Positions 1-64,000 of a stretch of DNA of 64,000 bases are shown one piece after another. Below the pieces are notes generated by a model. The model saw nothing but the letters and a program-made list of their open reading frames with translations, searched no databases and was not told where the DNA came from. How positions within the stretch are numbered: the first letter of the stretch is position 1; every line of letters starts with the position of its first letter. A program made the translations under genes and the position numbers. The stretch is from Pseudomonadota bacterium (GTDB lineage Bacteria > Pseudomonadota > Alphaproteobacteria > Rhizobiales > Hyphomicrobiaceae). The DNA is taken from positions 31,137-95,136 of the forward strand of contig JAEYPL010000031.1 of assembly GCA_023410905.1 (NCBI GenBank), in the 5' to 3' direction.

Positions 1-1
1 G

Positions 2-3000
2 AACCTGACCGAGCAGGTCCGAGGTATCGTGAAAGTTGTGACGGCGGTGGCCAACGGCAATCTCACCCAGCGATTGACCGTGCAGGCCAAAGGCGAAGTC
101 GCGGCACTCGCCGATACGATCAACAACATGACCGACACGCTCGCCATATTCGCCGAGCAGGTGACGAACGTCGCGCGCGAGGTCGGCGTGGAGGGGCGGC
201 TCGGCGGGCAGGCCAATGTGCCCGGCGCGTCCGGAACGTGGAAGGATCTGACGGGCAACGTCAACCTGCTCGCGGCAAACCTCACCAGTCAGGTGCGCGC
301 GATCGCGGAAGTCGCGACTGCCGTGACGAAGGGCGACCTGACGCGGTCGATTCAGGTCGAGACGCGCGGCGAGGTGGCCGAGCTGAAAGACAACATCAAT
401 ACGATGATCTCGAACTTGCGCGAGACGACATCGCGCAATCGCGAAGAGGACTGGTTGAAGACCAATCTGGCGCGCTTCACCGGTATGCTTCAGGGGCAGC
501 GTGAGCTCAACACGGTCGGCCAGATCCTGCTCAGTGAGCTAAGTCCGCTCATCAAAGCCTATCAGGGCACGATCTATCATCTCGACAGTGGCGGTACGCA
601 AAGGGAGCTGCAACTTCTCTCCAGCTACGCTCATCGGGGTGCGATCATCGAAAGGCTTGCTCTCGGCGAGGGACTTGCCGGCCAATGCGCGCTCGAGAAG
701 AAACCCATTCTGCTGAGCGATGTCCCGAGCGAGTTCATCACGATCTCGTCCAGCCTCGGCGAAGCCAAGCGGATCAGCATCATCGTGCTGCCGGTGCTGT
801 TCGAGGGCGAAACGAAAGCCGTCATCGAACTTGCCGCGTTGCAGCCATTCTCCGAAGCCGATCTCGCGTTCCTCAATCAGCTCACGCCGACCATCGGCGT
901 CGTATTCAATACGATCGAAGCGACGATGCGCACCGAGGGTCTGCTTACGCAGTCTCAACAGTTGACGGCGGAGTTGCAGTCCCGGCAGAGCGAACTCCAA
1001 GTCAGGAACGAAGAACTCGGCACCAAGGCTCGTTTGCTGGCCGAGCAGAATGCCGAAGTCGAGCGCAAGAATGCCGAGGTGGAGCAGGCGCGCTATGCAC
1101 TCGAGGAAAAGGCCGAAGAACTCGCGCTGACGTCGAAGTACAAGTCGGAATTCCTGGCGAACATGTCGCACGAGCTGCGCACGCCGTTGAACTCCATTCT
1201 CATCCTCAGTCAGCAACTTGCTGCGAATGCATCTCGTTCGCTCTCAGACCGCGAGGTGGAGTTCTCCCGCAACATTCATGCGTCGGGTTCCGATCTGCTG
1301 CATCTGATCAACGACATTCTGGATCTATCCAAAATCGAATCCGGAACCGTTACCGTCGAGATCGAGGAAATTGCGTTCTCCGGTTTGCGCGACACCATCG
1401 ATCGAAGCTTCCGCCACGTGGCCGAGGCGAAGCGGCTGCCTTTCTACGTCGAGTTTGCGAGCGACCTGCCGCATGCCATTCACAGCGATCCCAAGCGGCT
1501 CCAGCAGATACTCAAGAATCTGCTCTCCAATGCGGTGAAATTCACGGCCAGCGGTCATGTCACCGTGCGCGCCGAGCTGGCGAGCGCCGGCTGGTCAAAC
1601 GATCATCCGGTGCTCAGCAAGGCAGAGCAGGTCGCTGCGTTCTCAGTGGAAGATACCGGCATCGGCATCGCGCCGGAGAAGCAGAAGCTTATCTTCGAAG
1701 CCTTCCAGCAAGCCGATGCCGGTACGTCGCGCAAGTTCGGCGGAACTGGTCTCGGCCTTGCCATCAGCAAGGAGTTGGCACAACTGCTCGGCGGCGAAAT
1801 CAGGCTCACGAGCAATCCTGGAGAGGGCAGCACGTTCACGTTGTTCGTGCCAGTGCGCTATTTCGTTTCCGAGAACCATGTCGATGTATCCGGCAGATCC
1901 AGCGACGCCATGACTGCGCCTCGCCAACTGATCAGTTTGCCCAAGCCTCGCGTGGAACAGTTTGATGACGATCGCAACGACATAGCGAAGGGTGATCCCG
2001 TCTTCCTGATCATCGAGGACGATAGCCATTATGCTCAGATTCTGCTGGGCATGGCGCGCGAGCGGGGCTTCAAGGGTGTCGTCGCCAGCATGGGCGGCGC
2101 GGGACTGGCTCTCGCACGCCAGCTGCGACCGACGGCGATCTCGTTGGATATCTCCTTGCCTGACATGCTCGGCTGGACGGTGCTGAATCAGCTCAAGGTG
2201 GATCCGGCAACGCGTCATATTCCGGTGCAGATTGTCACTCTCGAGGATGAGCGGCGACACGGCCTCGCACATGGCGCGCTCTCATATGTCGTGAAGGGGC
2301 CGACGACCGACGCCCTGGAAGCGGCATTCGATCGGGTCACGCAATTCCTTGCGCCGCGCAAGAGGCGCCTCCTGGTCGTCGAGGATGGCGGTGTCGATCG
2401 ACAGTCCATCGTAGACTTACTGAGCCACGACGATATCGAGATCGAGGTCGTCGCGACCAGCGGCCACGCGCTGGGCGCCCTTGACGGCAAGCCTGCCGAT
2501 TGCCTCGTGCTCGATATGCGCTCCTCGGGTACCGCGAGCCTGGCGCTGCTCGAGAGAGTTGGAAGAAGCCCCCAGTGGTCAGACGTCCCCGTCGTGGCGT
2601 TTACCGAGCAGGCACTCGTTGCCGAAGAGCACGCTGCGATCAAGGCCGCGGCCAGAAATCTTGTCGTCAAGGATATTCAATCGCCCGAGCGGTTGCTCGA
2701 TGAGACCTCTTTGTTCTTGCATCGCTTGGCGAGCGATCTGCCGCCGGACAAGCAAGCCATGCTGCGGCGGCTTCACACTTCCAACGAAGTATTGAAGTCG
2801 CGCAAAGTGCTGGTCGTTGACGACGATGCGCGAAACATCTTCGCGCTGACATCCCTTCTCGAGAACTACGAGATGGAGGTGCTCAACAGCACCAATGGTC
2901 GTGACGCGATAGAGATCGTCCAGAACACACCAGACCTCGCCATGGTCCTCATGGACATCATGATGCCCGATATGGATGGCTATGAAACCATGCGGAGAGT

Positions 3001-3166
3001 TCGCGCCATGCCGGAAAATCGCACGTTGCCGATCCTGGCTCTCACGGCCAAAGCCATGAAGGGCGATCGAGAGAAATGTCTGGATGCCGGCGCCAGCGAC
3101 TACATATCGAAGCCCGTGCATTCCGAGCAGCTTCTATCGCTGATGCGCGTGTGGCTATTCCGATGA
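2..3166 (+). CDS. Hybrid sensor histidine kinase, 5'-truncated by the window edge (poly-HAMP, GAF, HisKA, HATPase_c, three receiver domains)
   Basis: The ORF 29..3166 frame stays open back to the window start. It has repeated HAMP-like segments (GEVAALADTINNMTDTL, GEVAELKDNINTMISNL), a GAF-like region and a coiled coil. It has the H-box SHELRTPLNSI and N/G boxes LLSNAVKFT, DTGIGI, GTGLGLAI. Three CheY-like receivers follow (LIIEDD..SLDISLPD; LLVVEDG..VLDMRS; VLVVDDD..LMDIMMPDMDG..SKP). Confidence 0.9.
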   Translation, partial: NLTEQVRGIVKVVTAVANGNLTQRLTVQAKGEVAALADTINNMTDTLAIFAEQVTNVAREVGVEGRLGGQANVPGASGTWKDLTGNVNLLAANLTSQVRAIAEVATAVTKGDLTRSIQVETRGEVAELKDNINTMISNLRETTSRNREEDWLKTNLARFTGMLQGQRELNTVGQILLSELSPLIKAYQGTIYHLDSGGTQRELQLLSSYAHRGAIIERLALGEGLAGQCALEKKPILLSDVPSEFITISSSLGEAKRISIIVLPVLFEGETKAVIELAALQPFSEADLAFLNQLTPTIGVVFNTIEATMRTEGLLTQSQQLTAELQSRQSELQVRNEELGTKARLLAEQNAEVERKNAEVEQARYALEEKAEELALTSKYKSEFLANMSHELRTPLNSILILSQQLAANASRSLSDREVEFSRNIHASGSDLLHLINDILDLSKIESGTVTVEIEEIAFSGLRDTIDRSFRHVAEAKRLPFYVEFASDLPHAIHSDPKRLQQILKNLLSNAVKFTASGHVTVRAELASAGWSNDHPVLSKAEQVAAFSVEDTGIGIAPEKQKLIFEAFQQADAGTSRKFGGTGLGLAISKELAQLLGGEIRLTSNPGEGSTFTLFVPVRYFVSENHVDVSGRSSDAMTAPRQLISLPKPRVEQFDDDRNDIAKGDPVFLIIEDDSHYAQILLGMARERGFKGVVASMGGAGLALARQLRPTAISLDISLPDMLGWTVLNQLKVDPATRHIPVQIVTLEDERRHGLAHGALSYVVKGPTTDALEAAFDRVTQFLAPRKRRLLVVEDGGVDRQSIVDLLSHDDIEIEVVATSGHALGALDGKPADCLVLDMRSSGTASLALLERVGRSPQWSDVPVVAFTEQALVAEEHAAIKAAARNLVVKDIQSPERLLDETSLFLHRLASDLPPDKQAMLRRLHTSNEVLKSRKVLVVDDDARNIFALTSLLENYEMEVLNSTNGRDAIEIVQNTPDLAMVLMDIMMPDMDGYETMRRVRAMPENRTLPILALTAKAMKGDREKCLDAGASDYISKPVHSEQLLSLMRVWLFR

Positions 3167-3332
3167 GCCGTAGAGGTGATTACGCATGGCAGCGTGGTCG
3201 AATTCTACAGCTGCCAAGCTGAGGTCAGACGGAACAGAAGTGATGCGAACGCTTGGTAATGATGCGAGTGACGGGCTGCATGTCGGCATTGCAGATCGGT
3301 CGGGAGGCGTCGACTTGGCGACGGCAGAGGAA

Positions 3333-4460
3333 ATGCCGATCAACATACTTGTCGTCGACGACGAGCCCAAGAATCTGATGGTGCTCGAGACGATCCTCGA
3401 CGATCCGCGATATCGCCTTGTTCGAGCCGAGTCCGCGGATCAAGCCCTCCTCGCTCTCCTGGCACGGCAATTCGCCTTGATCATTCTCGACATACGGATG
3501 CCTGGGACGAGCGGCCTCGAACTTGCAAAGATGATCAAGGAACGGAAAAAGAGCTCTCTGATCCCGATCATATTCCTGACCGCTTACTACAACGAGGATG
3601 AGCACGTGCTCGACGGATATGGCAGCGGCGCCGTCGACTATCTGTACAAGCCCGTGAATTCTGCGGTCCTTCGTTCGAAAGTCGCTGTGTTTGCGGACCT
3701 TCACCGCAAGCAGCGGCAGAGCGAGCTGACCAATCGAGCGCTGCAGGCGGAAGTCGCCTCGCGACGTAGCGCGGAGGAGCAGCTCCGTCAGCTCAATACG
3801 ACGCTGGAAGACCAGGTCGCCGAACGTACGAAGGACATCGAGACGCTGCTGAACGAGGTCAATCATCGTTCGAAGAATATTCTCAGCCTGGTTCTGGCGA
3901 TTGCGAACCAGACGGTAGTCAGCGCGCCGAATGATTTTGTGCAGCGGTTTACGCGTCGCGTTCAGGCACTGTCCACACACCAGGATCTTCTGCTCAGCAG
4001 TCAGTGGCGGAGTATCGACTTCTCGACACTCATTCACGCCCAGCTTGCACACTTCGAGGACATTGTTGGAGAGAGGATTGTTCTGAGCGGTCCTCCGCTC
4101 AGGGTTTCCGCGCGGGCTGTGCAATCGCTTGGCATGGCCGTTCATGAGCTCGCGACCAATGCCGTCAAGCATGGTGCGCTCTCCAACCAGAAGGGGCACG
4201 TGGATATTGCGTGGCAATTGGCGGGCGGTGACGACCACGGACGCTTTGTCATGAGTTGGAGCGAAAGCGGCGGCCCTTCTATCCGTGCACCGAAGAGACG
4301 GGGCTTTGGCTCCAAGGTCATAAAGAACATGATCGAGTTGAGCCTCAACGGTGACGTGAAACTCGACTACGCACCTGCGGGCTTCAGTTGGGAGCTCGTG
4401 TGCCCCGCGCGGAAGATTCGAGATAGCGAGATCGGCGACGACGGGAAGGGTGCGCAATGA
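3333..4460 (+). CDS. Receiver-domain HWE-family histidine kinase
   Basis: N-terminal receiver (ILVVDDEP..ILDIRMPGTSG..YLYKP) and a coiled coil. HWE/HisKA_2-type H-box NHRSKNILSLVLAIANQT, N-box HELATNAVKHGAL and a W-x-E-x-GGP motif (MSWSESGGP). The ATG at 3333 is preceded by GAGGAA; the ORF track start at 3186 is possible but adds a non-domain leader. Confidence 0.85.
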   Translation: MPINILVVDDEPKNLMVLETILDDPRYRLVRAESADQALLALLARQFALIILDIRMPGTSGLELAKMIKERKKSSLIPIIFLTAYYNEDEHVLDGYGSGAVDYLYKPVNSAVLRSKVAVFADLHRKQRQSELTNRALQAEVASRRSAEEQLRQLNTTLEDQVAERTKDIETLLNEVNHRSKNILSLVLAIANQTVVSAPNDFVQRFTRRVQALSTHQDLLLSSQWRSIDFSTLIHAQLAHFEDIVGERIVLSGPPLRVSARAVQSLGMAVHELATNAVKHGALSNQKGHVDIAWQLAGGDDHGRFVMSWSESGGPSIRAPKRRGFGSKVIKNMIELSLNGDVKLDYAPAGFSWELVCPARKIRDSEIGDDGKGAQ

Positions 4461-4831
4461 AGATGCCACTTGCGAGCAATCGCGCGTTAGTGGTCGAGGA
4501 TGAGCCGTTTCTCGCCATGGATGTCGCGGATCTGCTTACCGATGCAGGCTTCGAGGTCGTCGGTCCAGCTACCTCGGTGGCTGATGCCCTGAACTTTCTG
4601 GACGACGTCGGCTGCGACGTCGCGGTCCTCGATATTCATCTCGGCGAGGAGAACTCCGAGCCGGTGGCGCTTGCGCTGAAATCGCGGGGAACACCGTTCG
4701 TCGTCGTGTCTGGAAACTCGCAGAAGCACTTCCCGGCGGGATTTGAAGGCGCACCGTTTCTGTCCAAGCCCTTCTCGCCATCGATACTCATAGGCCTCCT
4801 TCGGAGCATCGTCGGCTCCAACGTGGAGTGA
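4457..4831 (+). CDS. Stand-alone CheY-like receiver (single-domain response regulator)
   Basis: 124 aa consisting of a receiver only (LVVEDEP..VLDIHL..LSKPF). Its start overlaps the kinase stop as ATGA, indicating translational coupling. Confidence 0.85.
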   Translation: MKMPLASNRALVVEDEPFLAMDVADLLTDAGFEVVGPATSVADALNFLDDVGCDVAVLDIHLGEENSEPVALALKSRGTPFVVVSGNSQKHFPAGFEGAPFLSKPFSPSILIGLLRSIVGSNVE

Positions 4832-5165
4832 AAGCGCCGGGGGCAGGCATGAGCGAAGCAAGTCGGGAGCTTCTGCCGGCACCCGGACTTGTACCCTGCG
4901 GCAAGTCATCGATTGGGACGCTGTCGCGCTCTCCGATGCTCGTATCAACCGTCCGTGGGAGCAGGCTGGTCTCGCTCGACCTCATTCCCGTAAGGCGCGG
5001 TTCATCTGATCAGTGATGGGCTTGGCTAGGTAGGAGAGAGCATGTGCGCGCGCCAGTCGACGCGAACACCGCGACGGGCAGGCCGGGCGCAAGCTTGAGA
5101 CTGTCGACTGTTCGGGGTCATTGTCGTCCATTTCCAGACGCACGATCTGGTCAAGCCTGGTAAGG

Positions 5166-5863
5166 CTAGATCGTTGTCATTCGCTTCAGGCCAATGAGCC
5201 TGTCGCAAACGATCAGCGCTGCGATCGTCGCCATGATCAGCAGAGCTGACGTCGCCGCAACGGTCGGATCAGGGGACATCTCGAGCTGGTTCATGAGCTG
5301 AATGGGCAGCGTCTTCGTGTGCACATCGACCAGAAAGATCGAGATGGGATAGTTGTCGAACGAGGGATGAAGGCAAACAGTGCGCCGGACATCACGCCGG
5401 GAAGAATGTTCGGGACAAGCACACGCCAGAGCGCCCTCGGATATGAGCAGCCCAGCATCCGCGCGGCATCGACCATCGAAAAATCGAACATCAACAGGCT
5501 GGCGAGCACGGTTCGCATGATGAACGGCATCGTCAGCACGATGTGCGCGATAAGGAGCGTCGTGTAGGCATCGCCGCCGGGAACCATGCGGCGAACCACG
5601 GCGATGGTGCAGAGCGTTCCGAGAACCAGGGAAATGAGCGTCGAGATGAAAGCTACCTGCGCTGACAGCCATGCCGAAGCGAGCAGCCCATCAGCGTTCC
5701 TGATCGAATAGTACCATTTGAGCGAGAAGCCCTGCGGCGGAAACGAGAAGATTGCCGACTCCGTGAAGGACACGGCCACGACGATGATGATCGGCGCAAA
5801 GAGAAACACGAGCACGAGGCCAAGCATGACCCAGCAGAACGCGAATGAGACGCGAGGTATCAT
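5166..5863 (-). pseudogene. PotC-like ABC transporter permease, frameshifted
   Basis: The N-terminal part lies in ORF 5291..5863 and reads well up to GALFAFI. The C-terminal part (DNYPISIFLVDVHTKTLPIQLMNQLEMSPDPTVAATSALLIMATIAAL) continues in the frame of ORF 5166..5672. A single frameshift lies near 5350. The EAA-loop region DAARMLG..RALWRVLVP is present. Confidence 0.75.
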
Positions 5864-6668
5864 CCCTTGCGCCCCCTGCGGCTCGCGGGCTCCGCGAAGT
5901 AGGTCGACGTGAATACGATCGTGACGGCAACGATCAACATGACGATCGCCATGCTGGCGCCCAGGTTGAAGTCGCGGATGTTGAGGTACGCGTTGGCCAT
6001 CACCTGCGACATCGTCATAAAGCGATCACCGATGAGCAGCCCCGGCGTCACATAAGCCGCAACCGAAATCGAGAACACCAGCGATATGCCGGCGACGACG
6101 CCCGGCATGGTCAGTGGGAGCGTAACTCTCCGAAAAGCCGTCACCGGCCCCGCGCCGAGCGAAGCCGCTGCGTCGGTGAGGCGAGGGTCGAGCTGACGCA
6201 TGACGGAATAGATCGGCAGGATCATCAAGGGCAGGAAGACATTGATCATGCCGAGGTAGAGTGCGAACTCGGTGAATACCAGGCGCATCGGCCGATCGAT
6301 GAATCCGAACGTGAGGAGCAGCCAGTTCAGTATGCCGTCCCTGCGCATCATGATCGCGAGACCGAATGTCTTCACGATGATGCTGACCGTCAGCGGCAGG
6401 AAGATGAGGCGAAGAGAAGTACCTGGAGGCGCGCCGGCGCCCGCGAAAGCGCAAAGGCCGCCGGGTATCCGATCAGCAAACTACCGATCGTCGTGATCAA
6501 GCCGAGCTGCAGGGAGTTCCAAATGATCCCGATGTAGTAGGGATCGCCAAGCACCTTTCGATAGCCCGCGAGGCTCAGGCCATCCGCGTCGCGGAAGCTG
6601 TCCGCCACCAGGATCAGGACGGGGATCGCGAAGGCCACCACCATGAAGACGAGGCCCGGCAGCACCAT
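5860..6668 (-). pseudogene. PotB-like ABC transporter permease, frameshifted
   Basis: The N-terminal 92 aa (ORF 6390..6668) end in ..LSRAPARLQVLLFASSSCR*. The expected continuation LIFLPLTVSIIVKTFGLAIMM.. is in the frame of ORF 5860..6375, giving a 1-nt frameshift near 6405. The EAA loop DAAASLGAGPVTAFRRVTLP is present. ATGA-type overlap with the downstream permease. Confidence 0.75.
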
Positions 6669-6764
6669 GACGGCCGGCGCATCGAAACTGAAGGAGCGAC
6701 GCCGCGTCGCGACTGTAGTCGGTGGACGGCGCCCGCTCCTGTGCAGCCTCGGTGCTTACGACGT

Positions 6765-6989
6765 TCACCTCGCCGAGACCTCCCGTTCGAAACGTTCGAT
6801 CATGGCATTGCGATTGTCGACGAAGTACTCCCAATCCAGCGAGACGAGATCGGGGAACGTGAGATCCGCCGGAAGCACCGTCTTGCTGTTCGTGGGCTTC
6901 GAGAAGAACGTCTTGGCGATGTAGGCCTGAATGTCGGGGCTGAGCATCTCGTTGAGGAACTGGATGCCGATGTCCTGGTTCGGTCCGCC
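6765..6989 (-). pseudogene. C-terminal fragment of a PotD-like periplasmic substrate-binding protein
   Basis: The minus-frame translation ..ASAGGPNQDIGIQFLNEMLSPDIQAYIAKTFFSKPTNSKT.. matches only the C-terminal lobe of polyamine-type binding proteins. Homology stops abruptly near 6990, where transposase homology starts on the other strand. Confidence 0.6.
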
Positions 6990-7470
6990 TGCCGAAGCCG
7001 AACACGTCGAACGCCGCAGCCTTTGGCCGCTTCGACAAAGCGGATTTTGTCTACGTTACTGCTGAGGACATCTACATCTGCCCGGCCGGCGAGCGGTTGA
7101 CCTACCGAATGACGAGCGAGCACGACGGCAAGATGGTTCGCTTGTATTGGACGTCAGTCTGTGAGGCCTGCCCGATCAAGAACAGGTGCACAACCGGGAA
7201 AGAGCGTCGCGTCCGCCGCTGGGTGCACGAGGTTATCCTCGAGCGTGTCCAGAAGTGGCTCGACGATGATCCCTCGAAGATCCCGCTACGGGCAAAACAG
7301 TCGAGCACCCATTCTGCACGATCAAAGCTTGGATGGGCGCGACGCACTTCAAGACGAGAACGATGCCGCGCGTTGCCGCCGAGATGGCACTTCACGTTCT
7401 CGCCTTCAATATGATGCGCGTTTTGACGATTATCGGTGTGCCCCGTCCGATGGAGGCGATGCGTGTGTGA
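6990..7470 (+). mobile_element. IS1182/IS5-like DDE transposase remnant (C-terminal ~160 codons, 5'-truncated and frameshifted)
   Basis: One frame reads LPKPNTSNAAAFGRFDKADFVYVTAEDIYICPAGERLTYRMTSEHDGKMVRLYWTSVCEACPIKNRCTTGKERRVRRWVHEVILERVQKWL. It continues in another frame as VEHPFCTIKAWMGATHFKTRTMPRVAAEMALHVLAFNMMRVLTIIGVPRPMEAMRV*. This is the typical C-terminus of IS1182-family transposases. No N-terminal part and no paired inverted repeats were seen. Confidence 0.75.
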
Positions 7471-8189
7471 CGGGAGCCATCTCCCCCTTTGGCTGCCTCG
7501 TGGGAACATCGCAGATCGCCATGTAATCGGTTAGCGCGACCTCCTGGCGCGAAATAGCCGGAAAGCGATCCTCGTCTCATTCGCCGCGCTCATCCAGTCC
7601 GCGGCGCCCCCCCACAACCCCGGTTGTCACACAGCCTCCAGAGTAAGGCGACATGCCGGCCCGCCGGTTGAGCGACGATCATCGCCCGCAAGCAGGTTAA
7701 ACGGATCCAGCGGGTAAGCTGTCTCAGCACGTTGACAAAGCAACAAAAACTTCAACATCACGAAGACGGACCATCCGGTAGCCTTCACCAACCGCGTGAC
7801 CGTGGGCATGACAAGACCGATCTCGAAGCAGTCGCCATTTACAAAGCGGGCAGCCCCCATCGCGCGCTCGACGTTCACCATCAGAAGCGCCTCGACGATC
7901 TTCGGCATCCCCTGACCGGAAACCTCGCCAGCTCGATAAGCTCCCGGCCGAAATGTGCTGTCGCCGATTACGTGTTTGGCACACAGATCAAGTAAATCGA
8001 AGGTTCCGTCGTAATAACGGCCGCATCCAGGACGTGCCGAGTGACCAGGCGATCCGTGAACGCAGCGACGACGTTTAGTTCGTCGTCGTGGCTCAGAAGG
8101 AAGCGGCCGATAAACTCGGACTTGACGAGCGCAAGGTCGTCGCCCCACGACACATGGGGATCGCGGCCTGCAAGCAGCATCGGCGGACT

Positions 8190-8476
8190 CTGACGTTTAC
8201 AGGGCTCGGAACTGTGGAGGAGCTGCTCTCTCCTAATCTCTCGGGTCCGCTAGAAGCGTTGCTGAGCACCATCGAGCCGGGCGCTGATAGCGGCGACTAC
8301 AGCCATGATGGGAGTCGGGGCTTGTCCTCTCGGGCACGCTCGATCTATGGGTCGCCGACAAATTCTTCAGGCTGGAGGAGGGCGACAGCGTTTCGTTCAA
8401 AAGCACGGATGTGCATCGCTGCGCCAATCCCTGCGATGTCCCGACCAAATGGATCATCACGCCTCCGCACTATTAG
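8190..8476 (+). pseudogene. Remnant of an XRE/cupin-type regulator (cupin domain only, frameshifted)
   Basis: The frame ending at TAG 8474-8476 reads ESGLVLSGTLDLWVADKFFRLEEGDSVSFKSTDVHRCANPCDVPTKWIITPPHY*, a cupin beta-barrel C-terminus. The preceding ..IEPGADSGDYSHDG is in another frame, indicating a 1-nt deletion near 8313. No HTH domain was found upstream. Confidence 0.45.
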
Positions 8477-8617
8477 GACTGCGCGTGCCCCGCACGGGAT
8501 CTCGCGCGCACGCAACACTCTCGCCGGCCGTGGTGATCCTGCACTAGAAATCCAGTGTCATTCGTTAGAGTGCTCTGAAATTCTAGGCTGTGGCTGCCTC
8601 TGAGCATCGAAGCGTGC

Positions 8618-9673
8618 CTAAATTGCCCCCGCCTCGACAACATCTTCAAACATCGCATCAAGATTGGTCAGGGACATCGTCTTAGTGGGGCCGATAATGA
8701 CCAGCGCAGACCCGCTACTTGCACCATTGCCCTGCTCTGATACCCAGTTTTCCCGTTGTCCTACCCGATGAAAGATCGTGCGCGTGCCGGTTTGGTCAGA
8801 CTGACGGAACACGCCTTTAGCGCGAAGCACATCGGCCGGTATTTTGCGCAGGCTGTCCCGAAGTCGATTGGCATCGACGGGGCCCGACCAGGATCGGCTC
8901 CAGGTTGAAAGGCCGATCTCGTGGGCTGCCGTGCAAGCAATCTCAGGATCGCGCATTGATTTCACGCCAAGCACGAGATCGGGCGGCACATCCGCATTCG
9001 ATGTCTCGACACGTGGAGCCGACGTTATTGCCTCGAGGAGGCCGTGCATGTTCACTCGGCTCGCTGGAGCGACAAGATCGCACTTGTTGAGCAGCAGGAG
9101 ATCCGCTGCCTTGATCTGTTGCTCGACGGTTGCGCGAGTGAGCGCATCTGCCAGACGGCTTTCGATGCCGTCTGCGTCGACTATCGTGATGACTCCGTCG
9201 AAGCGCACGCTTGGATTGGAAAGTGCGACCAGCAGGATGCCGCGCGGGTCGGCGGCACCGCTTGCCTCAAGTACGATGCAATCGGGCATCTCATCGCGTT
9301 GGGCGATTTGAACCAGTGTGCGTGTGAGATCGCCGGCGACAGTGCAGCAAGCGCATCCGTTGGTCAGCTCTATCGTATCGGAAGACACGCCTTTGATGAG
9401 TTCTGCATCGATATTGATGGCGCCGAAATCGTTCACGATGACCGCGATCTTTCTCCCATGTGGCTGCGTAAGGAGACGATTCACCAGCGTGGTCTTCCCG
9501 GCGCCGAGAAAGCCACTGATCACCGTTAGCGGCAGAGAACCTTTCGCAGCCCGCAACGTTGGAGGAATAAACTGAGCGGCCTGCATCAGGCCAGTGAGCA
9601 TGGAAAGCGTCGAGAAATTATCTGCTACCGTCCGCGTTTGCTGCAAGGGATCATCCCCGCTCGAATCCGTCAT
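8618..9673 (-). CDS. COG0523/CobW-family G3E GTPase (putative metallochaperone), copy 1
   Basis: P-loop GFLGAGKTTLVN, CxCC motif (NGCACCTV), the NKCD-type switch LLLNKCDL and a CobW_C-like tail. ATGA overlap with the upstream amidohydrolase. Confidence 0.9.
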   Translation of the reverse strand: MTDSSGDDPLQQTRTVADNFSTLSMLTGLMQAAQFIPPTLRAAKGSLPLTVISGFLGAGKTTLVNRLLTQPHGRKIAVIVNDFGAINIDAELIKGVSSDTIELTNGCACCTVAGDLTRTLVQIAQRDEMPDCIVLEASGAADPRGILLVALSNPSVRFDGVITIVDADGIESRLADALTRATVEQQIKAADLLLLNKCDLVAPASRVNMHGLLEAITSAPRVETSNADVPPDLVLGVKSMRDPEIACTAAHEIGLSTWSRSWSGPVDANRLRDSLRKIPADVLRAKGVFRQSDQTGTRTIFHRVGQRENWVSEQGNGASSGSALVIIGPTKTMSLTNLDAMFEDVVEAGAI

Positions 9674-11334
9674 GCCTTCTGCACCTTGCCTGCGAGAACG
9701 GTGCCCCAGATGCCGATGTCCTTGATCGCCATCGGATCCACATCGTAGGGGCTGTCTTCGAGGATGGCAAAGTCGGCGAACTTGCCAGGCTCCAAGCTGC
9801 CAACCTTATTCTCGAGGCCGAGCACGTACGCAGCATCGATCGTAATTGCGCGCATCGCACGATCCACGCTGATCCGTTCGCCTGGAGCGACCACTGTCTT
9901 GCCGTCAAGTGCAACGCGATTAACAGCGATCCAGGCCGCCGTGAGTGGATGGAGCGGGACCACGACGAGAGAATAGTCCGAGTGGATCGTGAAGGTCACG
10001 CCCGCTCGCTCGAGCGAACCGAGCCGCGCGACCGCTTCAGACCGATCGGGTCCATAGCCTTCGTTTGCGTGGATCTGGCTACGATAGTGGGTGAAGTAGT
10101 TGTTGACGCTGGCAAGCCCTCCGAGCGCCTTGAGGCGACGCGCCTGTTCCGGCGTGCTGATGCAGTAGTGCTCGAGGGTGAAGCGATGGTCGAACTTTGG
10201 TCTTATCGCTTGAAGCTTAGCGAGCGCATTGAGCGACGCGTCGATGGCTTCATCACCATTTGCATGGCAATGGATCGGAATTCCGGCTTCCCAGAAAGGG
10301 AGCATCCGTTCGTGAAATTCGTCCCAGGGAACGTCGTTGCGCAGGCCATTGCTACCGTCGAGATAGCCCGGATAGTTCAGGCGCAGCGACATCGCCGGAA
10401 ATGATCCATCGGAAAAGAACTTCACGCCATGGAAGAAGAGCTTATCGGAATTACGCTTCTCCATGATTGACAGCATGAAATCGGCGCGCTTGCTCCCATG
10501 TGTGCGATGTAGCGCGTTTTCCTGCGGCACCAGCCCCATCCGTAAAGGAAACGCTGGATCGTTGACGACGGCATTATAGAGCTGCCACTCAAGCTCGAAA
10601 TCGTTTGCTCCGAAGACCAGCTCAGCGGTTGTTGTCATGCCAGCCTTGTGGGCAACAGCGCCCATGCGCCTGATGCCATCAGCGCCACCGCGTTTCGCGA
10701 TCTCCGCCCGGATTCCTCCGAGAGCAATCACCTTCGCCTCGATCTCCACAAACTGGCCGTTGAGGCGGCCGTCATCGTAACGCAGCACGCCATGAACGTT
10801 TGAGTTCTCGGGAATGTTCGCACTCTTGATCGCAGCCGAATTGAGGTAGACGAAGTGCGGTGCATACGAGATCGCCCAGATCGGCCTGTCGCCAAGCAAG
10901 GCATCGAGTTCGTCACGATGGAGATGTGAGCCCTGAATTGCAGGGTCCAACCCCCAACAGATGATAGGCTCTTGCGGATTGCGCAACGACTCATGGATCG
11001 AGCGCAGTTTCGCCTTGACCGCATCCATGTTTGGCAGGCCATTGTAATGCGTGCCATCCGGCGCCGGGGAGTCGATCGGCCCGATATAGTGCAGGGCCAT
11101 GTAGCCAGAGCTCATCAGGAAGTGTGTATGCGGGTCTATAAGTCCCGGCATGATGACCTTTGACTTGAAGGTGTCATCGATCACATGCGGATAACGCGAG
11201 AGCCAAGGCTGCATGCTCTCGATCGTGCCGGTGGAAAGCACACGACCATCTCTGACCGCCACGGCTTCCGCGAACGGGCGCCCGGCGTCCATCGTGATGA
11301 CTTTCCGCGCCGGATAGACGACGATCTCGCTCAT
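9670..11334 (-). CDS. Metal-dependent amidohydrolase (Amidohydro_3 / YtcJ-like), copy 1
   Basis: Motifs PGLIDPHTHF, HCHANGDEAID and HSDYS. The ATG at 11334 is preceded by GGAGGAG; the ORF track TTG start at 11352 is less likely. Confidence 0.9.
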   Translation of the reverse strand: MSEIVVYPARKVITMDAGRPFAEAVAVRDGRVLSTGTIESMQPWLSRYPHVIDDTFKSKVIMPGLIDPHTHFLMSSGYMALHYIGPIDSPAPDGTHYNGLPNMDAVKAKLRSIHESLRNPQEPIICWGLDPAIQGSHLHRDELDALLGDRPIWAISYAPHFVYLNSAAIKSANIPENSNVHGVLRYDDGRLNGQFVEIEAKVIALGGIRAEIAKRGGADGIRRMGAVAHKAGMTTTAELVFGANDFELEWQLYNAVVNDPAFPLRMGLVPQENALHRTHGSKRADFMLSIMEKRNSDKLFFHGVKFFSDGSFPAMSLRLNYPGYLDGSNGLRNDVPWDEFHERMLPFWEAGIPIHCHANGDEAIDASLNALAKLQAIRPKFDHRFTLEHYCISTPEQARRLKALGGLASVNNYFTHYRSQIHANEGYGPDRSEAVARLGSLERAGVTFTIHSDYSLVVVPLHPLTAAWIAVNRVALDGKTVVAPGERISVDRAMRAITIDAAYVLGLENKVGSLEPGKFADFAILEDSPYDVDPMAIKDIGIWGTVLAGKVQKA

Positions 11335-11609
11335 GATGGGCTCCTCCAGCAAGCCGGTCCAAGCGTTGAGACTAAGCTTGGCTCAGCGGCGTGCGTTATT
11401 ATCCACACGACACATGTTTTGTAGTTTTCCGCATTTGTCGTCAGGAGGGGCCGCCTCAAGCAAGCCTGCTGTTTCGGTGCTGCTTCACGCTCTGGCAACG
11501 CCCCACGGCGGCGGAAAACTGATGAGTGCTTGCAGGTGCGCGACAGTCACGACGTAAGATCGCGACGCGGGCTGTGCTCCCTATTGCAAGCCCCGCACCC
11601 TGCGTGAAA

Positions 11610-11626
11610 TGTCACCGATCGTGACA
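11610..11626. promoter_or_regulatory. Inverted repeat TGTCAC-N5-GTGACA, a candidate operator
   Basis: Perfect 6-bp arms about 30 bp upstream of the CocE/NonD gene start, in the divergent 320-bp intergenic region. Confidence 0.25.
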
Positions 11627-11654
11627 AGCAAGCCCGAGGCAGTGGGGGAAGCAT

Positions 11655-13484
11655 ATGCCAGATAATGACGATCGCGGCCAAGCTTGGCGCGTGCCGCCGA
11701 GCCGCTATCTTGCGACACGCCCCACCACCTACAGCATCCCGAAGCCCATTTCCTGTTATGTGACGATGCCGGACGGCTGCCGTCTTGCCGCGGATATCTA
11801 TATCCCGCAGGGCGCGGACGCAGATGTGCGACAATGGCCCACCATTCTCATCTGCACGCCCTACTATCGACGCTTCCAGGTGAAAGCCGGCGCCAGTACG
11901 GAGCCCTGCCCGAACACCTTTCGCTATCGCGATATGTTTGTGCCGCGCGGTTATGCGATGGTCGTGGTCGATATCCGCGGGAGTGGCGCCAGTTTTGGTA
12001 CGCGCGACAGTTTCCGTTCACCTCGCGAGCGTGAGGATTGTCGCGCAATTGCGGATTGGATCGTCGCTCAGTCGTGGTCCGATGGCCGGATCGGCGCGAC
12101 GGGGATTTCCTATCTGGGCGCCGCGAGTGATTTTCTTGCGAGCACCGGCCATCCGGCCGTCAAAGCGATCGCGCCGCTCTTCGCCGTCTGGGACACCTAT
12201 CCCGACAACTACTATCCAGGTGGCGTGCTGCTCAAGGAGTTGGCGAGGGTCTACGACGGTATGATGGTCGCTCTTGACCACGACCGGCGCGACTTTCTCA
12301 AGAACTACGGCTATTACGCAGATCCTAATCTTGAAGGTCCGCATCCCGTCGATGAAGATGAAGACGGCAGCTTGTGTCGGGCTGCAGTGCGCGAACACGT
12401 TGCAAATTTCCGAATGCCGGACTTCATCACCGAGTTCAAGTTCAGGGACGATGCACTCCCTTATGACAAGAGCTTCACGTCAGCCAAGTTCGGACCGTAC
12501 AATTACGCTAGCGGCATTCGCGAGGACGTCGCTGTTTATACGGTCTCGGGTTGGACAGACGGCGCGGGCTACGCGAATGGTACGATCAGCCGCTTTTTGA
12601 CGCTTCCGAATCCTAACAAGTATCTTCTGCTTGGACCATGGGATCACGGAGCACGCGTCAATACTTCCCCCTGGCGCGACGGCGTCTCTCCCCAATTCAC
12701 TGTTCTTGCCGAGATCCTGCGCTTTTTCGATGAGCATCTCGCCGGAATGCACACCGGCCTCAAAAGCGAGTCGCGGGTCCACTACTTCACCTTTCATGAG
12801 GAAGCGTGGCGCGAAAGCGCAAACTGGCCACCGACCCGTGAAGCTAAACGCCTCTATCTCACCGCCGGACACGAACTGACCGAGGCGCAAGGTTTGGCGG
12901 GCTCAGACAGCTATCAGGTCGACTTCGGTTCGGGGACAGGCAACGAGACGCGATATGAACGCATCGCCGGTCTCGATATCACGCGCTACTACACGGATTG
13001 GCAGGGACGCGGAGATCGAATGTTGTCCTATGTCTCGATGCCCCTAGATCAATCTCTCGAGATTTCGGGCCATGCCTTGGCATCGCTGTGGGTTTCGTCA
13101 AGTGAGCCGGATGCGGCGCTGTTCGTCTACCTGACGGAGATCGAGGAGGACGGCACGGCACGTTACATAACGGAAGGACTACTGCGCGCCTTGCATCGCA
13201 AGGAGAGCCCGTGTCCGCCGAACTACAAGACCAGTTGGCCTTATCGCACCTTCTCGCGGGCGGATGCCGCGCCTATGCCGATCGGCAAGCCCGAGGTGCT
13301 CCGCTTTCCGCTGCTGCCAGTTTCCTGGACCCTCCAGAAAGGAAGCCGCCTGCGGGTTTCCATTGCTGGGGCAGATGCCGATCACTGCGGTCAGATCCCC
13401 CATGGCCGACCGCCCCTGCTGACGGTGCACTGGGGCGGCGACTTAGGCTCTTACATAGAGCTGCCAGCAAAGGCTCTCGGCTAA
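11655..13484 (+). CDS. CocE/NonD-family (S15, X-Pro dipeptidyl-peptidase-like) alpha/beta hydrolase
   Basis: N-terminal signature ADIYIPQG..PTILICTPYYRR..VVVDIRGSGASFG, the nucleophile elbow GISYLGA and a long C-terminal jelly-roll region. Confidence 0.9.
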   Translation: MPDNDDRGQAWRVPPSRYLATRPTTYSIPKPISCYVTMPDGCRLAADIYIPQGADADVRQWPTILICTPYYRRFQVKAGASTEPCPNTFRYRDMFVPRGYAMVVVDIRGSGASFGTRDSFRSPREREDCRAIADWIVAQSWSDGRIGATGISYLGAASDFLASTGHPAVKAIAPLFAVWDTYPDNYYPGGVLLKELARVYDGMMVALDHDRRDFLKNYGYYADPNLEGPHPVDEDEDGSLCRAAVREHVANFRMPDFITEFKFRDDALPYDKSFTSAKFGPYNYASGIREDVAVYTVSGWTDGAGYANGTISRFLTLPNPNKYLLLGPWDHGARVNTSPWRDGVSPQFTVLAEILRFFDEHLAGMHTGLKSESRVHYFTFHEEAWRESANWPPTREAKRLYLTAGHELTEAQGLAGSDSYQVDFGSGTGNETRYERIAGLDITRYYTDWQGRGDRMLSYVSMPLDQSLEISGHALASLWVSSSEPDAALFVYLTEIEEDGTARYITEGLLRALHRKESPCPPNYKTSWPYRTFSRADAAPMPIGKPEVLRFPLLPVSWTLQKGSRLRVSIAGADADHCGQIPHGRPPLLTVHWGGDLGSYIELPAKALG

Positions 13485-14524
13485 AGAGGCTCGTCGAAGA
13501 TGCGGCGCGCGGTGTCAGTTGATGGGCTGATCCGGCGCGTCGCTTTTGGCGTCTGTGTGAGAAGACGCTTGCGTTGCTCCGACGGATTGATTCCGTAAGC
13601 GAGCTTGAATGTCTTGCTGAGGTGCGCGCCGTCGGCGAAGCCCGTGTCGGCCGCGATTGCGGCAAGGGACAGATCGGAATTCAGCATCCATCGCGCGTGC
13701 TTGAGCCGCAGCCGGAGATAGGCTGTGTGCGGCGCGCAGCCGACCTTCTCCTTGAACAGCCGTTCGAGTTGGCGGGCGCTCGTATGGACCTGCGCTGCGA
13801 CCTTTGCCACCGGCATTGGCCGCGCCAAATTCTGCTCCATGATCAGTAAAGCGCGCGAAACCCGGTCGTTGTCACCGGAAAGGGCCATCGGCGGTGCCGG
13901 CTGAGCCGAAGAGCCTGGTCGAGCGCGATCGATCTGCAAAATGTGAAGAGCCTTTTGCGCGCTCGCCGGCCCCAGATGACGCTCAACAAGAGAAGCCGCC
14001 AGAGAGGAAACGCCGGCGCCTCCTGAGCACGTTATGCGATCTCCGTCGACCACATAAAGTCGGTCGGCAATCGGCACCTGATCGCCAAACTCCTCCACGA
14101 AGTCGCGATAATGATACCAGCTGATGCAGCATTTGCGTCCTTCGAGCAGTCCGAGGCGGCACAGCACAAAACTGCCTGTACACAATCCAACGAGCTTGGT
14201 GCTCGAGCACGCAGCTTTAAGAAGATATTCCTGGGATTTGGGGTGCAACTGGGGGCCAGTATGAAGGAGCCCTCCGACGGTAACGATGTAGTCAAGGTCG
14301 CTGGGATCAACGAATCCCGAAGTAGGGCGGATATAGGCGCCGCAGCTTGCGCGGATCGCATCTTCCGAATGCGACATGATTTGCCACTGGCATCGGATCG
14401 GGCGGCTCTTATCGCCTTCGTCTGCTGCGAGACGAAGAATGTCGACAAAGTTGGCAAACGCCGTCAGCGTAAAATTATTGGCTAGGATGAAGCCAACTCG
14501 CAGCGGTGTCGGTGCCCTTCGCAC
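13481..14524 (-). CDS. GlxA-family transcriptional regulator (DJ-1/PfpI-like domain + AraC HTH)
   Basis: N-terminal GATase1-like/DJ-1 domain (RVGFILANNFTLTAFANFVDILR.. LCTGSFVL). C-terminal AraC-type HTH (ARQLERLFKEKVGCAPHTAYLRLRLKHARWML.. IAADTGFADGAHLSKTFKLAYGINPSE). Its 3' end overlaps the convergent CocE/NonD gene by 4 nt. Confidence 0.9.
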   Translation of the reverse strand: MRRAPTPLRVGFILANNFTLTAFANFVDILRLAADEGDKSRPIRCQWQIMSHSEDAIRASCGAYIRPTSGFVDPSDLDYIVTVGGLLHTGPQLHPKSQEYLLKAACSSTKLVGLCTGSFVLCRLGLLEGRKCCISWYHYRDFVEEFGDQVPIADRLYVVDGDRITCSGGAGVSSLAASLVERHLGPASAQKALHILQIDRARPGSSAQPAPPMALSGDNDRVSRALLIMEQNLARPMPVAKVAAQVHTSARQLERLFKEKVGCAPHTAYLRLRLKHARWMLNSDLSLAAIAADTGFADGAHLSKTFKLAYGINPSEQRKRLLTQTPKATRRISPSTDTARRIFDEPL

Positions 14525-14653
14525 GTGCCGATATACTCCTCTTTAGAAAGGAAACATGCGTAGCTGTATTTGAATATGCCCCGCCAGCGTGGAATTTGGC
14601 AAGGCTATGCCCGGGCCGTAGTGCGAGCCGAGCTGCCCGATTGCACGCCAGGC

Positions 14654-16492
14654 TCACCGGCCGAACGCGTAACCCTGCATGTAGCGGGCATTCGCTGCGG
14701 CCCTGAGCACGCGGCCCCGACGCGACGCGGCGCTCAGGCGGCCAAGAGACCACTCGGCCACGGTCTCGACTTTGTGGCCTCGTGCCTCTAGGCGCCTCAC
14801 GGCCTCCGGGGAAAAACGGCTCTCGATGGTCAACGAGGCGGGCTTTGCCTGACGCGGAAAGAACGAGCTCGGCATGTGATCGTTGTGAAACATCGGAAGG
14901 TCGATGCTCTGCTGAAGGTTATCGACGTGATGCACGTGACGCAGGAAGAAGGCGAGGCTCCACTGGTCCTGCTGGTCACCACCAGGGGTGCCGAAGCTCA
15001 GATAGGGTTCACCATCACGTTCGATCATGGCCACCGATAGCGTGGTCCGCGGCCGTTTGCCGGGCGCGAGGGAAGCGGGCAGGCCAGGCCTTAACCAGAA
15101 CATCTGCGCGCGCGTCCCGAGAGTGAAACCCAACCCCGGTATCACGGGTGAGCTCTGCAGCCAGCCTCCGCTTGGTGTCGCCGAGACCATATTGCCGAAG
15201 CGATCGACAATGTCGAAATGCACAGTATCGCCGCGCGAGGCTCCGCGCGGACCGACGGTCGGCTCGCCAGCGCCGAGCGAGGTGCCTTCGCTGCCCGTGC
15301 CGTCCGCAACCGCGTAGGGAACGTCATGCTCATAGCCCTCGATATGACCAGGGCGGAACTCGGCGGACGCGTGGCGGCCTATAAGGCGACGTCGCGCATT
15401 CGAATAATCAGCGCTCAACAGCGTATCGACCGGTACATCTACATAATTCGGATCACCGTAGAATTTCTCGCGATCCGCAAATGCCAGTTTCGAACTCTCG
15501 GTGACGAGGTGGACGAACTCGTCGCCGACCGGATCCAATGCGCCGAGATCAAAGCCCTTGAGCAAAGCCAACTGCTGAAGGAATACGGGGCCCTGCGTCC
15601 ACACGCCGGGCTTGTTGACGCGGTATCCATGGTAATCAATGGATAGTGGTTCCTCGTAAGTCGGCTCCCACGTCGCTAGATCTTGCCCAGTGATGAGGCC
15701 CCGATGGCGCTGCCCCGACGTATCCATGACCTCGCTTTCGCGGGAGAAGCGATCGATCGCGTCCGCGATGAAGCCTTGATAGAAGGCTTGCTTGGCGGCA
15801 TCGATCTGACGCTCGCGTGATCCTCCCGCTGCTTCTGCGGCGGCCAGTATCCGCTCATACGTCGCAGCCAGATCAGGGTTACTGAAGAGTGTTCCCGCCG
15901 TCGGCACGTCCGGCCGCAGGTAGACATCACGCGAGGTCGGCCATTCATTGCGGAACAGCGGCTCGACGATCTTGATTGCCGCCGCAATGCGCGGGAGCAG
16001 AATGTATCCATTGCGGGCATAGCCAATCGCCGGTTCTAGGACGTCGCGAAGGCCCAGCGTGCCGTAGTCCCGAAGGAGTACCATCCACGCGCCGAACGAG
16101 CCTGGCACGCACGCCGGCAGAAGTCCGCTGCCCGGAATGATATCGAGCCCAAGAGCGTCGAATGCCTTGATCGTCGCCGCTTGCGGAGCCACGCCCTGGC
16201 CGCAGAGAACGCGCGTCTTGCGCGACTTGGCATCGTTGAAGATGATGGGAACTTCACCGCCGAGCCCATTCAGGTGCGGCTCGACCACCTGAAGAGCGAA
16301 GCCGGTGGCGACTGCCGCATCGAACGCGTTCCCACCGATCTCCAGCACTCGCATCCCGGCAGCCGTACCAAGCCAGTGCGTCGACGCGACAACGCCATAT
16401 GTTCCGACAATCTCTGGGCGGGTCAGAAACGGCGGCTCGCCGGCATCAGGCCCGTAAGTGAGACGGAAATTGCCCAGTGAGAGCTGGCTCAT
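14654..16492 (-). CDS. Gamma-glutamyltransferase-family Ntn hydrolase, no signal peptide (copy 1)
   Basis: GGT-family N-terminus (VVASTHWLGTAAGMRVLEIGGNAFDAAVA) and an autoprocessing/nucleophile Thr context (GDTVHFDIVDRFGNMVSATPSGG). I chose the ATG at 16492 (MSQLSLGN..); the ORF track start at 16669 would overlap the divergent gene. Confidence 0.85.
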   Translation of the reverse strand: MSQLSLGNFRLTYGPDAGEPPFLTRPEIVGTYGVVASTHWLGTAAGMRVLEIGGNAFDAAVATGFALQVVEPHLNGLGGEVPIIFNDAKSRKTRVLCGQGVAPQAATIKAFDALGLDIIPGSGLLPACVPGSFGAWMVLLRDYGTLGLRDVLEPAIGYARNGYILLPRIAAAIKIVEPLFRNEWPTSRDVYLRPDVPTAGTLFSNPDLAATYERILAAAEAAGGSRERQIDAAKQAFYQGFIADAIDRFSRESEVMDTSGQRHRGLITGQDLATWEPTYEEPLSIDYHGYRVNKPGVWTQGPVFLQQLALLKGFDLGALDPVGDEFVHLVTESSKLAFADREKFYGDPNYVDVPVDTLLSADYSNARRRLIGRHASAEFRPGHIEGYEHDVPYAVADGTGSEGTSLGAGEPTVGPRGASRGDTVHFDIVDRFGNMVSATPSGGWLQSSPVIPGLGFTLGTRAQMFWLRPGLPASLAPGKRPRTTLSVAMIERDGEPYLSFGTPGGDQQDQWSLAFFLRHVHHVDNLQQSIDLPMFHNDHMPSSFFPRQAKPASLTIESRFSPEAVRRLEARGHKVETVAEWSLGRLSAASRRGRVLRAAANARYMQGYAFGR

Positions 16493-16569
16493 GTTCGAAA
16501 CACTCCACGGCGCACAGTCTGACGCCGCAGACCATTCGCGCTTCTTCGGCTGCAGTTGGTCGCAGCAAT

Positions 16570-16593
16570 CTGGTCGGTTATATAACGATCCAG
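16570..16593. promoter_or_regulatory. Imperfect 24-bp palindrome CTGGtcgGTTATATAACgatCCAG, a candidate operator
   Basis: A perfect 10-bp core palindrome GTTATATAAC flanked by CTGG/CCAG. It sits centrally in the 194-bp divergent region between the two GGT-family genes. Confidence 0.25.
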
Positions 16594-16686
16594 ACGCCTG
16601 TCTTGTCGATTTGCGACACTGCATTGCAGGGTCCGCGTCCAATGCTACGGTGCGCGCCTCACAGCTCAAAGTTCGGCGAGGTTCTC

Positions 16687-18339
16687 ATGACGACGACGGC
16701 GATGGTGGCGTGCCCGCAACCCGAGGCAGCCGAAGCTGGCATCGACGTGCTCGAACGCGGCGGAAATGCAGTGGACGCCGCCATTGCCTGCGCGCTCGTC
16801 CAGACAGTCGTCGATCCGCTCATGTGCGGGATCGCGGGCTTCGGCAGTCTTGCCCTATACATGCCTGGGCGCAACGTCCACGAGTACCTGGATTTTCATG
16901 CTCCAGCACCACTCGCGACGACCGACTCCATGTGGGCGCACCTGATCGAGGGACAGGCGCGCGACGGCTTCGGCTTCGTGCTCAAGGGGCGCGTCAACGA
17001 TCTCGGCTATCAATCGATCTGTGTGCCAGGGTCGCTTCGTGCCTTTGAGGATGCGCATCGCGATTACGGACGCCTGCCGTGGCGGGACATCGTTGCTCCC
17101 GCAATTCGCTGGGCAACCGAGGGCTACTTCGTTCGGCCCGCAATGTTTGCGTTCTGGAGCGACGAAGGCAGCATGGGGCGCACATCCAATGCAGAGCGTC
17201 TGGCGTACAGCGCCTCAGGGCGCGCGCTCTATTGCAGGACGGATGGATCTCCAAAGCGGATCGGGGAGCCACTGAGCAATCCTGCATATGCGGACACCTT
17301 GTCTCAGATTGCAGAGCACGGAGCGGATATGTTCTACCGCGGTGCGATTGCGGACCGCATTGCGGCCGACATGAAGGCCAATGGTGGCCTCATTACAAAG
17401 CGCGACCTCGAAAGCTACCGACCGGTACGCAGCAAGCCTCTCGTCGGCACGTACCGGGGACATCGCGTCACGACAAATCAGCCTCCGGGCGGCGGCTTGA
17501 TGCTGCTCGAGATGCTCAACATCCTCGAGGTGTTCGATCTCAAGTCGCTCGGCCACAACAGTACGGCTTATATCCGCCTTCTCTCCGAGGTCATGAAGCG
17601 TGCGACAAATGACAAGGATAAGTTCATTGGCGACCCCGGTTACGTCGACGTACCCGTGAGCCGACTGAGCTCAAAATCCTATGCCACAACGCTTGCAGAG
17701 GAGATCCGCAGTGGCGCGCGCGCGGAAGTGCCGCGTCTCTCGATATCCGCGCCTGTCTCGAAGGACACGACCCACTTGTCCGTTGTCGACGGCGACGGCA
17801 ACTGTGTGTCCATGACCCATTCTCTAGGCATGCCCTCCGGCGTCATCACCGAGGGCCTGGGGTTCATGTACAATGGCTGTATGGGTGTCTTCGACCCTCG
17901 ACCTGGCCAGACGGGAAGCGCCGCTCCGGGCAAGTCACGCTTCAGCGCGATGTGTCCGAGCATCGTGTTCGATCCGGACGGTCGCGAGATGGTCATCGGC
18001 GCACCCGGCGGTACGCAGATCGCGATGGGTGTTCTGCAGGCCATTCTCAACGTGGTCGATTTCCAAATGACGATGCAGGAAGCTGTGTCGGCACCGCGCT
18101 TTTCGTCGACCAGTTCGGCAATCGATGTCTCGAACCGCATTCCACGAAGCATTCTGCACACACTCGAAGAGGAGGGGTACGAGGTCATCCGCAATCCGTT
18201 CGGTTACACCATCGCGTGGGTGCACGCGGTACGCTGCACTGCGGCTGGTCTTGAGGGTGCAGCCGATCCAGGACGCGATGGAGTTGCGCTATCAATAAAG
18301 CTACCTACGGACCGAGCGGTCGAAGGCTCGATACTTTAA
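16687..18339 (+). CDS. Gamma-glutamyltransferase-family Ntn hydrolase, no signal peptide (copy 2)
   Basis: MTTTAMVACPQPEAAEAGIDVLERGGNAVDAAIA and the nucleophile context KDTTHLSVVDGDGNCVSMTHSLG. The ATG at 16687 is preceded by GGCGAGG. Confidence 0.85.
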   Translation: MTTTAMVACPQPEAAEAGIDVLERGGNAVDAAIACALVQTVVDPLMCGIAGFGSLALYMPGRNVHEYLDFHAPAPLATTDSMWAHLIEGQARDGFGFVLKGRVNDLGYQSICVPGSLRAFEDAHRDYGRLPWRDIVAPAIRWATEGYFVRPAMFAFWSDEGSMGRTSNAERLAYSASGRALYCRTDGSPKRIGEPLSNPAYADTLSQIAEHGADMFYRGAIADRIAADMKANGGLITKRDLESYRPVRSKPLVGTYRGHRVTTNQPPGGGLMLLEMLNILEVFDLKSLGHNSTAYIRLLSEVMKRATNDKDKFIGDPGYVDVPVSRLSSKSYATTLAEEIRSGARAEVPRLSISAPVSKDTTHLSVVDGDGNCVSMTHSLGMPSGVITEGLGFMYNGCMGVFDPRPGQTGSAAPGKSRFSAMCPSIVFDPDGREMVIGAPGGTQIAMGVLQAILNVVDFQMTMQEAVSAPRFSSTSSAIDVSNRIPRSILHTLEEEGYEVIRNPFGYTIAWVHAVRCTAAGLEGAADPGRDGVALSIKLPTDRAVEGSIL

Positions 18340-18681
18340 ACCAAGCCAAAAGGTATGCATTTGCCCAAAAACAGGGCGACTATCTGCTAGAAAGACATCA
18401 AGTCTTCGCAAGTCCAATGCTGCGAGCTTGGACAAGCAGATCATGGAATCCTGAGGATGGTCCTAACGCTACATCTGCGATGTCGCGGTCCTACAAGGGT
18501 TTGCCTGGATACCATCTTAGCTTAGCAATAGGCTTTGGGGCAAAGACTCATCTTCATTCCCTTCTCGAAGTCAGTTATCGCACAGGCGATGCTATCGCTG
18601 ATGCGCCGACGTGCACCTGCCTTCCCGACATGCGCCGCGGCGCTGCTCGGCGCTTTGGCGTAGTTCGAAGGAGAGCGACGA

Positions 18682-19749
18682 ATGACTAATCGTGACAATT
18701 CCGAACTTGGTAGGCTGACGCGCCGGCAGATGCTCGCTGGTTCCGCCACCTTCGCAGCGGCCGGCGTTCTGGGCGGGCCAGCCTTTGCGCAAGCCAAAGG
18801 CGAAATCATCGTTGCTAATTGGGGTGGTGATTGGGGCGATCGCACGGCGCGGTTCTTCGAGACGCCTATCGTCGAGAAGGCGGGTTACAAAGTCGTGCGG
18901 GATCTGGGTGCCATCGACCAGCGTCGTACGAAACTCCTGGCGGCGCGCCGCCTTCCGCGCGCGGCATTCGATGTCTCTCATCTCGACGACACGGATGCCT
19001 ACTTCATGAACACGCAGGGCGTGCTCGAGGAACTGTCAGATAAAGACATCCCCAATCTCGCTGACGTCCACGAGCAGATCCGGGCGCCGTACTTCATTCC
19101 GTGGCAGTTCAGCGGATGGGTCATCGGCTACAATCCCGACAAGGTGAAGGAGCCGCCGCAGAAGTTCGCAGATCTGTGGAATCCGAAATATGCCGGCATG
19201 ATCGGCTTCACCGACAATCACTGGTATCACCACATGGAGATGGCCGCGCTCGTCAACGGCGGCGATCTGACCAACATCAAGAACATAAAATCCGCTCTCC
19301 TCGACTTGAAGAAGGCGACTAATCCCCGACTTTATCCGCAGCACTTGCAGCAGGCGCAGGCCTTCAAGAATGACGAGATTTCGATCGGGCCGAACTACAA
19401 GTCGCGCATCATCCAGTTCGCGTCGGAGGGCATCAAACTGACACCCGTATTCCCCACCGAAGGCACTGTCAGCATCACGTTCGGAGCCGTCATCCCGAAG
19501 AAGGCACCAAACAAGGAAGGTGCGCTGTTTTACGGGAATGCCCTCATTGATCCGATTGGCATGGCCGGTCTCGCTCAGCAGTCGTTCTATGCGCCAGCGA
19601 ACAAGAAAGCTGTCTTGCCGCCGGATGCGTCGAAGCTGATCGAGTTCACGGAAGACGAGCGCAAGAAGCTGCGTGCACGCGAGAACGGCTTCTGGGCAGA
19701 GAATCGCGCGTCGCTGCTCGAGTGGTGGAACAAGGATTTCAAAGGGTGA
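18682..19749 (+). CDS. PotD/PotF-like periplasmic substrate-binding protein (ABC transporter) with a Tat-type signal peptide
   Basis: Twin-arginine leader LTRRQMLAGSATFAAAGVLGGPAFAQA. Polyamine/opine-type SBP body. RBS GAAGGAGAG upstream. Confidence 0.9.
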   Translation: MTNRDNSELGRLTRRQMLAGSATFAAAGVLGGPAFAQAKGEIIVANWGGDWGDRTARFFETPIVEKAGYKVVRDLGAIDQRRTKLLAARRLPRAAFDVSHLDDTDAYFMNTQGVLEELSDKDIPNLADVHEQIRAPYFIPWQFSGWVIGYNPDKVKEPPQKFADLWNPKYAGMIGFTDNHWYHHMEMAALVNGGDLTNIKNIKSALLDLKKATNPRLYPQHLQQAQAFKNDEISIGPNYKSRIIQFASEGIKLTPVFPTEGTVSITFGAVIPKKAPNKEGALFYGNALIDPIGMAGLAQQSFYAPANKKAVLPPDASKLIEFTEDERKKLRARENGFWAENRASLLEWWNKDFKG

Positions 19750-19768
19750 CATTCCGTACGGCAAACAC

Positions 19769-20662
19769 ATGCAGGCGGTAGCACCAAGCGAAGTCTCAGG
19801 GCCTAAGAAGCACAGGGCCCGAGGCGTGTCAGCGCCTTGGGTCCTGTCGGCACCTGCGATGATCTTCGTCTCGTTGTTCTTGCTCGTCCCGCTGGTCATC
19901 ATGCTGCGATTGAGCGTGAGCAAATATGATCCAGCGGAGATGTATCTTCAGGTCTTCACGGCCGAAAACTACGTGAAGTTTTTCACGGACAGCTTCTACC
20001 GCCACGTTTTATGGACGACGTTGTTGGTGTCGGGCGTCACAACGTTTTTGTGTCTCATCGGCGGGCTTCCGGTCGCATACTTCATATCCCGCTCGCCATC
20101 TGATCTGCTGAAACGCGTACTCATCATAGCAGTCGTTCTGCCGCTTCTAATGGGAAGCGTCGTGCGTACGGCCGGCTGGATCATCGTCCTCGACAACAGC
20201 GGCGTGCTCAAGTTCACGCTCAGCTATCTCGGTCTGCTGGTCGATACGCCACTGCTCTTCACGACCGGCGCTGTGATTGCGGGCCTGACATCGGTTCTGT
20301 TGCCCTTCATGATCATTACGCTTCACAGCGTGATGGAAGCCATCGATCCGGCCCTTGAGGAAGCCTCGTCCAGCCTCGGCGCCACGCCGCTCACGACATT
20401 TCGGCGGGTTGTGCTGCCGCTTCTGATTCCTGGCATTCTCGCTGGCTGTGTCCTCTGCTTCATACTCTCGATGAACGCCTATGCGACGCCGGTACTCCTT
20501 GGCGGTCCGCAATTCCACATGATGGCGCCCAAGGTCTACGAGCAAATTGCCAAGAGCATGAACTGGCCGTTCGGCGCCGCACTCGCCTTCGTGCTGATCT
20601 CGGTGACGGCCCTGCTCACGGTGGCGTCGAGCCTCGCCTTCGGACGTAAGACGCGCGCATGA
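19769..20662 (+). CDS. PotB-like ABC transporter permease
   Basis: Multi-TM protein with the EAA loop EEASSSLGATPLTTFRRVVLP. ATG at 19769; the ORF track GTG at 19673 would overlap the SBP gene. Confidence 0.85.
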   Translation: MQAVAPSEVSGPKKHRARGVSAPWVLSAPAMIFVSLFLLVPLVIMLRLSVSKYDPAEMYLQVFTAENYVKFFTDSFYRHVLWTTLLVSGVTTFLCLIGGLPVAYFISRSPSDLLKRVLIIAVVLPLLMGSVVRTAGWIIVLDNSGVLKFTLSYLGLLVDTPLLFTTGAVIAGLTSVLLPFMIITLHSVMEAIDPALEEASSSLGATPLTTFRRVVLPLLIPGILAGCVLCFILSMNAYATPVLLGGPQFHMMAPKVYEQIAKSMNWPFGAALAFVLISVTALLTVASSLAFGRKTRA

Positions 20663-21489
20663 CATCCATCATGAAAAGCGGGGCACTCAGTTCACTGCAG
20701 CGCGCGGCCTATCTCGGTGCCGTCTGGGGCATCCTGTTCTTCATCCTCGCGCCCCTCGGCATCACGATTTGGGTGGCGTTCTTCAGCAATAAGATCATGT
20801 CGTTCCCGCCGGAAGGCTACACGCTCGAGTGGTTTATTCGGGCGTGGGAATTGGCGGCTTTCCGCAACGGCTTCCTGCTCAGCGCGCAACTGGCGCTCAC
20901 GGCTGCTGCTCTGGGCTTGCTCCTCGGTGTGCCGGCGGCGATCGCGATCGCGCGCTATCGTTTTCCGGGACGTGAGATCATCAATACGGCGTTGATGTCG
21001 CCGATCATGGTTCCGGCAATCGTGGCCGGCAGCGCGATCTATCTGTTCTACATCGAGTTTCAGATCGCGACGGAAGTGCAAGTAGCGGGTACGCTGCCGG
21101 GCCTCGTCATTTCGCACACGCTCATCGCCGTGCCGTGGGTGCTGCGCCTAGTCACGGCATCGCTGGTCGGCATGGATCCTGCCATCGAAGAAGCGTCGAT
21201 GAGCCTTGGTGCCAGCCGCTTCACCACGTTCAGGCGCATCACTCTGCCAGTCATCCGGCCTGGCATCATAGCCGGTGGCCTGTTCGCATTCATCGTCTCC
21301 TTCGGTGATCTGGAGAAGTCGCTGCTGCTAGTCGGCCCGGGGCGCTCTACGCTGCCGATAGCCATGCTGAACTATCTTGAGTACCGGACCGATCCCACGA
21401 TCATGTCGGTCGCCACCATCCAGATCCTGATCATCGGCGCCGCGCTCGTCATCTCGGATCGCTTTGTCAGACTGAGCCGTACCTTCTAG
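20659..21489 (+). CDS. PotC-like ABC transporter permease
   Basis: EAA loop EEASMSLGASRFTTFRRITLP. 4-nt overlap with the upstream permease. Confidence 0.9.
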   Translation: MTSIMKSGALSSLQRAAYLGAVWGILFFILAPLGITIWVAFFSNKIMSFPPEGYTLEWFIRAWELAAFRNGFLLSAQLALTAAALGLLLGVPAAIAIARYRFPGREIINTALMSPIMVPAIVAGSAIYLFYIEFQIATEVQVAGTLPGLVISHTLIAVPWVLRLVTASLVGMDPAIEEASMSLGASRFTTFRRITLPVIRPGIIAGGLFAFIVSFGDLEKSLLLVGPGRSTLPIAMLNYLEYRTDPTIMSVATIQILIIGAALVISDRFVRLSRTF

Positions 21490-21506
21490 GAGCCACTGAG
21501 AATTCC

Positions 21507-22595
21507 ATGTCGACCATTTCGCTCCAGAATGTCGTCAAGTTTTACGGTTCGGCACTTGCGGTCGAGGATTTCTCGCTCGAGATCGCGCAGGGGGAGTTCC
21601 TGGCGCTGCTGGGGCCGAGCGGCTGCGGCAAAACCACCACGCTGCGCATGATCGCCGGCTTCATCGATGCGAGTAGCGGCCGAATTCTTTTCGACGATCG
21701 CGATGTCACGCATCTTCCACCCAATCGCCGCAATACGGGTATGGTGTTCCAAGGCTTTGCGCTCTTTCCCCACATGACGGTGTTCGAGAACGTCGCCTAT
21801 GGCCTTGAAATGCGGCGCGTTGGCAAGGAGGAGATCAAGGACCGCGTTGCGAAGATCCTGGATCGCGTGCAGCTCGGCCACCTTGCTGGTCGGCTACCGA
21901 AGCAGCTCTCCGGCGGTCAGCAGCAGCGGGTCGCGTTGGCTCGCGCGCTAGTGATCAACCCGGATGTCCTGCTTCTCGATGAGCCGCTGTCTGCACTCGA
22001 TGCCAAGCTACGGCACGAGGTTCGTCTCCAGATTCGACAGTTGCAGCAGTCGCTAGGTCTGACGACGATTTTTGTTACGCACGATCAGGAAGAAGCACTC
22101 AGTCTCGCCGATCGCCTGGTGGTGATGAGCAATGGCCGCGTCGAGCAGATCGGGTCGCCGTCCGATCTTTATGAGCGTCCGGCTACCCCGTTCGTCGCGG
22201 ACTTCATCGGCAAATCGAATTTCTTCAAGGGCAGTATTGAGGGGCAGGTGTTTACGTCCGAATTCGGCGCCAAGCTGCGCGTTTCGAATCCGGATGCAGC
22301 TGGCGGCGAACGTGCACTAGTTGCAATTCGGCCTGAAAAGATCCGGTTGCGGGAGGCGAATGGTGCTGCGGTATCGGCGACCGAGAATGAGCTTCCAGGT
22401 GTCATTGAATTCGTAAGCTATCTGGGACCGACGACCGAGTATGCAATCCGTCTCGACGGCGGGCCGATCGTGCTCGTCCGTCAGCAGAACGAGACGGCAG
22501 CAGCGCGCGCGAGCTTGACTGTTGGGCGCCCCATCGCCCTCGGTGTCGCTCCGGAAAACTGCATGGTCTTTGCCGAGCCGCGCCCCCATACCTAA
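21507..22595 (+). CDS. PotA-like ABC transporter ATP-binding protein
   Basis: Walker A GPSGCGKTT, signature LSGGQQQRVALARAL, Walker B LLLDEPLSALD and a C-terminal TOBE-like domain. Confidence 0.9.
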   Translation: MSTISLQNVVKFYGSALAVEDFSLEIAQGEFLALLGPSGCGKTTTLRMIAGFIDASSGRILFDDRDVTHLPPNRRNTGMVFQGFALFPHMTVFENVAYGLEMRRVGKEEIKDRVAKILDRVQLGHLAGRLPKQLSGGQQQRVALARALVINPDVLLLDEPLSALDAKLRHEVRLQIRQLQQSLGLTTIFVTHDQEEALSLADRLVVMSNGRVEQIGSPSDLYERPATPFVADFIGKSNFFKGSIEGQVFTSEFGAKLRVSNPDAAGGERALVAIRPEKIRLREANGAAVSATENELPGVIEFVSYLGPTTEYAIRLDGGPIVLVRQQNETAAARASLTVGRPIALGVAPENCMVFAEPRPHT

Positions 22596-22635
22596 AGTCG
22601 CACCTGCGGGTCCGATGTTTGCGAGGAATGAATTG

Positions 22636-24297
22636 ATGACCAGCATCACCGTCTTTGTCGCTCGCAGGATCATCACCATGGACCCCGGCCGGCCGGAAGG
22701 AACGGCGGTCGCCGTGATGGACGGCCGCATATTATCCGTCGGCAGTCTCACAAGCCTTCAGCCTTGGCTCAGCCGCTACCCTCACACGATCGATGACACA
22801 TTTGCCGACAAAGTCATCATGCCGGGTTTTATCGATCCTCACACACACCTCGGTATCTCCGGCGCCTATCTGAGCGTGAACTACGTCGGCCCGATCGAGT
22901 CGCCCGGGCCGAACGGAATGAATGCCGCGCTTCTCGATCGGGACGCCGTAGTGCGACGCATTCGCGAACTGATTGCGCTCGATCCAGATCCGGAGCGGCC
23001 CCTGATCACATGGGGACTCGATCCCGCCGTCCAGGGTGGTCACCTCCATCGTGACGAGCTGGACGGCATCTCCTCGGAGAAGCCCGTCTGGGTTCTCTCG
23101 TACGCGCCGCATTACGTCTATGCGAACAGCAAGATGATCGAGCGGCTGGGCGTGACGGATGCGACCAACGTCCACGGCATTGGCAAGTACCCTGACGGTC
23201 GCCTCAATGGTCAGTTTGTCGAGATGGAGGCGCTGCACGTCGCGTTCGGGCCTGTACGCGAGGAGTTCACGAGGCCGGACAACAATATGGCGTCGCTCCG
23301 CATGATGGGGCAGACGGCGAAGCGGGCAGGCATCACCACGACAGCAGATCTCGCCTTCGGCTTCACCGAATTCGAGAGCGACTGGGCTTACCATGAGAAG
23401 GTCGTCAACAGTGCAGACTTCCCGATCCGCATGGCGCTGGTGCCGATGGAGTCGGCTATTCACCGCATTCATGGAAAGAACGCGCCCGAATTCGTTAAGA
23501 GCCTCTCGCGCCGTTCGACCGAGAAGCTGTTCTTCCACGGCATCAAGTTCCTTGGCGACGGCTCCTATCCCGCCATGTCGCTGCGCGTGAAGTTCCCGGG
23601 ATATCTAGACGGAGGCAACGGTCTGCGGGGTGATATCCCGTGGGAGGAATACAAGGATCGGATGCTGCCCTATTGGAAGGCTGGCATCCAAATTCATGCG
23701 CACGCCAACGGCGACGAGACCGTCGACGCCACGCTCGATGCGCTGGCACAGCTGCAGCAGGAGCACCCACGCTTCGACCACCGCTTCACGATCGAGCACT
23801 ACTGCATCAGCACACCTGATCAGGCGCGCCGCTTGAAGGCGCTTGGCGGCATGGCGAGCGTCAACATCTATTTCGTGCACTATCGTGGCCAGCTTCACAG
23901 CGAGCAAGGCTTCGGCCCCGACCGCTCGGAAGCGACGGCACGCCTCGGAAGCCTGGAGCGCGAAGGTGTAATCTTCGCCCTACACTCCGACTTCTCGCTC
24001 GTCGTTGTGCCTCTTCATCCTCTAACCGCGGCTTGGGTTGCGATCAATCGTGTGGCGGCGGACGGCAAGACCGTACTTGCGCCAGGCGAGCGCATCGGGA
24101 TCGATCGCGCCATGCGTGCCATTACCATCGACGCTGCTCACCTCCTGCGACTGGATAGCAAACTCGGCAGCATCGAGGTTGGCAAGTACGCGGACTTCAC
24201 GATCCTTGACGACGACCCTTATGCGGTCGCCCCGATAGCGCTTAGGGATATTCCGATCTGGGGTACCGTGCTCGGTGGCGTGAAGCAGCCGGCTTAG
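22636..24297 (+). CDS. Metal-dependent amidohydrolase (Amidohydro_3 / YtcJ-like), copy 2
   Basis: Collinear with copy 1 (PGFIDPHTHL, HAHANGDETVD, HSDFSLVVVPLHPLTAAW). The ATG at 22636 is preceded by GAGGAA and aligns with the copy-1 start. Confidence 0.9.
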   Translation: MTSITVFVARRIITMDPGRPEGTAVAVMDGRILSVGSLTSLQPWLSRYPHTIDDTFADKVIMPGFIDPHTHLGISGAYLSVNYVGPIESPGPNGMNAALLDRDAVVRRIRELIALDPDPERPLITWGLDPAVQGGHLHRDELDGISSEKPVWVLSYAPHYVYANSKMIERLGVTDATNVHGIGKYPDGRLNGQFVEMEALHVAFGPVREEFTRPDNNMASLRMMGQTAKRAGITTTADLAFGFTEFESDWAYHEKVVNSADFPIRMALVPMESAIHRIHGKNAPEFVKSLSRRSTEKLFFHGIKFLGDGSYPAMSLRVKFPGYLDGGNGLRGDIPWEEYKDRMLPYWKAGIQIHAHANGDETVDATLDALAQLQQEHPRFDHRFTIEHYCISTPDQARRLKALGGMASVNIYFVHYRGQLHSEQGFGPDRSEATARLGSLEREGVIFALHSDFSLVVVPLHPLTAAWVAINRVAADGKTVLAPGERIGIDRAMRAITIDAAHLLRLDSKLGSIEVGKYADFTILDDDPYAVAPIALRDIPIWGTVLGGVKQPA

Positions 24298-24313
24298 CTC
24301 GGAGTGCAGTCGC

Positions 24314-25378
24314 GTGTCTCAGCCAACCGATAGCAAACGCCCCGCCATCGACAGCACCCGGGCCGATGCGGCGGCGACATGGCAGATGCTGCTCGGCATT
24401 GCGCAGGCTGCGCGCCTGATGCCGGAGCGTCGTGCCGCAGCACCCGGATCGGTAGAGTTCTCGCTCATCGCGGGCTTCCTAGGCGCCGGCAAGACGACAC
24501 TGGTCAATCACCTCCTGGGCGGTGCGCATGGGCGCCGCCTCGCCGTCATCGTCAATGATTTTGGCGCCATCAACATCGACACATCCCTGATCAGTCGGCG
24601 CGATCGCGACACGATAAGCCTGACGAATGGCTGTGCGTGCTGCAGCATGGCCCGTGGCTTGACAGAAACGCTGCTTACGCTCACTGAGCAAGCAGAGCCC
24701 CCGGAGGCGATCATACTGGAGGCCAGCGGCATCGCTGAGCCGCAGCCCATTCTTCATGTCGCCCTTACCAATCCCGCTTTGGCGCTCAACGGTGTCGTCA
24801 CGCTCGTGGATACAGAGACCGCTCTGGAGCACGCCAGTGATCCAAACTTCGGCGCCATCGTGACGCGCCAAGTGAGTGGTGCCGATCTCGTGGTTCTGAA
24901 CAAATCGGATCTTGCAACGCCAGCAATGTCGGACGACGTACAGGCCTGGGCGCGGCGTATCGCGCCAAATGCCGCCATCGTGAGGTCCACAGAGGCGAAT
25001 GTAGCCACTGAGGTCGTGCTCGGTTATCAGGCGTCGCACGCCATGCCCGCACAAGATGGTCGTGATGTGAGCGGAGGCACCAGCAAACCGTTCCGGAGCT
25101 GGAGCTTTGCGTTCGACGAAGCGCTGAGCGCCGAGCGCGTGCGCAAGCTTTCGGAAACCTTGCCGCACGGCATTCTGCGCGCCAAAGGCACGCTCTATCT
25201 CGCCGACGCTTCCGAGCATCGGCATGTCTATCAGCTCGTTGGCCGCCGGTGGCGGCTGTCGCGCGACATAATATGGGGTGAAGCGCGCCCACGATCAGAG
25301 ATCGTCTTCATTGCAGCTGACAGCTTGATCGAAGAAGCTCAGATCAGGCGCTGCCTGGACGAGTGCGTCGTGACCTGA
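24314..25378 (+). CDS. COG0523/CobW-family G3E GTPase (putative metallochaperone), copy 2
   Basis: P-loop GFLGAGKTTLVN, CxCC motif (NGCACCSM) and VVLNKSDL. GTG start 16 nt after the amidohydrolase stop. Confidence 0.9.
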   Translation: MSQPTDSKRPAIDSTRADAAATWQMLLGIAQAARLMPERRAAAPGSVEFSLIAGFLGAGKTTLVNHLLGGAHGRRLAVIVNDFGAINIDTSLISRRDRDTISLTNGCACCSMARGLTETLLTLTEQAEPPEAIILEASGIAEPQPILHVALTNPALALNGVVTLVDTETALEHASDPNFGAIVTRQVSGADLVVLNKSDLATPAMSDDVQAWARRIAPNAAIVRSTEANVATEVVLGYQASHAMPAQDGRDVSGGTSKPFRSWSFAFDEALSAERVRKLSETLPHGILRAKGTLYLADASEHRHVYQLVGRRWRLSRDIIWGEARPRSEIVFIAADSLIEEAQIRRCLDECVVT

Positions 25379-25384
25379 GCACGC

Positions 25385-25963
25385 TTAGCTGTCGCTTACG
25401 TCGCGCGATGCGCCCTCCAGGAAGCCGTGCACGTAGGGCGCGAAAGATCTCCAGCACACCACGCGGTAGCCTCGATCCGCGCTCGACCGAACGAGCACGA
25501 TTTCTGCTTTCCCGAGCACGGTGCGCGTGGCCGATCCTGCAGGAAAAGCAGCGTCATCAAGGTCGAGCGCCACGCCGGCATTGAGCACTATCGGTGCCTT
25601 CACACCCGCCACGACCATCGATACATTGCGATGGCTGACGTCGACGAGCGAGTGGTGTTTCCCTTCGAGAGCTGCGCTGATCAGTTGTGCCAGCGCATCA
25701 CTATCGCCCGCCGGCGCCATCAGCAGCCATTCGTCCGGGCCCAGGCGGGCCGCCGTCTTTTCTTCGGTCGCGATTGCCGTATTGATGCGGCCCGTAAGAT
25801 CGAAGCCAGCGACGTGCCGAATGCTCTCGGCGATCGCAGGTGCAATACGCAGCGCGTAGGCCGTGCTTGCTTCAATGTTCGAGATCGTCACGCCAGATGC
25901 CGCGCCTGACGCAACAACATCCTGTGCTCGCAGGCGGGTGCTGTTCGAGTGCCGCTCAGACAT
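25385..25963 (-). CDS. soxG: Sarcosine oxidase gamma subunit
   Basis: It is the last gene of the soxBDAG order and has a SoxG-like sequence (..YALRIAPAIAESIRHVAGFDLTGRINTA..LGPDEWLLMAP..). The ATG at 25963 overlaps the soxA stop by 8 nt. Confidence 0.85.
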   Translation of the reverse strand: MSERHSNSTRLRAQDVVASGAASGVTISNIEASTAYALRIAPAIAESIRHVAGFDLTGRINTAIATEEKTAARLGPDEWLLMAPAGDSDALAQLISAALEGKHHSLVDVSHRNVSMVVAGVKAPIVLNAGVALDLDDAAFPAGSATRTVLGKAEIVLVRSSADRGYRVVCWRSFAPYVHGFLEGASRDVSDS

Positions 25964-28900
25964 GGGCCAGATTCCCGTTAACGCGCTTGCCCTCTGCATC
26001 GAAGAAGACGGGCGGCGCGACTGTGGCGGCAGCAAAGCCGTCAGGCGTCGTGATGTGAAGCGTCTCGCCTATGCGGGCGCGTCCCCCGGCCACGAGCGCG
26101 AGCGCAATAGGTCGGCCGGCAGCGTCGCTCCAGTAGCTCGACGTCACGTGTCCCAGCATCTTCATCGGAATTGGCGCTTTGGGATCAGCAACGATCTGCG
26201 CGCCTTCATCAAGCACGACCTTTTGATCCGTCGTCAGCAGGCCGACAAGCTGCTTGCGATCGGGCAGCACCATATCCGACCGTGAAATCGAACGCTTACC
26301 AACGAAGTCGCGCTTTGCCGCGGAGACCATGCCCCCGAGCCCCGCGTCATCAGGCGTCACCGTGCCATCCGTATCCTGCCCCACGATGATGAAGCCGCGT
26401 TCCGCACGGAGCACGTGCATGGTTTCTGTGCCATAAGGCGTGATGCCGGACGACGCGCCCTGCTTGATGATGGCATTCCAAACCGCCGGCATGTGCCCGC
26501 TCGGCACATTGATCTCGTAACCGAGCTCGCCGGTGAAGGACACGCGGAACAGGCGTGTCGGCACCCCGCATATTTTGCCCATGCGAATGGACATGTGCGG
26601 AAACGCGACTGGCGATAGGTCGATGTCTTCTACGAGCGGTTCGATCGCATCACGCGCCTTGGGTCCTTGCACGGCGATGACACCCCACTGCTCGGTCGTC
26701 GAGGTGAGATAGACCTTCAGATCGCTCCATTCGGTTTGGAGATAATCCTCCATGTGCATGAGAACCCGGGCAGCACCGCCCGTGGTGGTCGTCACATGGA
26801 AGCGATCTTCGGCGATGCGCGCAACGACGCCGTCATCGAAGATGAAACCGTCTTCGCGCAGCATGAGGCCGTATCGGCAACGGCCGGGCGCCAGCTTCAA
26901 CCAGGCATTGGTGTAGATGCGATTGAGGAACTCAGCAGCGTCCGGGCCGACAACCTCGATTTTCCCGAGCGTTGATGCGTCGAATATGCCAACGCCCGAT
27001 CGCACCGCGCGGCATTCGCGACTTACGGCCGCGTGCATATCCTCGCCCGCGCGCGGGAAGTGGCGTGCCCGGCGCCAGAGGGACACGGGCTCGAAGACCG
27101 CGCCTTGAGCTTCAGCCCAATCGTGCAGCGGTGCCTTACGCACGGGATCGAACAGGGCATCCCGTGCTTGCCCTACGATGGCACCGAAGGACACGGGGGT
27201 GAATGGCGGGCGAAATGTTGTCGTGCCGACCTCGGGAACGGGCTTATCGAGAGTGTCGGCTACGATCCCGAGCGCGAGCATGTTCGACGTCTTGCCCTGG
27301 TCCGTCGCCATGCCCGTCGTCGTATAGCGCTTGACGTGCTCGATGCTTTGGAAGCCCTCACGAACGGCGAGCTTGATGTCCTTCGCCGTGACATCATTCT
27401 GGAAATCCAGGAACGCGCGCACCCGGCCTTGATCGCGATCGGTCGGCAATACTCTCGTGCGCCCGATGTCGGTGCGCTGCGCGGGGGCCACCGCAAAGGA
27501 CTTGCTCGTCACCGTGCCCACGGCCTCGGCGCCGGCGGACCAGGCTTCAGACAGGACGCCAGGAAGATCGTACGTGCCGTTGGCAGCTCCGGTTGAGCGC
27601 TCTGCCTGCACTGAAGTCCCGGGAACGAACGCATCGATTTCTTCGTGAAAGCGCAAGCGCCCGCGAGACTGCGAGAACAGATGTACTGCCGGCGTCCAGC
27701 CGCCCGACATGGCAACAGCGTCGCACGGCAATGTCCGATGCGCGCCGATCGCACCATCCTTACTCATCTCCGCGACGATCAGGCCTGTTACCCGCTTGCG
27801 ACCGCGTGAGCCGATGATCGTATGGCCGGTCAACACCTCGACACCGAGCGCGCGCAGCTCCCCTGCCTCTCTGCCGCACTGTGTCGGATGGCGGACGTCG
27901 ACAAACGTCACGTCTATCCCGGCAACCTTGGCATCCGCCGCGGCCTGATAGGCAGACGATGTCGCCCCGGCAAACACAATCCGGCGTCCGGGCGCAACCG
28001 CATAGCGGTTGATGTAGGCTCGTACGCTTTCCGCCAGCATAATGCCGGGTCGATCATTGTCGGCAAACGCCAGGGGACGCTCATGAGCACCCGCGGCTAG
28101 GATTACTTTCTTCGCGCGCACTTGCCATAGACGCTCGCGAGGGAGGTCACTCGCAGGCGCCGTCGGAAGATGGTCCGTGACGTGCTCGACCATCGCAATG
28201 TGATTGTGGTTGTAGTATCCGAAGACTGTCGTGCGCGGCAGGAGGATGACACCGGAGCGCGCGGACAAACTCCGAATGGACGCTGCAAGCCAGTCTTGAG
28301 CCGAGACCTCATCGATCCGTGAGGTTTTATCGTGCAGCAGCGTGCCACCAAGCTCCGCTTGCTCGTCGGCAAGAATGACGCGGGCGCCGCTCTCGGCTGC
28401 CGCGAGAGCTGCGGCCAGCCCAGCCGGCCCCCCACCCACGATGAGCACATCGCAATGCGCATTCCGTTGGGCATAGCGGTCCGGATCATTCTCCGTGGGG
28501 GCTACCCCGAGGCCCGCCATTGCGCGGATGGCCGGCTCGTACAGCCGATGCCAGAAGCTGCTCGGCCACTTGAAGGTCTTATAGTAGAAGCCAGCAACGA
28601 ATACCGGGGCGAACCAATCGTTGATTGCGCCGAAGTCCCAGTCTAGAGAAGGCCAGTGGTTCTGCGAACGCGTCGTCAGACCATCTACCGCCTCGACAAC
28701 GGTTGCCCTGTTGTTCGGATCCGTCCTGCCGCCACCGCGATCGACATTCAAAAGCGCATTTGGCTCGTCGGAACCATGACCAAGCACGCCGCGCGGGCGG
28801 TGATATTTGAATGAGCGCCCGACGAAGTGAGTGCCATTCGCCAAGAGTGCCGAGGCGACCGTATCTCCCGCGAAGCCGTCGATCGCGCGCCCGTTGAAGC

Positions 28901-28982
28901 TGAAGCGCACCGGCCGCGCGCGATCGATACGCCCGCCATTCGCGAGCCGAAAGGGCTGCCGCGAAGCAAGCGAAGGCATCAA
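25956..28982 (-). CDS. soxA: Sarcosine oxidase alpha subunit
   Basis: 1008 aa with an NAD/FAD Rossmann motif (DVLIVGGGPAGLAAALAAA). The C-terminal aminomethyltransferase/GcvT-like folate-binding domain includes GIFDASTLGKIEVVGPDAAEFLNRIY. Confidence 0.95.
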   Translation of the reverse strand: MMPSLASRQPFRLANGGRIDRARPVRFSFNGRAIDGFAGDTVASALLANGTHFVGRSFKYHRPRGVLGHGSDEPNALLNVDRGGGRTDPNNRATVVEAVDGLTTRSQNHWPSLDWDFGAINDWFAPVFVAGFYYKTFKWPSSFWHRLYEPAIRAMAGLGVAPTENDPDRYAQRNAHCDVLIVGGGPAGLAAALAAAESGARVILADEQAELGGTLLHDKTSRIDEVSAQDWLAASIRSLSARSGVILLPRTTVFGYYNHNHIAMVEHVTDHLPTAPASDLPRERLWQVRAKKVILAAGAHERPLAFADNDRPGIMLAESVRAYINRYAVAPGRRIVFAGATSSAYQAAADAKVAGIDVTFVDVRHPTQCGREAGELRALGVEVLTGHTIIGSRGRKRVTGLIVAEMSKDGAIGAHRTLPCDAVAMSGGWTPAVHLFSQSRGRLRFHEEIDAFVPGTSVQAERSTGAANGTYDLPGVLSEAWSAGAEAVGTVTSKSFAVAPAQRTDIGRTRVLPTDRDQGRVRAFLDFQNDVTAKDIKLAVREGFQSIEHVKRYTTTGMATDQGKTSNMLALGIVADTLDKPVPEVGTTTFRPPFTPVSFGAIVGQARDALFDPVRKAPLHDWAEAQGAVFEPVSLWRRARHFPRAGEDMHAAVSRECRAVRSGVGIFDASTLGKIEVVGPDAAEFLNRIYTNAWLKLAPGRCRYGLMLREDGFIFDDGVVARIAEDRFHVTTTTGGAARVLMHMEDYLQTEWSDLKVYLTSTTEQWGVIAVQGPKARDAIEPLVEDIDLSPVAFPHMSIRMGKICGVPTRLFRVSFTGELGYEINVPSGHMPAVWNAIIKQGASSGITPYGTETMHVLRAERGFIIVGQDTDGTVTPDDAGLGGMVSAAKRDFVGKRSISRSDMVLPDRKQLVGLLTTDQKVVLDEGAQIVADPKAPIPMKMLGHVTSSYWSDAAGRPIALALVAGGRARIGETLHITTPDGFAAATVAPPVFFDAEGKRVNGNLAHV

Positions 28983-29269
28983 CGCCCCTCCTTCGTCGCA
29001 TCGGGGCGAGTTTCACCCATGGAATAGGTCTGCTCGATGGCATCGCTTACGGTGTTGCGGATGGCGTTGAACCAGCGCCCGCAACCGTGAACGTGTAGCC
29101 AGCGCTCCGCGTGCCTGCCCTTCGGATTACTTCGATAGTAGAGATACTCGGCCCATTCCTCGCTATTCAGCGCGGACGGATCGACTGGACGGGCAATATG
29201 GGCTTCGCCGCCGCCACGAAATTCGATTTCCGGACGGGCTCCGCAGTAGGGGCATTTGATCAGCAGCAT
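28979..29269 (-). CDS. soxD: Sarcosine oxidase delta subunit
   Basis: MLLIKCPYCGARPEIEFRGGGEAHIARP..HGCGRWFNAIRNTV is the typical small Zn-binding SoxD. ATG at 29269; the longer ORF track start would overlap soxB. Confidence 0.9.
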   Translation of the reverse strand: MLLIKCPYCGARPEIEFRGGGEAHIARPVDPSALNSEEWAEYLYYRSNPKGRHAERWLHVHGCGRWFNAIRNTVSDAIEQTYSMGETRPDATKEGR

Positions 29270-29277
29270 GAAAAGCC

Positions 29278-30531
29278 TCAGTGCGCCACGGCCGCGGCCG
29301 CGGCCTCGTCGACAAGACGGCCGGTCCGGAAGCGATCCAGAGTGAAGGGCGCATTGATCGGATGCGGTGAACCTGTCGCCAGCGTATGGGCGAAGACATG
29401 CGCCGATCCGGGTGTCGCCTTGAACCCGCCCGTGCCCCATCCGCAGTTGACAAAGAGACCTTCAACCGGCGTGCGGCCGATGATGGGCGATCGATCAGGT
29501 GTGACATCGACAATGCCGCCCCACGAACGCATCATGCGCATCCTGCGGAACTGAGGGAACAGTTCGCAGATCGCGTCGAGCGTGTGCGTGGTGATGTGCA
29601 GTCCACCCTGCTGCGAGTAGGAGGTGTATTGGTCCGTGCCGGCGCCGATAACCAGCTCCCCCTTGTCCGATTGGGAGATGTAAGCATGAACCGCATTCGA
29701 CATGACGACGCAGGGAAACACTGGCTTCACCGGCTCTGACACCAGCGCCTGCAAAGGAAAACTTTCGAGCGGCAACCGCACCCCGGCGTGGCCCAACACA
29801 ACGCTGGTGTGGCCCGCCGCAACAACACCGACCCGCTTCGCTGCGATCTTTCCGCGTGTCGTCTCGACGCCACTGATGCTGCCGTCGCTTGCCCGTGTGA
29901 ACCCCGTGACCTCGCAGTTCTCGATAATGTCGACGCCCCTCGCGTCGGCCCCACGCGCATAGCCCCACACAATCGCATCGTGGCGCGCTGTGCCGCCCCG
30001 GCGTTGCAGCGCGCCACCCATGACAGGATAGCGCGCCTCTGGCGAAATGCTCAATGGTGGGCAGAAGGCCTTGCATTGCTCGGGCGTCAGCCACTCGTTA
30101 TCGATACCGTTCAGCCGGTTCGCATATATGTGCCGCTTGAAGCTCTGCACATCGTGCACCGAATGCGCCAGCATGAGCACGCCACGCGCCGAGTACATGA
30201 CGTTGTAGTTGAGTTCGCTCGAGAGATTCTCCCATAATTTCAGCGCATGTTCATAGAGCCCGGCACTTTCATCATAGAGATAGTTCGAGCGGATGATCGT
30301 CGTGTTGCGGCCGGAGTTGCCACCGCCGATCCAGCCCTTCTCGAGCACGGCGACATTCGTGATTCCGAACTCTTTGGCCAGGTAGTACGCGGTCCCGAGC
30401 CCATGGCTGCCGCCGCCGACAATCACGACATCGTAGCCGGCCTTCGGCTCGGGCGAGCGCCATTGTCTCGGCCATCCGCGATGCGCGTTGAGAGCCTCCG
30501 CTAGTAGGCTGGTTACTGAGAAACGGCGCAT
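29278..30531 (-). CDS. soxB: Sarcosine oxidase beta subunit
   Basis: YDVVIVGGGSHGLGTAYYLAKE FAD-binding motif, length and position typical of SoxB. Confidence 0.95.
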   Translation of the reverse strand: MRRFSVTSLLAEALNAHRGWPRQWRSPEPKAGYDVVIVGGGSHGLGTAYYLAKEFGITNVAVLEKGWIGGGNSGRNTTIIRSNYLYDESAGLYEHALKLWENLSSELNYNVMYSARGVLMLAHSVHDVQSFKRHIYANRLNGIDNEWLTPEQCKAFCPPLSISPEARYPVMGGALQRRGGTARHDAIVWGYARGADARGVDIIENCEVTGFTRASDGSISGVETTRGKIAAKRVGVVAAGHTSVVLGHAGVRLPLESFPLQALVSEPVKPVFPCVVMSNAVHAYISQSDKGELVIGAGTDQYTSYSQQGGLHITTHTLDAICELFPQFRRMRMMRSWGGIVDVTPDRSPIIGRTPVEGLFVNCGWGTGGFKATPGSAHVFAHTLATGSPHPINAPFTLDRFRTGRLVDEAAAAAVAH

Positions 30532-30792
30532 GTAGTGGGATCCGGGCCCGTCCAGTTGGAATAAGACCAGGAACCATACGTAAGCTCACCGAGGCCATCC
30601 CGGATCAAGGCGACGTTCGGGTGGATAAATCCGACATCCTGGCCGATCGCACATTCACCCTCGGAATTCGACGCGCCTTTCCGTGACAACGTCGCTTGGG
30701 ACATGCTTTCGTCAAGATGGTATCGGTCGGCTTCAGCATGGGAAAATGGCAAGGCTACCCTTCGTCAGTGGCCGACTCGCACTTGGAAGCAA

Positions 30793-32187
30793 ATGATCAC
30801 TTCGACGTTTAACATCTTTAAGATCGGCATTGGCCCCTCGAGTTCTCACACTATGGGCCCCATGCTTGCCGCACGGCGGTTTCTCAACGAGCTCAAGTCG
30901 GGGAGCTGGCCGAGGCCGGCGAGAATAAAGGTGGAGCGCATCGGGGTTCGGTTACATGGCTCCCTTGCCTATACCGGCCGTGGGCATGCGACCGACCGCG
31001 CTATCGTTCTCGGTCTCAATGGACATGCGCCCGACACCGTCGAGCCGGATGAGATCGCCAGCATCATAGAGCTCACCAGCCGAACGCGGACCATTTCGCC
31101 GCCCGACCACCATACATACAGCTTCGATCCGGCGAGCGATCTTGTCTTCGATCGAAAGATGCCACTCCCTGGTCATCCCAACGGCATGACCTTCGAGGCT
31201 TTTGACGAGGATGGTGGCCTCGCACTGCGCCGTCACTATTTTTCAGTCGGCGGCGGGACGGTCTTGCAACAGGACGAACTCGAGAGCCGAGGCGCGCAGT
31301 TGGCGGTGCCGGATGCATCTCCATTTCCTTTCCGCAGCGGACGGGAGATGCTCGACATGGCGGAAAAATCGGGCCTTTCGATTGATGAGATGCAGATGGC
31401 CAACGAGCTGCTGCATCTCTCCGAAAAGGAGGTCGATCGTCGCCTCGACGAGATCTGGCAGGCTATGCGGAGCTGCATCGACAGAGGGCTCGCGCGGGAT
31501 GACATCCTGCCCGGCGGCCTGAATGTCAGACGCCGCGCTGGCAGAATGCATCGGCAGCTGCTCGCGGATCGGCAACGGAATGAGACCGGCAGTTTCGCAA
31601 CCAACGATTGGCTATCTGTTTTCGCGATGGCCGTGAACGAAGAGAATGCAGCCGGCGGTCGCGTAGTCACAGCGCCGACCAATGGCGCTGCCGGCGTTGT
31701 TCCGGCTGTTATCGCGTTTGCGCAGGAATTCATTGCCGGTGTCGGACCACAGGCCATCCGCCGTTTTTTGCTCACTGCTGCCGCCGTGGGCAGTCTGATC
31801 AAAGCCAATGCATCCGTCTCCGGTGCAGAGGTTGGCTGCCAAGGCGAGGTTGGTTCGGCATCGGCAATGGCCGCAGCAGGCCTATGCGCAATATTAGGGG
31901 GCACTCCTCCACAGATCGAGAATGCCGCGGAGATTGCGATGGAGCATCATCTCGGCATGACGTGCGATCCCATCAAAGGTCTCGTGCAGGTTCCATGCAT
32001 AGAGCGTAATGCCATGGGTGCAGTGAAAGCAGCCACTGCCGCCTCGCTCGCCATGCGGGGGGATGGGGAACATTTGGTGTCGCTGGACGTCGCGATCGAG
32101 ACGATGCGCCAAACGGGGCTGGATATGCACGAGAAGTATAAGGAGACCAGCTCCGGCGGTTTGGCCGTCAACTACGTCGAGTGTTAA
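30793..32187 (+). CDS. sdaA: L-serine ammonia-lyase (iron-sulfur L-serine dehydratase)
   Basis: N-terminus [24 protein letters not shown] and the beta+alpha domain fusion typical of SdaA. I chose the ATG at 30793 rather than the ORF track start at 30703. Confidence 0.9.
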
Positions 32188-32919
32188 GCCACCGTCTCGG
32201 CGAGCATGTCCCTTGAGTGCGTCGGGACAGAACAAAGGCAACAAAGGCCGTCCATCAGTCGGTTTTCGTCGGCGTCTTTCCGAATTGACGGCGCCCGCTA
32301 GGACATCATTGCTTACATGATGGTGCAGCACGACGTTATGGAGCCGTCCGACACGCTCGATCCAGCCCAGACCTCCTCGATTGCCATCAGGCCTGCGGCT
32401 ACGTCTGCGCCTGCCCCCGCACCGGCCGCCGAGAGCAGCCCCAAATGGGCTGTGGAAACGGCATGACGAAGTTCGGTCTCGCGGCCTGCGGGGACGCTCG
32501 GCTTCGATTGCCACCCCGCGCGCGCCTTCAAGACGGGCGAGCCGTGCACAGAACTGGCGCTGTCCCCCGTTCGCGACCTTCGTGCAGCCCGATGTGGCGT
32601 CCCACATCCAATGATGCCGCTCGGCCACGATGTCAGCTTCGACGGCTTCGCCACGAGGATTGCGGAGCGGCTCAGAGGCGTCGAGAGTGCTTTTCCAGCA
32701 CGAGCACGCCTAAGCGTTTCACTTCGTTTCATGCAAATGCACGAGAGATCAGCGTGCTTTCAATCAGCTGTGGAAACTCTTGGACCCTCACCGTTGATGA
32801 GCGTTCCACGTGCATCGTTCACCGCGGGCCTTCAAAGCGATCTGGGCGAGCCTCCCTCCCTAACTTCCGCCTACCTTCCGCTGAGCGGAACGATCGAGGG
32901 GATCGTGCGTCCGTCACCG

Positions 32920-35031
32920 TCAGCTCAGCATACGTACGCCCGGCTCTCGCGCCCAAACGCGGGTGCGCGCCTGCGATGAGAAGCCGGCCATGTCCTCGCC
33001 GACGTCGATAACGCCCTCATCGATCGTCACATTGGACTTCTCGAGAAGTGGCATCGCGTGGCGGGTGTAGCCAATGGCCTTCAGATGAGCGAAGGCATGT
33101 TGGACGAATTCTATGACGGCACTTTCCTTAAGGAGTTCGCTGCAGCCCTCGTCGGACATCACGAGCGCAACGGCGTCAAAGAGCACGGAAGGCATTCCCG
33201 CGAGCTGGCCGTCAGCGGACACACGTCCTCCGCCCTTCAGCGTTACGCCGCCCACCTTTGGCGCGACAATTTTGATGGTGGCGCCTTCCGCAGCTGCCTG
33301 CTGGGAGAGAGCTTTCACAGTTTTTCCGTCGGCGCCCTCGGTAACAAGCAGCGCTATTGTCCGGCCTTTCAAGCTCGGCGTATACTTGCCGATAATGCGA
33401 AGCCCAGGTGACGGCTGCAAGTCTTTCGGTTCAACGAAGGCTTTCGCCTTCGCGGGAAGCTCCATGCCGAGTCCATCAGCAATTCGCCGAGCCAAGTCCT
33501 CATCCACATTTTGCCAGTTTGCAAGCACGCGTTTGCGCACGTGTTCCAAGCTCACCTTGGACAACTCGAACACGAAAGCGCTCGCGATATGCGCCTGCTC
33601 GATCTCGCTCTGCGACCGATAGAAAAGTCGTGCGTGGCTATAGTGGTCGCCGAAGCTCTCTGAGCGCACTCGCGCCTTACGATCCTCGACGGGAAGTTGG
33701 AAAGAGCGGAAGCCTCCCTCGGGATCGGCACGCGGCCCACCCGCTTCACCGGCTTCTGCCAAGCTGTTGGGCTCGTAGTTGGCGCGACCCTTGAACACCT
33801 GCGTCTGCATTTGGCCATCGCGCTGCAGGTTCTGGAGTGGACAGCCTTTCGCGCGATTGACAGGGATTTGATGGAAGTTCACCGTGCCAAGCCGCGATAG
33901 CTGCGTGTCTTGATACGAAAACAGCCGCCCTTGAAGCAGTGGATCTTCCGAGAAGTCGATGCCCGGAGGAATGTTGGTCGGCATGTATGCGACCTGCTCT
34001 GTCTCAGCAAAGAAGTTATCCGGATTGCGATCGAGAACGAGTCGCCCAACGATCTGAATGGGGATGAGCTCCTCCGGTACGAGCTTGGTTGCGTCCAGAA
34101 TGTCGAAGGGCAGCTTGTCTGCCTGCTCCTGGCTGATCAGTTGAACGCCGAAGTCCCATTCGGGAAAATCGCCCGCGGCAATGGCTTCATAGAGATCGCG
34201 GCGGTGATAGTCGGGATCGGCGCCCGCGATTTTGACCGCTTCATCCCAACACGTGGACTGCAGGCCCAGTCGTGGTTTCCAGTGGAATTTGACGAACGTA
34301 CCTTCGCCCTTGTTGTTGACAAGTCGGAAGGTGTTGACGCCGAAACCTTCCATGGTTCGCAGTGAGCGCGGGATCGTTCGATCGGACATCGCCCATGTGA
34401 CCATGTGTGTGGACTCGGGCATCAGTCCAACGAAATCCCAGAAGGTGTCGTGGGCACTCGCGGCCTGCGGATAGCCGCGATCGGCCTCCATCTTCACAGC
34501 GTGGATGAGGTCAGGAAACTTTATGGCATCCTGAATGAAGAAGACGGGGATGTTGTTGCCGACGAGATCCCAGTTGCCTTCCTTGGTATAGAATTTGACG
34601 GCGAACCCGCGCACGTCGCGTGGCGTGTCCACGGATCCTGCTCCGCCAGCCACGGTCGAGAAGCGAACAAAGACTTCGGTCTTCGCCCCAACCTCGGTCA
34701 GAACTTTGGCGCGGGAATACTTCGCCAAAGACTTGGTCAGTTCAAAATAGCCATGAGCGCCGGAGCCCCTCGCGTGAACGATGCGCTCGGGAATGCGCTC
34801 ATGGTCGAAGTGCTGGATCTTCTCGCGGAGGATCATGTCTTCGAGAAGAGTCGGGCCGCGCGGTCCGCCTCTGAGCGAGTTTTGGTTGTCGCTCACCGGC
34901 ACCCCATGATTGGTCGTCAGACGTTCATCCGGCAGCGTCGCTGCCTGGTGCATCTCCCCGCCATCGCCCGATCGCGTCTTCGACGAGTGTGCGGGCTTCT
35001 TGCCGTTAGACTTGGATTTCCGTGCGGTCAT
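32920..35031 (-). CDS. katE: Large-subunit (HPII-type) monofunctional catalase
   Basis: Catalase core motifs ([38 protein letters not shown]) plus the C-terminal DJ-1/PfpI-like domain of clade-2 catalases. ATG at 35031 (MTARKSKS..). Confidence 0.9.
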
Positions 35032-35365
35032 TCTGGCACCTACGATGTTGCGATGCACCGGCTTGCAAAGTGCGTTTAGCCAGAGGCTCGTCTGCACAGG
35101 ATCTGTTTCCCCTCTAACGCGCCGCCCGAAGGTATGTTGCACGCTCAAATTCAGCATCACGATCGTCGGCCCGCTCCGCCTGCAGAGCGGTCGAGGAAGA
35201 GATCGTGCAAGCGGAGCGCTTCGCTATCGCGAGGTACCCATCCTTTTCTCGTGCGGATGGAGGCGGGGCAATAATCGAGCGACGGCGCTTTAAGCTCGGA
35301 ACCATCTGCGTTCGGTCGGATTAGCCATAGGAGTTGGTCTTTCTGCTTTGCCTTCGAGAGGAGTG

Positions 35366-37687
35366 ATGATGGCGGACGATGTGGCGTTCAAGGCGTACGA
35401 TAGCCCGGCGGGAGGTTGGGGTTCTGTTAAGTCTCTGTTACGTCACTCCACTCGACAGGGTGCGATTGGCACCGCGCCTGATCTCTTGCGTCATCACAAC
35501 AAAACCCAGGGCTATATGTGCAGCAGTTGCGCATGGCCGAAGCCTGCCGAGCCGCATGCCGCTGAGTTCTGCGAGAATGGAGCCAAGGCCGCCTTCTGGG
35601 AGATGACGTCGAAGCGGACGACACCGGAATTCTTCGGCCGCCACGCCGTGAGTGAGCTCCTTCAATGGTCGGACTTCGATCTTGAGAACGAGGGTCGGCT
35701 CACGCACCCCATGCGTTACGACGCCGGTATCGATCGCTACGTTCCGGTAACCTGGGAGGAGGCGTTCACCGATATCGGTGCCAAACTGGCCTCCTATGAT
35801 CCCGAGGCCGTTGCGTTTTACGCTTCCGGCAGGGCTTCGCTGGAAGCCTCATACATGTACCAGCTGCTGGCACGGCTGTATGGCAACAACAACCTGCCCG
35901 ACAGCTCGAATATGTGCCACGAGACGACGTCGGTGGCGCTGCCACAGAGCATCGGAACCCCGGTTGGCACGGTTCTCCTCGAGGATTTCTCGAAGACGGA
36001 TTGCATCTTCGCCTTCGGGCAGAACGTCGGAACGAATTCTCCACGCCTGCTGCACAATTTGCAGGAGGCGCGCGAGCGCGGCGTCCCGATCGTCGTCTTC
36101 AATCCGTTGCGTGAGAAGGGCTGGGAGGAATTCATCAATCCGCAGCGGCCCGGTCAGATGCTCACGCATGACGCAACGAACATAGCGACGCAATACTATC
36201 AGGTGCGCGCGGGCGGGGATATTGCAGCACTTCTCGGTTTGGCCAAGGCGCTCATGCAATGGCACGATCCGACAGGACAGGGTGGTGGCGTGCACGTGCT
36301 TGATACGCCATTTATCCAAACACACACACATGGGTTCGATGCGTTCCGTGCCTTCATCATGGAGACGGCATGGGAAGATATCGAAAAGGAAAGCGGTCTG
36401 ACGCGCGCCGCTTTGGAAGCCGCAGCGAAAACCTACAGCGCCGCGGCATCAGTTATTGCTGTGTATGGGATGGGTCTGACGCAGCATCGCCTCGGCGTCG
36501 ACAACGTGCAAATGCTTGTGAACTTCCTCCTTCTCCGCGGCAATATCGGCAAGCCAGGCGCCGGTATCTGCCCGGTTCGTGGACACTCCAACGTGCAAGG
36601 GCAGCGAACGGTCGGCATCGCGGAGAAACCGGAGCTCGTTCCCCTCGATCGATTGGCGGATCTGTATGATTTCTCGCCGCCGACAAAGGAGGGCTTGGCG
36701 ACGGTCGGGGTGTGCGAAGGCGTCGTGGCCGGTACGGTGCACGCCTTCATCGGCCTCGGCGGCAACTTCGTCCGCGCCATTCCAGATCATGATGTCATGG
36801 AGCCGGCATGGAGAAATCTGGATCTCTCCGTACAGATTGCCACGAAACTCAATCGCACACATCTCATCACGGCACGTACAACGTACCTCCTTCCGTGCCT
36901 CGCGCGCACGGAGATCGACGAGCAGGCTTCCGGGCCACAAATCGTCACGGTCGAGGATTCCACCACCTGCATTCATGCCTCGCGCGGTGTTACCAGCCCG
37001 GCCAGCGAGCATCTGCTGTCAGAACTCCGTATCATCGCCGAGATTGCGAAAGCGACGCTGCCGTCCAATCCGCGCATCCCCTGGGACGATTGGGTTGCCG
37101 ACTACGCCTTGGTGCGCGATGCGATCGAGAAGACCTATCCTGATCAATTTCACGACTTCAATGCGCGCCTCGATACGCCGGGCGGCTTTCCGCGACCGAT
37201 CGCGGCGCGTGACCGCGTATGGGAGACCGATACCAAACGAGCGAACTTCAAAGTGCCAAAGGCGCTTTCTGCGAGCTTTGATGACGGCAGCGACGCCGAC
37301 GTTCTGCGACTGATTACGCTGCGTTCGAACGACCAGTTCAATACAACCGTGTATGGGTATGATGATCGCTTCAGAGGGATCTATGGCTCGCGCATGATCG
37401 TCATGATGAACCGTGACGACATGCTGCGACTCGGTATCGTCCACGAGGCCGAGATCGAACTGACGACCGCTGTGGACGACGGCGTGCACCGGAATGTCTC
37501 TGGCTTGAAGGCACTGGAGTATGATATTCCTCCAGGCAACTGCGCCGCCTACTTCCCCGAATGCAGTCCTCTAATTCCACTGTGGCAGTTCGCCGAGGAA
37601 AGCAAAACACCGGCAGCGAAATCGGTGCCAGTAAGAGCTCGCGCCATCAGTACTCAAGGGCAAGCTCAAGAGGCGATTGCGCCATGA
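35366..37687 (+). CDS. FdhF/YdeP-family molybdopterin oxidoreductase (formate dehydrogenase alpha-like)
   Basis: N-terminal signature YDSPAGGWGSVKSL and the Cys-rich segment YMCSSCAWPKP..EFCENGAKA. MopB-family body and a C-terminal molybdopterin dinucleotide-binding domain. ATG 35366 is preceded by GAGAGGAG. Confidence 0.9.
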   Translation: MMADDVAFKAYDSPAGGWGSVKSLLRHSTRQGAIGTAPDLLRHHNKTQGYMCSSCAWPKPAEPHAAEFCENGAKAAFWEMTSKRTTPEFFGRHAVSELLQWSDFDLENEGRLTHPMRYDAGIDRYVPVTWEEAFTDIGAKLASYDPEAVAFYASGRASLEASYMYQLLARLYGNNNLPDSSNMCHETTSVALPQSIGTPVGTVLLEDFSKTDCIFAFGQNVGTNSPRLLHNLQEARERGVPIVVFNPLREKGWEEFINPQRPGQMLTHDATNIATQYYQVRAGGDIAALLGLAKALMQWHDPTGQGGGVHVLDTPFIQTHTHGFDAFRAFIMETAWEDIEKESGLTRAALEAAAKTYSAAASVIAVYGMGLTQHRLGVDNVQMLVNFLLLRGNIGKPGAGICPVRGHSNVQGQRTVGIAEKPELVPLDRLADLYDFSPPTKEGLATVGVCEGVVAGTVHAFIGLGGNFVRAIPDHDVMEPAWRNLDLSVQIATKLNRTHLITARTTYLLPCLARTEIDEQASGPQIVTVEDSTTCIHASRGVTSPASEHLLSELRIIAEIAKATLPSNPRIPWDDWVADYALVRDAIEKTYPDQFHDFNARLDTPGGFPRPIAARDRVWETDTKRANFKVPKALSASFDDGSDADVLRLITLRSNDQFNTTVYGYDDRFRGIYGSRMIVMMNRDDMLRLGIVHEAEIELTTAVDDGVHRNVSGLKALEYDIPPGNCAAYFPECSPLIPLWQFAEESKTPAAKSVPVRARAISTQGQAQEAIAP

Positions 37688-38490
37688 GTGACTGCGCTTC
37701 GCTGCGCCAGCCACCCGAACTCACTGCCGATGTATTCAAAGCGATGATCGAAAAATCATCGCTTCGCACCGGTCAGATCGTGGCTCTAGGCGTGCTCGCT
37801 GGCATGTATATCGGCTTCGGCGGTCTCTTCGCCACTGTCGCTCTGGCGGGAGCGGATGCAGTGCTGCCTCATGGTGTGGCGCAAGTGCTGGCCGGCTTGG
37901 TGTTCGCCACCGGCCTCGTTTTGGTTGTCATTGCAGGCGCCGAGCTCTTCACGGGCAATCTGTTGATGGCAGGACCGGTCGCGGCGAAAAGCCTGCCGCT
38001 CTCACAAGCGACTGTCGCTCTACTTGTCGTCTATCTCGCCAATTTTGCAGGATCTGTGCTTCTCGCCGTGTTGGTGTTCGCCGCCGGTATGCATTTGTCT
38101 GAGGGTGGCGCCATCGCTGCCGCCGCCATGGATATCGCTTCGACTAAAGCCTCTCTCGGCTTCACTGCTGCTGTAGCGAGCGGCGTTCTCGCGAACATTC
38201 TAGTATGTCTCGCCGTGTGGCTCTCGTATAGCGCGACATCGACAACAGATAAGGTCGCGGCGGTTCTCCTGCCCATCGCAGCGTTCGTCGCTGCCGGCCT
38301 CGAGCACTCCGTCGCCAATATGTACCTCTTGTCGTACGCCTGGATGATCCAGGATGCGTCTGCCGACGCAGCGGCCATTTCGTTGGCGCGCATCCTCGGC
38401 AACATCGTTCCCGCAACCATCGGCAACATTATTGGTGGATCGAGCGTCGCGTTGGCCTACTGGTGGTCGTATCATCGAGAGGCGGAATAG
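37684..38490 (+). CDS. Formate/nitrite transporter (FNT) family channel
   Basis: Six-TM FNT pattern (..AGAELFTGN.. ..GLEHSVANMY..). ATGA overlap with the molybdoenzyme stop. Confidence 0.85.
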   Translation: MSDCASLRQPPELTADVFKAMIEKSSLRTGQIVALGVLAGMYIGFGGLFATVALAGADAVLPHGVAQVLAGLVFATGLVLVVIAGAELFTGNLLMAGPVAAKSLPLSQATVALLVVYLANFAGSVLLAVLVFAAGMHLSEGGAIAAAAMDIASTKASLGFTAAVASGVLANILVCLAVWLSYSATSTTDKVAAVLLPIAAFVAAGLEHSVANMYLLSYAWMIQDASADAAAISLARILGNIVPATIGNIIGGSSVALAYWWSYHREAE

Positions 38491-38509
38491 CCCACTCACA
38501 GCTGCCAAC

Positions 38510-39016
38510 CTATCGCGCCGTCGCGAATTCCTTGAGCACCAACGACAGTGCTTGGAAGAGCACGTCACCGCGAACGCGACCCGAGGCCTGTTCCTCGATC
38601 GTCAACCGGCGTACATGGGGTGCTCCGGCTCGCCATTGCACGGCGAGATAGGTAAGGCCGACCGGGTTGCCGTCATCGTCAGGCTTCGGGCCCCCGACGC
38701 AGGTGACCGCGACTGCGATATCTGCTGACGGGCATTTGTCGAGGGCTCCCCGGGCCATCGCAGCCGCTACTTCGGCGCTGACAGCTGAGTGCAATGTGAT
38801 GGCGTTTGCGGGGATGCCAAGCAGATCCACCTTGCACCACTTGGAATAAGTGACAAAGCCGCCGAGAAAGACGTCCCCAGCACCCGGGGTATCCGCCAGA
38901 AGTGTGGCCAGCGCGCCAGCGGTACAGGATTCGACCGTGATGATCTTGGCTCGGGCGACGCACGCCGCCTCGATAACGCGAGCTGAAAGATCCGTGATGG
39001 CCATATGGTGCGACAT
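38510..39016 (-). CDS. CinA C-terminal domain / PncC-like nicotinamide-nucleotide amidohydrolase
   Basis: Motif TVESCTAGALATLLADTPGAGDVFLGGFVTYS. Confidence 0.85.
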   Translation of the reverse strand: MSHHMAITDLSARVIEAACVARAKIITVESCTAGALATLLADTPGAGDVFLGGFVTYSKWCKVDLLGIPANAITLHSAVSAEVAAAMARGALDKCPSADIAVAVTCVGGPKPDDDGNPVGLTYLAVQWRAGAPHVRRLTIEEQASGRVRGDVLFQALSLVLKEFATAR

Positions 39017-39091
39017 TGGCTGCTTCCACTACGCAAGTCCTCCACTAGAGGACATCTAAACGCGTGTTCTGTTCGTCGCCGGTTATCAAGC

Positions 39092-39964
39092 CTACGCGCG
39101 CTCCCGATCAAGCGAGCCGGTTGGATTGGTTGGAACCGAGGGACTCGATTGAGCTGAGGACATCCGCCCCAGCACATGTGTGACCTCTGCCCCATAGAGC
39201 AGGATCTGAGCAGAGTAATAAATCCATACGAGCAGTACGACGAGGGATGCGGCGGCGCCATACGTCGACTCCAGGCCTTGCGTGCCGATGTACCCGGATA
39301 TTGCGGCTTTCCCGATATTGAACAGCATGGCCGTCGTGAGCCCGCCGATCCAGGCATCGCGCCAAGCGACATCGGCGTCAGGGAACGATTTGAACAGCAT
39401 GGCGAACAGGGCAGACAGAACGCCGAGGGAGACCGCGAAATTCAGCGCTTCCCAAAGAAGGCTTTCACCGGAGCCGATCGACGCCGAAAGACCCGACAAA
39501 GCTGTGTTGATGACCAGCGATACTGCCAGAAGGAAGCCCAATGCGAGTATGCCGGCGAAGGACACGACATAAGTACGTATGTAGGTCCAGATGCCAGCGT
39601 ACTCCAGCTCCTTCGTTTCCCAGATCGTATTGAGCGCATCCTTGAGCTGCGCGACGACGCCGAGGGCTGCGGCCAGCAATAGGATGATGCCCACCAAGGC
39701 GGCTATGGCGCCGCTGGCTGGTGAGCCGGCACCTTGCAGCATGGCCTCGACAGCCTGGCTGCCGGCGGGCCCAAGCAAATTGCGGAGCTGATCGTTGAGC
39801 GCGGTGGAGACGGCCTCGCGGCCGAAGAACATGCCGGCAATGCTCACGACAATGAGGAGCAAAGGCCCCAGAGAAAACACCGAGTAGTAAGCGAGCGCCG
39901 CCCCAAGCCGCGCATCACGGTGGCGCAGCCAATCGTTGCCTGCTTCTACGAACACATTCCACAT
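39092..39964 (-). CDS. YihY/BrkB-family inner membrane protein
   Basis: RLGAALAYYSVFSLGPLLLIV.. and multiple TM segments. I chose the ATG at 39964 because the ORF track GTG at 40039 lies inside the predicted promoter at 40022-40048. Confidence 0.8.
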   Translation of the reverse strand: MWNVFVEAGNDWLRHRDARLGAALAYYSVFSLGPLLLIVVSIAGMFFGREAVSTALNDQLRNLLGPAGSQAVEAMLQGAGSPASGAIAALVGIILLLAAALGVVAQLKDALNTIWETKELEYAGIWTYIRTYVVSFAGILALGFLLAVSLVINTALSGLSASIGSGESLLWEALNFAVSLGVLSALFAMLFKSFPDADVAWRDAWIGGLTTAMLFNIGKAAISGYIGTQGLESTYGAAASLVVLLVWIYYSAQILLYGAEVTHVLGRMSSAQSSPSVPTNPTGSLDRERA

Positions 39965-40021
39965 GGTCGATGCCAGATCAGTCTCATCGGAGGCTGGCGC
40001 GTCAGTGTCGCGATCGGATCG

Positions 40022-40048
40022 GGAACGGGATTGGCGCACATACGTTCC
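40022..40048. promoter_or_regulatory. Dyad-symmetric bidirectional sigma-EcfG-type promoter (GGAACG-N15-CGTTCC)
   Basis: Plus strand: GGAAC (40022-26), N16, CGTT (40043-46), 38 nt before ATG 40084. Minus strand: GGAAC (40048-44), N16, CGTT (40027-24), about 60 nt before ATG 39964. Both match the alphaproteobacterial general-stress consensus GGAAC-N16-17-CGTT perfectly. Confidence 0.6.
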
Positions 40049-40083
40049 CTGAAAAATTATCCAGCATGTCAGCGAGGTAGCCG

Positions 40084-40560
40084 ATGTTCGGGCGGCTCAT
40101 GAATTGGATCGGAGATGCGGCAGGCTCCATCGCGACAAAGTATGCGCTACGCGCATCAGTGGGCGTTCCGTTCGCCCTGGCCGCAGGTTTTGGAATTGCG
40201 GGGCTTACCGCTTATCTGATCGAGCTGTTCGGCAGCAGAGACGCCTATTTCTTGCTCGCGGCAGGATTTGCGGTTTGCGGTGTTCTGGCAGCGCTCATCG
40301 TGCGTTGGCGCGAGAATCAGGAAGAGCACGAAGGACAAGATGCGCCAGACGAGCGAGCCGCAAAGTCCATGGCCACCGCTGCAAAAGTCGCAGTCAGCGT
40401 GCCCGCGGCGTTGATGGCAGAGAGGTCAGATACCCGCGTTGCGAGCACGGGGTGGGCCGCGATCCTGAAAGGCTGGCCTTTCTATGCCTTGGCCTTCGGC
40501 CTCCTTTTGCTTGCTTCGCAGTCAAAGAGCGATGCGCGTGCCCGGACGCTTCGCTTCTGA
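40084..40560 (+). CDS. Hypothetical small membrane protein
   Basis: 158 aa with two to four hydrophobic helices (VPFALAAGFGIAGLTAYLIELF, YFLLAAGFAVCGVLAALIV, WPFYALAFGLLLLA). RBS GAGG 6 nt upstream. No family recognised. Confidence 0.6.
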   Translation: MFGRLMNWIGDAAGSIATKYALRASVGVPFALAAGFGIAGLTAYLIELFGSRDAYFLLAAGFAVCGVLAALIVRWRENQEEHEGQDAPDERAAKSMATAAKVAVSVPAALMAERSDTRVASTGWAAILKGWPFYALAFGLLLLASQSKSDARARTLRF

Positions 40561-40787
40561 TCGATTGGTGGCTGAGCAGTGATGGCAAACCCCAAAAATG
40601 GACTCGCGTTGGGATCACGGCAGCGGGCATCTAGCATCGGCTCCGTGCTGAAAAATGAGTGAGCTCGCGGAACAACCCGAGGCTGCATGCGGTTCCCTTC
40701 CAAGTACAGCGAGTGGGCAGAGCTGGAAATCTTCGGCGTGCTCCGACGATATCGCGGCCGGTGTGGGTCAACAGGAGGACACGAATA

Positions 40788-41576
40788 ATGGCGCAAATTG
40801 ATCGGCCGCTCGCCGTTGTCACGGGTGCCTCGACAGGCATTGGATATGAACTGGCGAAATGCTGCGCGCGCGAAGGCTTCGATCTCGTCGTGGCTGCCGA
40901 TGAGGCGCAGATCCACGCATCAGCGGAGGAATTCAAGGCGATCGGTGTTCGCTGCGAGGCTGTAGAAGCCGATCTGAGCACGCTTGAGGGAGTGGATAAG
41001 CTTTTAGAGGTGATTGGTAATCGACCGGTGGAAGCACTCCTGGCGAACGCCGGTCGCGGACTCGGCAAAGGTTTTCTCGATCAAGACTTCGACGACGTCA
41101 TCCATGTGGTCAATACCAACATCAGCGGGACGCTCTACCTGATACAGAGCGTCGGTCACGATATGCGCGAGCGTGGCAAAGGGCGTATTCTCATCGTCGG
41201 CTCGATTGCGGGGTTCATCCCCGGGACCTATCAAGCGGTCTACAACGCGAGCAAGGCGTTTCTCGATTCCTTCTCGTTCGCATTGCGGGCAGAGCTTGCC
41301 GACAGCGGCGTGACGGTCACATGCCTTATGCCGGGCGCCACGGAAACCGACTTCTTCGAACGGGCCGATATGCTCGATACCGAAGTAGGGCAGAGCAACA
41401 AGGACGATCCCGTTGACGTGGCGGCGACGGGTTTCCGCGCCATGATGAACGGAGATGGCGATGTGGTCAGCGGCTGGCACAACAAACTGCAATCGGCCAT
41501 TGCCAATGTAACGCCCGCCGCGCTGCTTGCCGAGGCGCATCGCCAGCAGGCCGCGCCTGGATCCGCCAAGCACTGA
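40788..41576 (+). CDS. Short-chain dehydrogenase/reductase (SDR)
   Basis: TGASTGIG cofactor motif, NAG and the YQAVYNASK catalytic motif. AGGAGG RBS before ATG 40788. Confidence 0.9.
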
Positions 41577-41586
41577 GGAGCGTCAT

Positions 41587-42756
41587 ATGAAAGCCCTGTG
41601 CTGGCACGGCAAGAACGATGTGCGTTGTGAGACCGTGCCCGATCCTAAGATCGAGCACCCACGCGACGCGATCATCAAGGTGACGGCCTGTGCCATATGC
41701 GGATCGGATCTCCACATCTACAATGGCATCATCCCGAATATGGAGAGCGGCGACATCATCGGCCATGAGACCATGGGCGAGGTGGTCGAGGTCGGGCGCG
41801 AGAACACCAAGCTCAAAGTTGGTGACCGCGTCGTCGTTCCGTTCACTATTGCTTGTGGCGAGTGCTTCTTCTGCCAACGCGGCTACCACTCCGCTTGCGA
41901 GCGCACTAATCCCGATCGTGACAAGGCTGCTGAGCTTTGGGGCAATTCACCAGGGGGCCTCTTTGGATACTCGCATCTGCTCGGCGGCTACTCCGGCGGT
42001 CAGGCAGAATATTTGCGTGTACCTTACGCCGACGTCGGCCCCATCAAAGTGCCCGCCAGCCTCAGTGACGATCAGGTCCTGTTTCTCTCGGACATCTTCC
42101 CCACCGGCTACATGGCGGCCGACTACTGCAATATCCAGGCGGGCGACACGATCGCTGTCTGGGGCTGCGGTCCCCTCGGGCAATTCGCCATTCGCAGTGC
42201 ATTTCTGCTCGGCGCGGAGCGCGTAATCGCGATCGACGCCGTGGCGGAACGACTTGCGCTTGCCGAGGCCGCAGGCGCCAAGACGCTGAACTTTCGCGAC
42301 CACGATATTTACGAGAACATCATGGAACTGACCAAGGGACGCGGCGCAGACGCTTGTATCGATGCTGTCGGTACGGAGGCGGACGCTACGGCAAGCCTCG
42401 ATTCCATGATCGATCGCGTGAAAGTGGCGACATATCTCGGTACCGATCGTCCGCATGTCCTGCGCCAAGCCATTCATTGCTGCCGAAATTTCGGTACCGT
42501 GTCCATCGTCGGCGTGTATGGCGGCTATCTCGACAAGATCCCAATGGGATCGGCAATCAATCGCGGCTTGACGTTTCGGATGGCGCAGACGCCTGTGCAA
42601 CACTATCTGCCGAGGCTGCTCGACCGCATCGAGAAGGGCGACATCGATCCTTCCTTTGTCGTGACCCACAGCGGAAAGCTCGACGAGGGGCCGGAGCTCT
42701 ACAAGACGTTCAATGCCCGCGCCGACGGATGTGTGAAAGTCGTATTGCGCCCTTGA
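41587..42756 (+). CDS. Zinc-dependent alcohol dehydrogenase family (glutathione-independent formaldehyde dehydrogenase-like)
   Basis: CAICGSDLH and [12 protein letters not shown] Zn-site motifs, the structural-Zn Cys cluster [15 protein letters not shown] and the GCGPLG Rossmann motif. Confidence 0.9.
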
Positions 42757-42900
42757 GGCTAACTCCAATTTCGGCTCGACCGCGCCTTTGAATGCGGTCC
42801 AACTGCTTTGCCTGATCTGTTGACGCAGAGTGCGATGCTCGATGCGCAAGTTCGGAACTAAAGCCGTGCCTTCCAGCTCACCATATGATGTTCCACACGT

Positions 42901-42925
42901 GGAACGGGTGGGCTCCCAGTTTGTT
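42901..42925 (+). promoter_or_regulatory. Near-consensus sigma-EcfG-type promoter (GGAAC-N16-TGTT)
   Basis: GGAAC 42901-05 and TGTT 42922-25, about 45 nt upstream of ATG 42970 of the PQQ-dependent dehydrogenase. There is one mismatch in the -10 element. Confidence 0.4.
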
Positions 42926-42969
42926 ACGCAATCAGTAGTCCGGGAATGGAACAGGGTCCGGAGAGTGAC

Positions 42970-44352
42970 ATGCGCAAATTGAACGCATTGGTCGGAGTTT
43001 GCCTGAGTAGCGCGATGATTATCACGGCAGCCGCTTCTGCATCTGCACAGTACTCATCTAACGGCACGCCCGGCTACGGCCCGAAGCCCGAGCTGCCGGA
43101 GCCAAAGCAATCGTGGTGGCCGACGCTGAACTGGGCCCGGGTCAATCCATGGCCAGAGGGTACGAAACCGCGACCTGCGCAAGGCGCTGAAGTAATCGCC
43201 TTCGCCAAGGACCTGAAGCATCCGCGCTGGCTGCACATTCTACCCAACGGCGATGTCCTGGTCGCGGAGGCCGCAAGCCTTCCAGCCGATTCGTGGAACC
43301 CGCGCACGATCGTGCAGAACTGGGCCATGCGGCGGGCCCGTTCGATCACGGAGAACGCCAATCGCATCACACTCTTGCGGGATGCAGATGGAGATGGCGT
43401 TGCAGAAGTGCGCGAGACGTTTCTCGAGAACCTGCGCCAGCCGTTCGGCATGGCCCTCATCGGCGATCAGTTCTACGTCGCCAATACCGACAGCGTCGTC
43501 AGATACACGTACCAGGAAGGCGCCACCCGCATCTCAGGAGAGGGCACGAAAGTCGTAGACCTTCCGGTCGGTCATCACTGGACGCGTACGCTGATTGCTA
43601 GCCCGGATGGCTCGAAACTCTACATCACAGTCGGATCGGGCAGCAATATCGGCGAAAAAGGCATGGGCGTCGAAGTAGACCGCGCGACGATCATGGAGTT
43701 CGATGTCGCGACGAGCCGCGTGCGCATCTTCGCTAGCGGGCTGCGTAATGCCAATGGCATGGCATTCGAGCCGACGACAGGCGCTCTCTGGACCGTCGTG
43801 AACGAACGTGACGATATCGGCGACGATACGCCGCCCGACTATCTTACGTCCGTCATCGATGGCGGATATTATGGCTGGCCATACAGTTACTGGGGCAAGA
43901 TCGTAGACGAGCGTGTCCAGCCGCAGCGCCCGGATTTGGTGGCACGCTCGATCACGCCGGACTATGCGCTCGGCGCGCATACTTCGTCGCTCGGGCTGGC
44001 TTACTACGAAGGGACTGGCCTGCCGGAAGGATTCCGGCGCGGTATGCTCATCGGCCAGCACGGCTCGTGGAACCGCCAAGCGTACAGCGGCTACAAGGTT
44101 GTCTTTGTACCATTCGAGAACGGCCGGCCAAACGGTGCGCCCGTGGACTTGCTTTCCGGGTTCATCAATGATGACGGCAGCGGCGAAGTCTTTGGCCGAC
44201 CGGTTGGCGTTGCTGTCGATCGGCAGGGTGCGGTGCTTGTGGCGGACGACGCCGGCGACACCATATGGCGTGTGAAGGGACAAGGCGGGCCGTCGCAACA
44301 GCAATCACTCAATGGCGCAATCCCAGAGACTCCCGCCAAGGCGATCGAATGA
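42970..44352 (+). CDS. PQQ-dependent sugar (sorbosone/glucose) dehydrogenase, secreted
   Basis: Signal peptide MRKLNALVGVCLSSAMIITAAASASA. Beta-propeller sDH-family sequence (FGMALIGDQFYVANTDSVVRY.., GYYGWPY). It lies directly upstream of pqqA. Confidence 0.85.
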   Translation: MRKLNALVGVCLSSAMIITAAASASAQYSSNGTPGYGPKPELPEPKQSWWPTLNWARVNPWPEGTKPRPAQGAEVIAFAKDLKHPRWLHILPNGDVLVAEAASLPADSWNPRTIVQNWAMRRARSITENANRITLLRDADGDGVAEVRETFLENLRQPFGMALIGDQFYVANTDSVVRYTYQEGATRISGEGTKVVDLPVGHHWTRTLIASPDGSKLYITVGSGSNIGEKGMGVEVDRATIMEFDVATSRVRIFASGLRNANGMAFEPTTGALWTVVNERDDIGDDTPPDYLTSVIDGGYYGWPYSYWGKIVDERVQPQRPDLVARSITPDYALGAHTSSLGLAYYEGTGLPEGFRRGMLIGQHGSWNRQAYSGYKVVFVPFENGRPNGAPVDLLSGFINDDGSGEVFGRPVGVAVDRQGAVLVADDAGDTIWRVKGQGGPSQQQSLNGAIPETPAKAIE

Positions 44353-44399
44353 ACGAACGGTACGATGTGCACTTTTCATCAACTAGACAGGAGATCTCG

Positions 44400-44513
44400 A
44401 TGAAGACGAAGACAAAGGATAAGAAGCGCACCTGGAGCAGGCCCATTGTGCAAGATGAGCAGTGCGGCATGGAAGTGACGAGCTACGCAAGTGCGTCTCT
44501 CGAAAGGTCGTAA
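44400..44513 (+). CDS. pqqA: PQQ precursor peptide
   Basis: 37-aa peptide MKTKTKDKKRTWSRPIVQDEQCGMEVTSYASASLERS with the conserved E-x3-Y (EVTSY) cross-link residues. AGGAG RBS. It is hidden inside ORF 44265..44513 of the track. Confidence 0.9.
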   Translation: MKTKTKDKKRTWSRPIVQDEQCGMEVTSYASASLERS

Positions 44514-44542
44514 GAGCACTCCCTTGCAATGATGCGCGCTTG

Positions 44543-45457
44543 ATGATCGTCCGCATTCTTGGATCGGCAGCGGGCGGCGGCTTTCCGCAATGGAATTGCA
44601 ATTGCGCAAATTGTGCTGCCGTCCGGGCCGGTGAATTAAATGTAATCGCGCGCACTCAGACGTCCGTGGCCGTGTCTGGTGACGGAGAGGATTGGGTGCT
44701 GCTCGATGCAAGCCCGGACCTCCGGGCCCAGATCGCCGTGGCGCCCGTTCTGCAGCCAGGGCGCGATGCCCCTGCGCGGTCGAGCCCCATCAAAGCCGTC
44801 GCGGTGACAGGATTCGAGATCGACCAAGTAGGCGGCCTGCTCAACCTGCGCGAGGGCCAGCAGTTTCACCTCCACGCCACAGCATTTGTGCACGCCTCGC
44901 TACGTGCGAACGAGATTTTCAATGTCATGGGCGCCTCGACGGTCCAGCGCGATGAAATGCGCCTCGCGGAGGCGTTCTCGCCTCACAGTGGAGCATCGAT
45001 CGAGATCATAGCGCAGCCCGTGCCGGGGAAGGTGCCCCTTCCTCATGCGGAAAAGTCGGAAGACGCGCCAGGTAGCGACGGCACTATCGCGCTGATCGTT
45101 CGTGATACGACGAGAGGCACGCGGATGGCGTATATACCGTGCTGTGCGGTGATCACCGATTCGGTGCTCGCGATGATCGATGGCGTGGATGTGCTGCTCT
45201 TCGATGGCACGCTCTACGCGGATCGGGAACTCATCGACCAGGGGCTTTCCCAGAAGACGGGCGCAACGATGGGGCACGTTTCCATGAGCGGGGCGATGGG
45301 CTCCATAGCCCGCCTGCGCGATGTGGTAATCGGACGGCGCATCTTCATCCATCTCAACAACTCCAATCCAGTTCTGAGAGCGGACAGTCGAGAGCGGCGG
45401 ACAGTCGTCGAAGCAGATTGGGAAGTCGCGTATGATGGCCAGGAGCTGACTGTATGA
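44543..45457 (+). CDS. pqqB: PQQ biosynthesis protein B (metallo-beta-lactamase fold)
   Basis: MIVRILGSAAGGGFPQWNCNCANC N-terminus typical of PqqB. Confidence 0.9.
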   Translation: MIVRILGSAAGGGFPQWNCNCANCAAVRAGELNVIARTQTSVAVSGDGEDWVLLDASPDLRAQIAVAPVLQPGRDAPARSSPIKAVAVTGFEIDQVGGLLNLREGQQFHLHATAFVHASLRANEIFNVMGASTVQRDEMRLAEAFSPHSGASIEIIAQPVPGKVPLPHAEKSEDAPGSDGTIALIVRDTTRGTRMAYIPCCAVITDSVLAMIDGVDVLLFDGTLYADRELIDQGLSQKTGATMGHVSMSGAMGSIARLRDVVIGRRIFIHLNNSNPVLRADSRERRTVVEADWEVAYDGQELTV

Positions 45458-46194
45458 AACCCGCAATGTCATCTGTGGCGTTCGAGGCGGCCATCCGGGA
45501 AGTTGGCCGCAATCGCTATCATGACAAGCACCCCTTTCATAAACTCTTACACAGTGGCCGGCTCGACAAGCGGCAAGTCCAGGCATGGGCGCTGAACCGC
45601 TATTGCTACCAGACAGCCGTTCCGCGAAAGGATGCGGCCCTGATCAGCCGCACGGATGACCGAGAGCTGCGTCGCGAATGGTTGCGTCGTATTCTCGATC
45701 ACGATGGCAGCGGCGATGATGAAGGCGGCATCGAGCGCTGGCTGCGCCTGACGGATGGTCTTGGGCTCGATCGCGCCTATGTCATGTCCATGCGTGGCGC
45801 GCTGCCGGCTACGCGCTTCGCGGTCGAGGCCTATATTCGCTTCGTCGGGGCCCGATCGTCGGTCGAAGCCGTTGCCTCTTCTTTGACGGAGCTTTTCGCG
45901 CCCGCTATTCATGAGCAGCGGATTGCCGGCATGTTGGCACACTACGATTTCATCGACGAAAGCGTTCTCACGTATTTCCGTCGCCGGCTGTCACAGGCCA
46001 ATCGGGATGCGGACTTCGCGCTCGCATACATCAAGCAGAATGCCACGACGTTCGACATGCAGAGTGCGTGCGTCGACGCGGTGCGCTTCAAATGCGATGT
46101 GCTGTGGGCGCAACTCGATGCGCTCCATCATGCCTACGTTATGCCGGGTATGCCGCCGCCAGGCGCGTTCGAAGCAGGGACAAGGCATGGATGA
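45454..46194 (+). CDS. pqqC: Pyrroloquinoline-quinone synthase
   Basis: YHDKHPFHKLLHSGRLDKRQVQAWALNRYCYQ PqqC signature. ATGA overlap with pqqB. Confidence 0.95.
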   Translation: MKPAMSSVAFEAAIREVGRNRYHDKHPFHKLLHSGRLDKRQVQAWALNRYCYQTAVPRKDAALISRTDDRELRREWLRRILDHDGSGDDEGGIERWLRLTDGLGLDRAYVMSMRGALPATRFAVEAYIRFVGARSSVEAVASSLTELFAPAIHEQRIAGMLAHYDFIDESVLTYFRRRLSQANRDADFALAYIKQNATTFDMQSACVDAVRFKCDVLWAQLDALHHAYVMPGMPPPGAFEAGTRHG

Positions 46195-46492
46195 GCACGC
46201 CATTGGTAACCCTGCCTCAGTAATGGATCTTGAGAGTCGACCGGTACTGCGACCTCACGTGAAGTTCCGCCATGATAGAGTTCGCGATCGCTGGGTCATT
46301 TTGGCGCCTGAGCGCATTCTGACGCCGAATGAACAGGCAGTAGATGTGCTTCGCCTCTGTGACGGACAGAGGACGGTCGCCAATATCGCCGCTGAGCTGA
46401 CCGAAACATACGATGCAGGGCCGGACACGATTGTCGCCGATATCCTCCCCATCCTGCAGGGCCTTGCGGATGCCGGCGTGTTGAGGTCATGA
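46187..46492 (+). CDS. pqqD: PQQ biosynthesis peptide chaperone
   Basis: 101 aa (..PHVKFRHDRVRDRWVILAPERILTPNEQAVDVLRLCDG..) that overlaps pqqC by 8 nt and pqqE by 4 nt. It is hidden in the tail of ORF 45911..46492. Confidence 0.85.
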   Translation: MDEHAIGNPASVMDLESRPVLRPHVKFRHDRVRDRWVILAPERILTPNEQAVDVLRLCDGQRTVANIAAELTETYDAGPDTIVADILPILQGLADAGVLRS

Positions 46493-47601
46493 GCGATCAC
46501 TCTTCGCGCTCGGACATGATCTCGGCGATCGAGCGGCCGGTAGGGTTGCTGGCCGAGCTGACGCATCGATGTCCGCTACAATGCCTCTACTGCTCCAATC
46601 CGCTGGAGTTGGATCGCGCGAGCGCCGAGTTGCCGACCGAATTGTGGCTCGATATCTTCAGCCAGGCAGCCGAACTCGGCATTTTGCAGCTCCACCTTTC
46701 GGGGGGCGAGCCAATGGCGCGCAAAGACATCGTCCCGCTCGTTGCGGGTGCAGTGCGCGCGGGCCTTTACACCAATCTCATTACCGCCGGCGTCACTCTG
46801 ACCTCCGAGCGCGTGCGCGTACTCGCTGAGGCCGGTCTCGATCACGTGCAGATCTCATTGCAGGATACGACAGACGCGGGCACTGAGATCGTCTCGAACT
46901 TCCGCGGTGGTTTCGAGCGGAAGATCGCGGCGGCCAGAGCCGTTCGGGCGACCGGTCTGGCGCTTACCATCAACGCACCGGTTCATCGCCTCAATCTCGC
47001 CCGGCTGCCCGAAATGATCGATCTTGCGGTGTCTCTCGGTGCCGGCAGGCTGGAAGTGGCTCACGTGCAGTACCTCGGTTGGGCTCTGCGCAATCGCGAA
47101 ACACTCATGCCGACGCGGGATCAAGTGGAGCAGTCCGTTGCGACCGTCAATGCCGCGCGCGATCGACTGCGCGGCGTTCTCGCCATCGACTTTGTCGTAC
47201 CCGACTATTACGCCGTCCAACCCAAGCCCTGCATGGGCGGTTGGGGGCGCCGGTTCATGGTCGTGGCGCCCTCGGGAGCAATCCTGCCCTGTCACAGCGC
47301 GCAATCCATTCCTGGTCTCACGTTCGAGAACGCTCGCGGCAGCACGCTGCACCATGCTTGGTTTCACGGCTCTGCCTTTCAAGCCTTCCGCGGTACGACG
47401 TGGATGAAAGAGCCCTGTCGATCCTGCCCGCAGCGGGAGATCGACTTCGGAGGTTGCCGTTGTCAGGCGATCGCGCTCACAGGGGACGCGACCAACACCG
47501 ATCCCGTATGCGTGTTGTCGGAGCATCACGCTCAGCTCGGTAAATTACGGACCAGCGGGATGAGCGATGGTGATGCCCGCAAGCACTACCGCGGCTGGTA
47601 G
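46489..47601 (+). CDS. pqqE: PQQ biosynthesis radical-SAM enzyme
   Basis: CPLQCLYCSNP radical-SAM Cx3Cx2C motif and a C-terminal SPASM Cys cluster. Confidence 0.95.
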   Translation: MSDHSSRSDMISAIERPVGLLAELTHRCPLQCLYCSNPLELDRASAELPTELWLDIFSQAAELGILQLHLSGGEPMARKDIVPLVAGAVRAGLYTNLITAGVTLTSERVRVLAEAGLDHVQISLQDTTDAGTEIVSNFRGGFERKIAAARAVRATGLALTINAPVHRLNLARLPEMIDLAVSLGAGRLEVAHVQYLGWALRNRETLMPTRDQVEQSVATVNAARDRLRGVLAIDFVVPDYYAVQPKPCMGGWGRRFMVVAPSGAILPCHSAQSIPGLTFENARGSTLHHAWFHGSAFQAFRGTTWMKEPCRSCPQREIDFGGCRCQAIALTGDATNTDPVCVLSEHHAQLGKLRTSGMSDGDARKHYRGW

Positions 47602-47606
47602 AGGCT

Positions 47607-48059
47607 CTAAGTGACATTCCGCGCAACCTTGATCAGTGGAAGACCACTTTCGGGGTCGTGGACTTTCTGCAGATGAACTGGAGTTTCAGTAACAATGACC
47701 TCGAGAGTGGGGCGTACATAACCCTTGTTGAGATGTCCGGCCCGCGCCGCTCCCGTTCGATCCGACAAGACTGCATGAACGTGCACCGCCGCCGTGCCAT
47801 CGGGATCGCGCGCTATATCGCCAATGAGCGAGGCGACCTCAACTTGCTGATCGATCTTGATTGGAAGATACTTCTTGCTCTCCCAATCGAAGAACGCGAG
47901 CTCGGCAGCGGAAAGCGCGCCTATCGCGGTTATCTGGGCGCTCCCGATATTCTGAGATGCCGCAAATTCCTTCAGGCACGCCATTGCTTCGTCGCCGACG
48001 CTGAGGACAACCGCAAAAGTGCGCTTTCCATCAATCTCGTGCAGCTGCTTAATGCGCAT
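47607..48059 (-). CDS. PPC/DUF296 domain protein
   Basis: MRIKQLHEIDGKRTFAVVLSVGDEAMACLKEFAASQNIGSAQITAIGALS..VHVHAVLSD is a typical DUF296 (plants and prokaryotes conserved) fold sequence. ATG at 48059 overlaps the upstream gene by 11 nt. Confidence 0.8.
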   Translation of the reverse strand: MRIKQLHEIDGKRTFAVVLSVGDEAMACLKEFAASQNIGSAQITAIGALSAAELAFFDWESKKYLPIKIDQQVEVASLIGDIARDPDGTAAVHVHAVLSDRTGAARAGHLNKGYVRPTLEVIVTETPVHLQKVHDPESGLPLIKVARNVT

Positions 48060-48270
48060 GGCCCGACTCGTGGGTCGCACAATGGGCACAACAGAATAAC
48101 TTGCCTCCAGCTTCGACACCGTGGCCGATGATGCGGCACTCACAGTGCTCACATCGGGGTGCCATTGCGTGCACCGCGCATTCAAAGCTGTCGAAAGTCA
48201 TCTCGCGCTGGCCCTGAATAACCTTGAAAGCCTTGTCGTAGTCGTTTCCGCACACATCGCATTTGGCCAT
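48049..48270 (-). CDS. Cysteine/histidine-rich small protein (73 aa), putative metal-binding, uncharacterised
   Basis: MAKCDVCGNDYDKAFKVIQGQREMTFDSFECAVHAMAPRCEHCECRIIGHGVEAGGKLFCCAHCATHESGHAH contains 9 Cys and 7 His. GAGGAG RBS before ATG 48270. Confidence 0.7.
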   Translation of the reverse strand: MAKCDVCGNDYDKAFKVIQGQREMTFDSFECAVHAMAPRCEHCECRIIGHGVEAGGKLFCCAHCATHESGHAH

Positions 48271-48280
48271 TGGGGTCTCC

Positions 48281-48547
48281 TCACTTATCTCCAAGTTCGA
48301 GCCATCCGGACCGGCTCTCGATGCTGTAGACACCATGGAAAGAAGCACCTCGGTCCCGTCCTGACGTCAGTCGCCCCAGCAACTTGAACGTGAAGCCGTC
48401 CGCTTCCTCATCCATACGCTGAATGTCCGCATCGAAGGCGTCGCCCTCGACGCGGAAATGCACGTCATTCACGCCGGAGTGGGCCAGAGACCGTTGAAGC
48501 GCGGGTTTGTCGGGTCCGTCGACAATGGATAATCTTCGCGGTGTCAT
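48281..48547 (-). CDS. Hypothetical 88-aa protein (first gene of a three-gene operon)
   Basis: Strong AGGAGG RBS 9 nt upstream of ATG 48547. It lies downstream of a perfect EcfG-type promoter. No family recognised. Confidence 0.55.
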   Translation of the reverse strand: MTPRRLSIVDGPDKPALQRSLAHSGVNDVHFRVEGDAFDADIQRMDEEADGFTFKLLGRLTSGRDRGASFHGVYSIESRSGWLELGDK

Positions 48548-48655
48548 AGCTACGCACCTCCTTGTCTCAGCGAACGCGTGGTCGCCAAGTTACGTCCGCC
48601 TAGTTACGGCGCTGCGCCAACAGGGTGTGCTCCCCTCGCGCTCCTCGTTAGAAAC

Positions 48656-48682
48656 GGAACGAATTGGTTGGTCATCTGTTCC
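48656..48682. promoter_or_regulatory. Dyad-type divergent sigma-EcfG-like promoter pair (GGAACG-N15-TGTTCC)
   Basis: Minus strand is a perfect match: GGAAC (48682-78), N16, CGTT (48661-58), driving 48547<-. Plus strand is a near match: GGAAC (48656-60), N16, TGTT (48677-80), driving the small ORF at 48748 and the membrane protein gene. Confidence 0.55.
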
Positions 48683-48747
48683 GTTGGCAACTGACCGTGC
48701 ATGGAAAATCACGGGTCAGCCGAGCCACACACATCGAGGAGCGCGCT

Positions 48748-48822
48748 ATGGACGGAATAATTTACCTTGTCGGTCTGATTGTCGTCGTCATGGCGATCCT
48801 CTCCGTTCTTGGTCTGAGGTGA
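48748..48822 (+). CDS. Candidate 24-aa hydrophobic peptide
   Basis: MDGIIYLVGLIVVVMAILSVLGLR, with GAGGAG RBS 7 nt upstream. Its stop is 5 nt before the next ATG. It is too short for the ORF track. Confidence 0.35.
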   Translation: MDGIIYLVGLIVVVMAILSVLGLR

Positions 48823-48827
48823 GTGCC

Positions 48828-49727
48828 ATGGCAAGTGTGGTGACACCCGTCAGGGTGAGCGGTGTGGATTGGAAGGCGATCATCGCGGGCGCGGTTGCTG
48901 CCGTTGCGATTTCCGGACTTCTTACGGCATTTGGAACTGCGATCGGCATGTCGTTGACATCGGCCCATCGTAATTCCGGCCTCTCGATAACGACCCTCGC
49001 GATTGCTGCGGCAATATGGATGGTGATGGTCCACATCTGGGCCTTTGCTGCTGGCGGCTACCTTGCAGGACGCTTGTCGGAGGTTCCGGATCTCGATCCT
49101 GAAGAGTCGCAGTTCCGGGCGGGTTCGACCGGCTTCTTAGTGTGGGCACTTGGAACGGCAGTGGGGTTGATCTTCCTGGCTCTCGCCGCAAGCACGGTCG
49201 TTCGTTCGACAGCAGAAGTTGCCGGCCAGGCCGCGTCCGGTGTGGCGCAGGCTGCGTCCAACCTCTCTGCTGAAAACGTCTCGTATGTCGCCGATGCTCT
49301 CTTCCGCGCGCAAGCCGGAGCGCCGGGGGCGCCGCCCGCGAACGTCGCCCAGAACAGGCCGGATCCAGCGGTCGTCGCGGAGGCTGGCCGCATCTTTGTG
49401 GTTGGCTTGGCGGAAGGATCGCTCAGTGCCGGCGATCGCACGTATCTGGCGCAGATGGTCTCGAGACAGACCGGATTGCCAGAAGCGGATGCGCAACGCC
49501 GCGTCGATGAGACCTACGCGCGCGCGCAGGGCATGAAGGAAATGGCGGAACGGCGCGTCCGAGAGGTAGCGGATACCGCACGTAAGCAGGCGGTGGTTGC
49601 CGGATTTCTCGCCGCTGCGGCATCGCTGATGGGGCTGGTGGCCGCGGCGTGGGCAGCAGGCCTAGGCCGTGAGCACCAGAATACTCGCCACTACCCGACC
49701 ATCTTTGGTGCTGCCCGCTTCTGGTAG
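48828..49727 (+). CDS. Hypothetical membrane protein (about 299 aa)
   Basis: The in-frame ATG at 48828 within ORF 48507..49727 starts the hydrophobic part (four predicted TM helices). An Ala-rich coiled region and a C-terminal TM helix follow. No family recognised. Confidence 0.7.
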   Translation: MASVVTPVRVSGVDWKAIIAGAVAAVAISGLLTAFGTAIGMSLTSAHRNSGLSITTLAIAAAIWMVMVHIWAFAAGGYLAGRLSEVPDLDPEESQFRAGSTGFLVWALGTAVGLIFLALAASTVVRSTAEVAGQAASGVAQAASNLSAENVSYVADALFRAQAGAPGAPPANVAQNRPDPAVVAEAGRIFVVGLAEGSLSAGDRTYLAQMVSRQTGLPEADAQRRVDETYARAQGMKEMAERRVREVADTARKQAVVAGFLAAAASLMGLVAAAWAAGLGREHQNTRHYPTIFGAARFW

Positions 49728-49742
49728 CCCGCTGGGAAGTTC

Positions 49743-49776
49743 GTACCGGCGGTGACATCCAACTCACCGCCGGTAC
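49743..49776. terminator. 13-bp perfect-stem hairpin between convergent genes
   Basis: GTACCGGCGGTGA-catccaac-TCACCGCCGGTAC. There is no clear U-tract on either side, so it may act as a bidirectional terminator or RNA-stability element. Confidence 0.55.
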
Positions 49777-49817
49777 CCATTGTCGAGCGGACTCGAGCCA
49801 AATGACGAGCTCACGAG

Positions 49818-50303
49818 TTAGCGAAGCTCCACCTTGGCCACGTTCTCCTTGTACTGCTCCTTGGGATCGGCGCCGAGAAGCAGTTTGATACCCGCAACAA
49901 TGCTTGAGGCATCCAACCATATTTCAGCGCGCTCTGGCTCGAGGCGGAGAAGAGCCAGCTTCGGATCCGCCTTGCCGCCTTCGAACCATGCGGCGACGTA
50001 CCGGTTCCACAGCCGGTCTATCGTGGCTGGATTGTCATCAAGGCTCAGCTTGCCGTGCAAAGTAGCGAAGAGGTCATGGCCCTTTGAAGTAAAGGTCGCG
50101 ATAGCGCGTTCGCCTTGCGGCAACTTCTCGACCAACGCATTGTCCTTGCTCGTGAAGAACCAGATCGGGCCGCGCGCGCCTTCGACTTGAGCGGTCATCG
50201 GGCGCGCGTGCCCATCCTCCAGGCCGTCGAGACCGAGCATCATGGTCATATCGGACTGAAGAGACTTCCAGAATTTTGCTTCGAGCTCCTGCGGCGTCGG
50301 CAT
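49818..50303 (-). CDS. General stress protein 26-like pyridoxamine 5'-phosphate oxidase-fold protein
   Basis: ..ARPMTAQVEGARGPIWFFTSKDNALVEKL..LWNRYVAAWFEGGKADPKLALLRLEPERAEIW is the PPOX/GSP26 pattern. The ATG at 50303 has a GGAG RBS; the ORF track TTG at 50336 overlaps the predicted -10 element. Confidence 0.85.
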   Translation of the reverse strand: MPTPQELEAKFWKSLQSDMTMMLGLDGLEDGHARPMTAQVEGARGPIWFFTSKDNALVEKLPQGERAIATFTSKGHDLFATLHGKLSLDDNPATIDRLWNRYVAAWFEGGKADPKLALLRLEPERAEIWLDASSIVAGIKLLLGADPKEQYKENVAKVELR

Positions 50304-50334
50304 CGATCTGCTCCTATGTTGCCTTTCGGAGGAC

Positions 50335-50359
50335 AACCAAGACGATCAACGCAAGTTCC
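50335..50359 (-). promoter_or_regulatory. Near-consensus sigma-EcfG-type promoter (GGAAC-N17-GTTG)
   Basis: Minus strand reads GGAAC (50359-55), ttgcgttgatcgtcttg, GTTG, about 30 nt before ATG 50303. Confidence 0.4.
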
Positions 50360-50377
50360 TCGATGAGGTCGACCTTC

Positions 50378-50506
50378 TCAACTCAATGTGACGTAACCGA
50401 TCCAGATAATCGCCAACAAGACCACACCGCCGATGAACCGGCCTGCTGAACTCGCATTATAGAGCGGTGTGCGTACTGCTGGAGGCCGCTCGTGGTCCGT
50501 CGACAT
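50378..50506 (-). CDS. Candidate 42-aa small membrane protein
   Basis: MSTDHERPPAVRTPLYNASSAGRFIGGVVLLAIIWIGYVTLS has one TM helix. GAGGAGAG RBS 5 nt upstream. It is too short for the ORF track. Confidence 0.3.
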   Translation of the reverse strand: MSTDHERPPAVRTPLYNASSAGRFIGGVVLLAIIWIGYVTLS

Positions 50507-50538
50507 GTCCACTCTCCTCGATAGTTCGTATCGAGTAA

Positions 50539-50556
50539 CTCTCATGCTCATGAGAG
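50539..50556. promoter_or_regulatory. Perfect 18-bp palindrome CTCTCATG-CT-CATGAGAG
   Basis: 8-bp arms about 33 bp upstream of the candidate small ORF start at 50506. Candidate operator. Confidence 0.3.
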
Positions 50557-51105
50557 GTTGCCCTGATCTTCAGCCAACCGCCCCGAGAGCTGAGGCTGCT
50601 CGGGAACAGGTTCTCTCGGTCCGTGGTTATATGGCTCAAGCAGCGATCCATGGCGCATGTTGCGCGCACCCAGCAAGCAGCAAGCAGGCGAGGCAGAATA
50701 TTTGAGATGACGACGATCGAGCAGGATGCGACGCATTTCAGGGATTCGGCACTACGGAAGCTGCGTGTGGGAAACGTGGACGTCGAGCAGTTCACGCTCG
50801 GTGATTAGTGCGTCGGGCATGCATCCAACGGCCGAATGGCCGCGATCGCAGCAGACTGACAAGGATCGCTACCATCGTGCGATGGACAACGTGCGCATGC
50901 TGGGGCAGCGCGACGGCGCTCGCCATATCCGCAGTCCCGCACCGCATATTAATTGGGAAAGGGGTTCGCAGGCGTGCGCACGACGTCGCGTGTGTTGTCA
51001 CCATAGCCGTGCACGACCTCAGTCACGTCGCGGAAATCGTAGAGACTGTCATCGCCAGAAGACGCAAACACTCGATCTGGAAATATCGGAAAGCCGAACC
51101 TCCAG

Positions 51106-51693
51106 ATGGACGCCACCTTGCCCATCGTCTGGGAAGAGAACCGGGCGCACCTGAGCGATCTGGAGATCCTCGTCAAGATGGCCGAGGCGACGAACAAGTT
51201 CCGTGACTACGTCGGCGAGGTCGCGACCGTGATGATCCTGACCAAGATGTACGCCGAGAGCGTCCAGGCCGGGAAGCCAAACCCGACGATCGCGGACGTC
51301 AAGGCCCGCATGGCCACCCTCGGAGAGCAGACTGCGGCGTTCGTCAACCAGACCCCTGAGAAGTCGGCCGACATGCTCAACAGCATCCTGGCCAAGAAGC
51401 GGGGACGCTGCGTCACCGTCGCTATCCGCTACGCCGTCACCTGGGGCACTGGCGAGTACGTGAAGTGGGGGCCTGCTCGCACCGCTCAGGTGTGGGCTCG
51501 CAAGGCCGATGCTGAAGCGATGGTGCAAGTCCTGGGCGGCGACGCCCGGGTCGAGACCGTCCAGCTCGTCTTCGGCCCAGATGTTTCATCTGATCCCCAT
51601 CACACGGCCGATAGCCGGGACAAAAACTGGGACAATTGTCCCCAAAAAACTGTCCCTGGGACAATATTGGGGGCAGTGCGGATCGACTGGTAA
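51106..51693 (+). CDS. Hypothetical protein (orphan ORF next to tRNA-His)
   Basis: 195-aa ORF with coding-like composition and no recognisable motif. Its last ~25 codons run through the heptamer/hairpin array downstream of tRNA-His, so the 3' end is doubtful. Confidence 0.45.
   Translation: MDATLPIVWEENRAHLSDLEILVKMAEATNKFRDYVGEVATVMILTKMYAESVQAGKPNPTIADVKARMATLGEQTAAFVNQTPEKSADMLNSILAKKRGRCVTVAIRYAVTWGTGEYVKWGPARTAQVWARKADAEAMVQVLGGDARVETVQLVFGPDVSSDPHHTADSRDKNWDNCPQKTVPGTILGAVRIDW
51617..51665. repeat. Array of five GGGACAA/TTGTCCC heptamers, including a perfect 14-bp palindrome GGGACAATTGTCCC
   Basis: Direct copies at 51617, 51629 and 51658. Inverted copies at 51636 and 51650 (one mismatch). 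On the minus strand the two inverted pairs are each followed by a T-run (AGTTTTT, GTTTTTT). Confidence 0.5.
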
Positions 51694-51717
51694 GTAGCTG
51701 ATTTCTCTCTGAGAATG

Positions 51718-51794
51718 TGGTACCGCCTCCCCGGCTCGAACGGGGGACCCCCAGATCCACAATCTGGTGCTCTAACCAACTGAGCTAAGGCGGC
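51718..51794 (-). tRNA. tRNA-His (anticodon GTG), CCA encoded, no encoded G-1
   Basis: Manual cloverleaf: acceptor GCCGCCU/AGGCGGU (G1:U72), D arm GCUC-AGUUGGUUA-GAGC, anticodon arm CCAGA-UUGUGGA-UCUGG, variable loop GGGUC, T arm CCCCG-UUCGAGC-CGGGG, then A73 and CCA. The base at -1 is U. Confidence 0.95.
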
Positions 51795-52080
51795 ACAGGC
51801 GACGGCGGCCCGGAACAGGGCGCTGGGCAGTCGGCAGGGGGTTCTCTAACGCGCTTCCCGGGCCTTGGCAAGGCAGGGGAACCCGGCCACTCCATAATGC
51901 GCGGATCGCCTGGGAAAATGGGGCGGATCGCAGGTCCGCCGCGCGATCCGCACATGACGGACGAAGCGGCGCGCGTGGCCGCAATGCTCTATAAAGCAGA
52001 CCCCGCGGCCCCATCGGGCCGCCGAGCTTCCAAAGGGCACGCCAGAGCCCGGAAGCCCAGAGTGGTACGGAGCGCGTCCT

Positions 52081-54018
52081 GTGCCCACACCTGCTTCTCC
52101 AATACCCGACGAGGTTCAGCCCAGCACTTCCGAAGGCCCGGAGATTGCCGGTACCGAAGCTGGGCGGCTTGTCGCGCTGACGGTCATCGGCATCGGCGTC
52201 GTCTACGGCGACATCGGCACCAGCCCGCTCTATGCCTTCAAGGATGCCGTCGCGGCAGCGTCGGGCGGCGCTGGCGTCGCGCCGCGTCCCGAAGCAGTGT
52301 TCGGCATACTCTCGCTCATCCTGTGGGCGCTGATCATACTGGTCAGCATCAAGTATGTGCTGATCCTGCTGCGCGCGGACAACCACGGCGAAGGCGGCAT
52401 CCTCGCTCTCATGGCGCTCGTCCAGCGGGCATCATCTCGCAAGGCGCTGCCGGTACTCGTGCTCGGCGCGGTCGGTGCCGCGCTCTTCTACGGCGACGCG
52501 TTGATCACACCCGCCATCTCCGTGATGTCGGCCGTCGAGGGCGCGAAGCTCGCGATGCCGGTATCACAGGCCGGCGCACTGTTTGCGACGATGGTCATCC
52601 TCGTCGCGCTCTTTGCCGTGCAGAGCTATGGTACGCATCGCGTCGCCGGCGCTTTTGGGCCCGTGATGATCCTGTGGTTCCTGGTCATCGGCGGCGCCGG
52701 GCTCTACCAGATCGTGCTCAATCCGCAGGTCATTGCGGCCGTCAGTCCGCATCATGCCGTCGTCTTTCTAGCGAGCAATACCGCGATCGGTCTCGTGACG
52801 CTCGGTGCGGTGTTTCTCGCAGTAACCGGCGCGGAAGCGCTCTATGCCGATCTCGGCCATATCGGCCGCAGGCCGATCACCATTGCGTGGTTCTTCTTCG
52901 TGCTGCCGTCACTTGTGCTCAGCTACTTCGGGCAGGGTGCGGTCGTGCTGGCGGATGCTTCCGCGATCGACAATCCATTCTACCGGACGGTGCCGGAGGC
53001 CTATCTGCTGCCGATGGTCGGTCTCGCGACGCTCGCCACGATCATTGCCAGTCAGGCGACGATCACGGGCGCGTTCTCGCTGACGCGACAAGCCATTCAG
53101 CTTCGCCTGCTGCCGCGCATGAGCATCCAGCACACCTCGGGCGAGCACGCGGGGCAGATCTACGTGCCTGCCGTCAATTGGCTCATGATGGCCGGCGTTC
53201 TGACGATCGTGTGGAATTTCCAGACTTCGACGGAACTCGCGGCCGCATACGGCATTGCCGTAACCGGAACGATGATCGTCACGGCGATCCTCGCCAGTCT
53301 GATGATGGCCTGGCACTGGAAGTGGTCGCCGCTTCGCATAGCGCTCGTCATGGCGCCGTTTCTCGCCCTCGAAGTGGTGTTTCTCTCGGCGAATCTGCTG
53401 AAGGTCCTGGATGGCGGTTGGGTGACGCTGCTGATGGCCGCCTGCATGCTCACAGCCATGCTCGTGTGGTGGCGCGGATCGGGCATTCTGCTTGCCAAGA
53501 CGCGACGGAGTGAGCTGCCGATCGCCGATCTCATGCCGAGCCTCGAGCGGTCAAGCATGACGGTCGTCCCGGGAACTGGTGTGTATCTCACGGCCAACGC
53601 CAACAACACGCCGACCGCGCTCCTTCACACGATCAAGCATTTCAAGGTCACGCATGAGCAGATCGTTGTGCTGACGGTGATCACGTCCAATTGGCCGTAC
53701 CTCAGCATGGCGGAGAGCGTGTCGATGGAGCGGCTTTCCGAGCGGCTGGTCCGCGTGAGCGTGGTCACGGGCTTCATGCAGCAGCCGAATGTGCCGGCTG
53801 TTCTCGACTATTGCCGCGAGCAGGGATTGGCGGGCGACGCCGCGTCCACGTCCTACATGCTCTCGCGACGTGAAGTGAAGGCCGAGCACCCGTCCGCCAT
53901 GCCGATGCCGGCCACGGCGCTGTTCGTCGTGCTCGCGCACAACGCGGCCGATGCGACGGACTACTTCGGCATACCGAAGGATCGCGTGGTGGAGATCGGG
54001 ACGCAGGTTGGATTGTGA
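52081..54018 (+). CDS. kup: KUP/HAK/KT-family potassium transporter
   Basis: VVYGDIGTSPLYAF signature, about 12 TM segments and a C-terminal cytoplasmic domain. GTG start at 52081 (uncertain). Confidence 0.9.
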   Translation: MPTPASPIPDEVQPSTSEGPEIAGTEAGRLVALTVIGIGVVYGDIGTSPLYAFKDAVAAASGGAGVAPRPEAVFGILSLILWALIILVSIKYVLILLRADNHGEGGILALMALVQRASSRKALPVLVLGAVGAALFYGDALITPAISVMSAVEGAKLAMPVSQAGALFATMVILVALFAVQSYGTHRVAGAFGPVMILWFLVIGGAGLYQIVLNPQVIAAVSPHHAVVFLASNTAIGLVTLGAVFLAVTGAEALYADLGHIGRRPITIAWFFFVLPSLVLSYFGQGAVVLADASAIDNPFYRTVPEAYLLPMVGLATLATIIASQATITGAFSLTRQAIQLRLLPRMSIQHTSGEHAGQIYVPAVNWLMMAGVLTIVWNFQTSTELAAAYGIAVTGTMIVTAILASLMMAWHWKWSPLRIALVMAPFLALEVVFLSANLLKVLDGGWVTLLMAACMLTAMLVWWRGSGILLAKTRRSELPIADLMPSLERSSMTVVPGTGVYLTANANNTPTALLHTIKHFKVTHEQIVVLTVITSNWPYLSMAESVSMERLSERLVRVSVVTGFMQQPNVPAVLDYCREQGLAGDAASTSYMLSRREVKAEHPSAMPMPATALFVVLAHNAADATDYFGIPKDRVVEIGTQVGL

Positions 54019-54062
54019 GTGAAGTGCACGCCGTCGTTGGCATGCACGATCAAAACTGACGC

Positions 54063-54083
54063 GAGCGCGCCCTTCGCGCGCTC
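54063..54083. terminator. 8-bp GC hairpin between convergent kup and purA
   Basis: GAGCGCGC-ccttc-GCGCGCTC, overlapping the purA stop codon. No U-tract. Confidence 0.35.
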
Positions 54084-55392
54084 AGTCTTGAAATGGATCC
54101 CGCATCAGGATCGTGTCGTCTCGCTCGGGGCTCGTCGAGAGCAGCGTAACCGGGCACTCGATCAGCTCCTCGATATGGCGCACGTACTTGACGGCTTGGG
54201 CCGGAAGGTTGGCCCAGCTCCGCGCGCCTTGCGTCGATTCCGTCCAGCCCTCGAAGCTCTCGTAGATGGGCTTGACGCGCGCCTGCTCGTTCATGCCAGC
54301 GGGAAGGCGGTCGATACGCTTGCCGTCGAGCTCATAGGCCACACAGACCTTGATCTCGGGAAGCGCGTCGAGAATGTCGAGCTTGGTGAGCGCGATGCCT
54401 GTGATGCCGGCGACGCGTACGATCTGGCGCACGAGCACGGCATCGAACCAGCCGCAGCGCCGGCGCCGGCCGGTGTTGACGCCGAACTCCTTGCCGCGCT
54501 CGCCGAGAAGGCGGCCGATCTCGTCGGGCTCGCCATCGGGACCGAGAAGCTCGGTCGGGAAGGGGCCCGAGCCGACGCGCGTCGTGTAGGCCTTGGCGAG
54601 ACCGAGGACGTAGCTCAGTGCTGCCGGGCCCATGCCCGAACCTGCAGCCGCCTGCCCCGCGACCGTGTTGGACGAGGTGACGTAGGGATAGGTGCCGTGA
54701 TCGACGTCGAGCAGTGCGCCCTGCGCACCTTCGAAGAGAATGCGCTTGCCGGCCTTGCGGGCGCTATCGAGCGTATCCCAGACGGTGTCGATGTAAGGCA
54801 GGATCTTCGGCGAGATTTCCGTCAGCTCGTCGATGAGCGCCTGTTTGCTGATGAGCGGTTTGCCGAGCCCGCTTCTGAGCGCGTTGTGGTGGACGAGCAG
54901 CCGGTCGATCTTGGGGCCGAGATTGTGTAGGTTGCGCAGATCCTGCACGCGGATGGCGCGACGGCCGACCTTGTCCTCGTAGGCGGGGCCGATGCCGCGC
55001 CCCGTGGTGCCGATCTTCTGGGCGGCCGCAGCTTCCTCGCGGAGCTGATCCAGCTCGCGATGAAGCGGGAGAATGAGCGTTGCGTTCTCGGCGACCTTGA
55101 GCTGCTCGGGGCCAATGTCGATGCCGAGCTTGCGGATGCCTTCGATCTCGGAGACCAGATGCCAGGGATCGACGACGACGCCGTTGCCGATGACGGAGAG
55201 CTTGCCCGGACGGACGACACCTGACGGCAGCAGCGCGAGCTTGTAGGTCTTGCCCTCGATGACGAGCGTATGGCCGGCATTGTGGCCACCCTGGAAGCGC
55301 ACGACGATGTCGGCACGCTCCGAAAGCCAGTCCACGATCTTGCCTTTGCCCTCGTCGCCCCATTGGGCGCCGACAACCACCACGTTCGCCAT
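54082..55392 (-). CDS. purA: Adenylosuccinate synthase
   Basis: [21 protein letters not shown].., GGHNAGHT and [14 protein letters not shown] motifs. Confidence 0.95.
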
Positions 55393-55581
55393 TGTCTGAT
55401 GCCTCTTCTACGCAGCGCGTGGCTGCGGGAAGGCGTTAGCCCGTGGGAGGGCGCGGCGCAAGCCTTACTTGCCGCGGGCTGCTGGGAAGAGGTGTTTTGC
55501 AACCCTTCCGTCGTGCCATGCCGGCGGCGGTAAGCGGCGGCCTGCGCCGAGGTTTGCGCAAGCTTCCGCCCCTCATCCTAA

Positions 55582-55610
55582 CCTTCTCCCCGTATTGGAC
55601 GGGGAGAAGG
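55582..55610. repeat. REP-like 11-bp perfect-stem hairpin
   Basis: CCTTCTCCCCG-tattgga-CGGGGAGAAGG, in the 337-bp gap between the MoxR-operon end and the purA start. It resembles the 'ctccccg..cggggag' intergenic repeats common in Rhizobiales. Confidence 0.45.
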
Positions 55611-55729
55611 GACATGGTGGCGCCAGCCGTAAGCTCCGGGTCATAAAAAGGAGGGGGGTTCGGGGTCTCCCCGATTGGGGCCAGAGGCGAAAGCCCCGTC
55701 GCGCCGGAGGCGCGAGTTGGTCACCCGAA

Positions 55730-57862
55730 CTAGCGCCCCTCGCGCCACCACGCGAGGGTCAGGAAGGCCAGGAGGGCCGCCAGGGCCAGGAGGCCCGTGA
55801 ACATCGGCGTGATGCGGACGCCACGCGTGACGTACGCCTCGCGGTCCTTGAGGCCCATCCAGCCCGAGCCGGCCAGAACGCGCGCGTTGGCGAGGAGCGA
55901 CACGCGAGGCACGTCGACAGCGGTAGTGCTGGCGCTCGAAAGTAGGCCGCCACCGCGCGTCCAGAACGTGCCGCCGCCGGTGGCATTGATGAGCGGGCGG
56001 AGCTTGGCGTCGGTCGCGGTGACCTCGCTCATTTCGCGGGCATCCTCGAGCCCGGCATGGGCGACCGCGGTCAGCACCCGGCGATCGGGTGGCGGACCAT
56101 TCGACTGCATTTTGTAGAGCCCGGGCTGACGCACATCGATGGTCGTGCGCCAGACGCCGTCGCTTGCCGGTTCGAGTTGGACCTCACTCGACTCGCCGCC
56201 CGGCGACTGCACGGTGACCGGGGGGACGCTCGTCTCCATCGAGCGTCGCTCGATCGTCAGCTTGAGGCCGCGCGCATCGGCGAGAAGGCGCTCCTCCTCG
56301 AGATCGGGCTCTTTCATGAGCCAGTGCGACGTACGCCGCAGGAGGTCGGTGTGCGGTCCGCCGCCGTCATAGCCGCGCGCCCAGAGCCAGGCATGGTCGG
56401 AGAGCATGAGCGCGACGCGACCGCGTCCGACGCGATCGAGCACGAGAAGTGGGCGCTCCTCGACGCCGCTCATGAGCGTGCGCCCGCGCGTGACATTTGT
56501 CTCGACCTGCCGGAACCAGCGGCCCCAGTCGGGTTCCTGATTGCCCTCGCGGACGCCCGGCAGATTGCGCGTGACGGGGTGCTTGTGACCTTCGGTGGTG
56601 ATGCGCGCCTTGAAGGGCTGCTCGATGACGCGGCCCGATGGCGCGGCCGGCAGGACGGGCGCGAGCGCGGTGCGATAGAGGCTCGCGTTCTGCGCATAGT
56701 CGTCGCCCGAGGCCACGAGCAGAGCGCCGCCGTTGGCAACATAACGCGCGATGTTGTCGTAGTAGATCGGCGGGAGAATGCCGCGGACCTGATAGCGGTC
56801 GAAGATGATGAGATCGAAGTTCGAGATCTTCTCCGAGAAGAGCTCGCGCGTCGGGAAGGCGATCAGCGAGAGCTGATGGATGGGCGTGCCGTCCTGCTTC
56901 TCCGGCGGGCGCAGAATGGTGAAGTGCACGAGATCGACGGCGGCGTCGGACTTGAGAAGATTGCGCCACACGCGTTCGCCCGCGTGCGGCTCACCCGACA
57001 CGAGGAGCACGCGCAGGTTTTCGCGCACACCCTCGGCGGCGATCACGACGCGGTTGTTGAGGTGCGTGAGTTCGCCGGGCACGGTGTCGAGTTCGATCTC
57101 GACGATGTTCTGCCCTGCTGTCGGGAAGGGCATGGCAACGCGCGTGCGCGCGTCGATTTCCGTGCGGATGGTCTCGTCAGGCCGGCCTTCGCGGCGCACG
57201 CGCAGATTGACCTGACGTCCGGCCTGGCCGCTCTTGCCGGTCTCGCGTACGGCGACCTCGATGTCACGTGCGGGGCCATTGACGATGCCAAATTTCGGCG
57301 CCGTGATGACCTCGATGCGGCGGTCGAACTCGTCCGGGCGTCCAGTGATAAGCGCGTGCACCGGCGCGTTGAAGCCGAGGGCAGCAACGGACGCAGGAAT
57401 GTCGTGCACCTGCCCGTCGGTGATCATGATGACGCCGGCAAGGCGGTCGGGCGCGATTTCGGCGAGCGCGCGATTCAGATCCGTGAAGAGGTGCGTTCCG
57501 GACGTGCGTTCGCCGGTCGGACGCGAGGCTTCGATCCACTTCACTTCGAGGCCCGGAAGACGCTTCAGCTTTTCGTCGAGATCGGCGCGGATGGCGGCCG
57601 TCTGCGCGGGCCGGCCGGCAATGGATTGGCTCGTGCTCTCGTCGACCAGGACGACGGCAATATTGGCGAGGCCCTCGCGCTCTTCCTGCCGGAATGATGG
57701 ATTGGCGAGTGCAGCGACGAGCGCCGCAAGTGCGAGTGCGCGGAGTGCCGCGCCGCGCGTGCGCCGGAAGAAGAGGACGCCGATGAGCGCGAGCGCAACG
57801 AGCCCCGCAGCCACCAGCACGGGCAGCGGCACCATCGGGGCAATGTCGATCGACCAGGTCAT
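55730..57862 (-). CDS. Conserved membrane protein (last gene of the MoxR/Bat-like operon; GATase1-like fold suspected)
   Basis: N-terminal TM helices (PLPVLVAAGLVALALIGVLFF, ALALAALVAALANP), a large periplasmic/extracytoplasmic body and a C-terminal TM helix. Its position matches the fourth gene of the RL3499-RL3502-type operon. Confidence 0.8.
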   Translation of the reverse strand: MTWSIDIAPMVPLPVLVAAGLVALALIGVLFFRRTRGAALRALALAALVAALANPSFRQEEREGLANIAVVLVDESTSQSIAGRPAQTAAIRADLDEKLKRLPGLEVKWIEASRPTGERTSGTHLFTDLNRALAEIAPDRLAGVIMITDGQVHDIPASVAALGFNAPVHALITGRPDEFDRRIEVITAPKFGIVNGPARDIEVAVRETGKSGQAGRQVNLRVRREGRPDETIRTEIDARTRVAMPFPTAGQNIVEIELDTVPGELTHLNNRVVIAAEGVRENLRVLLVSGEPHAGERVWRNLLKSDAAVDLVHFTILRPPEKQDGTPIHQLSLIAFPTRELFSEKISNFDLIIFDRYQVRGILPPIYYDNIARYVANGGALLVASGDDYAQNASLYRTALAPVLPAAPSGRVIEQPFKARITTEGHKHPVTRNLPGVREGNQEPDWGRWFRQVETNVTRGRTLMSGVEERPLLVLDRVGRGRVALMLSDHAWLWARGYDGGGPHTDLLRRTSHWLMKEPDLEEERLLADARGLKLTIERRSMETSVPPVTVQSPGGESSEVQLEPASDGVWRTTIDVRQPGLYKMQSNGPPPDRRVLTAVAHAGLEDAREMSEVTATDAKLRPLINATGGGTFWTRGGGLLSSASTTAVDVPRVSLLANARVLAGSGWMGLKDREAYVTRGVRITPMFTGLLALAALLAFLTLAWWREGR

Positions 57863-57906
57863 GCGAACTCGAGAACTCCGTCGTTATTGCCCCGCGCGTC
57901 GCGCAC

Positions 57907-60810
57907 TCACTGACCGAGCCGCTCGATAAGCGCTGGGGCGTGCACCTGATCGGCCTTGTAGTTACCGGTCAGTGCGTACATGGCGATGTTGATGCCGACG
58001 CGAATGGCCATCTCGCGCTGTTGCTCGCCGCCGGGAACGACGGGGAACATCGGCCGGTTCTGGCTATCGAGGGCCCAGGCCGCAGCGAGATCGTTCGGCG
58101 TCACGAGAATGCTGCTGACGCCGTCGGCGCGGCGAGCTTTGCGCGTGTCGTCGTCGGCGGATTCGGCACTGTCGGCCTCGACCCACATCTGCCCGCCGTC
58201 CCAGCGACCGGGGAAGGTGCGCAGAATGTAGAAGGCCTTGGTGAGAACGTGCGTCTCGGGCACAGGCTCGAGGCGTGGAAGGTCGAGCCTGCCGAGCAGG
58301 CGCTGCAACGGTGTGCCGCTCTCGCGGCCCATACCGATGCCGGTCGGAATGCCCGAGCCGAAGTCGCGGGTGTCGAAGATGATCATCCCGCCCTGCTTCA
58401 TGTAGGTATCGATCTTCGCGAGCGTCGCGTCGTTCAGCGGGTTCGCGTTGGTGAGCACCGGCCAGTACAGGATCGGGAAGAAGGCGATCTCGTCCGTCGA
58501 GACATTGACGCCGAAGGGCTCGCCCGGCTCGACCGAGGTCCGCGCGGCCAGATGGCGGCCGATGCCGACAAGGCCCGCGCGGCTTGCCTCGTCGGTCGCG
58601 CCATCGCCGGTCAGGACGTACGCGAAGGAGACCTTGCCAGTTGCCTGGATGGCGATCTGCAGATCGCGGCTAGACGGCATGGCGGCGCTCGGTGGCGCCT
58701 CGGGGCGGCGCTGGGCCTCGGCATGATGGCTCGTAAGCACGAGAGCGGCTGCGGTCGCGAGCAGCAGTACGGACGCTGTCGCTGCAGGACGCATCCCGGG
58801 GCGGCGCCTCAGCAGGCCCTGCAGCAACAACACGGCGATGATATCCGCGAAGATCAGCGCGAGAGCCGCCGAGAGCAGCCAGGGCTTGAGCGGCTCGGGG
58901 TTCGTGCCCTCGTATGTGCGCTGCTCGACATTGGCGGGCAGTGTCGGCAGTGGCCGAAGCTCGGTGCGCGGCGTGATGACATTGAGCGCGCGCGGGCTCG
59001 CGGCCGGACCGTAGTAGCCGGGTGGATGATCGAGCGAGGGCGTGGCCGTATCGATACTGCGGGCGGGGATCGCCTGCGCGGTCGGTGTCGGCGGGCGCAA
59101 GGTGCCGAAGCCGTCGAGTACCTGCGTCGGTGCCAGCACCTCGGCGGTCTCGGGTGTTGGAGCGCTGCGTGCTGTCGGCGCGGCCATGGTCTCGGCGCCG
59201 CCGACGGCAACGCCGCCGCTGACGCCGAGCGTTGCAATGCGCCGCAGCATCTCGACGAACAGGCCCGAGAGCGGCAGGTTCGACCAGTCCGAGTTTGCCG
59301 TGATGTGGAAGAGCACGATCTGTCCTTCGCCCATGCGGCGGGCAGTAACGAGCGGCGTGCCGTCGGCGAGGCGCGCCCACACGCTCACGTCATCCGTGAG
59401 GTAAGCCGGATCCGCGAGGATCTGCCGGTTCACGGCGACATCCTTCGGGATCGTAAGGCCTGCGAACAGGCTCGAATCTTCGAAGGGTGCGAGCGGCTGC
59501 GGCGTCGACCAGGACAGCGCGCCGCCGAGTGTGCGACCACCCATGCGCAGGCCCACCGGCAGCAGATTATCGCCGCCCTTTTCGAGGCGCGGGCCGGCGA
59601 AGCGCACGAGCACGCCGCCTTTGTTCACCCATTCTTCGACGCGCGTGCCGAGATCGCCCGCAATGGTACCAATATCGGCCATCACGAGAACCGAAGAGCG
59701 CTGATCGAAGGCGCTGGTCACCGCGCCCGCGAGATTGACGTCCTTCTGGCGGACCAGTTCGGCGAATGGTGCGAGTGCGCGCTCGATGTAGTAGAGCGGG
59801 GCGAGCAGCGGCTGCGCCTGTTCGCGGCTCTCACCGGAAATGAGGGCGATGCGATGCCAGCGCGAGCGGCTGTCGAGCAGATGCACGGCGCCGGCACTGC
59901 GTTCACCGGCAAGCTCGACGCGCGCGACCTGATTGCGCAATTCGAGCGGCAGATCGAAACGTGCCGTCGCACGGCGGCTGCCGGCTGGGATTTCGTACGA
60001 GGTCTCGGCGAGGCGCTGCCCGCGCGCGGAGAAGGCAAGCGCACTGCCATTGCGGCCGGCACCCTCGGCGCGAACGACGAAGGCTTCGAGCCGCCCATCA
60101 CGATCGAGGCCGGCACTGAGGCCGAGTGGTTCATCACCGGGACGGTTGCGGACCACCTGAAGCTGACCGCCGGTCGCGAGTTGGCTCAAGGCAGTCGCAA
60201 ATGCGCTCGTCTTGCCGTCATGATCGATACCGTCGCTGAGCCACACGACGTCGAGGCCCGACTGCCCCGCAAGCGTGCGCGCGAGTTGCTCGACGAGTTC
60301 TGCGCGCTGGGGCGCGAAGGGTTGCGGCTGGAGGGCGGCAGCGGTCGTGCGTGCTGCGCCTGGAGCTTCGATACGCAACGTCGTTGTCTTCGCGCCGGAG
60401 GCCGTCGGCGCGACGACGACGGGGCGGTTGGCGCTCTCGGCTTCCGAGATGAGCTGATCGACGAGGCGGGCGCGCTGCGCGAAATGCCCGCCGCTCGACC
60501 ATCCGTTGTCGACGACGAGAACGAGCGGGCCACTGCCGGAGAGACCGGCTTCGCGGTTCGGATTGAGCACGGGATCGGCGAGCGCGAAGATCACGAATGC
60601 CGCGGCGAGCATGCGGATCAGCGTCAGCCACCACGGCGTCTTGGCTGGCGTCTTGTCCTTGTTCTCGAGCCCGACGAGGATGCGCGTCGGCGGGAAGTTG
60701 ATCTGGCGCGGGCGCGGCGGCACGGTACGCAGCAGCCAGTAGATCACCGGCAGCGCGGCGAGCGCGGTCAGCAGCCACGGGCTTAGAAAGGCCAGAGCGC
60801 CGATGCTCAT
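57907..60810 (-). CDS. BatA-N-terminal (double-TM) + DUF4159 domain membrane protein
   Basis: N-terminus AFLSPWLLTALAALPVIYWLLRTVPPRPRQINFPPTRIL (aerotolerance-regulator N-terminal type). The C-terminal DUF4159-like region includes FAYVLTGD..FFPILYWPV..YMKQGGMIIFDTRD. 4-nt overlap with the DUF58 gene. Confidence 0.85.
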   Translation of the reverse strand: MSIGALAFLSPWLLTALAALPVIYWLLRTVPPRPRQINFPPTRILVGLENKDKTPAKTPWWLTLIRMLAAAFVIFALADPVLNPNREAGLSGSGPLVLVVDNGWSSGGHFAQRARLVDQLISEAESANRPVVVAPTASGAKTTTLRIEAPGAARTTAAALQPQPFAPQRAELVEQLARTLAGQSGLDVVWLSDGIDHDGKTSAFATALSQLATGGQLQVVRNRPGDEPLGLSAGLDRDGRLEAFVVRAEGAGRNGSALAFSARGQRLAETSYEIPAGSRRATARFDLPLELRNQVARVELAGERSAGAVHLLDSRSRWHRIALISGESREQAQPLLAPLYYIERALAPFAELVRQKDVNLAGAVTSAFDQRSSVLVMADIGTIAGDLGTRVEEWVNKGGVLVRFAGPRLEKGGDNLLPVGLRMGGRTLGGALSWSTPQPLAPFEDSSLFAGLTIPKDVAVNRQILADPAYLTDDVSVWARLADGTPLVTARRMGEGQIVLFHITANSDWSNLPLSGLFVEMLRRIATLGVSGGVAVGGAETMAAPTARSAPTPETAEVLAPTQVLDGFGTLRPPTPTAQAIPARSIDTATPSLDHPPGYYGPAASPRALNVITPRTELRPLPTLPANVEQRTYEGTNPEPLKPWLLSAALALIFADIIAVLLLQGLLRRRPGMRPAATASVLLLATAAALVLTSHHAEAQRRPEAPPSAAMPSSRDLQIAIQATGKVSFAYVLTGDGATDEASRAGLVGIGRHLAARTSVEPGEPFGVNVSTDEIAFFPILYWPVLTNANPLNDATLAKIDTYMKQGGMIIFDTRDFGSGIPTGIGMGRESGTPLQRLLGRLDLPRLEPVPETHVLTKAFYILRTFPGRWDGGQMWVEADSAESADDDTRKARRADGVSSILVTPNDLAAAWALDSQNRPMFPVVPGGEQQREMAIRVGINIAMYALTGNYKADQVHAPALIERLGQ

Positions 60811-61748
60811 GCCTGCCCTCCTGCTGCCGCCGTGGGCGCGCTCATGCGATAGCTGCCCGCCTGGCCGCCGAGGCGCATGATGAGGCTCAGCAGCAATTCG
60901 TGCGGCGGTCGATCCGTGTGATGGACGAGCAACGACCAGCCGAGGCGGCGCGCGATCTCGGCGAGGCCGTCACGGTGTTCGGCGAGGCGCTTGATGTAGT
61001 CCTCCCGCATGGTTTCGACACGATCAACGATCCAGCGCTCGCCCGCAACCTCAGGGCCGAGGAATTCAGCGCGCCCCTCGTAAGGCAAAGTCTCCTCCGC
61101 CGGGTCCATGACCTGCACGAGATGTCCGCTGACGCCGGCACCCGCCAGCTCTTCGAGGCGCGGCCCGAGGGTGTCGAGCGGATCGAGAAAGTCGCTGATG
61201 AGAATGGCACCCGAAAAGCGCGGCAGGCGAATCTTGGGCGGCAGGCTCGTGGTGAGCAGAGGTGACTTGATGTTCGTGAGGACGGTTTCGGCGATGACCG
61301 TGGCGGCCTTCCGGCTTGCGGTCGGACGGCCGAGGCCAAGCAGTGCCACGCGCTCGCCGCCGCGCACGAGCAACTCGGCGGCAGCCAGCATGAGCACGAT
61401 CGCGCGGTCGCGCTTTGTGACGGTCGCTAGCTCGCTGTTGAAATCCATCGAGGGCGAGAGATCGGGCCAGAGCCAGACCGTATGCGCGGCTTCCCACTCG
61501 CGCTCGCGCACGTACAACTGATCGGAGCTTGCCGAGCGGCGCCAGTCGATGAGCGTTGCCGCATCGGCGCCCTCGAACTGGCGAAACTGCCAGAAGGTCT
61601 CGCCGGGGCCGGCGCGACGACGGCCATGAATGCCATGCGCGACCGTGCTCGCGACGCGGTTCGTCTCGATCACGAGGTCCGGCAGGCGATCGGCGAGGCC
61701 GTGCGCCTCGAGCTCGAGCCGGCCGACAGCAGCCCGGGCCGGACTCAT
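60807..61748 (-). CDS. DUF58 (vWA-like) protein
   Basis: GIHGRRRAGPGETFWQFRQFEGADAATLIDWRRSA..LYVREREWE is a typical DUF58 signature. Confidence 0.9.
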   Translation of the reverse strand: MSPARAAVGRLELEAHGLADRLPDLVIETNRVASTVAHGIHGRRRAGPGETFWQFRQFEGADAATLIDWRRSASSDQLYVREREWEAAHTVWLWPDLSPSMDFNSELATVTKRDRAIVLMLAAAELLVRGGERVALLGLGRPTASRKAATVIAETVLTNIKSPLLTTSLPPKIRLPRFSGAILISDFLDPLDTLGPRLEELAGAGVSGHLVQVMDPAEETLPYEGRAEFLGPEVAGERWIVDRVETMREDYIKRLAEHRDGLAEIARRLGWSLLVHHTDRPPHELLLSLIMRLGGQAGSYRMSAPTAAAGGQA

Positions 61749-61851
61749 GCCGACCTCCTCGGGAACAATCTCGGCCGGGGTCGCATGGCGTGTGCGGTCT
61801 CCGCCAACAACAGGCTCGAAGGAGATGGGTATGGGGCGTCTATGGTTCGCC

Positions 61852-62850
61852 TCACGCGATGTTGGCGGCCAGACGGCCGATGACGGCGCCGATCTGATGC
61901 CCCTCGGCGCGAGCCGCGAAATTCAGGGCCATGCGATGCTTGAGAACGGGCTCGGCGAGCGCGACCACGTCGTCGACCGAGGGCGCCAGCCGGCCATCGA
62001 CCAGCGCCTTGGCGCGAACGGCGAGCATGAGTGCCTGCGATGCGCGCGGGCCGGGGCCCCAGGCGACGAACTTGTCGGTCTCGCTGTCGGCGCCTGTTCC
62101 GGGACGAGCCGTGCGCACGAGCGTCAGGATCGCATCGACAACCTTGTCCGGCACGGGGATTTGGCGCACGAGACGCTGGATGCTCATGAGCTCGGGGCCG
62201 GAGAGGATCGCCTCGAGGCGGCGCTCTTCAGTGCCAGTCGTGGAGAACAGCATGCGCCGCTCGGCGGCCGTGTCGGGATAGTCGACATCCACCTGCAGCA
62301 GGAAGCGATCGAGCTGTGCTTCGGGAAGCGGATACGTGCCTTCCTGCTCGAGCGGGTTCTGCGTCGCAAGCACGTGGAAAGGCGAGGGCACATCATGGCG
62401 CTGACCGGCGACAGTGACGTGATGCTCCTGCATGGCCTGGAGCAGCGCCGACTGCGTCTTCGGCGATGCCCGGTTGATCTCGTCCGCCATGAGGAGCTGC
62501 GTGAAGACCGGTCCGCGAATGAAGCGGAAGCTGCGCCGTCCGCCTTGAGCGTCTTCGAGCACTTCGGCGCCGATGATGTCGGAGGGCATGAGGTCCGGCG
62601 TGAACTGGATGCGCTTGGCATCGAGGCCGAGCACACGCCCGAGCGTCTCGACGAGAAGCGTCTTCGCCAGACCGGGCACGCCAATCAGCAGCGCGTGGCC
62701 GCCGGAAAGGATCGTCACGAGCGTCTGCTCAATGACCTTGTCCTGGCCGAAGATGACGGAGGCCGTGGCCTCGTGGACGCGCCGCACCCGCTCACCAGCG
62801 GCCTCGACGCGCGCGACGATGTTGTCCTGGGTATCGATTACTGTTGTCAT
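61852..62850 (-). CDS. MoxR-family AAA+ ATPase
   Basis: Walker A GVPGLAKT, Walker B LLMADEINRASPKTQSALL and the AAA_3/MoxR pattern. Confidence 0.95.
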   Translation of the reverse strand: MTTVIDTQDNIVARVEAAGERVRRVHEATASVIFGQDKVIEQTLVTILSGGHALLIGVPGLAKTLLVETLGRVLGLDAKRIQFTPDLMPSDIIGAEVLEDAQGGRRSFRFIRGPVFTQLLMADEINRASPKTQSALLQAMQEHHVTVAGQRHDVPSPFHVLATQNPLEQEGTYPLPEAQLDRFLLQVDVDYPDTAAERRMLFSTTGTEERRLEAILSGPELMSIQRLVRQIPVPDKVVDAILTLVRTARPGTGADSETDKFVAWGPGPRASQALMLAVRAKALVDGRLAPSVDDVVALAEPVLKHRMALNFAARAEGHQIGAVIGRLAANIA

Positions 62851-62998
62851 GGCGCGATTATACTGCCGTTTTTCTGAGGTTGCGAAATTTTGAGGCAGCG
62901 AAGATGTTCAGATTATGGAGCGCAGTGCCGATCAATTGAGCAGTCGGTCCAAATGAAACGCTTGGCATCGATCGCAAGGCCGCCGCGAAAGGCGCGGG

Positions 62999-63023
62999 GG
63001 AACCGGCAATATGCCGGGCCGTT
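62999..63023 (+). promoter_or_regulatory. Perfect GGAAC-N16-CGTT sigma-EcfG-type promoter motif
   Basis: GGAAC 62999-63003, a 16-nt spacer cggcaatatgccgggc, and CGTT 63020-23, 52 nt before ATG 63075 (DUF1285). Confidence 0.5.
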
Positions 63024-63074
63024 GGGATCGTATGGTGCCAAACGCGAACTGCGTCACGCAAGCAAGGTCGCCTC

Positions 63075-63698
63075 ATGAGTCCACACGATATGCAGGGCAG
63101 TCGCCGGGAAACAAGTCAGGTTGACGCAGGGCCAGCGGGGTCCGGGTCCGCAGAAGCGGCGCCGCTCGCGGGGCTGGAGGCCATGCTGCGCGCCCAGGAC
63201 AAGGATCGCCTGCCCCCGGTCGACAGCTGGAATCCCCCTTATTGCGGGGATATTGGCATGGCCATCGCGGCGGACGGGACGTGGTTCTACCAGGGGAGCC
63301 CGATCGGCCGGAAACCATTGGTGCGACTCTTCTCCCGTGTCCTGCGGCGCGATCCGGACGGCCGTCACTTTCTCGTGACCCCCGTCGAGAAAGTGGATGT
63401 CGCGGTCGCCGATGCCCCCTTTCTGGCGGTCGAGATGGAAGTCTCGGGGGAGGGGTGCGCGCAGGAGCTCATCTTCCGCACGAATGTGGACGATGTCGTG
63501 CGCTGCGGACCCGAGCACCCCATGCGATTTGCGCCGGAGGCGGGGACCGGCGGACTGAAGCCCTATGTCCTCGTCCGCGGCCGGCTCGAGGCTTTGGTGA
63601 CGCGCGCGCTCTACTATGACCTCGTGGAGATGGCCCTCGAGGACGATGCGGGCCGTCTCGGCGTGTGGAGCGGTGGCGCGTTCTTTCCCCTGACGTGA
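63075..63698 (+). CDS. DUF1285 domain protein
   Basis: ..PPVDSWNPPYCGDIGMAIAADGTWFYQGSPIGRKPLVRLFSRVLRRD.. is the DUF1285 pattern. The start may be further downstream. Confidence 0.85.
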   Translation: MSPHDMQGSRRETSQVDAGPAGSGSAEAAPLAGLEAMLRAQDKDRLPPVDSWNPPYCGDIGMAIAADGTWFYQGSPIGRKPLVRLFSRVLRRDPDGRHFLVTPVEKVDVAVADAPFLAVEMEVSGEGCAQELIFRTNVDDVVRCGPEHPMRFAPEAGTGGLKPYVLVRGRLEALVTRALYYDLVEMALEDDAGRLGVWSGGAFFPLT

Positions 63699-63833
63699 TG
63701 CGACTACCGCGACAGATCGAATTTTAGGCAGCGCCGTTGCCGGGCATATTTCGCTCTATCGATGGCCGCCGCCGGCATGGCACAACAGGCGCGTGGCAAA
63801 CCTCTTCCCAGCAGCCGGCGGCAAGAAAAAGAC

Positions 63834-64000
63834 ATGAGCACGAACCTTTCCATCAATCCCGACCGTCTCTGGCAGTGTCTCATGGCCTCGGCGGAGATCG
63901 GGCGTACGCCAGCCGGCGGAATTCGCCGCCTTACGCTCAGCGACGAGGACAAGGCCGTGCGCGACATGTTCGCTGGCTGGGTACGCGCGGATGGCTATGG
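63834..64000 (+). CDS. M20-family amidase (hydantoinase/carbamoylase / allantoate amidohydrolase type), 3'-truncated by the window edge
   Basis: MSTNLSINPDRLWQCLMASAEIGRTPAGGIRRLTLSDEDKAVRDMFAGWVRADGYG is a typical N-terminus of this family. Confidence 0.8.
   Translation, partial: MSTNLSINPDRLWQCLMASAEIGRTPAGGIRRLTLSDEDKAVRDMFAGWVRADGY

Follow-up and report, generated by a model that had tools for sequence, protein, structure and literature searches.

Why should a genome carry two divergent pairs of genes that each join an amidohydrolase to a GTPase of the COG0523 family? We addressed this question in a window of 64,000 nucleotides, the whole stretch of DNA analysed here, by asking whether each GTPase is the private partner of the enzyme encoded beside it. 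The two modules are laid out as follows.

8618..9673, minus strand: G1, COG0523 GTPase of module 1, 351 aa; its start codon overlaps the AH1 stop as ATGA
9670..11334, minus strand: AH1, Amidohydro_3 (YtcJ-like) hydrolase of module 1, 554 aa, with its ATG at 11334; sox-operon-linked clade
11335..11654, no strand: divergent promoter region, a 320-bp spacer between AH1-G1 and a CocE/NonD gene
22636..24297, plus strand: AH2, Amidohydro_3 (YtcJ-like) hydrolase of module 2, 553 aa
24314..25378, plus strand: G2, COG0523 GTPase of module 2, 354 aa, with a GTG start 16 nt after the AH2 stop

All four open reading frames lie where the original prediction had placed them, and the stop/start overlap in module 1 and the 16-nt gap in module 2 are both present; the spacing is between -4 and +20 nt in most annotated examples elsewhere. 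Each module is probably a co-transcribed two-gene unit, and AH1 and G1 are probably translationally coupled. A 354-aa protein identical to G2 is present in public assemblies, indicating that gene callers picked the same start. The two modules point away from each other, with a catabolic island between them.

The amidohydrolases align end to end at 61% identity (BLASTP; 555 columns, 3 gaps), close to the 60% or so that had been estimated by eye. Pfam assigned both to Amidohydro_3 (PF07969; E 5e-52 for AH1 and 2e-58 for AH2) and both GTPases to cobW and CobW_C (E 7e-47 and 1e-8 for G1, 6e-43 and 2e-15 for G2), in each case above the gathering scores and in agreement with the families proposed for them. 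The shared motifs DPHTH, HxHANGDE and HSDxSLVVVPLHPLTAAW were all recovered from the amidohydrolase sequences, as were GFLGAGKTT and NGCACC from the GTPases. The metal ligands are also kept, as predicted: H69, H71, K304, H356, H388 and D452 are invariant across 40 homologues and the distant paired amidohydrolases, and all six align with the YtcJ-like structure 3ICJ. This ligand set would form a binuclear metal site with a carbamylated lysine as the bridge.

AH2 ligand codons, plus strand: H69/H71 at 22840-22848; K304 at 23545-23547; H356 at 23701-23703; H388 at 23797-23799; D452 at 23989-23991

The AF2 model of AH2 (pLDDT 84) has 3ICJ and 3IGH as its best PDB folds, and a loop following K304 (residues 309-332) is invariant in sequence and modelled at low confidence. 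A match of the amidohydrolases to urease alpha is marginal (NCBIfam, E about 1e-4).

G1 and G2 are 43% identical over 298 aa (BLASTP, E 8e-69). Both carry all the COG0523 hallmarks, including the RxKG motif (PMC13001444); in G1 these read GFLGAGKTT (the P-loop), NGCACC, LEASG, NKCD and LRAKG. Columns C107, C109 and C110 are invariant in 48 GTPase homologues, and neither sequence has a His-rich stretch, as had been observed. The nearest solved structure to G2 is YjiA (E 2e-32), and the AF2 model of G2 has a pLDDT of 80. The NCBIfam scores of both GTPases fall far under the ZigA, YjiA and CobW cutoffs, and the proteins are close to no named equivalog.

9344..9355, minus strand: G1 CxCC metal-binding motif (C107-A-C-C110), from sequence and invariant columns
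9563..9616, minus strand: G1 N-terminal conserved helix motif, residues 20-37, FSTLSMLTGLMQAAQFIP, conserved in amidohydrolase-linked GTPases of several phyla
24368..24424, plus strand: G2 N-terminal conserved helix motif, residues 19-37, AAATWQMLLGIAQAARLMP, from homologue conservation
24632..24643, plus strand: G2 CxCC motif (C107-A-C-C110), from invariant columns; the loop is low-confidence in the metal-free model

The N-terminal motif that the original prediction noticed in the two copies is real, and its conservation is higher than could be seen from them: among 48 homologues (36-87% identity), all have A32, 45 have G28, 43 have L26 and 34 have P37. The model of G2 places this helix (residues 12-35, pLDDT 52-59) outside the G-domain core. 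The helix is absent from GTPases paired with more distant amidohydrolases (31-40% amidohydrolase identity) and is therefore no general requirement of partnership. The segment is a predicted helix motif specific to the G1/G2 clade.

The neighbourhood of the enzyme was surveyed in GTDB species representatives, counting as orthologues those amidohydrolases with 50% identity or more across the matched region. A COG0523 gene lies immediately downstream on the same strand in 16 of the 23 orthologues and within 2.5 kb in 4 more, giving 20/23 with a nearby partner, as against 1/48 of distant Amidohydro relatives (Fisher p=1.6e-13). The pairing is thus conserved, as predicted, and far beyond chance. 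Rather than being usual, absence of the GTPase was seen in 3/23 orthologues (Streptomyces, Saccharopolyspora and one Poriferisodalis), and likewise for an amidohydrolase on a Binataceae contig, in each case within the sequence examined; either adjacency is dispensable or these genomes encode the partner at another site. Adjacency persists to about 31-40% amidohydrolase identity (Burkholderia, Variovorax, Caballeronia, Cupriavidus, Paracoccus, Sulfitobacter and Polyangium) and extends to a Bacteroidota plasmid (Persicobacter), so that the groups showing it comprise Alpha-, Beta- and Gammaproteobacteria, Myxococcota, Acidimicrobiia and Bacteroidota, plasmids included. In the reverse direction, an Amidohydro_3 gene precedes the GTPase homologue in 3/3 cases (Pseudomonas, Polyangium and Ruegeria). 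The tree of the amidohydrolases agrees with that of the GTPases (Mantel r=0.71, a value reached in 0/2000 permutations), and this genome, with two amidohydrolases, retains two GTPases, a double layout that recurs in related assemblies. The surroundings of the pair vary (sox operons, IclR/amidase/MFS, LysR/CoA-transferase/GGT and SDR/sterol-reductase/P450 sets), and the amidohydrolase is the only constant partner of the GTPase across them.

The genes around the modules give a metabolic setting.

11655..13484, plus strand: CocE/NonD-family alpha/beta hydrolase (TIGR00976, E 3e-101, above cutoff; Peptidase_S15 and PepX_C)
13481..14524, minus strand: GbdR-like DJ-1/PfpI and AraC regulator of the GATR type (HTH_18, HTH_AraC, DJ-1_PfpI)
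14654..16492, minus strand: gamma-glutamyltransferase homologue a (G_glu_transpept, E 3e-112; called as a 612-aa gene in an identical contig)
16687..18339, plus strand: gamma-glutamyltransferase homologue b (G_glu_transpept, E 2e-124; TIGR00066 above cutoff)
18682..22595, plus strand: PotD/PotB/PotC/PotA-like ABC importer (SBP_bac_8, two BPD_transp_1, ABC_tran with TOBE_2)
25385..32187, sox on the minus and sdaA on the plus strand: soxG-soxA-soxD-soxB and sdaA, L-serine dehydratase (SoxG, GCV_T/SO_alpha_A3, SoxD, DAO, SDH_alpha/beta)

AH2-G2 lies directly downstream of, and on the same strand as, the importer genes (binding protein, two permeases and ATPase), and soxGADB abuts it on the opposite strand; with sdaA, that block encodes a route from sarcosine through glycine and serine to pyruvate. 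The same importer also precedes the pair in Brucella grignonensis and occurs within the Afipia cluster. Bordetella-labelled MAGs, Afipia and a Hyphomicrobiales MAG carry amidohydrolases 70-74% identical to AH1 next to or within their soxBDAG clusters. In these genomes soxBDAG-sdaA sarcosine operons flank or enclose AH1-type modules; the divergent arrangement of CocE and amidohydrolase genes is also found in Afipia and the Hyphomicrobiales MAG. The regulator has GbdR as its best NCBIfam match (E 2e-56, below cutoff), and homologous regulators flank such modules in other genomes. The suggested search for Zur boxes yielded no upstream site matching either of two generic consensus patterns, the 320-bp AH1/CocE spacer included.

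Given the adjacency in both directions, the tight gene spacing, the varied surroundings, the co-diversification, the COG0523 hallmarks and the invariant amidohydrolase ligands, we consider it fairly likely that G1 and G2 are operon-encoded, client-specific maturation factors, each for its own amidohydrolase, a client class that is uncharacterised. The dedicated enzyme/metallochaperone pair proposed originally gains support from the HMMs, the two-way adjacency, the tree congruence, the invariant ligands and the lack of a match to either Zur pattern; the transfer of metal that it implies is an inference. In such a mechanism, a cytoplasmic YtcJ-like amidohydrolase with its lysine-bridged binuclear site would be approached as the apo-enzyme by its own GTPase, carrying metal at the CxCC site in the GTP state. 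Docking would likely draw its specificity from the N-terminal helix particular to the clade and from the variable C-terminal domain, and GTP hydrolysis through the RxKG arginine finger would release the metal into the active site. The modules would serve the catabolism of small nitrogen compounds and be induced by substrate through the GbdR-like regulator, not by zinc starvation. Enzymes of the AH1 type most likely cleave amide, ureido or guanidino C-N bonds, with a product that would feed sarcosine oxidase, and AH2 may be supplied by the PotD-like importer. The recurrence of the pairing over distant phyla points to an enzyme needing a private metal-loading helper. Counting against this reading, many members of the amidohydrolase superfamily build their metal sites unaided in vitro, and no chaperone has been reported for an active PF07969 bile-salt hydrolase.

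It is rather unlikely that the GTPase assists its amidohydrolase without delivering metal, as a GTP-gated assembly or activation subunit or a regulatory partner that promotes, for example, lysine carbamylation, oligomerisation or lid opening. Synteny and co-diversification fit this equally well, the GTPase step of urease activation is linked to CO2-dependent lysine carbamylation, and the low model confidence of the invariant loop 309-332 would suit a flexible part of the protein. However, the homologues strictly conserve CxCC, the site that defines metal binding of high affinity in COG0523, and all characterised COG0523 proteins bind and handle metals (PMC9164220, PMC11672702). We regard as quite improbable a GTPase that acts in general zinc homeostasis, as many COG0523 proteins do, or that serves another enzyme of the island (zinc-containing SoxD, a GGT or CocE, for example) and is only operon-linked to the amidohydrolase. 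Sarcosine oxidase genes do adjoin the clades of both modules, but the two genes stay adjacent at loci that have none of sox, GGT, CocE and the ABC transporter, and two divergent GTPases are kept, one per amidohydrolase; the lack of a match to either Zur pattern and the low NCBIfam scores also count against this reading. An origin of the inverted modules by recent segmental duplication, or as arms of a composite mobile element that moved the island, with the pairing a mere hitch-hiker, is very improbable: the modules bracket the island and have relatives on plasmids and in integrase-flanked islands, but they share just 61% (amidohydrolase) and 43% (GTPase) protein identity, the GC content over 8-26 kb is in line with that of the flanks, and no transposase or integrase family matched among the genes scanned at 8.6-32.2 kb. 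The proposed modules hold as inverted paralogues, but they are no recent inverted duplication: the copies belong to separate old clades, each with orthologues in other genera.

The structures 3ICJ and 3IGH, which lack a known function, and the PF07969 metallo-bile-salt hydrolase share the fold and the six-residue metal site of AH1 and AH2 at only about 20% identity. Characterised PF07969 members use two Zn and a carboxylated lysine to hydrolyse N-acyl conjugates at their amide bonds, and the description of the bile-salt hydrolase mentions no partner GTPase or chaperone. Among the GTPases, Haas et al. 2009 list two uncharacterised COG0523 subgroups in comparable settings: subgroup 4 co-localises with 'metal-dependent hydrolases'/AtzB, and subgroup 7 has an amidase, PotABCD and a cyclic imide hydrolase as neighbours. 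The descriptions of subgroups 2-10, 12 and 13 do not mention a YtcJ-like partner or sox genes. A subgroup-4-type locus of Sinorhizobium medicae has a CoxLSM-type molybdenum hydroxylase followed by the GTPase, which is 30% identical to G2, and its neighbouring amidohydrolases are roughly 310 aa long.

Few bacterial COG0523 clients are known, and the precedents are Nha3/Fe-nitrile hydratase, CobW, ZNG1/METAP1 and UreG/urease (PMC9164220, PMC11672702). The literature searched describes no amidohydrolase client, in line with the original prediction. G1 and G2 may work like Nha3 and ZNG1, an analogy that does not imply membership of either group. Nha3, the epsilon activator of Fe-type nitrile hydratase, is likewise a COG0523 GTPase encoded beside its one client, a catabolic metalloenzyme; Zur does not regulate it, and its CxCC is essential whereas a His-rich tract is not required (PMC2770081, PMC9164220). 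Its client is the nitrile hydratase alpha subunit with Cys-ligated Fe(III), whereas the clients here would be TIM-barrel enzymes with a His/Asp/carbamyl-Lys binuclear site, and this locus has no nitrile hydratase genes. UreG is a G3E GTPase that matures an amidohydrolase-superfamily enzyme with a carbamyl-lysine-bridged binuclear site, and urease is, to our knowledge, the only established chaperone-dependent member of that superfamily. However, UreG lacks CobW_C and works as a dimer with UreD, UreF and UreE, none of which is encoded here. The eukaryotic COG0523 protein ZNG1 has a defined client with a binuclear site, METAP1 (PMC11672702). By contrast with G1 and G2, ZNG1 is not part of an operon, and it responds to zinc limitation; METAP1 has a pita-bread fold rather than a TIM barrel. 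In the 2022 ZNG1 papers, a short conserved N-terminal peptide of the chaperone reportedly serves client recognition; its motif is CPELVPI, whereas that of G1 and G2 is xWQMLxGIxQAA.

The original prediction of two inverted paralogous modules, each an Amidohydro_3 (YtcJ-like) amidohydrolase (AH) with a partner COG0523 GTPase (G), was reproduced by the ORF map and translations, down to the ATGA overlap in one module and the 16-nt gap in the other:

8618-9673, minus strand: G1, GTPase of module 1, in ATGA overlap with the AH1 stop
9670-11334, minus strand: AH1, amidohydrolase of module 1
22636-24297, plus strand: AH2, amidohydrolase of module 2
24314-25378, plus strand: G2, GTPase of module 2, starting 16 nt past the AH2 stop

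AH1 and AH2 are 61% identical in an end-to-end alignment, in line with the roughly 60% estimated at first, and G1 and G2 are 43% identical across 298 residues. All the families originally named were found above the Pfam gathering scores. Both AHs scored far above theirs for Amidohydro_3 (PF07969; COG1574), with 178.5 and 199.5 bits for AH1 and AH2 against a cutoff of 29.7 and coverage of profile positions 7-470 of 472, and more weakly matched Amidohydro_1. The cobW and CobW_C profiles gave 159.9 and 35.2 bits with G1, and 146.9 and 57.2 bits with G2 (cutoffs 20.7 and 22). Among the NCBIfam profiles, no named equivalog was found for AH1, AH2, G1 or G2.

The pairing itself was surveyed in one genome per GTDB species, scanned with an alignment of the AH family, and COG0523 genes in the returned loci were located by tblastn. 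The orthologue group comprised 23 loci whose AH reached 50% identity or more in the matched part; two of them are partial or multi-copy. A COG0523 gene lay directly downstream on the same strand in 16 of them and 1-2.5 kb downstream in four, all from sponge-associated Acidimicrobiia, in which genes for an SDR and an ERG4/ERG24-like reductase come between AH and GTPase; there was none within 6 kb in the other three (Streptomyces, Saccharopolyspora and one Poriferisodalis). By contrast, a COG0523 match occurred in only one of 48 comparison loci with only distant Amidohydro relatives, and there on the opposite strand (20/23 versus 1/48; Fisher's exact test, p=1.6e-13). The pair was found in Alpha-, Beta- and Gammaproteobacteria, Myxococcota and Acidimicrobiia, and plasmid searches added Mesorhizobium and a Bacteroidota (Persicobacter). 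Plasmid and genome look-ups showed that adjacency is kept with an AH only 31-40% identical, in Burkholderia multivorans, B. arboris, Variovorax, Caballeronia, Cupriavidus, Paracoccus aminovorans, Sulfitobacter mediterraneus and Polyangium. Further contigs with close AH homologues carried the pair in five of six cases, the exception being a Binataceae contig. When the look-up was reversed, G homologues (41-43% identical) in Pseudomonas, Polyangium and Ruegeria each stood directly after a 551-559-aa Amidohydro_3 gene, and the context began to diverge at about 35% GTPase identity (S. fredii, Rhizobium indicum). The conserved AH-GTPase pairing claimed in the original prediction is thus supported by adjacency in both directions.

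Some related loci depart from the common arrangement. In the sponge-associated Acidimicrobiia with separated genes (L012, 7659-9529 of that locus; also L009, L015 and L021), a P450 and a luciferase-like monooxygenase gene lie upstream, a context far from the sarcosine clusters. A Rhodospirillaceae MAG (L022, 4193-8860) has in tandem an AH fragment, a GTPase without the N-terminal extension, an AH 39% identical and an AH 51% identical. In Sulfitobacter alexandrii (L090, 4538-6939), a different 500-aa amidohydrolase overlaps a short CobW-family GTPase by 4 nt, with an M81 (MlrC-like) peptidase adjoining; amidohydrolase-COG0523 pairing may therefore reach beyond the YtcJ-like clade.

Neighbour-joining trees of 27 AHs and of their 27 partner GTPases resolved the same major clades, and the two distance matrices were correlated (Mantel r=0.71; none of 2000 permutations reached this value). 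The AH-COG0523 pair is a conserved, co-evolving module. Module 1 grouped with Afipia, a Hyphomicrobiales MAG and Bordetella-labelled MAGs, and module 2 with Brucella grignonensis. Since the modules group with different clades in both trees, AH1-G1 and AH2-G2 are old paralogues, or one module was acquired as a unit, rather than products of a recent inverted duplication. Nor is the two-module layout peculiar to the window, as orthologues of AH1 and AH2, both at least 90% identical, occur together on contigs of several other assemblies; a 106-kb metagenome contig has the identical gene arrangement.

The clades differ in their surroundings. Pairs of the AH1 type adjoin or sit within sarcosine-catabolic clusters. 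In Bordetella-labelled MAGs, a regulator is divergent from soxB-soxD-soxA-soxG-AH-G-sdaA; in Afipia and the Hyphomicrobiales MAG, a regulator, a PotABCD-like importer and CocE read away from AH-G-soxBDAG-sdaA(-glyA). Pairs of the AH2 type have varied catabolic contexts: an ABC importer with an M20 peptidase and a GbdR-like regulator; IclR, amidase, MFS and RidA; LysR, CoA-transferase, HpcH lyase, gamma-glutamyltransferase (GGT) and a peptide ABC system; or P450, luciferase-like monooxygenase, SDR and sterol-reductase-like genes. Across these contexts the AH alone is a constant neighbour of G, and sarcosine oxidase, GGT and CocE are thereby ruled out as its shared client. In addition, the genome with two AHs retains two GTPases just 43% identical, which argues for a pair-specific function of G and against a generic metal donor.

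Within the window, a CocE/NonD-family hydrolase gene is divergent from AH1-G1 and is followed by a GbdR-like DJ-1/AraC regulator, two divergent GGT genes and a PotD/B/C/A-like ABC importer, with AH2-G2 directly after the importer on the same strand. Past G2, soxG-soxA-soxD-soxB follow at once on the opposite strand, and then L-serine dehydratase. GC content is even over the island stretch. The two divergently transcribed GGT paralogues (14654-18339), between regulator and importer, have no counterpart in an Afipia cluster that is alike in other respects, suggesting that this organism has an extra branch for gamma-glutamyl compounds. The stretch from the two-component genes to G1 (4490-8603) contains six putative ORFs, 150-230 aa long and distributed over both strands, none with a Pfam match. 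The region 52000-64000, with a Kup K+ transporter and a set of BatA/DUF4159-DUF58 (Bat-like) genes among others, has a higher GC content (0.64-0.68, up from about 0.60) and may be of different origin.

We then considered how the modules might be controlled. Two generic Zur-type palindromes, searched with up to 2-3 mismatches, had no match in the 64-kb window, although alphaproteobacterial boxes may differ from the generic consensus; control by zinc starvation, for which a search for Zur boxes had been proposed, is thus unsupported. The local regulator is a GbdR-like activator by NCBIfam. Taken together, the lack of a Zur palindrome and the GbdR-like regulator make the modules resemble, by analogy, substrate-induced operons with a built-in maturation factor rather than zinc-starvation back-up systems. 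Only two 11-mers are shared, between the island promoters (14597-14607 and 18508-18518) and the spacer between soxB and sdaA (30532-30800): TGGCAAGGCTA, and GATACCATCTT with its reverse complement. The GbdR-like regulator might use them as operators.

The GTPase features expected at the outset, a P-loop, CxCC and no His-rich stretch, were all seen in G1 and G2. Both have the Walker A motif GFLGAGKTT (GxxGxGKT) and LEASG (Walker B with Glu, ExxG), and NKxD is NKCD in G1 and NKSD in G2; these columns are invariant in 48 homologues. The metal-binding motif N(G/S)CxCC, between the G2 and G3 loops, is NGCACC in both proteins, with N105, G106, C107, C109 and C110 invariant in the same 48. In the C-terminal domain, the RxKG motif, an arginine-finger motif of COG0523 proteins (PMC13001444), reads LRAKGVF in G1 and LRAKGTL in G2, and R289 and K291 are invariant. 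No His-rich stretch occurs in either sequence. G1 and G2 are accordingly assigned, by sequence, to the COG0523 subfamily of the G3E P-loop GTPases.

The N-terminal extension of about 45 residues, which had been noted in both GTPases for its shared motif, is conserved among the 48 homologues. Its motif, (E/D)(A/T)WQML-x-G-(I/L)-x-(Q/E)-A-A-x-(M/L)-(M/I)-P, has A32 invariant and G28 in 45 of the 48, a level of conservation on par with parts of the G-domain, and it recurs in AH-linked GTPases of Proteobacteria, Acidimicrobiia and Myxococcota. The segment is modelled, with moderate confidence only, as a helix of residues 12-35 outside the G-domain core. Because the motif is missing from the GTPases paired with 31-40% identical AHs and from non-paired relatives, the helix is a clade-specific elaboration. 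ZNG1 has an N-terminal motif too, and by this analogy we infer that the helix may dock the client.

On the enzyme side, the metal ligands predicted for the AH are all kept. The six residues H69, H71, K304, H356, H388 and D452 (AH2 numbering) are invariant in 40 close and five distant paired AHs and form the set expected for a binuclear, carbamyl-lysine-bridged centre: HxH, a carbamylatable Lys, His, His and Asp. K304, H356 and H388 align with the matching residues of the YtcJ-like structure 3ICJ; H69 and H71 align in a weak first segment only, and D452, in a stretch that aligns poorly, is placed by comparison of a local S/T-D motif. An AlphaFold2 model of AH2 (pLDDT 84.3, pTM 0.87) had as its best Foldseek matches 3ICJ and 3IGH (E about 7e-29, TM 0.66-0.77, about 20% identity), so that a TIM barrel with a beta-sandwich is predicted, as in those structures. 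These two, both uncharacterised, are the only close folds, followed by triazine hydrolases, deaminases and peptidases of the superfamily. The loop of residues 309-332 (window 23560-23631), right after Lys304, hardly varies among 40 homologues (D308, G309, S310, P312, M314, S315, P321, Y323, G326, N328, G329 and R331), yet the model is least confident there (pLDDT below 50); the loop might serve as a mobile lid or as a surface for interactions. We found no clade-specific insertion in the AH as a docking site, but rather 67 scattered clade-specific positions.

Substrate clues are few. No functionally named amidohydrolase equivalog of NCBIfam matched above its cutoff, the best named models (PRK08204, TRZ/ATZ, guanine deaminase and HutI) giving 40-51 bits against cutoffs of 298-703, and PDB sequence and fold searches led to uncharacterised structures only. 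AH2-type neighbourhoods are too varied to name a substrate; for the AH1 type, an economical guess is a compound hydrolysed to sarcosine. In a Pseudomonas locus (L092, 3458-9125), the pair lies in an integrase-flanked island, preceded by a creatinase/prolidase-like gene (M24) and a DUF885-like gene. Creatine-type substrates and a horizontally mobile module are both hinted at by this context; as a substrate clue, the creatinase-like gene is suggestive only. According to a preprint, characterised PF07969 enzymes cleave the amide bond of N-acyl conjugates by means of two Zn and a carboxylated lysine, and mixed metals are often incorporated on heterologous expression.

Every computational test available supports the dedicated enzyme/GTPase pair of the original prediction, and we consider it probable that the module is a client-specific system for maturation of a metal centre. 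A fuller joint reading is tentative. On this reading the clade would form, independently of urease, a second branch of the amidohydrolase superfamily in which the binuclear carbamyl-lysine centre is unable to self-assemble in vivo; the pair-specific GTPase would dock by its N-terminal helix and drive, with GTP, the loading of a poorly competing metal (Fe, Co, Ni or Mn rather than Zn), and maybe also lysine carbamylation. This would be a substrate-induced two-gene system in at least five phyla, and the AH1 type an unrecognised hydrolytic entry to sarcosine catabolism.

If that holds, AH-G would offer the simplest tractable model for the complex of a bacterial COG0523 protein with its client, having two genes only, substrate induction and a spread over at least five phyla. 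The prediction of one client per COG0523 chaperone is strongly supported. Chaperone specificity, the choice of metal and the coupling to GTP are open to direct test, given that the two genes adjoin, that their products both seem to be cytoplasmic, and that nature supplies controls: one genome has two paralogous pairs, and some relatives have the N-terminal helix while others lack it. A further suggestion is that PF07969 amidohydrolases in a large block, as yet uncharacterised, may lack activity or be mis-metallated if expressed alone, which matters for enzyme discovery and for annotation of nitrogen-compound catabolism, including routes into sarcosine.

As to known systems, the phylogenomic COG0523 survey by Haas et al. 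(2009) places subgroup 4 near 'metal-dependent hydrolases', co-localised with CoxLSM, UbiD/X, UraA, AtzB and small metal-dependent hydrolases, and subgroup 7 near an amidase and PotABCD. A Sinorhizobium medicae locus shows the former context, a molybdenum hydroxylase cluster with small amidohydrolases, unlike that of the window, and its GTPase is 30% identical to G2. Membership of subgroup 4 or 7, checked on plasmid loci, is further disfavoured by two GTPases at 35-37% identity, from Rhizobium indicum and S. fredii, which have no AH of this family nearby. An activator of the Nha3 type (Haas subfamily 2) is rejected, as neither the window nor any related locus examined has NHase genes. The urease/UreG system offers a functional analogy only, since the window has no UreD/UreE/UreF genes and G carries CobW_C and CxCC. 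A YjiA-type GTPase fits neither the profile (PRK11537, 102.8 and 130.6 bits for G1 and G2, cutoff 361) nor the neighbourhood, which is not cstA2/yjiX-like. CobW proper is dismissed by TIGR02475 (145.6 and 137.2 bits, cutoff 332.1), the lack of a His stretch and the lack of cobN among the neighbouring genes scanned, and ZigA or other Zur-regulated zinc chaperones (Haas subfamily 1) by NF038288 (115.7 and 114.6 bits, cutoff 600), together with the absence of any match to the two generic Zur palindromes.

Among the papers searched, none connects COG0523 with sarcosine operons or with an amidohydrolase of the YtcJ-like kind. COG0523 proteins occur throughout life, and reviews count almost no bacterial clients, essentially CobW's chelatase and nitrile hydratase, with no client complex solved and most sequence clusters uncharacterised (PMC11672702, PMC9164220, PMC13001444). 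The Nha3 system is a substrate-induced operon with a built-in maturation factor, and in this the AH-G modules appear to be alike.

Follow-up and report, generated by a model that had tools for sequence, protein, structure and literature searches.

Positions 8618 to 32187 of the window, which is the whole stretch of 64,000 nucleotides that was analysed, hold genes for hydrolases, an importer, a regulator and a sarcosine oxidase. Gene identities were assigned by Pfam and NCBIfam profiles and by the gene calls on the identical public contig, and every gene that the original prediction had named for this region was found to be present. The features, including the neighbouring catalase, are as follows:

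8618..9673, minus: COG0523_A (CgA), G3E metallochaperone GTPase (PF02492, 1e-47, and CobW_C)
9670..11334, minus: Amidohydro_3_A (AhA), YtcJ-like metal amidohydrolase, 554 aa (PF07969, 5e-52)
11655..13484, plus: CocE/NonD (S15) serine hydrolase (TIGR00976, 340 bits)
13481..14524, minus: GATR regulator, DJ-1/PfpI-like domain and AraC HTH (PF01965 and PF12833)
14654..16492, minus: GGT_A, GGT-family Ntn hydrolase, 612 aa (PF01019, 3e-112)
16687..18339, plus: GGT_B, second GGT-family hydrolase, 550 aa (PF01019, 2e-124; TIGR00066, 378 bits)
18682..19749, plus: periplasmic binding protein (SBP), PotD/PotF superfamily, Tat-type signal (SBP_bac_8/6/1)
19769..20662, plus: ABC permease 1 (BPD_transp_1)
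20659..21489, plus: ABC permease 2 (BPD_transp_1)
21507..22595, plus: ABC ATPase with TOBE domain (ABC_tran and TOBE_2)
22636..24297, plus: Amidohydro_3_B (AhB), AhA paralogue (PF07969, 2e-58)
24314..25378, plus: COG0523_B (CgB), second metallochaperone GTPase (PF02492, 6e-43, and CobW_C)
25385..25963, minus: soxG (PF04268)
25956..28979, minus: soxA (TIGR01372, 1458 bits, cut-off 1164)
28979..29269, minus: soxD (PF04267)
29278..30531, minus: soxB (545 bits to the TSOX structures 1VRQ/2GAG)
30703..32187, plus: sdaA, L-serine ammonia-lyase, divergent from soxB (TIGR00720, 606 bits, cut-off 345)
32920..35160, minus: large-subunit (HPII-type) catalase (PF00199, 2e-178, and Catalase_C)

From these matches soxBDAG is predicted to encode a heterotetrameric sarcosine oxidase, with SoxB being closely related to sarcosine oxidases of solved structure. 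The 6-bp convergent gap at 25378/25385 and the divergent sdaA had been described correctly, and the stated lack of glyA, folD and purU was confirmed, as the window contains no glyA homologue and the ORFs scanned contain no PurU- or FolD-type domain. The description of the region as an island is supported in the sense of a conserved cluster; a mobile or recently transferred element gains no support, since the GC content equals that of the flanks (0.57–0.63) and no integrase was present among the ORFs scanned. Among sequencing runs, traces of the window sequence were found in only four, all of DNA, and no expression data turned up. A search for an operator motif common to the promoters gave none; one 11-mer that occurs in both the gatR and the soxB/sdaA intergenic region is not conserved elsewhere. 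The catalase gene is linked by adjacency only and was not found in related loci; removal of the H2O2 formed by sarcosine oxidase is a possible accessory role. A FocA-like channel and an FdhF/YdeP-type oxidoreductase are encoded 3–6 kb from sdaA.

Evolutionary linkage to sarcosine oxidase genes

Conservation was analysed in 18 non-redundant AhA loci of Alpha- and Betaproteobacteria for which each flank extended over 8 kb or more. SoxB/SoxA are encoded within 10 kb in 15 of these, or in 16 if locus L086, with soxG recognized by Pfam, is counted, showing that the hydrolase genes and sox are linked and do not segregate independently. The AhA orthologues of this set have 66–75% identity, a COG0523 gene adjoins them in all 18 loci, and in most related loci sdaA comes after sox or AhA-CgA. 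In several Betaproteobacteria the sox operon itself contains AhA-CgA, placed between soxG and sdaA, the order being gatR followed by soxBDAG-AhA-CgA-sdaA (L009, L011, L085 and others). Nearly the whole gene set of the window is syntenic in Afipia Root123D2, which has gatR, SBP-perm-perm-ATPase, tRNA_edit, CocE and AhA-CgA-soxBDAG-sdaA-glyA-GGT_A in this order, with 48–75% identity to the window except for SoxG (34%). Most of the set is also present in Bradyrhizobium: B. elkanii WSM2783 shows the Afipia order from gatR through GGT_A with no transporter in the locus, and two other Bradyrhizobium loci keep this order up to glyA. The block of Afipia recurs without an adjacent transporter in a Hyphomicrobiales MAG, and L095 carries SBP-perm-perm-ATPase-M19-AhA-CgA-soxBD. 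Moreover, more distant pairs adjoin sox in L203, L217 and L220, which are loci of marine Gammaproteobacteria and Rhodospirillaceae, and in L087. For amidohydrolase relatives of 54–64% identity from Acidimicrobiia, sponge symbionts and actinomycetes, sox is nearby in 2 of 42 full-flank loci, and the chemistry of the family need not always involve sarcosine.

The sarcosine oxidase delta subunit binds zinc, and the COG0523 proteins might serve this site or general zinc homeostasis, with a polyamine-type importer and assorted hydrolases lying beside sox by chance. This would agree with the PotD/PotF-like fold of the binding protein, with a gene content that varies even in the closest genome (L003), and with the finding that many COG0523 proteins are zinc-starvation factors whose clients are unknown (PMC11672702). 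Chance does not account for the clustering, since synteny of these genes with sox recurs in many other genomes; the linkage spans two classes and differing gene orders, and for a random locus the expected probability of having sox within 10 kb is well below 1%. Furthermore, a COG0523 gene follows the amidohydrolase gene in 30 of the 42 distant loci even where sox is absent, so that its constant partner is the amidohydrolase and not SoxD. Together with a PotD score far below the cut-off, this makes a meaningless adjacency very improbable. The AhA-COG0523 pair, the regulator, the transporter, CocE and GGT_A are evolutionarily linked with sox.

The regulator had been described as the only one and as GlxA-type; a single regulator is indeed present, and its class can be refined to a GATR of the GbdR/SouR/CahR kind. 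Its best NCBIfam match is GbdR with 191 bits, under the cut-off of 480, and it is therefore not a GbdR orthologue. GATR genes are present in 16 of the 18 AhA loci, where the orthologues (44–64% identity) flank soxB or the transporter. The GATR family controls the catabolism of N-methylated amines such as sarcosine, betaine, carnitine and creatine (bioRxiv 10.1101/2021.11.02.466972).

Hydrolases, importer and candidate substrate

AhA and AhB are paralogues of 60% identity, each preceding a COG0523 GTPase of its own (CgA and CgB, 43% identity), and the start of CgA overlaps the stop of AhA by 4 nt. CgA contains the Walker A motif GFLGAGKT, GCACC and NKCD, CgB contains GFLGAGKT, GCACC and NKSD, and a conserved N-terminal extension of about 45 aa is specific to the CgA-type COG0523 family. 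No characterised close relative of AhA was found in the PDB, the best matches being 3ICJ/3IGH. In its AF2 model (pLDDT 87) conserved His-x-His, Lys, His, His and Asp are placed at the ends of strands 1, 4, 5, 6 and 8, a predicted layout that matches binuclear hydrolases of amides or cyclic amides. The GTPases are likely paired with the YtcJ-like amidohydrolases as client metalloenzymes. AhB-CgB is located directly 3' of the ATPase gene both in the window and in Brucella grignonensis (same SBP-perm-perm-ATPase-AhB-CgB order, 82% identity), at the position where related operons have an M19-like hydrolase.

In Pseudomonas, purU occupies the position between soxG and sdaA, and the Amidohydro_3 enzymes include N-substituted formamide deformylase. 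The AhA-COG0523 pair, found at the same position in several Betaproteobacteria, might therefore act beside or after sarcosine oxidase as a metal-dependent formyl-/methenyl-THF deformylase or cyclohydrolase, that is as a non-orthologous stand-in for PurU, or remove formaldehyde- or imine-derived by-products, the other hydrolases being unrelated neighbours. The lack of PurU- and FolD-type domains among the ORFs scanned and the nearby FocA-like channel and FdhF/YdeP-type oxidoreductase would fit. Yet glyA and sdaA occur in the same operons, and the sequence from sarcosine to glycine and methylene-THF, serine and pyruvate is balanced stoichiometrically, so that a deformylase is not needed. Moreover, AhB-CgB, and AhA-CgA in L095, are co-directional with the ABC importer and directly 3' of it, the typical arrangement for enzymes that process what an importer takes up, and the majority of the distant family members have neither folate nor sox genes nearby. 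We consider such a role beside or after sarcosine oxidase quite unlikely.

CocE/NonD has the nucleophile motif GISYLG and matches cocaine esterase (1e-28); in Afipia, in Bradyrhizobium and in Bordetella-like MAGs, its orthologues (54–59%) adjoin AhA/sox or its transporter. GGT_A scores 244 bits with TIGR00066, under the cut-off of 358, and aligns with PDB 6J3A (E 5e-183) including the Thr nucleophile; in Afipia, B. elkanii and an SCN18 MAG the sox-sdaA-glyA operon ends with an orthologue of 70–71% identity. GGT_B, which exceeds this cut-off and is absent from L003, keeps the Thr-Thr-His nucleophile motif and has a His where the E. coli enzyme has Arg114. By inspection, a signal peptide is visible on neither GGT-like protein.

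These enzymes and the amidohydrolases could be peptidases or deacylases of a cluster degrading small peptides or gamma-glutamyl conjugates with sarcosine or another N-alkyl amino acid in them (Xaa-Sar, gamma-Glu-Sar, N-acyl sarcosines), which corresponds to the peptide-like or gamma-glutamylated compound of the original prediction. Xaa-Pro dipeptidyl peptidases and amino-acid ester hydrolases belong to the S15/CocE enzymes, two GGT-family genes are present, AhA and AhB show weak NCBIfam matches to amidohydrolase-type Xaa-Pro dipeptidase, and related clusters contain an M19 dipeptidase-like gene, a gene of the M20 N-acyl-amino-acid amidohydrolase type (TIGR01891) and one with a YbaK-like aminoacyl deacylase domain. 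Against this, GGT_B has no counterpart of the Arg with which E. coli GGT binds the gamma-glutamyl carboxylate, so that the predicted gamma-glutamyl substrate gains no support, GGT_A is under the equivalog cut-off, and members of the GGT family can hydrolyse very small amides: PDB 5HFT, among the structure matches of GGT_A and GGT_B, is an oxamate amidohydrolase. In addition, the transporter is PotD/PotF-like and not Opp/Dpp-like, we know of no abundant natural sarcosyl peptides, and among the accessory hydrolases of related clusters N-carbamoylsarcosine amidase alone has a function known with confidence. Peptide degradation is thus judged unlikely.

The binding protein carries a twin-arginine motif (RRQML, in RRQMLAG...AFA). 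Of the predicted PotD-like protein with PotBCA, the Tat-type signal and the PotD/PotF superfamily were confirmed; PotD orthology was rejected, as the PotD model gives 44 bits with a cut-off of 582. In about 29 loci of related binding proteins the SBP gene is adjoined by an isochorismatase-like gene; the product of the latter shares 57% identity with the Arthrobacter N-carbamoylsarcosine amidohydrolase 1NBA (E 5e-75) with conserved catalytic triad Asp, Lys, Cys, and is by this similarity assigned as a bona fide N-carbamoylsarcosine amidase. The SBP of the window is nested in a clade whose members usually adjoin this gene, and clusters in which the amidase gene accompanies a transporter of this clade include L004, L089-L117 and L138; the transporter clade is linked to the amidase. 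Many SBP relatives at 42–46% identity have no sox within 10 kb. The operonic association with N-carbamoylsarcosine amidase points to the creatinine/1-methylhydantoin family, and the substrate class is probably a creatinine-type nitrogen compound. This softens the original statement that nothing in the sequence identifies the substrate, the exact compound still being inferred. Profile scans of the window gave no N-carbamoylsarcosine amidase, M19-like hydrolase or hydantoinase A/B, and no creatinase, creatininase or cytosine/creatinine deaminase; likewise, none of these was found in 34 kb of Afipia, so that a creatinine-family route would rest wholly on uncharacterised enzymes or on genes elsewhere, and we infer both the substrate and the reaction of the amidohydrolases. 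ATP-dependent hydantoinase (HyuA/HyuB) was found in none of the related clusters; an ATP-independent N-methylhydantoinase is known biochemically, its gene not being assigned (PMC4417704).

Proposed route and comparison with known systems

As a whole, we lean towards a chromosomal catabolic cluster in which the importer and the hydrolases together supply the heterotetrameric sarcosine oxidase with sarcosine; the predicted uptake and stepwise hydrolysis feeding this enzyme is supported by the sox linkage and the synteny in Afipia. The Tat-exported binding protein and the ABC permease would take up a small N-methylated compound of the amide, ureide or guanidino type, most likely of the creatinine family (creatinine, 1-methylhydantoin, N-carbamoylsarcosine or creatine), which the two amidohydrolases, each probably metallated by its own COG0523 GTPase, would open or cleave. 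CocE/NonD and the two signal-less GGT-like Ntn hydrolases may strip off the acyl or carbamoyl groups that are left, or act on side substrates; these roles and the order of steps are guesses. From sarcosine, SoxBDAG would produce glycine together with methylene-THF and H2O2, serine would be formed by a serine hydroxymethyltransferase whose gene lies elsewhere, and SdaA would yield pyruvate and ammonium. The genes are presumably co-regulated, with the GATR, of the SouR/GbdR/CahR kind, switching on the set. No published description of the cluster was found in the literature.

The literature describes, for Pseudomonas putida 77 and Arthrobacter, a route from creatinine via 1-methylhydantoin and N-carbamoylsarcosine to sarcosine (Wyss & Kaddurah-Daouk 2000 as cited in PMC6742649; PMC4417704), with creatinine deaminase, the ATP-dependent N-methylhydantoinase HyuAB and, as last step, N-carbamoylsarcosine amidase (PMC6742649; PMC4417704). 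The proposed route resembles it as a hydrolytic chain ending in sarcosine that is then used by sarcosine oxidase, and related clusters encode the true amidase beside a transporter of the window clade. In contrast, none of the three enzymes is present in the window and HyuA/HyuB are missing from related clusters; their place is taken by YtcJ-like amidohydrolase with COG0523 and by hydrolases of the M19-like, CocE and GGT-like types, which would act on a putative substrate.

The Pseudomonas GATRs SouR, GbdR, CdhR and CahR control the sarcosine, betaine and creatine regulons (bioRxiv 10.1101/2021.11.02.466972; PMC5806209). Here too, a GATase-1-like and AraC regulator adjoins soxBDAG and sdaA-type genes, and an upstream hydrolase would supply sarcosine, as creatinase does in P. 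putida. The window cluster differs in having no creatinase, gbcAB, dgcAB, glyA, purU or fdhA, and in a regulator that stays below the GbdR cut-off (191 versus 480 bits).

Known COG0523 metallochaperone-client pairs are Nha3 with Fe-type nitrile hydratase and CobW with cobaltochelatase (PMC11672702). Similarly, the gene of a CxCC-motif GTPase lies directly 3' of a metalloenzyme gene and is kept across phyla; the partner is a YtcJ-like amidohydrolase, which is not among the clients listed in PMC11672702, metal transfer is putative, and the window proteins have the family-specific N-terminal extension of about 45 aa. Finally, the importer shares with the polyamine importers PotABCD/PotFGHI the SBP superfamily and the composition of SBP, two permeases and a TOBE-domain ATPase; it differs in its PotD score (44 versus 582), its Tat-type signal and its nearest SBP clade, which is tied to N-carbamoylsarcosine amidase and sox and not to polyamine genes.

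Gene content and surroundings of the cluster

The set of hydrolase, transport and sarcosine oxidase genes that the original prediction had placed in this region was borne out by open reading frame (ORF) listing and profile searches, and the gene calls of an identical public metagenome contig agree with the ORFs of the window. The cluster consists of the following genes:

8618-9673, minus strand: COG0523 GTPase (CgA)
9670-11334, minus strand: YtcJ-like Amidohydro_3 protein (AhA)
11655-13484, plus strand: CocE/NonD hydrolase
13481-14524, minus strand: regulator with DJ-1/PfpI and AraC domains (GATR)
14654-16492, minus strand: γ-glutamyltransferase (GGT)-family hydrolase GGT_A
16687-18339, plus strand: GGT-family hydrolase GGT_B
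18682-22595, plus strand: substrate-binding protein (SBP), two permeases and ATPase of an ABC importer
22636-24297, plus strand: second Amidohydro_3 protein (AhB)
24314-25378, plus strand: second COG0523 GTPase (CgB)
25385-30531, minus strand: soxG, soxA, soxD and soxB
30703-32187, plus strand: sdaA, L-serine ammonia-lyase

The oxidase is of the heterotetrameric type. The genes soxB, soxD, soxA and soxG are contiguous (25385-30531), SoxB closely resembles enzymes of this type with solved structures (545 bits to 1VRQ/3AD7/2GAG), SoxA passes TIGR01372 with 1458 bits (cut-off 1164), SoxD belongs to PF04267, and SoxG matches PF04268 with 58 bits and reaches 124 in TIGR01375, slightly below the cut-off of 144. 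Two gene pairs are tightly convergent: cocE and gatR share 4 bp at their stop codons (13481-13484), and CgB and soxG are separated by just 6 bp, leaving no space for a terminator at either junction. In composition and annotated ORFs, the cluster shows no mark of a horizontally acquired genomic island: its GC content of 0.57-0.63 is like that of the flanks (0.59-0.60), and neither integrase nor transposase was found among the annotated ORFs of the window. Its gene content differs between close relatives (locus L003).

Immediately to the left of the cluster are frame-broken remains of a second PotB/PotC-like permease pair on the minus strand (5181-6704), with fragments 26-38% identical to the permeases of the cluster; an ABC transporter seems to have decayed here. 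On the other side, the stretch directly right of sdaA (32920-38490) encodes an HPII-type catalase (minus strand), a molybdopterin oxidoreductase of the FdhF/YdeP family (937 bits in TIGR01701) and a FocA-like formate/nitrite channel. The three may handle H2O2 and formate/C1 units beside an H2O2-producing oxidase; these genes were not seen in the related loci. Further on follow a Zn-alcohol dehydrogenase (41527-42756) weakly resembling glutathione-independent formaldehyde dehydrogenase (189 bits versus a cut-off of 637) and the PQQ biosynthesis genes pqqB, pqqC, pqqD and pqqE (42946-47601), preceded by a glucose/sorbosone-dehydrogenase-like protein. From about 52000 to 64000, in a stretch encoding kup, BatA/DUF4159, DUF58 and DUF1285, the GC content climbs from about 0.60 to 0.65-0.68 with a positive GC skew; the shift may reflect either a boundary in composition or a join made during assembly.

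The regulator combines PF01965 with PF12833/PF00165 and belongs to the GATR family, which includes the Pseudomonas regulators of sarcosine, betaine, carnitine and creatine metabolism (bioRxiv 10.1101/2021.11.02.466972). It is not a GbdR orthologue, scoring 191 bits in NF052371 against a cut-off of 480. A motif common to five intergenic regions was looked for and not found. The 11-mer TGGCAAGGCTA is present in exact form at just two places, upstream of gatR (14597-14607) and in the soxB/sdaA intergenic region (30747-30757); with their flanks the two copies are identical at 15 of 17 positions. This element, only weakly significant and not conserved in the loci of other organisms, is a candidate regulator site. 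In public reads, traces of the window (about 5% of the sampled words) turned up in only four DNA runs, a wastewater and a soil metagenome among them, and in no RNA run.

Linkage to sarcosine oxidase in related genomes

Loci were collected around relatives of the amidohydrolase and of the SBP, and the gene neighbourhoods of selected database matches were added. The genes of the window were scored per locus by tblastn (E ≤ 1e-12 over at least 40% of the query), because simple ORF calling gave antisense artefacts in high-GC loci. The database matches of the amidohydrolase form two groups, AhA-like and AhB-like, and co-occurrence was tabulated for amidohydrolase loci with at least 8 kb on both flanks. 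Among the 18 loci of AhA type (≥66% identity), sox genes lie within 10 kb in 15 (16 if locus L086 is counted on a soxG identified by Pfam), GATR is present in 16 and an adjacent COG0523 gene in all. The 42 relatives at 50-65% identity have sox within 10 kb in two cases, an adjacent COG0523 gene in 30 and GATR in none. The proposal that the hydrolase set feeds sarcosine oxidase had been tied to a comparison of related genomes for independent segregation of island and sox, and since the AhA-type loci are linked to sox it withstood this comparison.

The gene order varies by lineage, a pattern that favours selection over common descent from one arrangement as the explanation. In Betaproteobacteria it is gatR/soxBDAG-AhA-CgA-sdaA, in other Burkholderiales AhA-CgA-soxBDAG-gatR-ABC, and in Afipia gatR/SBP-perm-perm-ATPase/tRNA_edit/CocE/AhA-CgA-soxBDAG-sdaA-glyA-GGT_A. 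The Afipia proteins are 48-75% identical to those of the window over nearly the whole gene set, SoxG alone being lower with 34%. Bradyrhizobium and a Hyphomicrobiales metagenome-assembled genome (MAG) carry the Afipia-type block without an adjoining transporter, GGT_A being present in B. elkanii and the MAG. The more distant pairs, found in Acidimicrobiia, sponge symbionts and some marine Proteobacteria, lie mostly away from sox, the exceptions being three marine loci and locus L087. Around distant family members in Acidimicrobiia the neighbours (SDR, glyoxalase, Mo-hydroxylase, P450, luciferase-like) form no consistent pathway, and actinomycete relatives of the amidohydrolase have no COG0523 gene.

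The genomes nearest to the window are Hyphomicrobiales. In the closest one, a Hyphomicrobiaceae MAG (JBDHTJ01; loci L003 and L098) with 87-94% protein identity, cocE-gatR and GGT_B are missing between AhA, GGT_A and the SBP, and a cocE orthologue (79%) is found on another contig, next to a different SBP. The modules of the cluster are thus rapidly reshuffled. The window lacks a YbaK/ProX-like tRNA_edit gene that Afipia, Bradyrhizobium and the Hyphomicrobiales MAG conserve between gatR and cocE (L080 6864-7379; L010, L166, L167, L170), where it is paired with an amino-acid-ester-hydrolase-like CocE.

The amidohydrolase and COG0523 pair and the accompanying hydrolases

AhA and AhB are 60% identical and CgA and CgB 43%. 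Both GTPases are G3E proteins with a cobW GTPase domain (PF02492) and a CobW_C domain (PF07683), the Walker A sequence GFLGAGKT, the CxCC metal motif GCACC and NK(C/S)D. Adjacency to COG0523 extends from all close amidohydrolase loci to 30/42 of the distant ones. The paired COG0523 proteins (8618-9673, 24314-25378; L080, L082, L083, L085, L087) carry an N-terminal extension of about 45 residues before Walker A with an invariant M-L-x-G-x-x-x-A-x-x-x-x-P, which may be a client-docking element.

Binuclear (carboxy-lysine) amidohydrolases have an HxH motif after strand 1, a lysine after strand 4, histidines after strands 5 and 6 and an aspartate after strand 8. In an AlphaFold model of AhA built from 122 sequences (pLDDT 87; a 15-sequence run with pLDDT 59 was discarded), the invariant or near-invariant residues H69/H71, K305, H357, H389 and D453 coincide with the ends of the five corresponding strands. 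The modelled ligand pattern would be that of binuclear amide/cyclic-amide hydrolases and not of mononuclear deaminases, favouring a ring-opening or amide-cleaving role. That an AhA-CgA-type pair replaces PurU is only a minor alternative. The closest PDB matches of AhA, 3ICJ and 3IGH, are both uncharacterised structures, and a Foldseek search with the model ranked uncharacterised YtcJ-like structures first, with generic deaminases and imidazolonepropionases behind them, giving no substrate call.

None of the hydrolases of the window has a characterised close relative. GGT_A and GGT_B have the GGT fold (PF01019 at 1e-112 and 1e-124) and the aligned threonine nucleophile (GDT/VH and DT/TH, respectively). 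They are not classical periplasmic γ-glutamyltransferases: no signal sequence is visible on inspection in either, GGT_B has His at the position of the γ-glutamyl-binding R114 of E. coli, and GGT_A scores 244 against the cut-off of 358 of the GGT model. GGT_A is about 60% identical to PDB 6J3A/6J3I, for which no paper was found in the literature. The relationship of CocE to cocaine esterase is distant.

Importer, N-carbamoylsarcosine amidase and possible creatinine-family substrates

The SBP has a twin-arginine motif at its N-terminus and is not the PotD spermidine/putrescine-binding protein, with 44 bits in the PotD model NF007048 (cut-off 582) and a PDB PotD match at only 1e-13. Its relatives (42-55% identity) occur in a highly conserved operon, LysR/isochorismatase-like-SBP-perm-perm-ATPase-M19-like hydrolase, with the isochorismatase-like gene in about 29 SBP loci and the dipeptidase-like M19 gene in about 20. 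Aligned over its full length, the product of the isochorismatase-like gene shares 57% identity with the N-carbamoylsarcosine amidohydrolase of Arthrobacter (1NBA, E 5e-75), and it keeps the catalytic-triad Asp, Lys and Cys. In a neighbour-joining tree, the SBP of the window falls together with the Afipia, Brucella grignonensis and closest-MAG proteins and with the SBPs of two amidase-linked operons, and this group is nested within a large amidase-associated clade. Amidase, M19-like gene, AhA-CgA, transporter, GATR and sox are combined in several clusters (for example L095, L138, L091, and L009 with L111), and in Bradyrhizobium sp. Leo170 the amidase and AhA modules are split between two contigs (L090, L166). 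Behind the ATPase, the site is occupied by AhB-CgB in the window and by the M19-like gene elsewhere, and the site upstream of the SBP by GGT_B in the window, the amidase elsewhere and a gene of the M20 N-acyl-amino-acid amidohydrolase type in B. grignonensis. The amidase-SBP operon is widespread, in Methylobacterium, Paracoccus, Xanthobacter, Bradyrhizobium and others (L004, L005, L089-L122; e.g., L004 9199-9930; L121 13790-14842).

N-carbamoylsarcosine is the last intermediate of the route from creatinine via 1-methylhydantoin to sarcosine (PMC6742649; PMC4417704). HyuAB, the ATP-dependent enzyme known for the second step of this route, is missing in all related clusters examined, and no ATP-dependent hydantoinase was found in the LysR/amidase-SBP-perm-perm-ATPase-M19-like operons (L004, L005, L089-L122). 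An ATP-independent N-methylhydantoinase has been reported without an assigned gene (PMC4417704), and the M19-like gene is a candidate for such an ATP-independent 1-methylhydantoinase. The window itself does not encode the known creatinine/creatine pathway: N-carbamoylsarcosine amidase and the M19-like protein gave no tblastn match, and Pfam scans of its large ORFs revealed neither hydantoinase A/B nor creatinine/cytosine deaminase, creatininase or creatinase. Likewise, none of the known pathway genes nor the M19-like gene lies within 34 kb in Afipia. Either the missing genes lie in another part of the genome, or an alternative route is made up of AhA, AhB, CocE and the GGT-like enzymes.

The names of many AhA-bearing MAGs suggest a wastewater or bioreactor origin, and creatinine is probably abundant in sewage. 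That the substrate belongs to the creatinine family is plausible, at somewhat below an even chance. The overall reading, in which an imported compound is broken down by the hydrolases to sarcosine for the oxidase, is slightly favoured even with the roles proposed for the individual hydrolases counted in. A bolder and rather unlikely proposal is that YtcJ-like amidohydrolase and COG0523 protein form a new metallochaperone-client pair supplying an ATP-independent, sarcosine-yielding step from creatinine-family compounds; the candidate step would be the missing ring opening or amide cleavage, e.g., by an ATP-independent 1-methylhydantoinase or a new creatinine/creatine hydrolase. If true, many Proteobacteria of soil and wastewater would share an alternative creatinine route. 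Sewage, soil and animal-associated habitats receive much of their organic nitrogen as creatinine and creatine, and the ATP-independent branch of their breakdown is still without assigned genes. Should the cluster encode this branch, the reading of creatinine turnover from genomes and metagenomes would change, and the cluster could provide new enzymes for creatinine assays. Because the pair is conserved across phyla and Afipia, Bradyrhizobium and Brucella grignonensis can be cultured, the chaperone-client question is open to direct testing.

No publication on the cluster, on COG0523 with amidohydrolase and sarcosine, or on creatinine fitness data was found in the literature. Among bacterial COG0523 chaperones, only authentic CobW and Nha3 have known clients, and pairing with an amidohydrolase is absent from the few known bacterial chaperone-client pairs (PMC11672702). 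The known pathways from creatine or creatinine via sarcosine to glycine, together with their control by GATR regulators, follow the same logic as the cluster described here; however, the enzymes differ.

What the first reader, a model, noticed from the sequence alone, without database searches (positions are those of the whole stretch)
40022..40048. Perfectly dyad-symmetric bidirectional general-stress (sigma-EcfG-type) promoter: GGAACG-N15-CGTTCC
The 27-bp element GGAACGggattggcgcacataCGTTCC reads GGAAC-N16-CGTT on both strands. This is the -35/-10 consensus reported for alphaproteobacterial EcfG/SigT/RpoE2 general-stress sigma factors. GGAACG contains the complement of CGTT, so the -35 of each promoter is the -10 of the other. 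It sits in the gap between divergent yihY-cinA (minus) and a small membrane protein gene (plus), at sensible distances from the ATGs at 39964 and 40084. The GTG start at 40039 in the ORF track would lie inside the spacer, which supports the shorter YihY start. Two RNA polymerase holoenzymes could not occupy both promoters at once, so the arrangement implies mutually exclusive firing from one site. I am not aware of this overlapping architecture being described for EcfG promoters.
Basis: partly seen in the sequence, partly recalled or inferred. Interest (0 to 1): 0.65.

Follow-up and report, generated by a model that had tools for sequence, protein, structure and literature searches.

The report
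Two-way general-stress promoter palindrome
A 27-base palindrome between two back-to-back stress gene sets of an uncultured alphaproteobacterium reads as a complete general-stress (EcfG-type) promoter on both strands and is conserved in nine related lineages. It therefore very probably drives transcription in both directions from one site, a layout I could not find described for this kind of sigma factor.

Summary
Window 40022-40048 is GGAACG-N15-CGTTCC and reads GGAAC-N16-CGTT on both strands. Shuffles give 0.00 such palindromes per window.

The host is an uncultured alphaproteobacterium, and the neighbouring genes are typical general-stress genes.

The main evidence is comparative. In nine lineages carrying the same small membrane-protein gene (46-82% identical), both pentamers GGAAC and GTTCC are invariant. 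None of 60 flanking columns is invariant. The gene set on the other side changes between lineages: yihY, a 100-aa gene plus yihY, or an SDR-ADH operon. The two start codons are mostly only 92-119 bp apart, which is too short for two separate promoters.

In two experimentally defined EcfG regulons, CC after the -10 GTT is no commoner than chance (9% and 4%). Divergent stress genes there use separate back-to-back promoters.

A shared bidirectional EcfG-type promoter, in which each -35 is the other's -10, is therefore well supported. It is not shown by transcripts, because no usable RNA data exist. Mutual exclusion of the two orientations is inferred from geometry.

I found no published description. 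The closest known thing is the symmetric sigma-70 bidirectional promoter, which has a different geometry. I rate it a new variant of a known kind.

The parts
40022..40048 (.). 27-bp dyad GGAACG-N15-CGTTCC, the shared core promoter. The arms extend to 7 bp at 40021-40049.
   Evidence: Orthologous copies in nine lineages have invariant GGAAC and GTTCC.
40022..40026 (+). -35 GGAAC of the plus-strand promoter. It overlaps the -10 of the minus-strand promoter.
   Evidence: Invariant in 9/9 lineages.
40043..40046 (+). -10 CGTT of the plus-strand promoter. It is preceded by a conserved TA; the hexamer ACGTTC spans 40042-40047.
   Evidence: CGTT in 8/9 lineages and TGTT in L098.
40044..40048 (-). -35 GGAAC of the minus-strand promoter. 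On the plus strand it reads GTTCC, and its CC is not needed by the plus promoter.
   Evidence: Invariant in 9/9 lineages. CC after GTT is only 5/53 in S. granuli and 3/80 in S. meliloti promoters.
40024..40027 (-). -10 CGTT of the minus-strand promoter.
   Evidence: CGTT in 7/9 lineages and AGTT in L090 and L002. AGTT, TGTT and GGTT occur as -10 boxes of GSR-regulon promoters in S. granuli; TGTT, GGTT and CATT promoters were transcribed in vitro.
40054..40056 (+). Predicted transcription start for the membrane-protein transcript, giving a 5' UTR of about 28-30 nt.
   Evidence: Inference. In mapped S. meliloti RpoE2 promoters the start is usually 7-9 nt after the -10 hexamer.
40014..40016 (-). 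Predicted transcription start for the yihY-cinA transcript, giving a 5' UTR of about 50-52 nt.
   Evidence: Same inference as above.
40084..40560 (+). 158-aa membrane protein with a faint DUF6949 match. It is the gene always found on one side of the dyad.
   Evidence: The dyad ends 35-41 nt before its start codon in 8 of 9 lineages.
39092..39964 (-). yihY (BrkB/YihY family inner-membrane protein), the first gene on the other side in this window.
   Evidence: Start fixed by relatives.
38510..39016 (-). cinA/PncC-domain gene downstream of yihY, probably in the same transcript.
   Evidence: cinA is 681-fold GSR-dependent in S. granuli.
40669..40696 (+). Second EcfG-like site, GGAACA-N16-GGTTCC (17-nt spacing). 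It is a likely internal promoter for SDR-ADH and is also a dyad.
   Evidence: Orthologous copies in L083 and L088; L084 has a non-dyad site (GGAACG-N15-CGTTCG) there.
40788..42756 (+). Short-chain dehydrogenase (40788-41576) and zinc alcohol dehydrogenase (41587-42756). In other lineages this pair is the divergent partner of the dyad.

Best explanation
The 27-bp palindrome is one core promoter for an EcfG-type (ECF15) general-stress sigma factor, and RNA polymerase can use it in either orientation. GGAACG is the reverse complement of CGTTCC, so each arm serves as a -35 box (GGAAC) on one strand and as a -10 box (CGTT) on the other, with the canonical 16-nt spacing both ways. Polymerase docked one way should start near 40054-40056 and transcribe the membrane-protein gene, possibly continuing into SDR-ADH. 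Docked the other way it should start near 40014-40016 and transcribe yihY-cinA. The two starts would be about 40 bp apart. Both operons are thereby tied to one stress input, in which phosphorylated PhyR titrates NepR and frees EcfG. Both orientations use the same DNA, so only one holoenzyme can occupy the site at a time. The split between directions would be set by the asymmetric spacer (conserved TA before one CGTT, C/G before the other) and by the first base of each -10. What is shown: the motif on both strands, its conservation, its placement, the stress-type neighbours and the alphaproteobacterial host. What is inferred: the identity of the sigma factor, the two start sites, firing in both directions and competition.
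For: (1) Motif and chance. (2) Host: all 80 best PurA relatives are Alphaproteobacteria, at most 74% identical. A receiver-HWE histidine kinase is in the window. (3) GGAAC-N16/17-NGTT sites stand before typical stress genes here and in relatives. These include DUF892, Mn-catalase, a PNPOx-like protein, a metallothionein-like protein, a PQQ sugar dehydrogenase and DUF1285. cinA, catalases, a short-chain dehydrogenase and a 'plasmid stabilization protein' are in the S. granuli GSR regulon. (4) Footprint: across nine lineages (membrane protein 46-82% identical), 10/10 arm columns are invariant and 0/60 flank columns are. Mean pairwise flank identity is 0.33. The lineages form about six independent groups. 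With CC expected at about 0.09, its retention by chance is about 1e-5. (5) The partner on the far side changes between lineages: yihY in the window, L093 and L098; a 100-aa gene plus yihY in L083, L084 and L088; SDR-ADH in L086, L090 and L002. The dyad stays in place. (6) The start codons are 92-119 bp apart in 8 of 9 lineages, with the dyad near the middle (about 30-58 nt to one side, 35-41 nt to the other). This leaves no room for two promoters. No sigma-70-like promoter is found there. (7) Controls: CC after GTT occurs in 5/53 S. granuli and 3/80 S. meliloti promoters. An orthologous one-way promoter of the same clade has variable bases after GTT. The co-directional dyad before SDR loses its CC in L084. 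(8) G at position 6, which gives the reverse -10 its C, is rare in S. meliloti (4/80) and S. granuli (14/73) but is present in 7/9 lineages here.
Against: There is no transcript evidence. No run holds the window itself beyond a 12% share. RNA-run contigs of a relative cover the dyad at the same low depth as the whole locus, so they may be DNA carry-over or read-through. If they are real RNA, they would argue for additional transcription across the site. No ecfG, nepR or phyR gene lies in the window. Among EcfG-like intergenic sites of this clade, dyads are not clearly commoner than chance: 6 of about 43, against about 4 expected, by my own hand count of the sites listed. Two dyads lie in co-directional contexts where a reverse promoter has no gene to serve. 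yihY in the window has no clear ribosome-binding site.
Confidence: 0.62

Rival explanations
1. The element is a one-way EcfG promoter for the membrane-protein gene only. The reverse match is incidental, and yihY-cinA (or the other partners) is transcribed from a promoter elsewhere, for example inside the neighbouring coding region.
For: About 9% of EcfG promoters would carry CC after GTT by chance. Dyads also occur where the upstream gene is co-directional (window 40669, L001 5362). RNA-run contigs span the dyad in a relative.
Against: CC is invariant in nine lineages whose flanks are saturated. Position 6 is mostly G although that base is disfavoured in known regulons. The intergenic gaps are too short for another promoter. 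The partner genes are of general-stress type. No sigma-70-like promoter was found.
Confidence: 0.2
2. The palindrome is the operator of a dimeric transcription factor that recognises GGAAC...GTTCC half-sites two helical turns apart. This could be instead of, or on top of, a promoter function.
For: The symmetry is perfect. In 188 kb of clade DNA, GGAAC-Nk-GTTCC occurs 10 times at k=17 and 7 times at k=18, but only 0-3 times at every other k from 5 to 40. Some of these dyads lie in co-directional contexts.
Against: The preferred spacings are exactly those of EcfG promoters. Non-palindromic GGAAC-N16/17-NGTT sites are several times more numerous and stand before the same kinds of genes. The inner bases vary only to other known -10 variants (TGTT, AGTT). 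No regulator gene travels with the element. The alphaproteobacterial LexA box is a direct repeat (from my own knowledge) and is not present here.
Confidence: 0.08
3. The element is a bidirectional promoter, but for another ECF sigma factor with a similar GGAAC/CGTT specificity rather than the EcfG general-stress factor.
For: Many ECF groups use AAC in the -35 box and a CGT-type -10 box (PMC8103513). The sigma factor gene is not in the window.
Against: The exact consensus and spacing, the large number of sites and the regulon content (cinA, catalases, DUF892, SDR, small membrane proteins) match EcfG regulons.
Confidence: 0.07
4. The element is a chance palindrome, an RNA hairpin or a terminator.
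For: Only the 7-bp arms, which could pair.
Against: Shuffles give 0.00 such palindromes. The fold is not better than shuffles (z = -0.74). There is no terminator-like site and no Rfam match. The arms are invariant, so there is no covariation.
Confidence: 0.02

Closest known systems
EcfG / RpoE2 / SigT-dependent general-stress promoters of Alphaproteobacteria (GGAAC-N16-17-CGTT)
   Same: The -35 and -10 boxes and the spacing are the same. The kinds of downstream genes also match: cinA, catalase, short-chain dehydrogenase and small membrane proteins.
   Different: Known examples are read in one direction. Among 80 mapped S. meliloti RpoE2 promoters, none shares its position with a promoter on the other strand, and only 3 carry GTTCC. 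Here both strands carry the full consensus on the same 27 bp.
Back-to-back divergent EcfG promoters, such as phyR versus nepR-ecfG (S. meliloti rsiB1 and rsiA1-rpoE2)
   Same: Two divergent stress operons are placed under one sigma factor.
   Different: Those are two separate promoters. In S. meliloti the two -35 ends lie 5 bp apart and the starts 72 bp apart. SMb21446/7 and SMb20073/4 are separated by 21 and 31 bp. Here there is one element, and the predicted starts are about 40 bp apart.
Symmetric sigma-70 bidirectional promoters (Warman et al., bioRxiv 10.1101/2020.01.31.928960; Nucleic Acids Res 2026, PMC12825309)
   Same: Bidirectionality arises from symmetry of core promoter elements that coincide on opposite strands. 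Polymerase can bind in two orientations, and one binding event excludes the other.
   Different: In those promoters the two -10 elements overlap each other, the starts are 7-29 bp apart (most often 18), and each direction has its own -35. Those papers never mention ECF or alternative sigma factors. Here the -35 of one direction is the -10 of the other, so the whole promoter is shared.

Membership tests
EcfG (ECF15)-dependent general-stress promoter | -35 GGAAC and -10 CGTT separated by 16-17 nt | tested here: met
   Met on both strands. Consensus as given in PMC7083833.
EcfG (ECF15)-dependent general-stress promoter | Host is an alphaproteobacterium with the PhyR-NepR-EcfG module | tested here: inconclusive
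   The class is supported: all 80 best PurA hits are Alphaproteobacteria, and HWE kinases are in the window and in related loci. The ecfG, nepR and phyR genes themselves are not in the 64-kb window and could not be looked up for this metagenomic contig.
EcfG (ECF15)-dependent general-stress promoter | Sits a short distance upstream of a gene, with a start site 7-9 nt after the -10 hexamer | tested here: inconclusive
   The placement fits: the predicted UTRs are about 29 nt and about 51 nt. The start sites themselves are inferred from S. meliloti geometry.
EcfG (ECF15)-dependent general-stress promoter | Downstream genes belong to the kinds of genes found in known regulons | tested here: met
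   cinA (681-fold), catalases and the short-chain dehydrogenase yhxC are in the S. granuli regulon. Neighbours here include KatE, a PNPOx-like protein and a PQQ dehydrogenase; DUF892 is found in related loci.
EcfG (ECF15)-dependent general-stress promoter | Transcription depends on EcfG, shown by a mutant or in vitro | not testable with these tools
   The organism is uncultured, and no usable RNA reads exist.
Symmetric bidirectional promoter (sigma-70 type, Warman et al.) | Core promoter elements coincide on opposite strands through sequence symmetry | tested here: met
   The dyad is perfect.
Symmetric bidirectional promoter (sigma-70 type, Warman et al.) | Overlapping -10 elements, with divergent starts 7-29 bp apart (mode 18) | tested here: not met
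   Here the -35 of one direction overlaps the -10 of the other, and the predicted starts are about 38-42 bp apart.
Symmetric bidirectional promoter (sigma-70 type, Warman et al.) | Recognised by the housekeeping sigma factor | tested here: not met
   There is no sigma-70-like hexamer pair in 39850-40200. The motif is of ECF type.
Symmetric bidirectional promoter (sigma-70 type, Warman et al.) | Divergent transcripts detected | not testable with these tools
Palindromic operator of a dimeric regulator | Inverted half-sites | tested here: met
   Arms of 6-7 bp.
Palindromic operator of a dimeric regulator | A cognate regulator gene linked to the site, or a known binding motif | tested here: not met
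   No regulator gene is shared by the loci. I know of no such motif; that is recall, not a test.
Intrinsic terminator or structured RNA | A stable hairpin with a T run, covariation or an Rfam match | tested here: not met

The most novel reading that the evidence does not exclude
ECF sigma factors whose -35 (..AAC) and -10 (GTT..) cores are reverse complements can evolve a 'swap' bidirectional promoter, in which one 27-28-bp palindrome is the complete promoter for two divergent operons. In this alphaproteobacterial clade such an element has been kept as a fixed hub while the stress genes around it were reshuffled. Similar elements recur at other divergent stress-gene pairs (window 48656, L011 6433, L102 1641). 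Because the two orientations exclude each other, each initiation event is a choice between the operons. This would give a built-in ratio control and anticorrelated noise.
Probability: 0.4. Interest if true: 0.7.

Novelty: new variant of a known kind. Interest (0 to 1): 0.56.

Why it matters
If both directions fire, this is the most compact two-operon control element one can build for an ECF sigma factor, because all of the promoter DNA is shared. It would extend the recent finding that bacterial promoter symmetry causes divergent transcription from sigma-70 to ECF sigma factors, with a different geometry (-35/-10 swap, starts about 40 bp apart). It would also give a clean natural system for asking how one holoenzyme chooses an orientation and whether competition couples the expression of two stress operons. 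A 27-mer that drives two genes from one orthogonal sigma factor could also be a useful part for synthetic biology. For annotation, it shows that gene callers over-extend yihY into the promoter.

Tried and rejected
1. Source and RNA data.
- An exact search for the source in genome contigs found nothing. The window is a metagenomic contig.
- A search for runs holding the window found one DNA metagenome with a 12% share.
- I laid metatranscriptome contigs of a 95%-identical relative on L090. They cover the dyad, but at the same flat low depth as the whole 8.4-kb locus. They have no direction and no read ends, so they say nothing about start sites.

2. Is the second near-dyad (48656-48682) conserved? 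Homologues of the 88-aa gene use a different proximal promoter, so it is not.

3. Are dyads enriched among EcfG-like sites of the clade? I found 6 of about 43 intergenic sites, against about 4 expected, by my own hand count of the sites listed. This is not significant. The strong spacing peak at k=17/18 mostly reflects the abundance of EcfG sites.

4. I looked in the S. meliloti supplement for start sites opposite its three GTTCC promoters. The stored tables are cut and the identifiers are absent.

5. Other readings rejected:
- Hairpin, terminator, sigma-70 promoter and Rfam family were all negative.
- The alphaproteobacterial LexA direct repeat GAAC-N7-GAAC is not present in the element (read; the motif is from my own knowledge).

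6. Direct relatives of the membrane protein in genome contigs: a single-sequence query found none. The alignment query found three.

Full report
**Observation.** Window 40022-40048 reads GGAACGggattggcgcacataCGTTCC. With one more base on each side the arms are 7 bp (40021-40049).
- GGAAC-N16-CGTT matches at 40022 on the plus strand and at 40024 on the minus strand.
- The window has four such matches against 0.49 expected from shuffles, and none of 100 shuffles reached four.
- The full palindrome is expected 0.00 times. GGAAC-N17-GTTCC is found twice against 0.03 expected.
- The same pattern with a 17-nt gap gives no match.

**Setting and host.** On the minus side lie yihY (PF03631; TIGR00765) and a cinA/PncC-domain gene (PF02464). 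On the plus side lies a 158-aa membrane protein with a faint DUF6949 match. It is followed by a short-chain dehydrogenase, a zinc alcohol dehydrogenase, a PQQ-dependent sugar dehydrogenase and pqqA-E. Further out are a large KatE-type catalase, a PNPOx-like 'general stress protein 26' type gene and a receiver-HWE histidine kinase.

The window is part of a 106-kb metagenomic contig and is absent from the species-representative genome set. All 80 best relatives of its adenylosuccinate synthetase are Alphaproteobacteria, mostly Hyphomicrobiales, at 74% identity or less. The host is therefore an uncultured alphaproteobacterium. This is the class described as the only one that has EcfG (PMC3892343, abstract seen).

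**The YihY start.** Relatives of YihY begin at the residues that correspond to the ATG at 39964 (MWNV.../MGSV...). Their genes are called at 279-290 aa. The 315-aa call that starts at GTG 40039 runs through the promoter and is an over-extension.

**What the motif is.** GGAAC-N16-CGTT is the published target of EcfG-type sigma factors (PMC7083833). Eighty mapped RpoE2 promoters of Sinorhizobium meliloti show the same boxes, and the start site is usually 7-9 nt after the -10 hexamer (PMC3616915 Table S19). Applied here, this predicts starts at about 40054-40056 (+) and 40014-40016 (-), about 40 bp apart.

In this window and in related contigs, the motif and its known -10 variants stand before typical stress genes. 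These include DUF892, Mn-catalase, the PNPOx-like gene, a metallothionein-like gene, the PQQ dehydrogenase and DUF1285. In Sphingopyxis granuli the regulon contains cinA (681-fold), two catalases, a short-chain dehydrogenase and a 'plasmid stabilization protein' (Table S2). The 99-101-aa gene next to the dyad in some relatives (MPRGDKSKYTGK...) may be of that last kind. That link is my guess from the name only.

**Conservation, the main evidence.** I collected homologues of the membrane protein and read their contigs. Nine distinct lineages carry the element: the window, L083, L084, L088, L086, L093, L098, L090 and L002. Protein identity to the window ranges from 82% down to 46%.
- Anchored on the element, all ten columns of GGAAC and GTTCC are invariant.
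- None of the 60 flanking columns is invariant, and mean pairwise flank identity is 0.33, which means the flanks are saturated.
- Position 6 is G in seven lineages and T in two, which gives AGTT as the reverse -10.
- Position 22 is C in eight lineages and T in one, which gives TGTT as the forward -10.
- TGTT and AGTT occur as -10 boxes of GSR-regulon promoters in S. granuli, and a TGTT promoter was transcribed in vitro there.
- The plus-strand promoter needs GGAAC and (C)GTT. It does not need the CC after GTT or the G at position 6.
- The nine lineages form about six independent groups. With CC expected at about 0.09, its retention by chance is of the order of 1e-5.

**Controls.**
- In the S. 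granuli regulon, CC follows the -10 GTT in 5 of 53 promoters. In S. meliloti it does so in 3 of 80. That is chance level or below.
- G at position 6 is also uncommon: 14/73 in S. granuli and 4/80 in S. meliloti.
- An orthologous one-way promoter of the same clade, in front of the 88-aa gene family, has GC, GG, CT and GG after GTT in four lineages.
- A second dyad, in front of the SDR gene where the upstream gene is co-directional (window 40669-40696), is shared by three lineages. In a fourth, L084, it is replaced by a non-dyad site (CGTTCG).
- So CC is kept where there is a divergent gene to serve and is not kept otherwise.

**Geometry and gene shuffling.** The gene set on the far side of the dyad differs between lineages.
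- It is yihY in the window, L093 and L098.
- It is the 100-aa gene plus yihY in L083, L084 and L088.
- It is the SDR-ADH operon in L086, L090 and L002.

The element stays put, 35-41 nt before the membrane-protein start codon in eight of nine lineages. The two divergent start codons are only 92-119 bp apart in those eight lineages, and the dyad lies near the middle. Two separate ECF promoters with their untranslated leaders would not fit. In S. meliloti, the tightest mapped pair (rsiB1 and rsiA1-rpoE2) has starts 72 bp apart and separate boxes. No sigma-70-like promoter is detected in the gap.

**How general is it?** In 188 kb of DNA from this clade, GGAAC-Nk-GTTCC occurs 10 times at k=17 and 7 times at k=18, against 0-3 times at each other k from 5 to 40. 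In 563 kb of unrelated bacterial loci these two spacings give only one match.

After collapsing orthologues there are eight distinct dyads. Four lie between divergent genes:
- this element;
- window 48656-48682;
- L011 6433, between ADH and Mn-catalase;
- L102 1641, a perfect GGAACG-N16-CGTTCC between a 71-aa gene and a UPF0114 gene.

However, 6 dyads among about 43 intergenic EcfG-like sites is not clearly more than the roughly 4 expected by chance. These two figures are my own hand count of the sites listed. The special status of this element therefore rests on its conservation and placement, not on a genome-wide excess.

**Rivals.**
- A one-way promoter with an incidental reverse match cannot explain the invariant CC, the bias to G at position 6 or the short gaps. 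I give it 0.2, mainly because transcripts are lacking.
- A palindromic operator for an unknown dimeric regulator is possible but unparsimonious. The spacing is exactly that of the sigma factor, the inner bases vary only to known -10 variants, non-palindromic sites are far more numerous, and no regulator gene is linked (0.08).
- Another ECF sigma factor with a similar specificity cannot be excluded without the genome (0.07).
- A hairpin, terminator or known RNA family is rejected.

**Transcript evidence.** None could be obtained. No run holds the window itself. RNA-run contigs from soil and sludge that match a 95%-identical relative of L090 do cover the dyad. They do so at the same flat depth of 3-6 as the entire 8.4-kb locus, with no strand or read-end information. 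I cannot tell RNA from DNA carry-over, and I record this as uninformative. If it is real RNA, it would mean some read-through across the site.

**Comparison with what is known.** Full-text searches for EcfG or ECF together with 'bidirectional promoter', for phyR/nepR overlap, and for GGAAC/GTTCC found no description of this layout.

The closest concept is the symmetric sigma-70 bidirectional promoter (bioRxiv 10.1101/2020.01.31.928960; PMC12825309). There the -10 elements overlap each other, the starts are 7-29 bp apart, and each direction keeps its own -35. Here the whole promoter is shared through a -35/-10 swap. The same work shows that two orientations exclude each other but that competition is only felt when the promoter is highly active.

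One published sequence hints at a second case. The S. granuli phyR1 promoter (GGAAACC...CGTTCCC) reads GGAAC-N16-GGTT on the other strand, facing the divergent nepR1. The authors do not comment on this.

**Verdict.** The most likely mechanism is a shared EcfG-type promoter read in both orientations (confidence about 0.6). It is a new variant of known kinds: an EcfG promoter and a symmetric bidirectional promoter.

Noticed in passing
window 48656-48682: This is a second near-palindrome, GGAACG-N15-TGTTCC, which reads CGTT on the minus strand and TGTT on the plus strand. It lies between a divergent 88-aa gene (48281-48547, minus; followed by a metallothionein-like gene and a PCC/DUF296 gene) and a 24-aa hydrophobic ORF (48748-48822, plus). 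It is not conserved in relatives of the 88-aa gene.
   Followed up: yes
window 40669-40696; L083 10590-10617; L088 2217-2244: A dyad with 17-nt spacing, GGAACA-N16-(G/T)GTTCC, lies between the membrane-protein gene and the SDR gene, which are co-directional. It is probably an internal promoter for SDR-ADH. Its reverse reading would give an antisense RNA. In L084 it is replaced by a non-dyad site.
   Followed up: partly
window 62999-63023 (+), 42901-42925 (+), 50335-50359 (-), 35116-35140 (-): Further EcfG-like sites stand before DUF1285, the PQQ sugar dehydrogenase, the PNPOx-like gene and the KatE catalase. The catalase site lies inside the called 5' end of the ORF, so that start codon may be called too far upstream.
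   Followed up: no
window 39965-40039 (-): The public gene call for YihY on an identical contig (315 aa) starts at GTG 40039, inside the promoter. Relatives show that the real start is ATG 39964 (290 aa).
   Followed up: yes
L102 1641-1668; L011 6433-6459: Two more dyads lie between divergent stress-type genes in related MAGs. One is a perfect GGAACG-N16-CGTTCC between a 71-aa gene and a UPF0114 gene. The other is GGAACG-N15-TGTTCC between an alcohol dehydrogenase and a Mn-catalase.
   Followed up: partly
Literature: S. granuli TFA phyR1 promoter (PMC7083833, Table S2): The published promoter GGAAACCAAATTAGGGCTAAATCGTTCCC reads GGAAC-N16-GGTT on the opposite strand, facing the divergently placed nepR1. 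This may be an unrecognised case of the same layout in a cultured, genetically tractable strain.
   Followed up: partly
window 29-4460: A large hybrid kinase (HAMP-GAF-HisKA-HATPase with three receiver domains) is followed by a receiver-HWE histidine kinase. HWE kinases also sit next to stress genes in related loci (L086, L099, L102). From my own knowledge, these are candidate general-stress signalling kinases.
   Followed up: no
window about 52000-64000: G+C rises from about 0.60 to 0.65-0.68 where the conserved housekeeping block begins (kup, purA, the BatA-like/DUF58/MoxR cluster, DUF1285). The stress-gene region may be accessory DNA.
   Followed up: no
L083, L084, L088 (gene next to the dyad): A 99-101-aa lysine/glycine-rich protein (MPRGDKSKYTGKQERQADHIAEGYKKRG...) sits between the dyad and yihY in three lineages and is absent from the window. 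It has no Pfam or NCBIfam match.
   Followed up: partly
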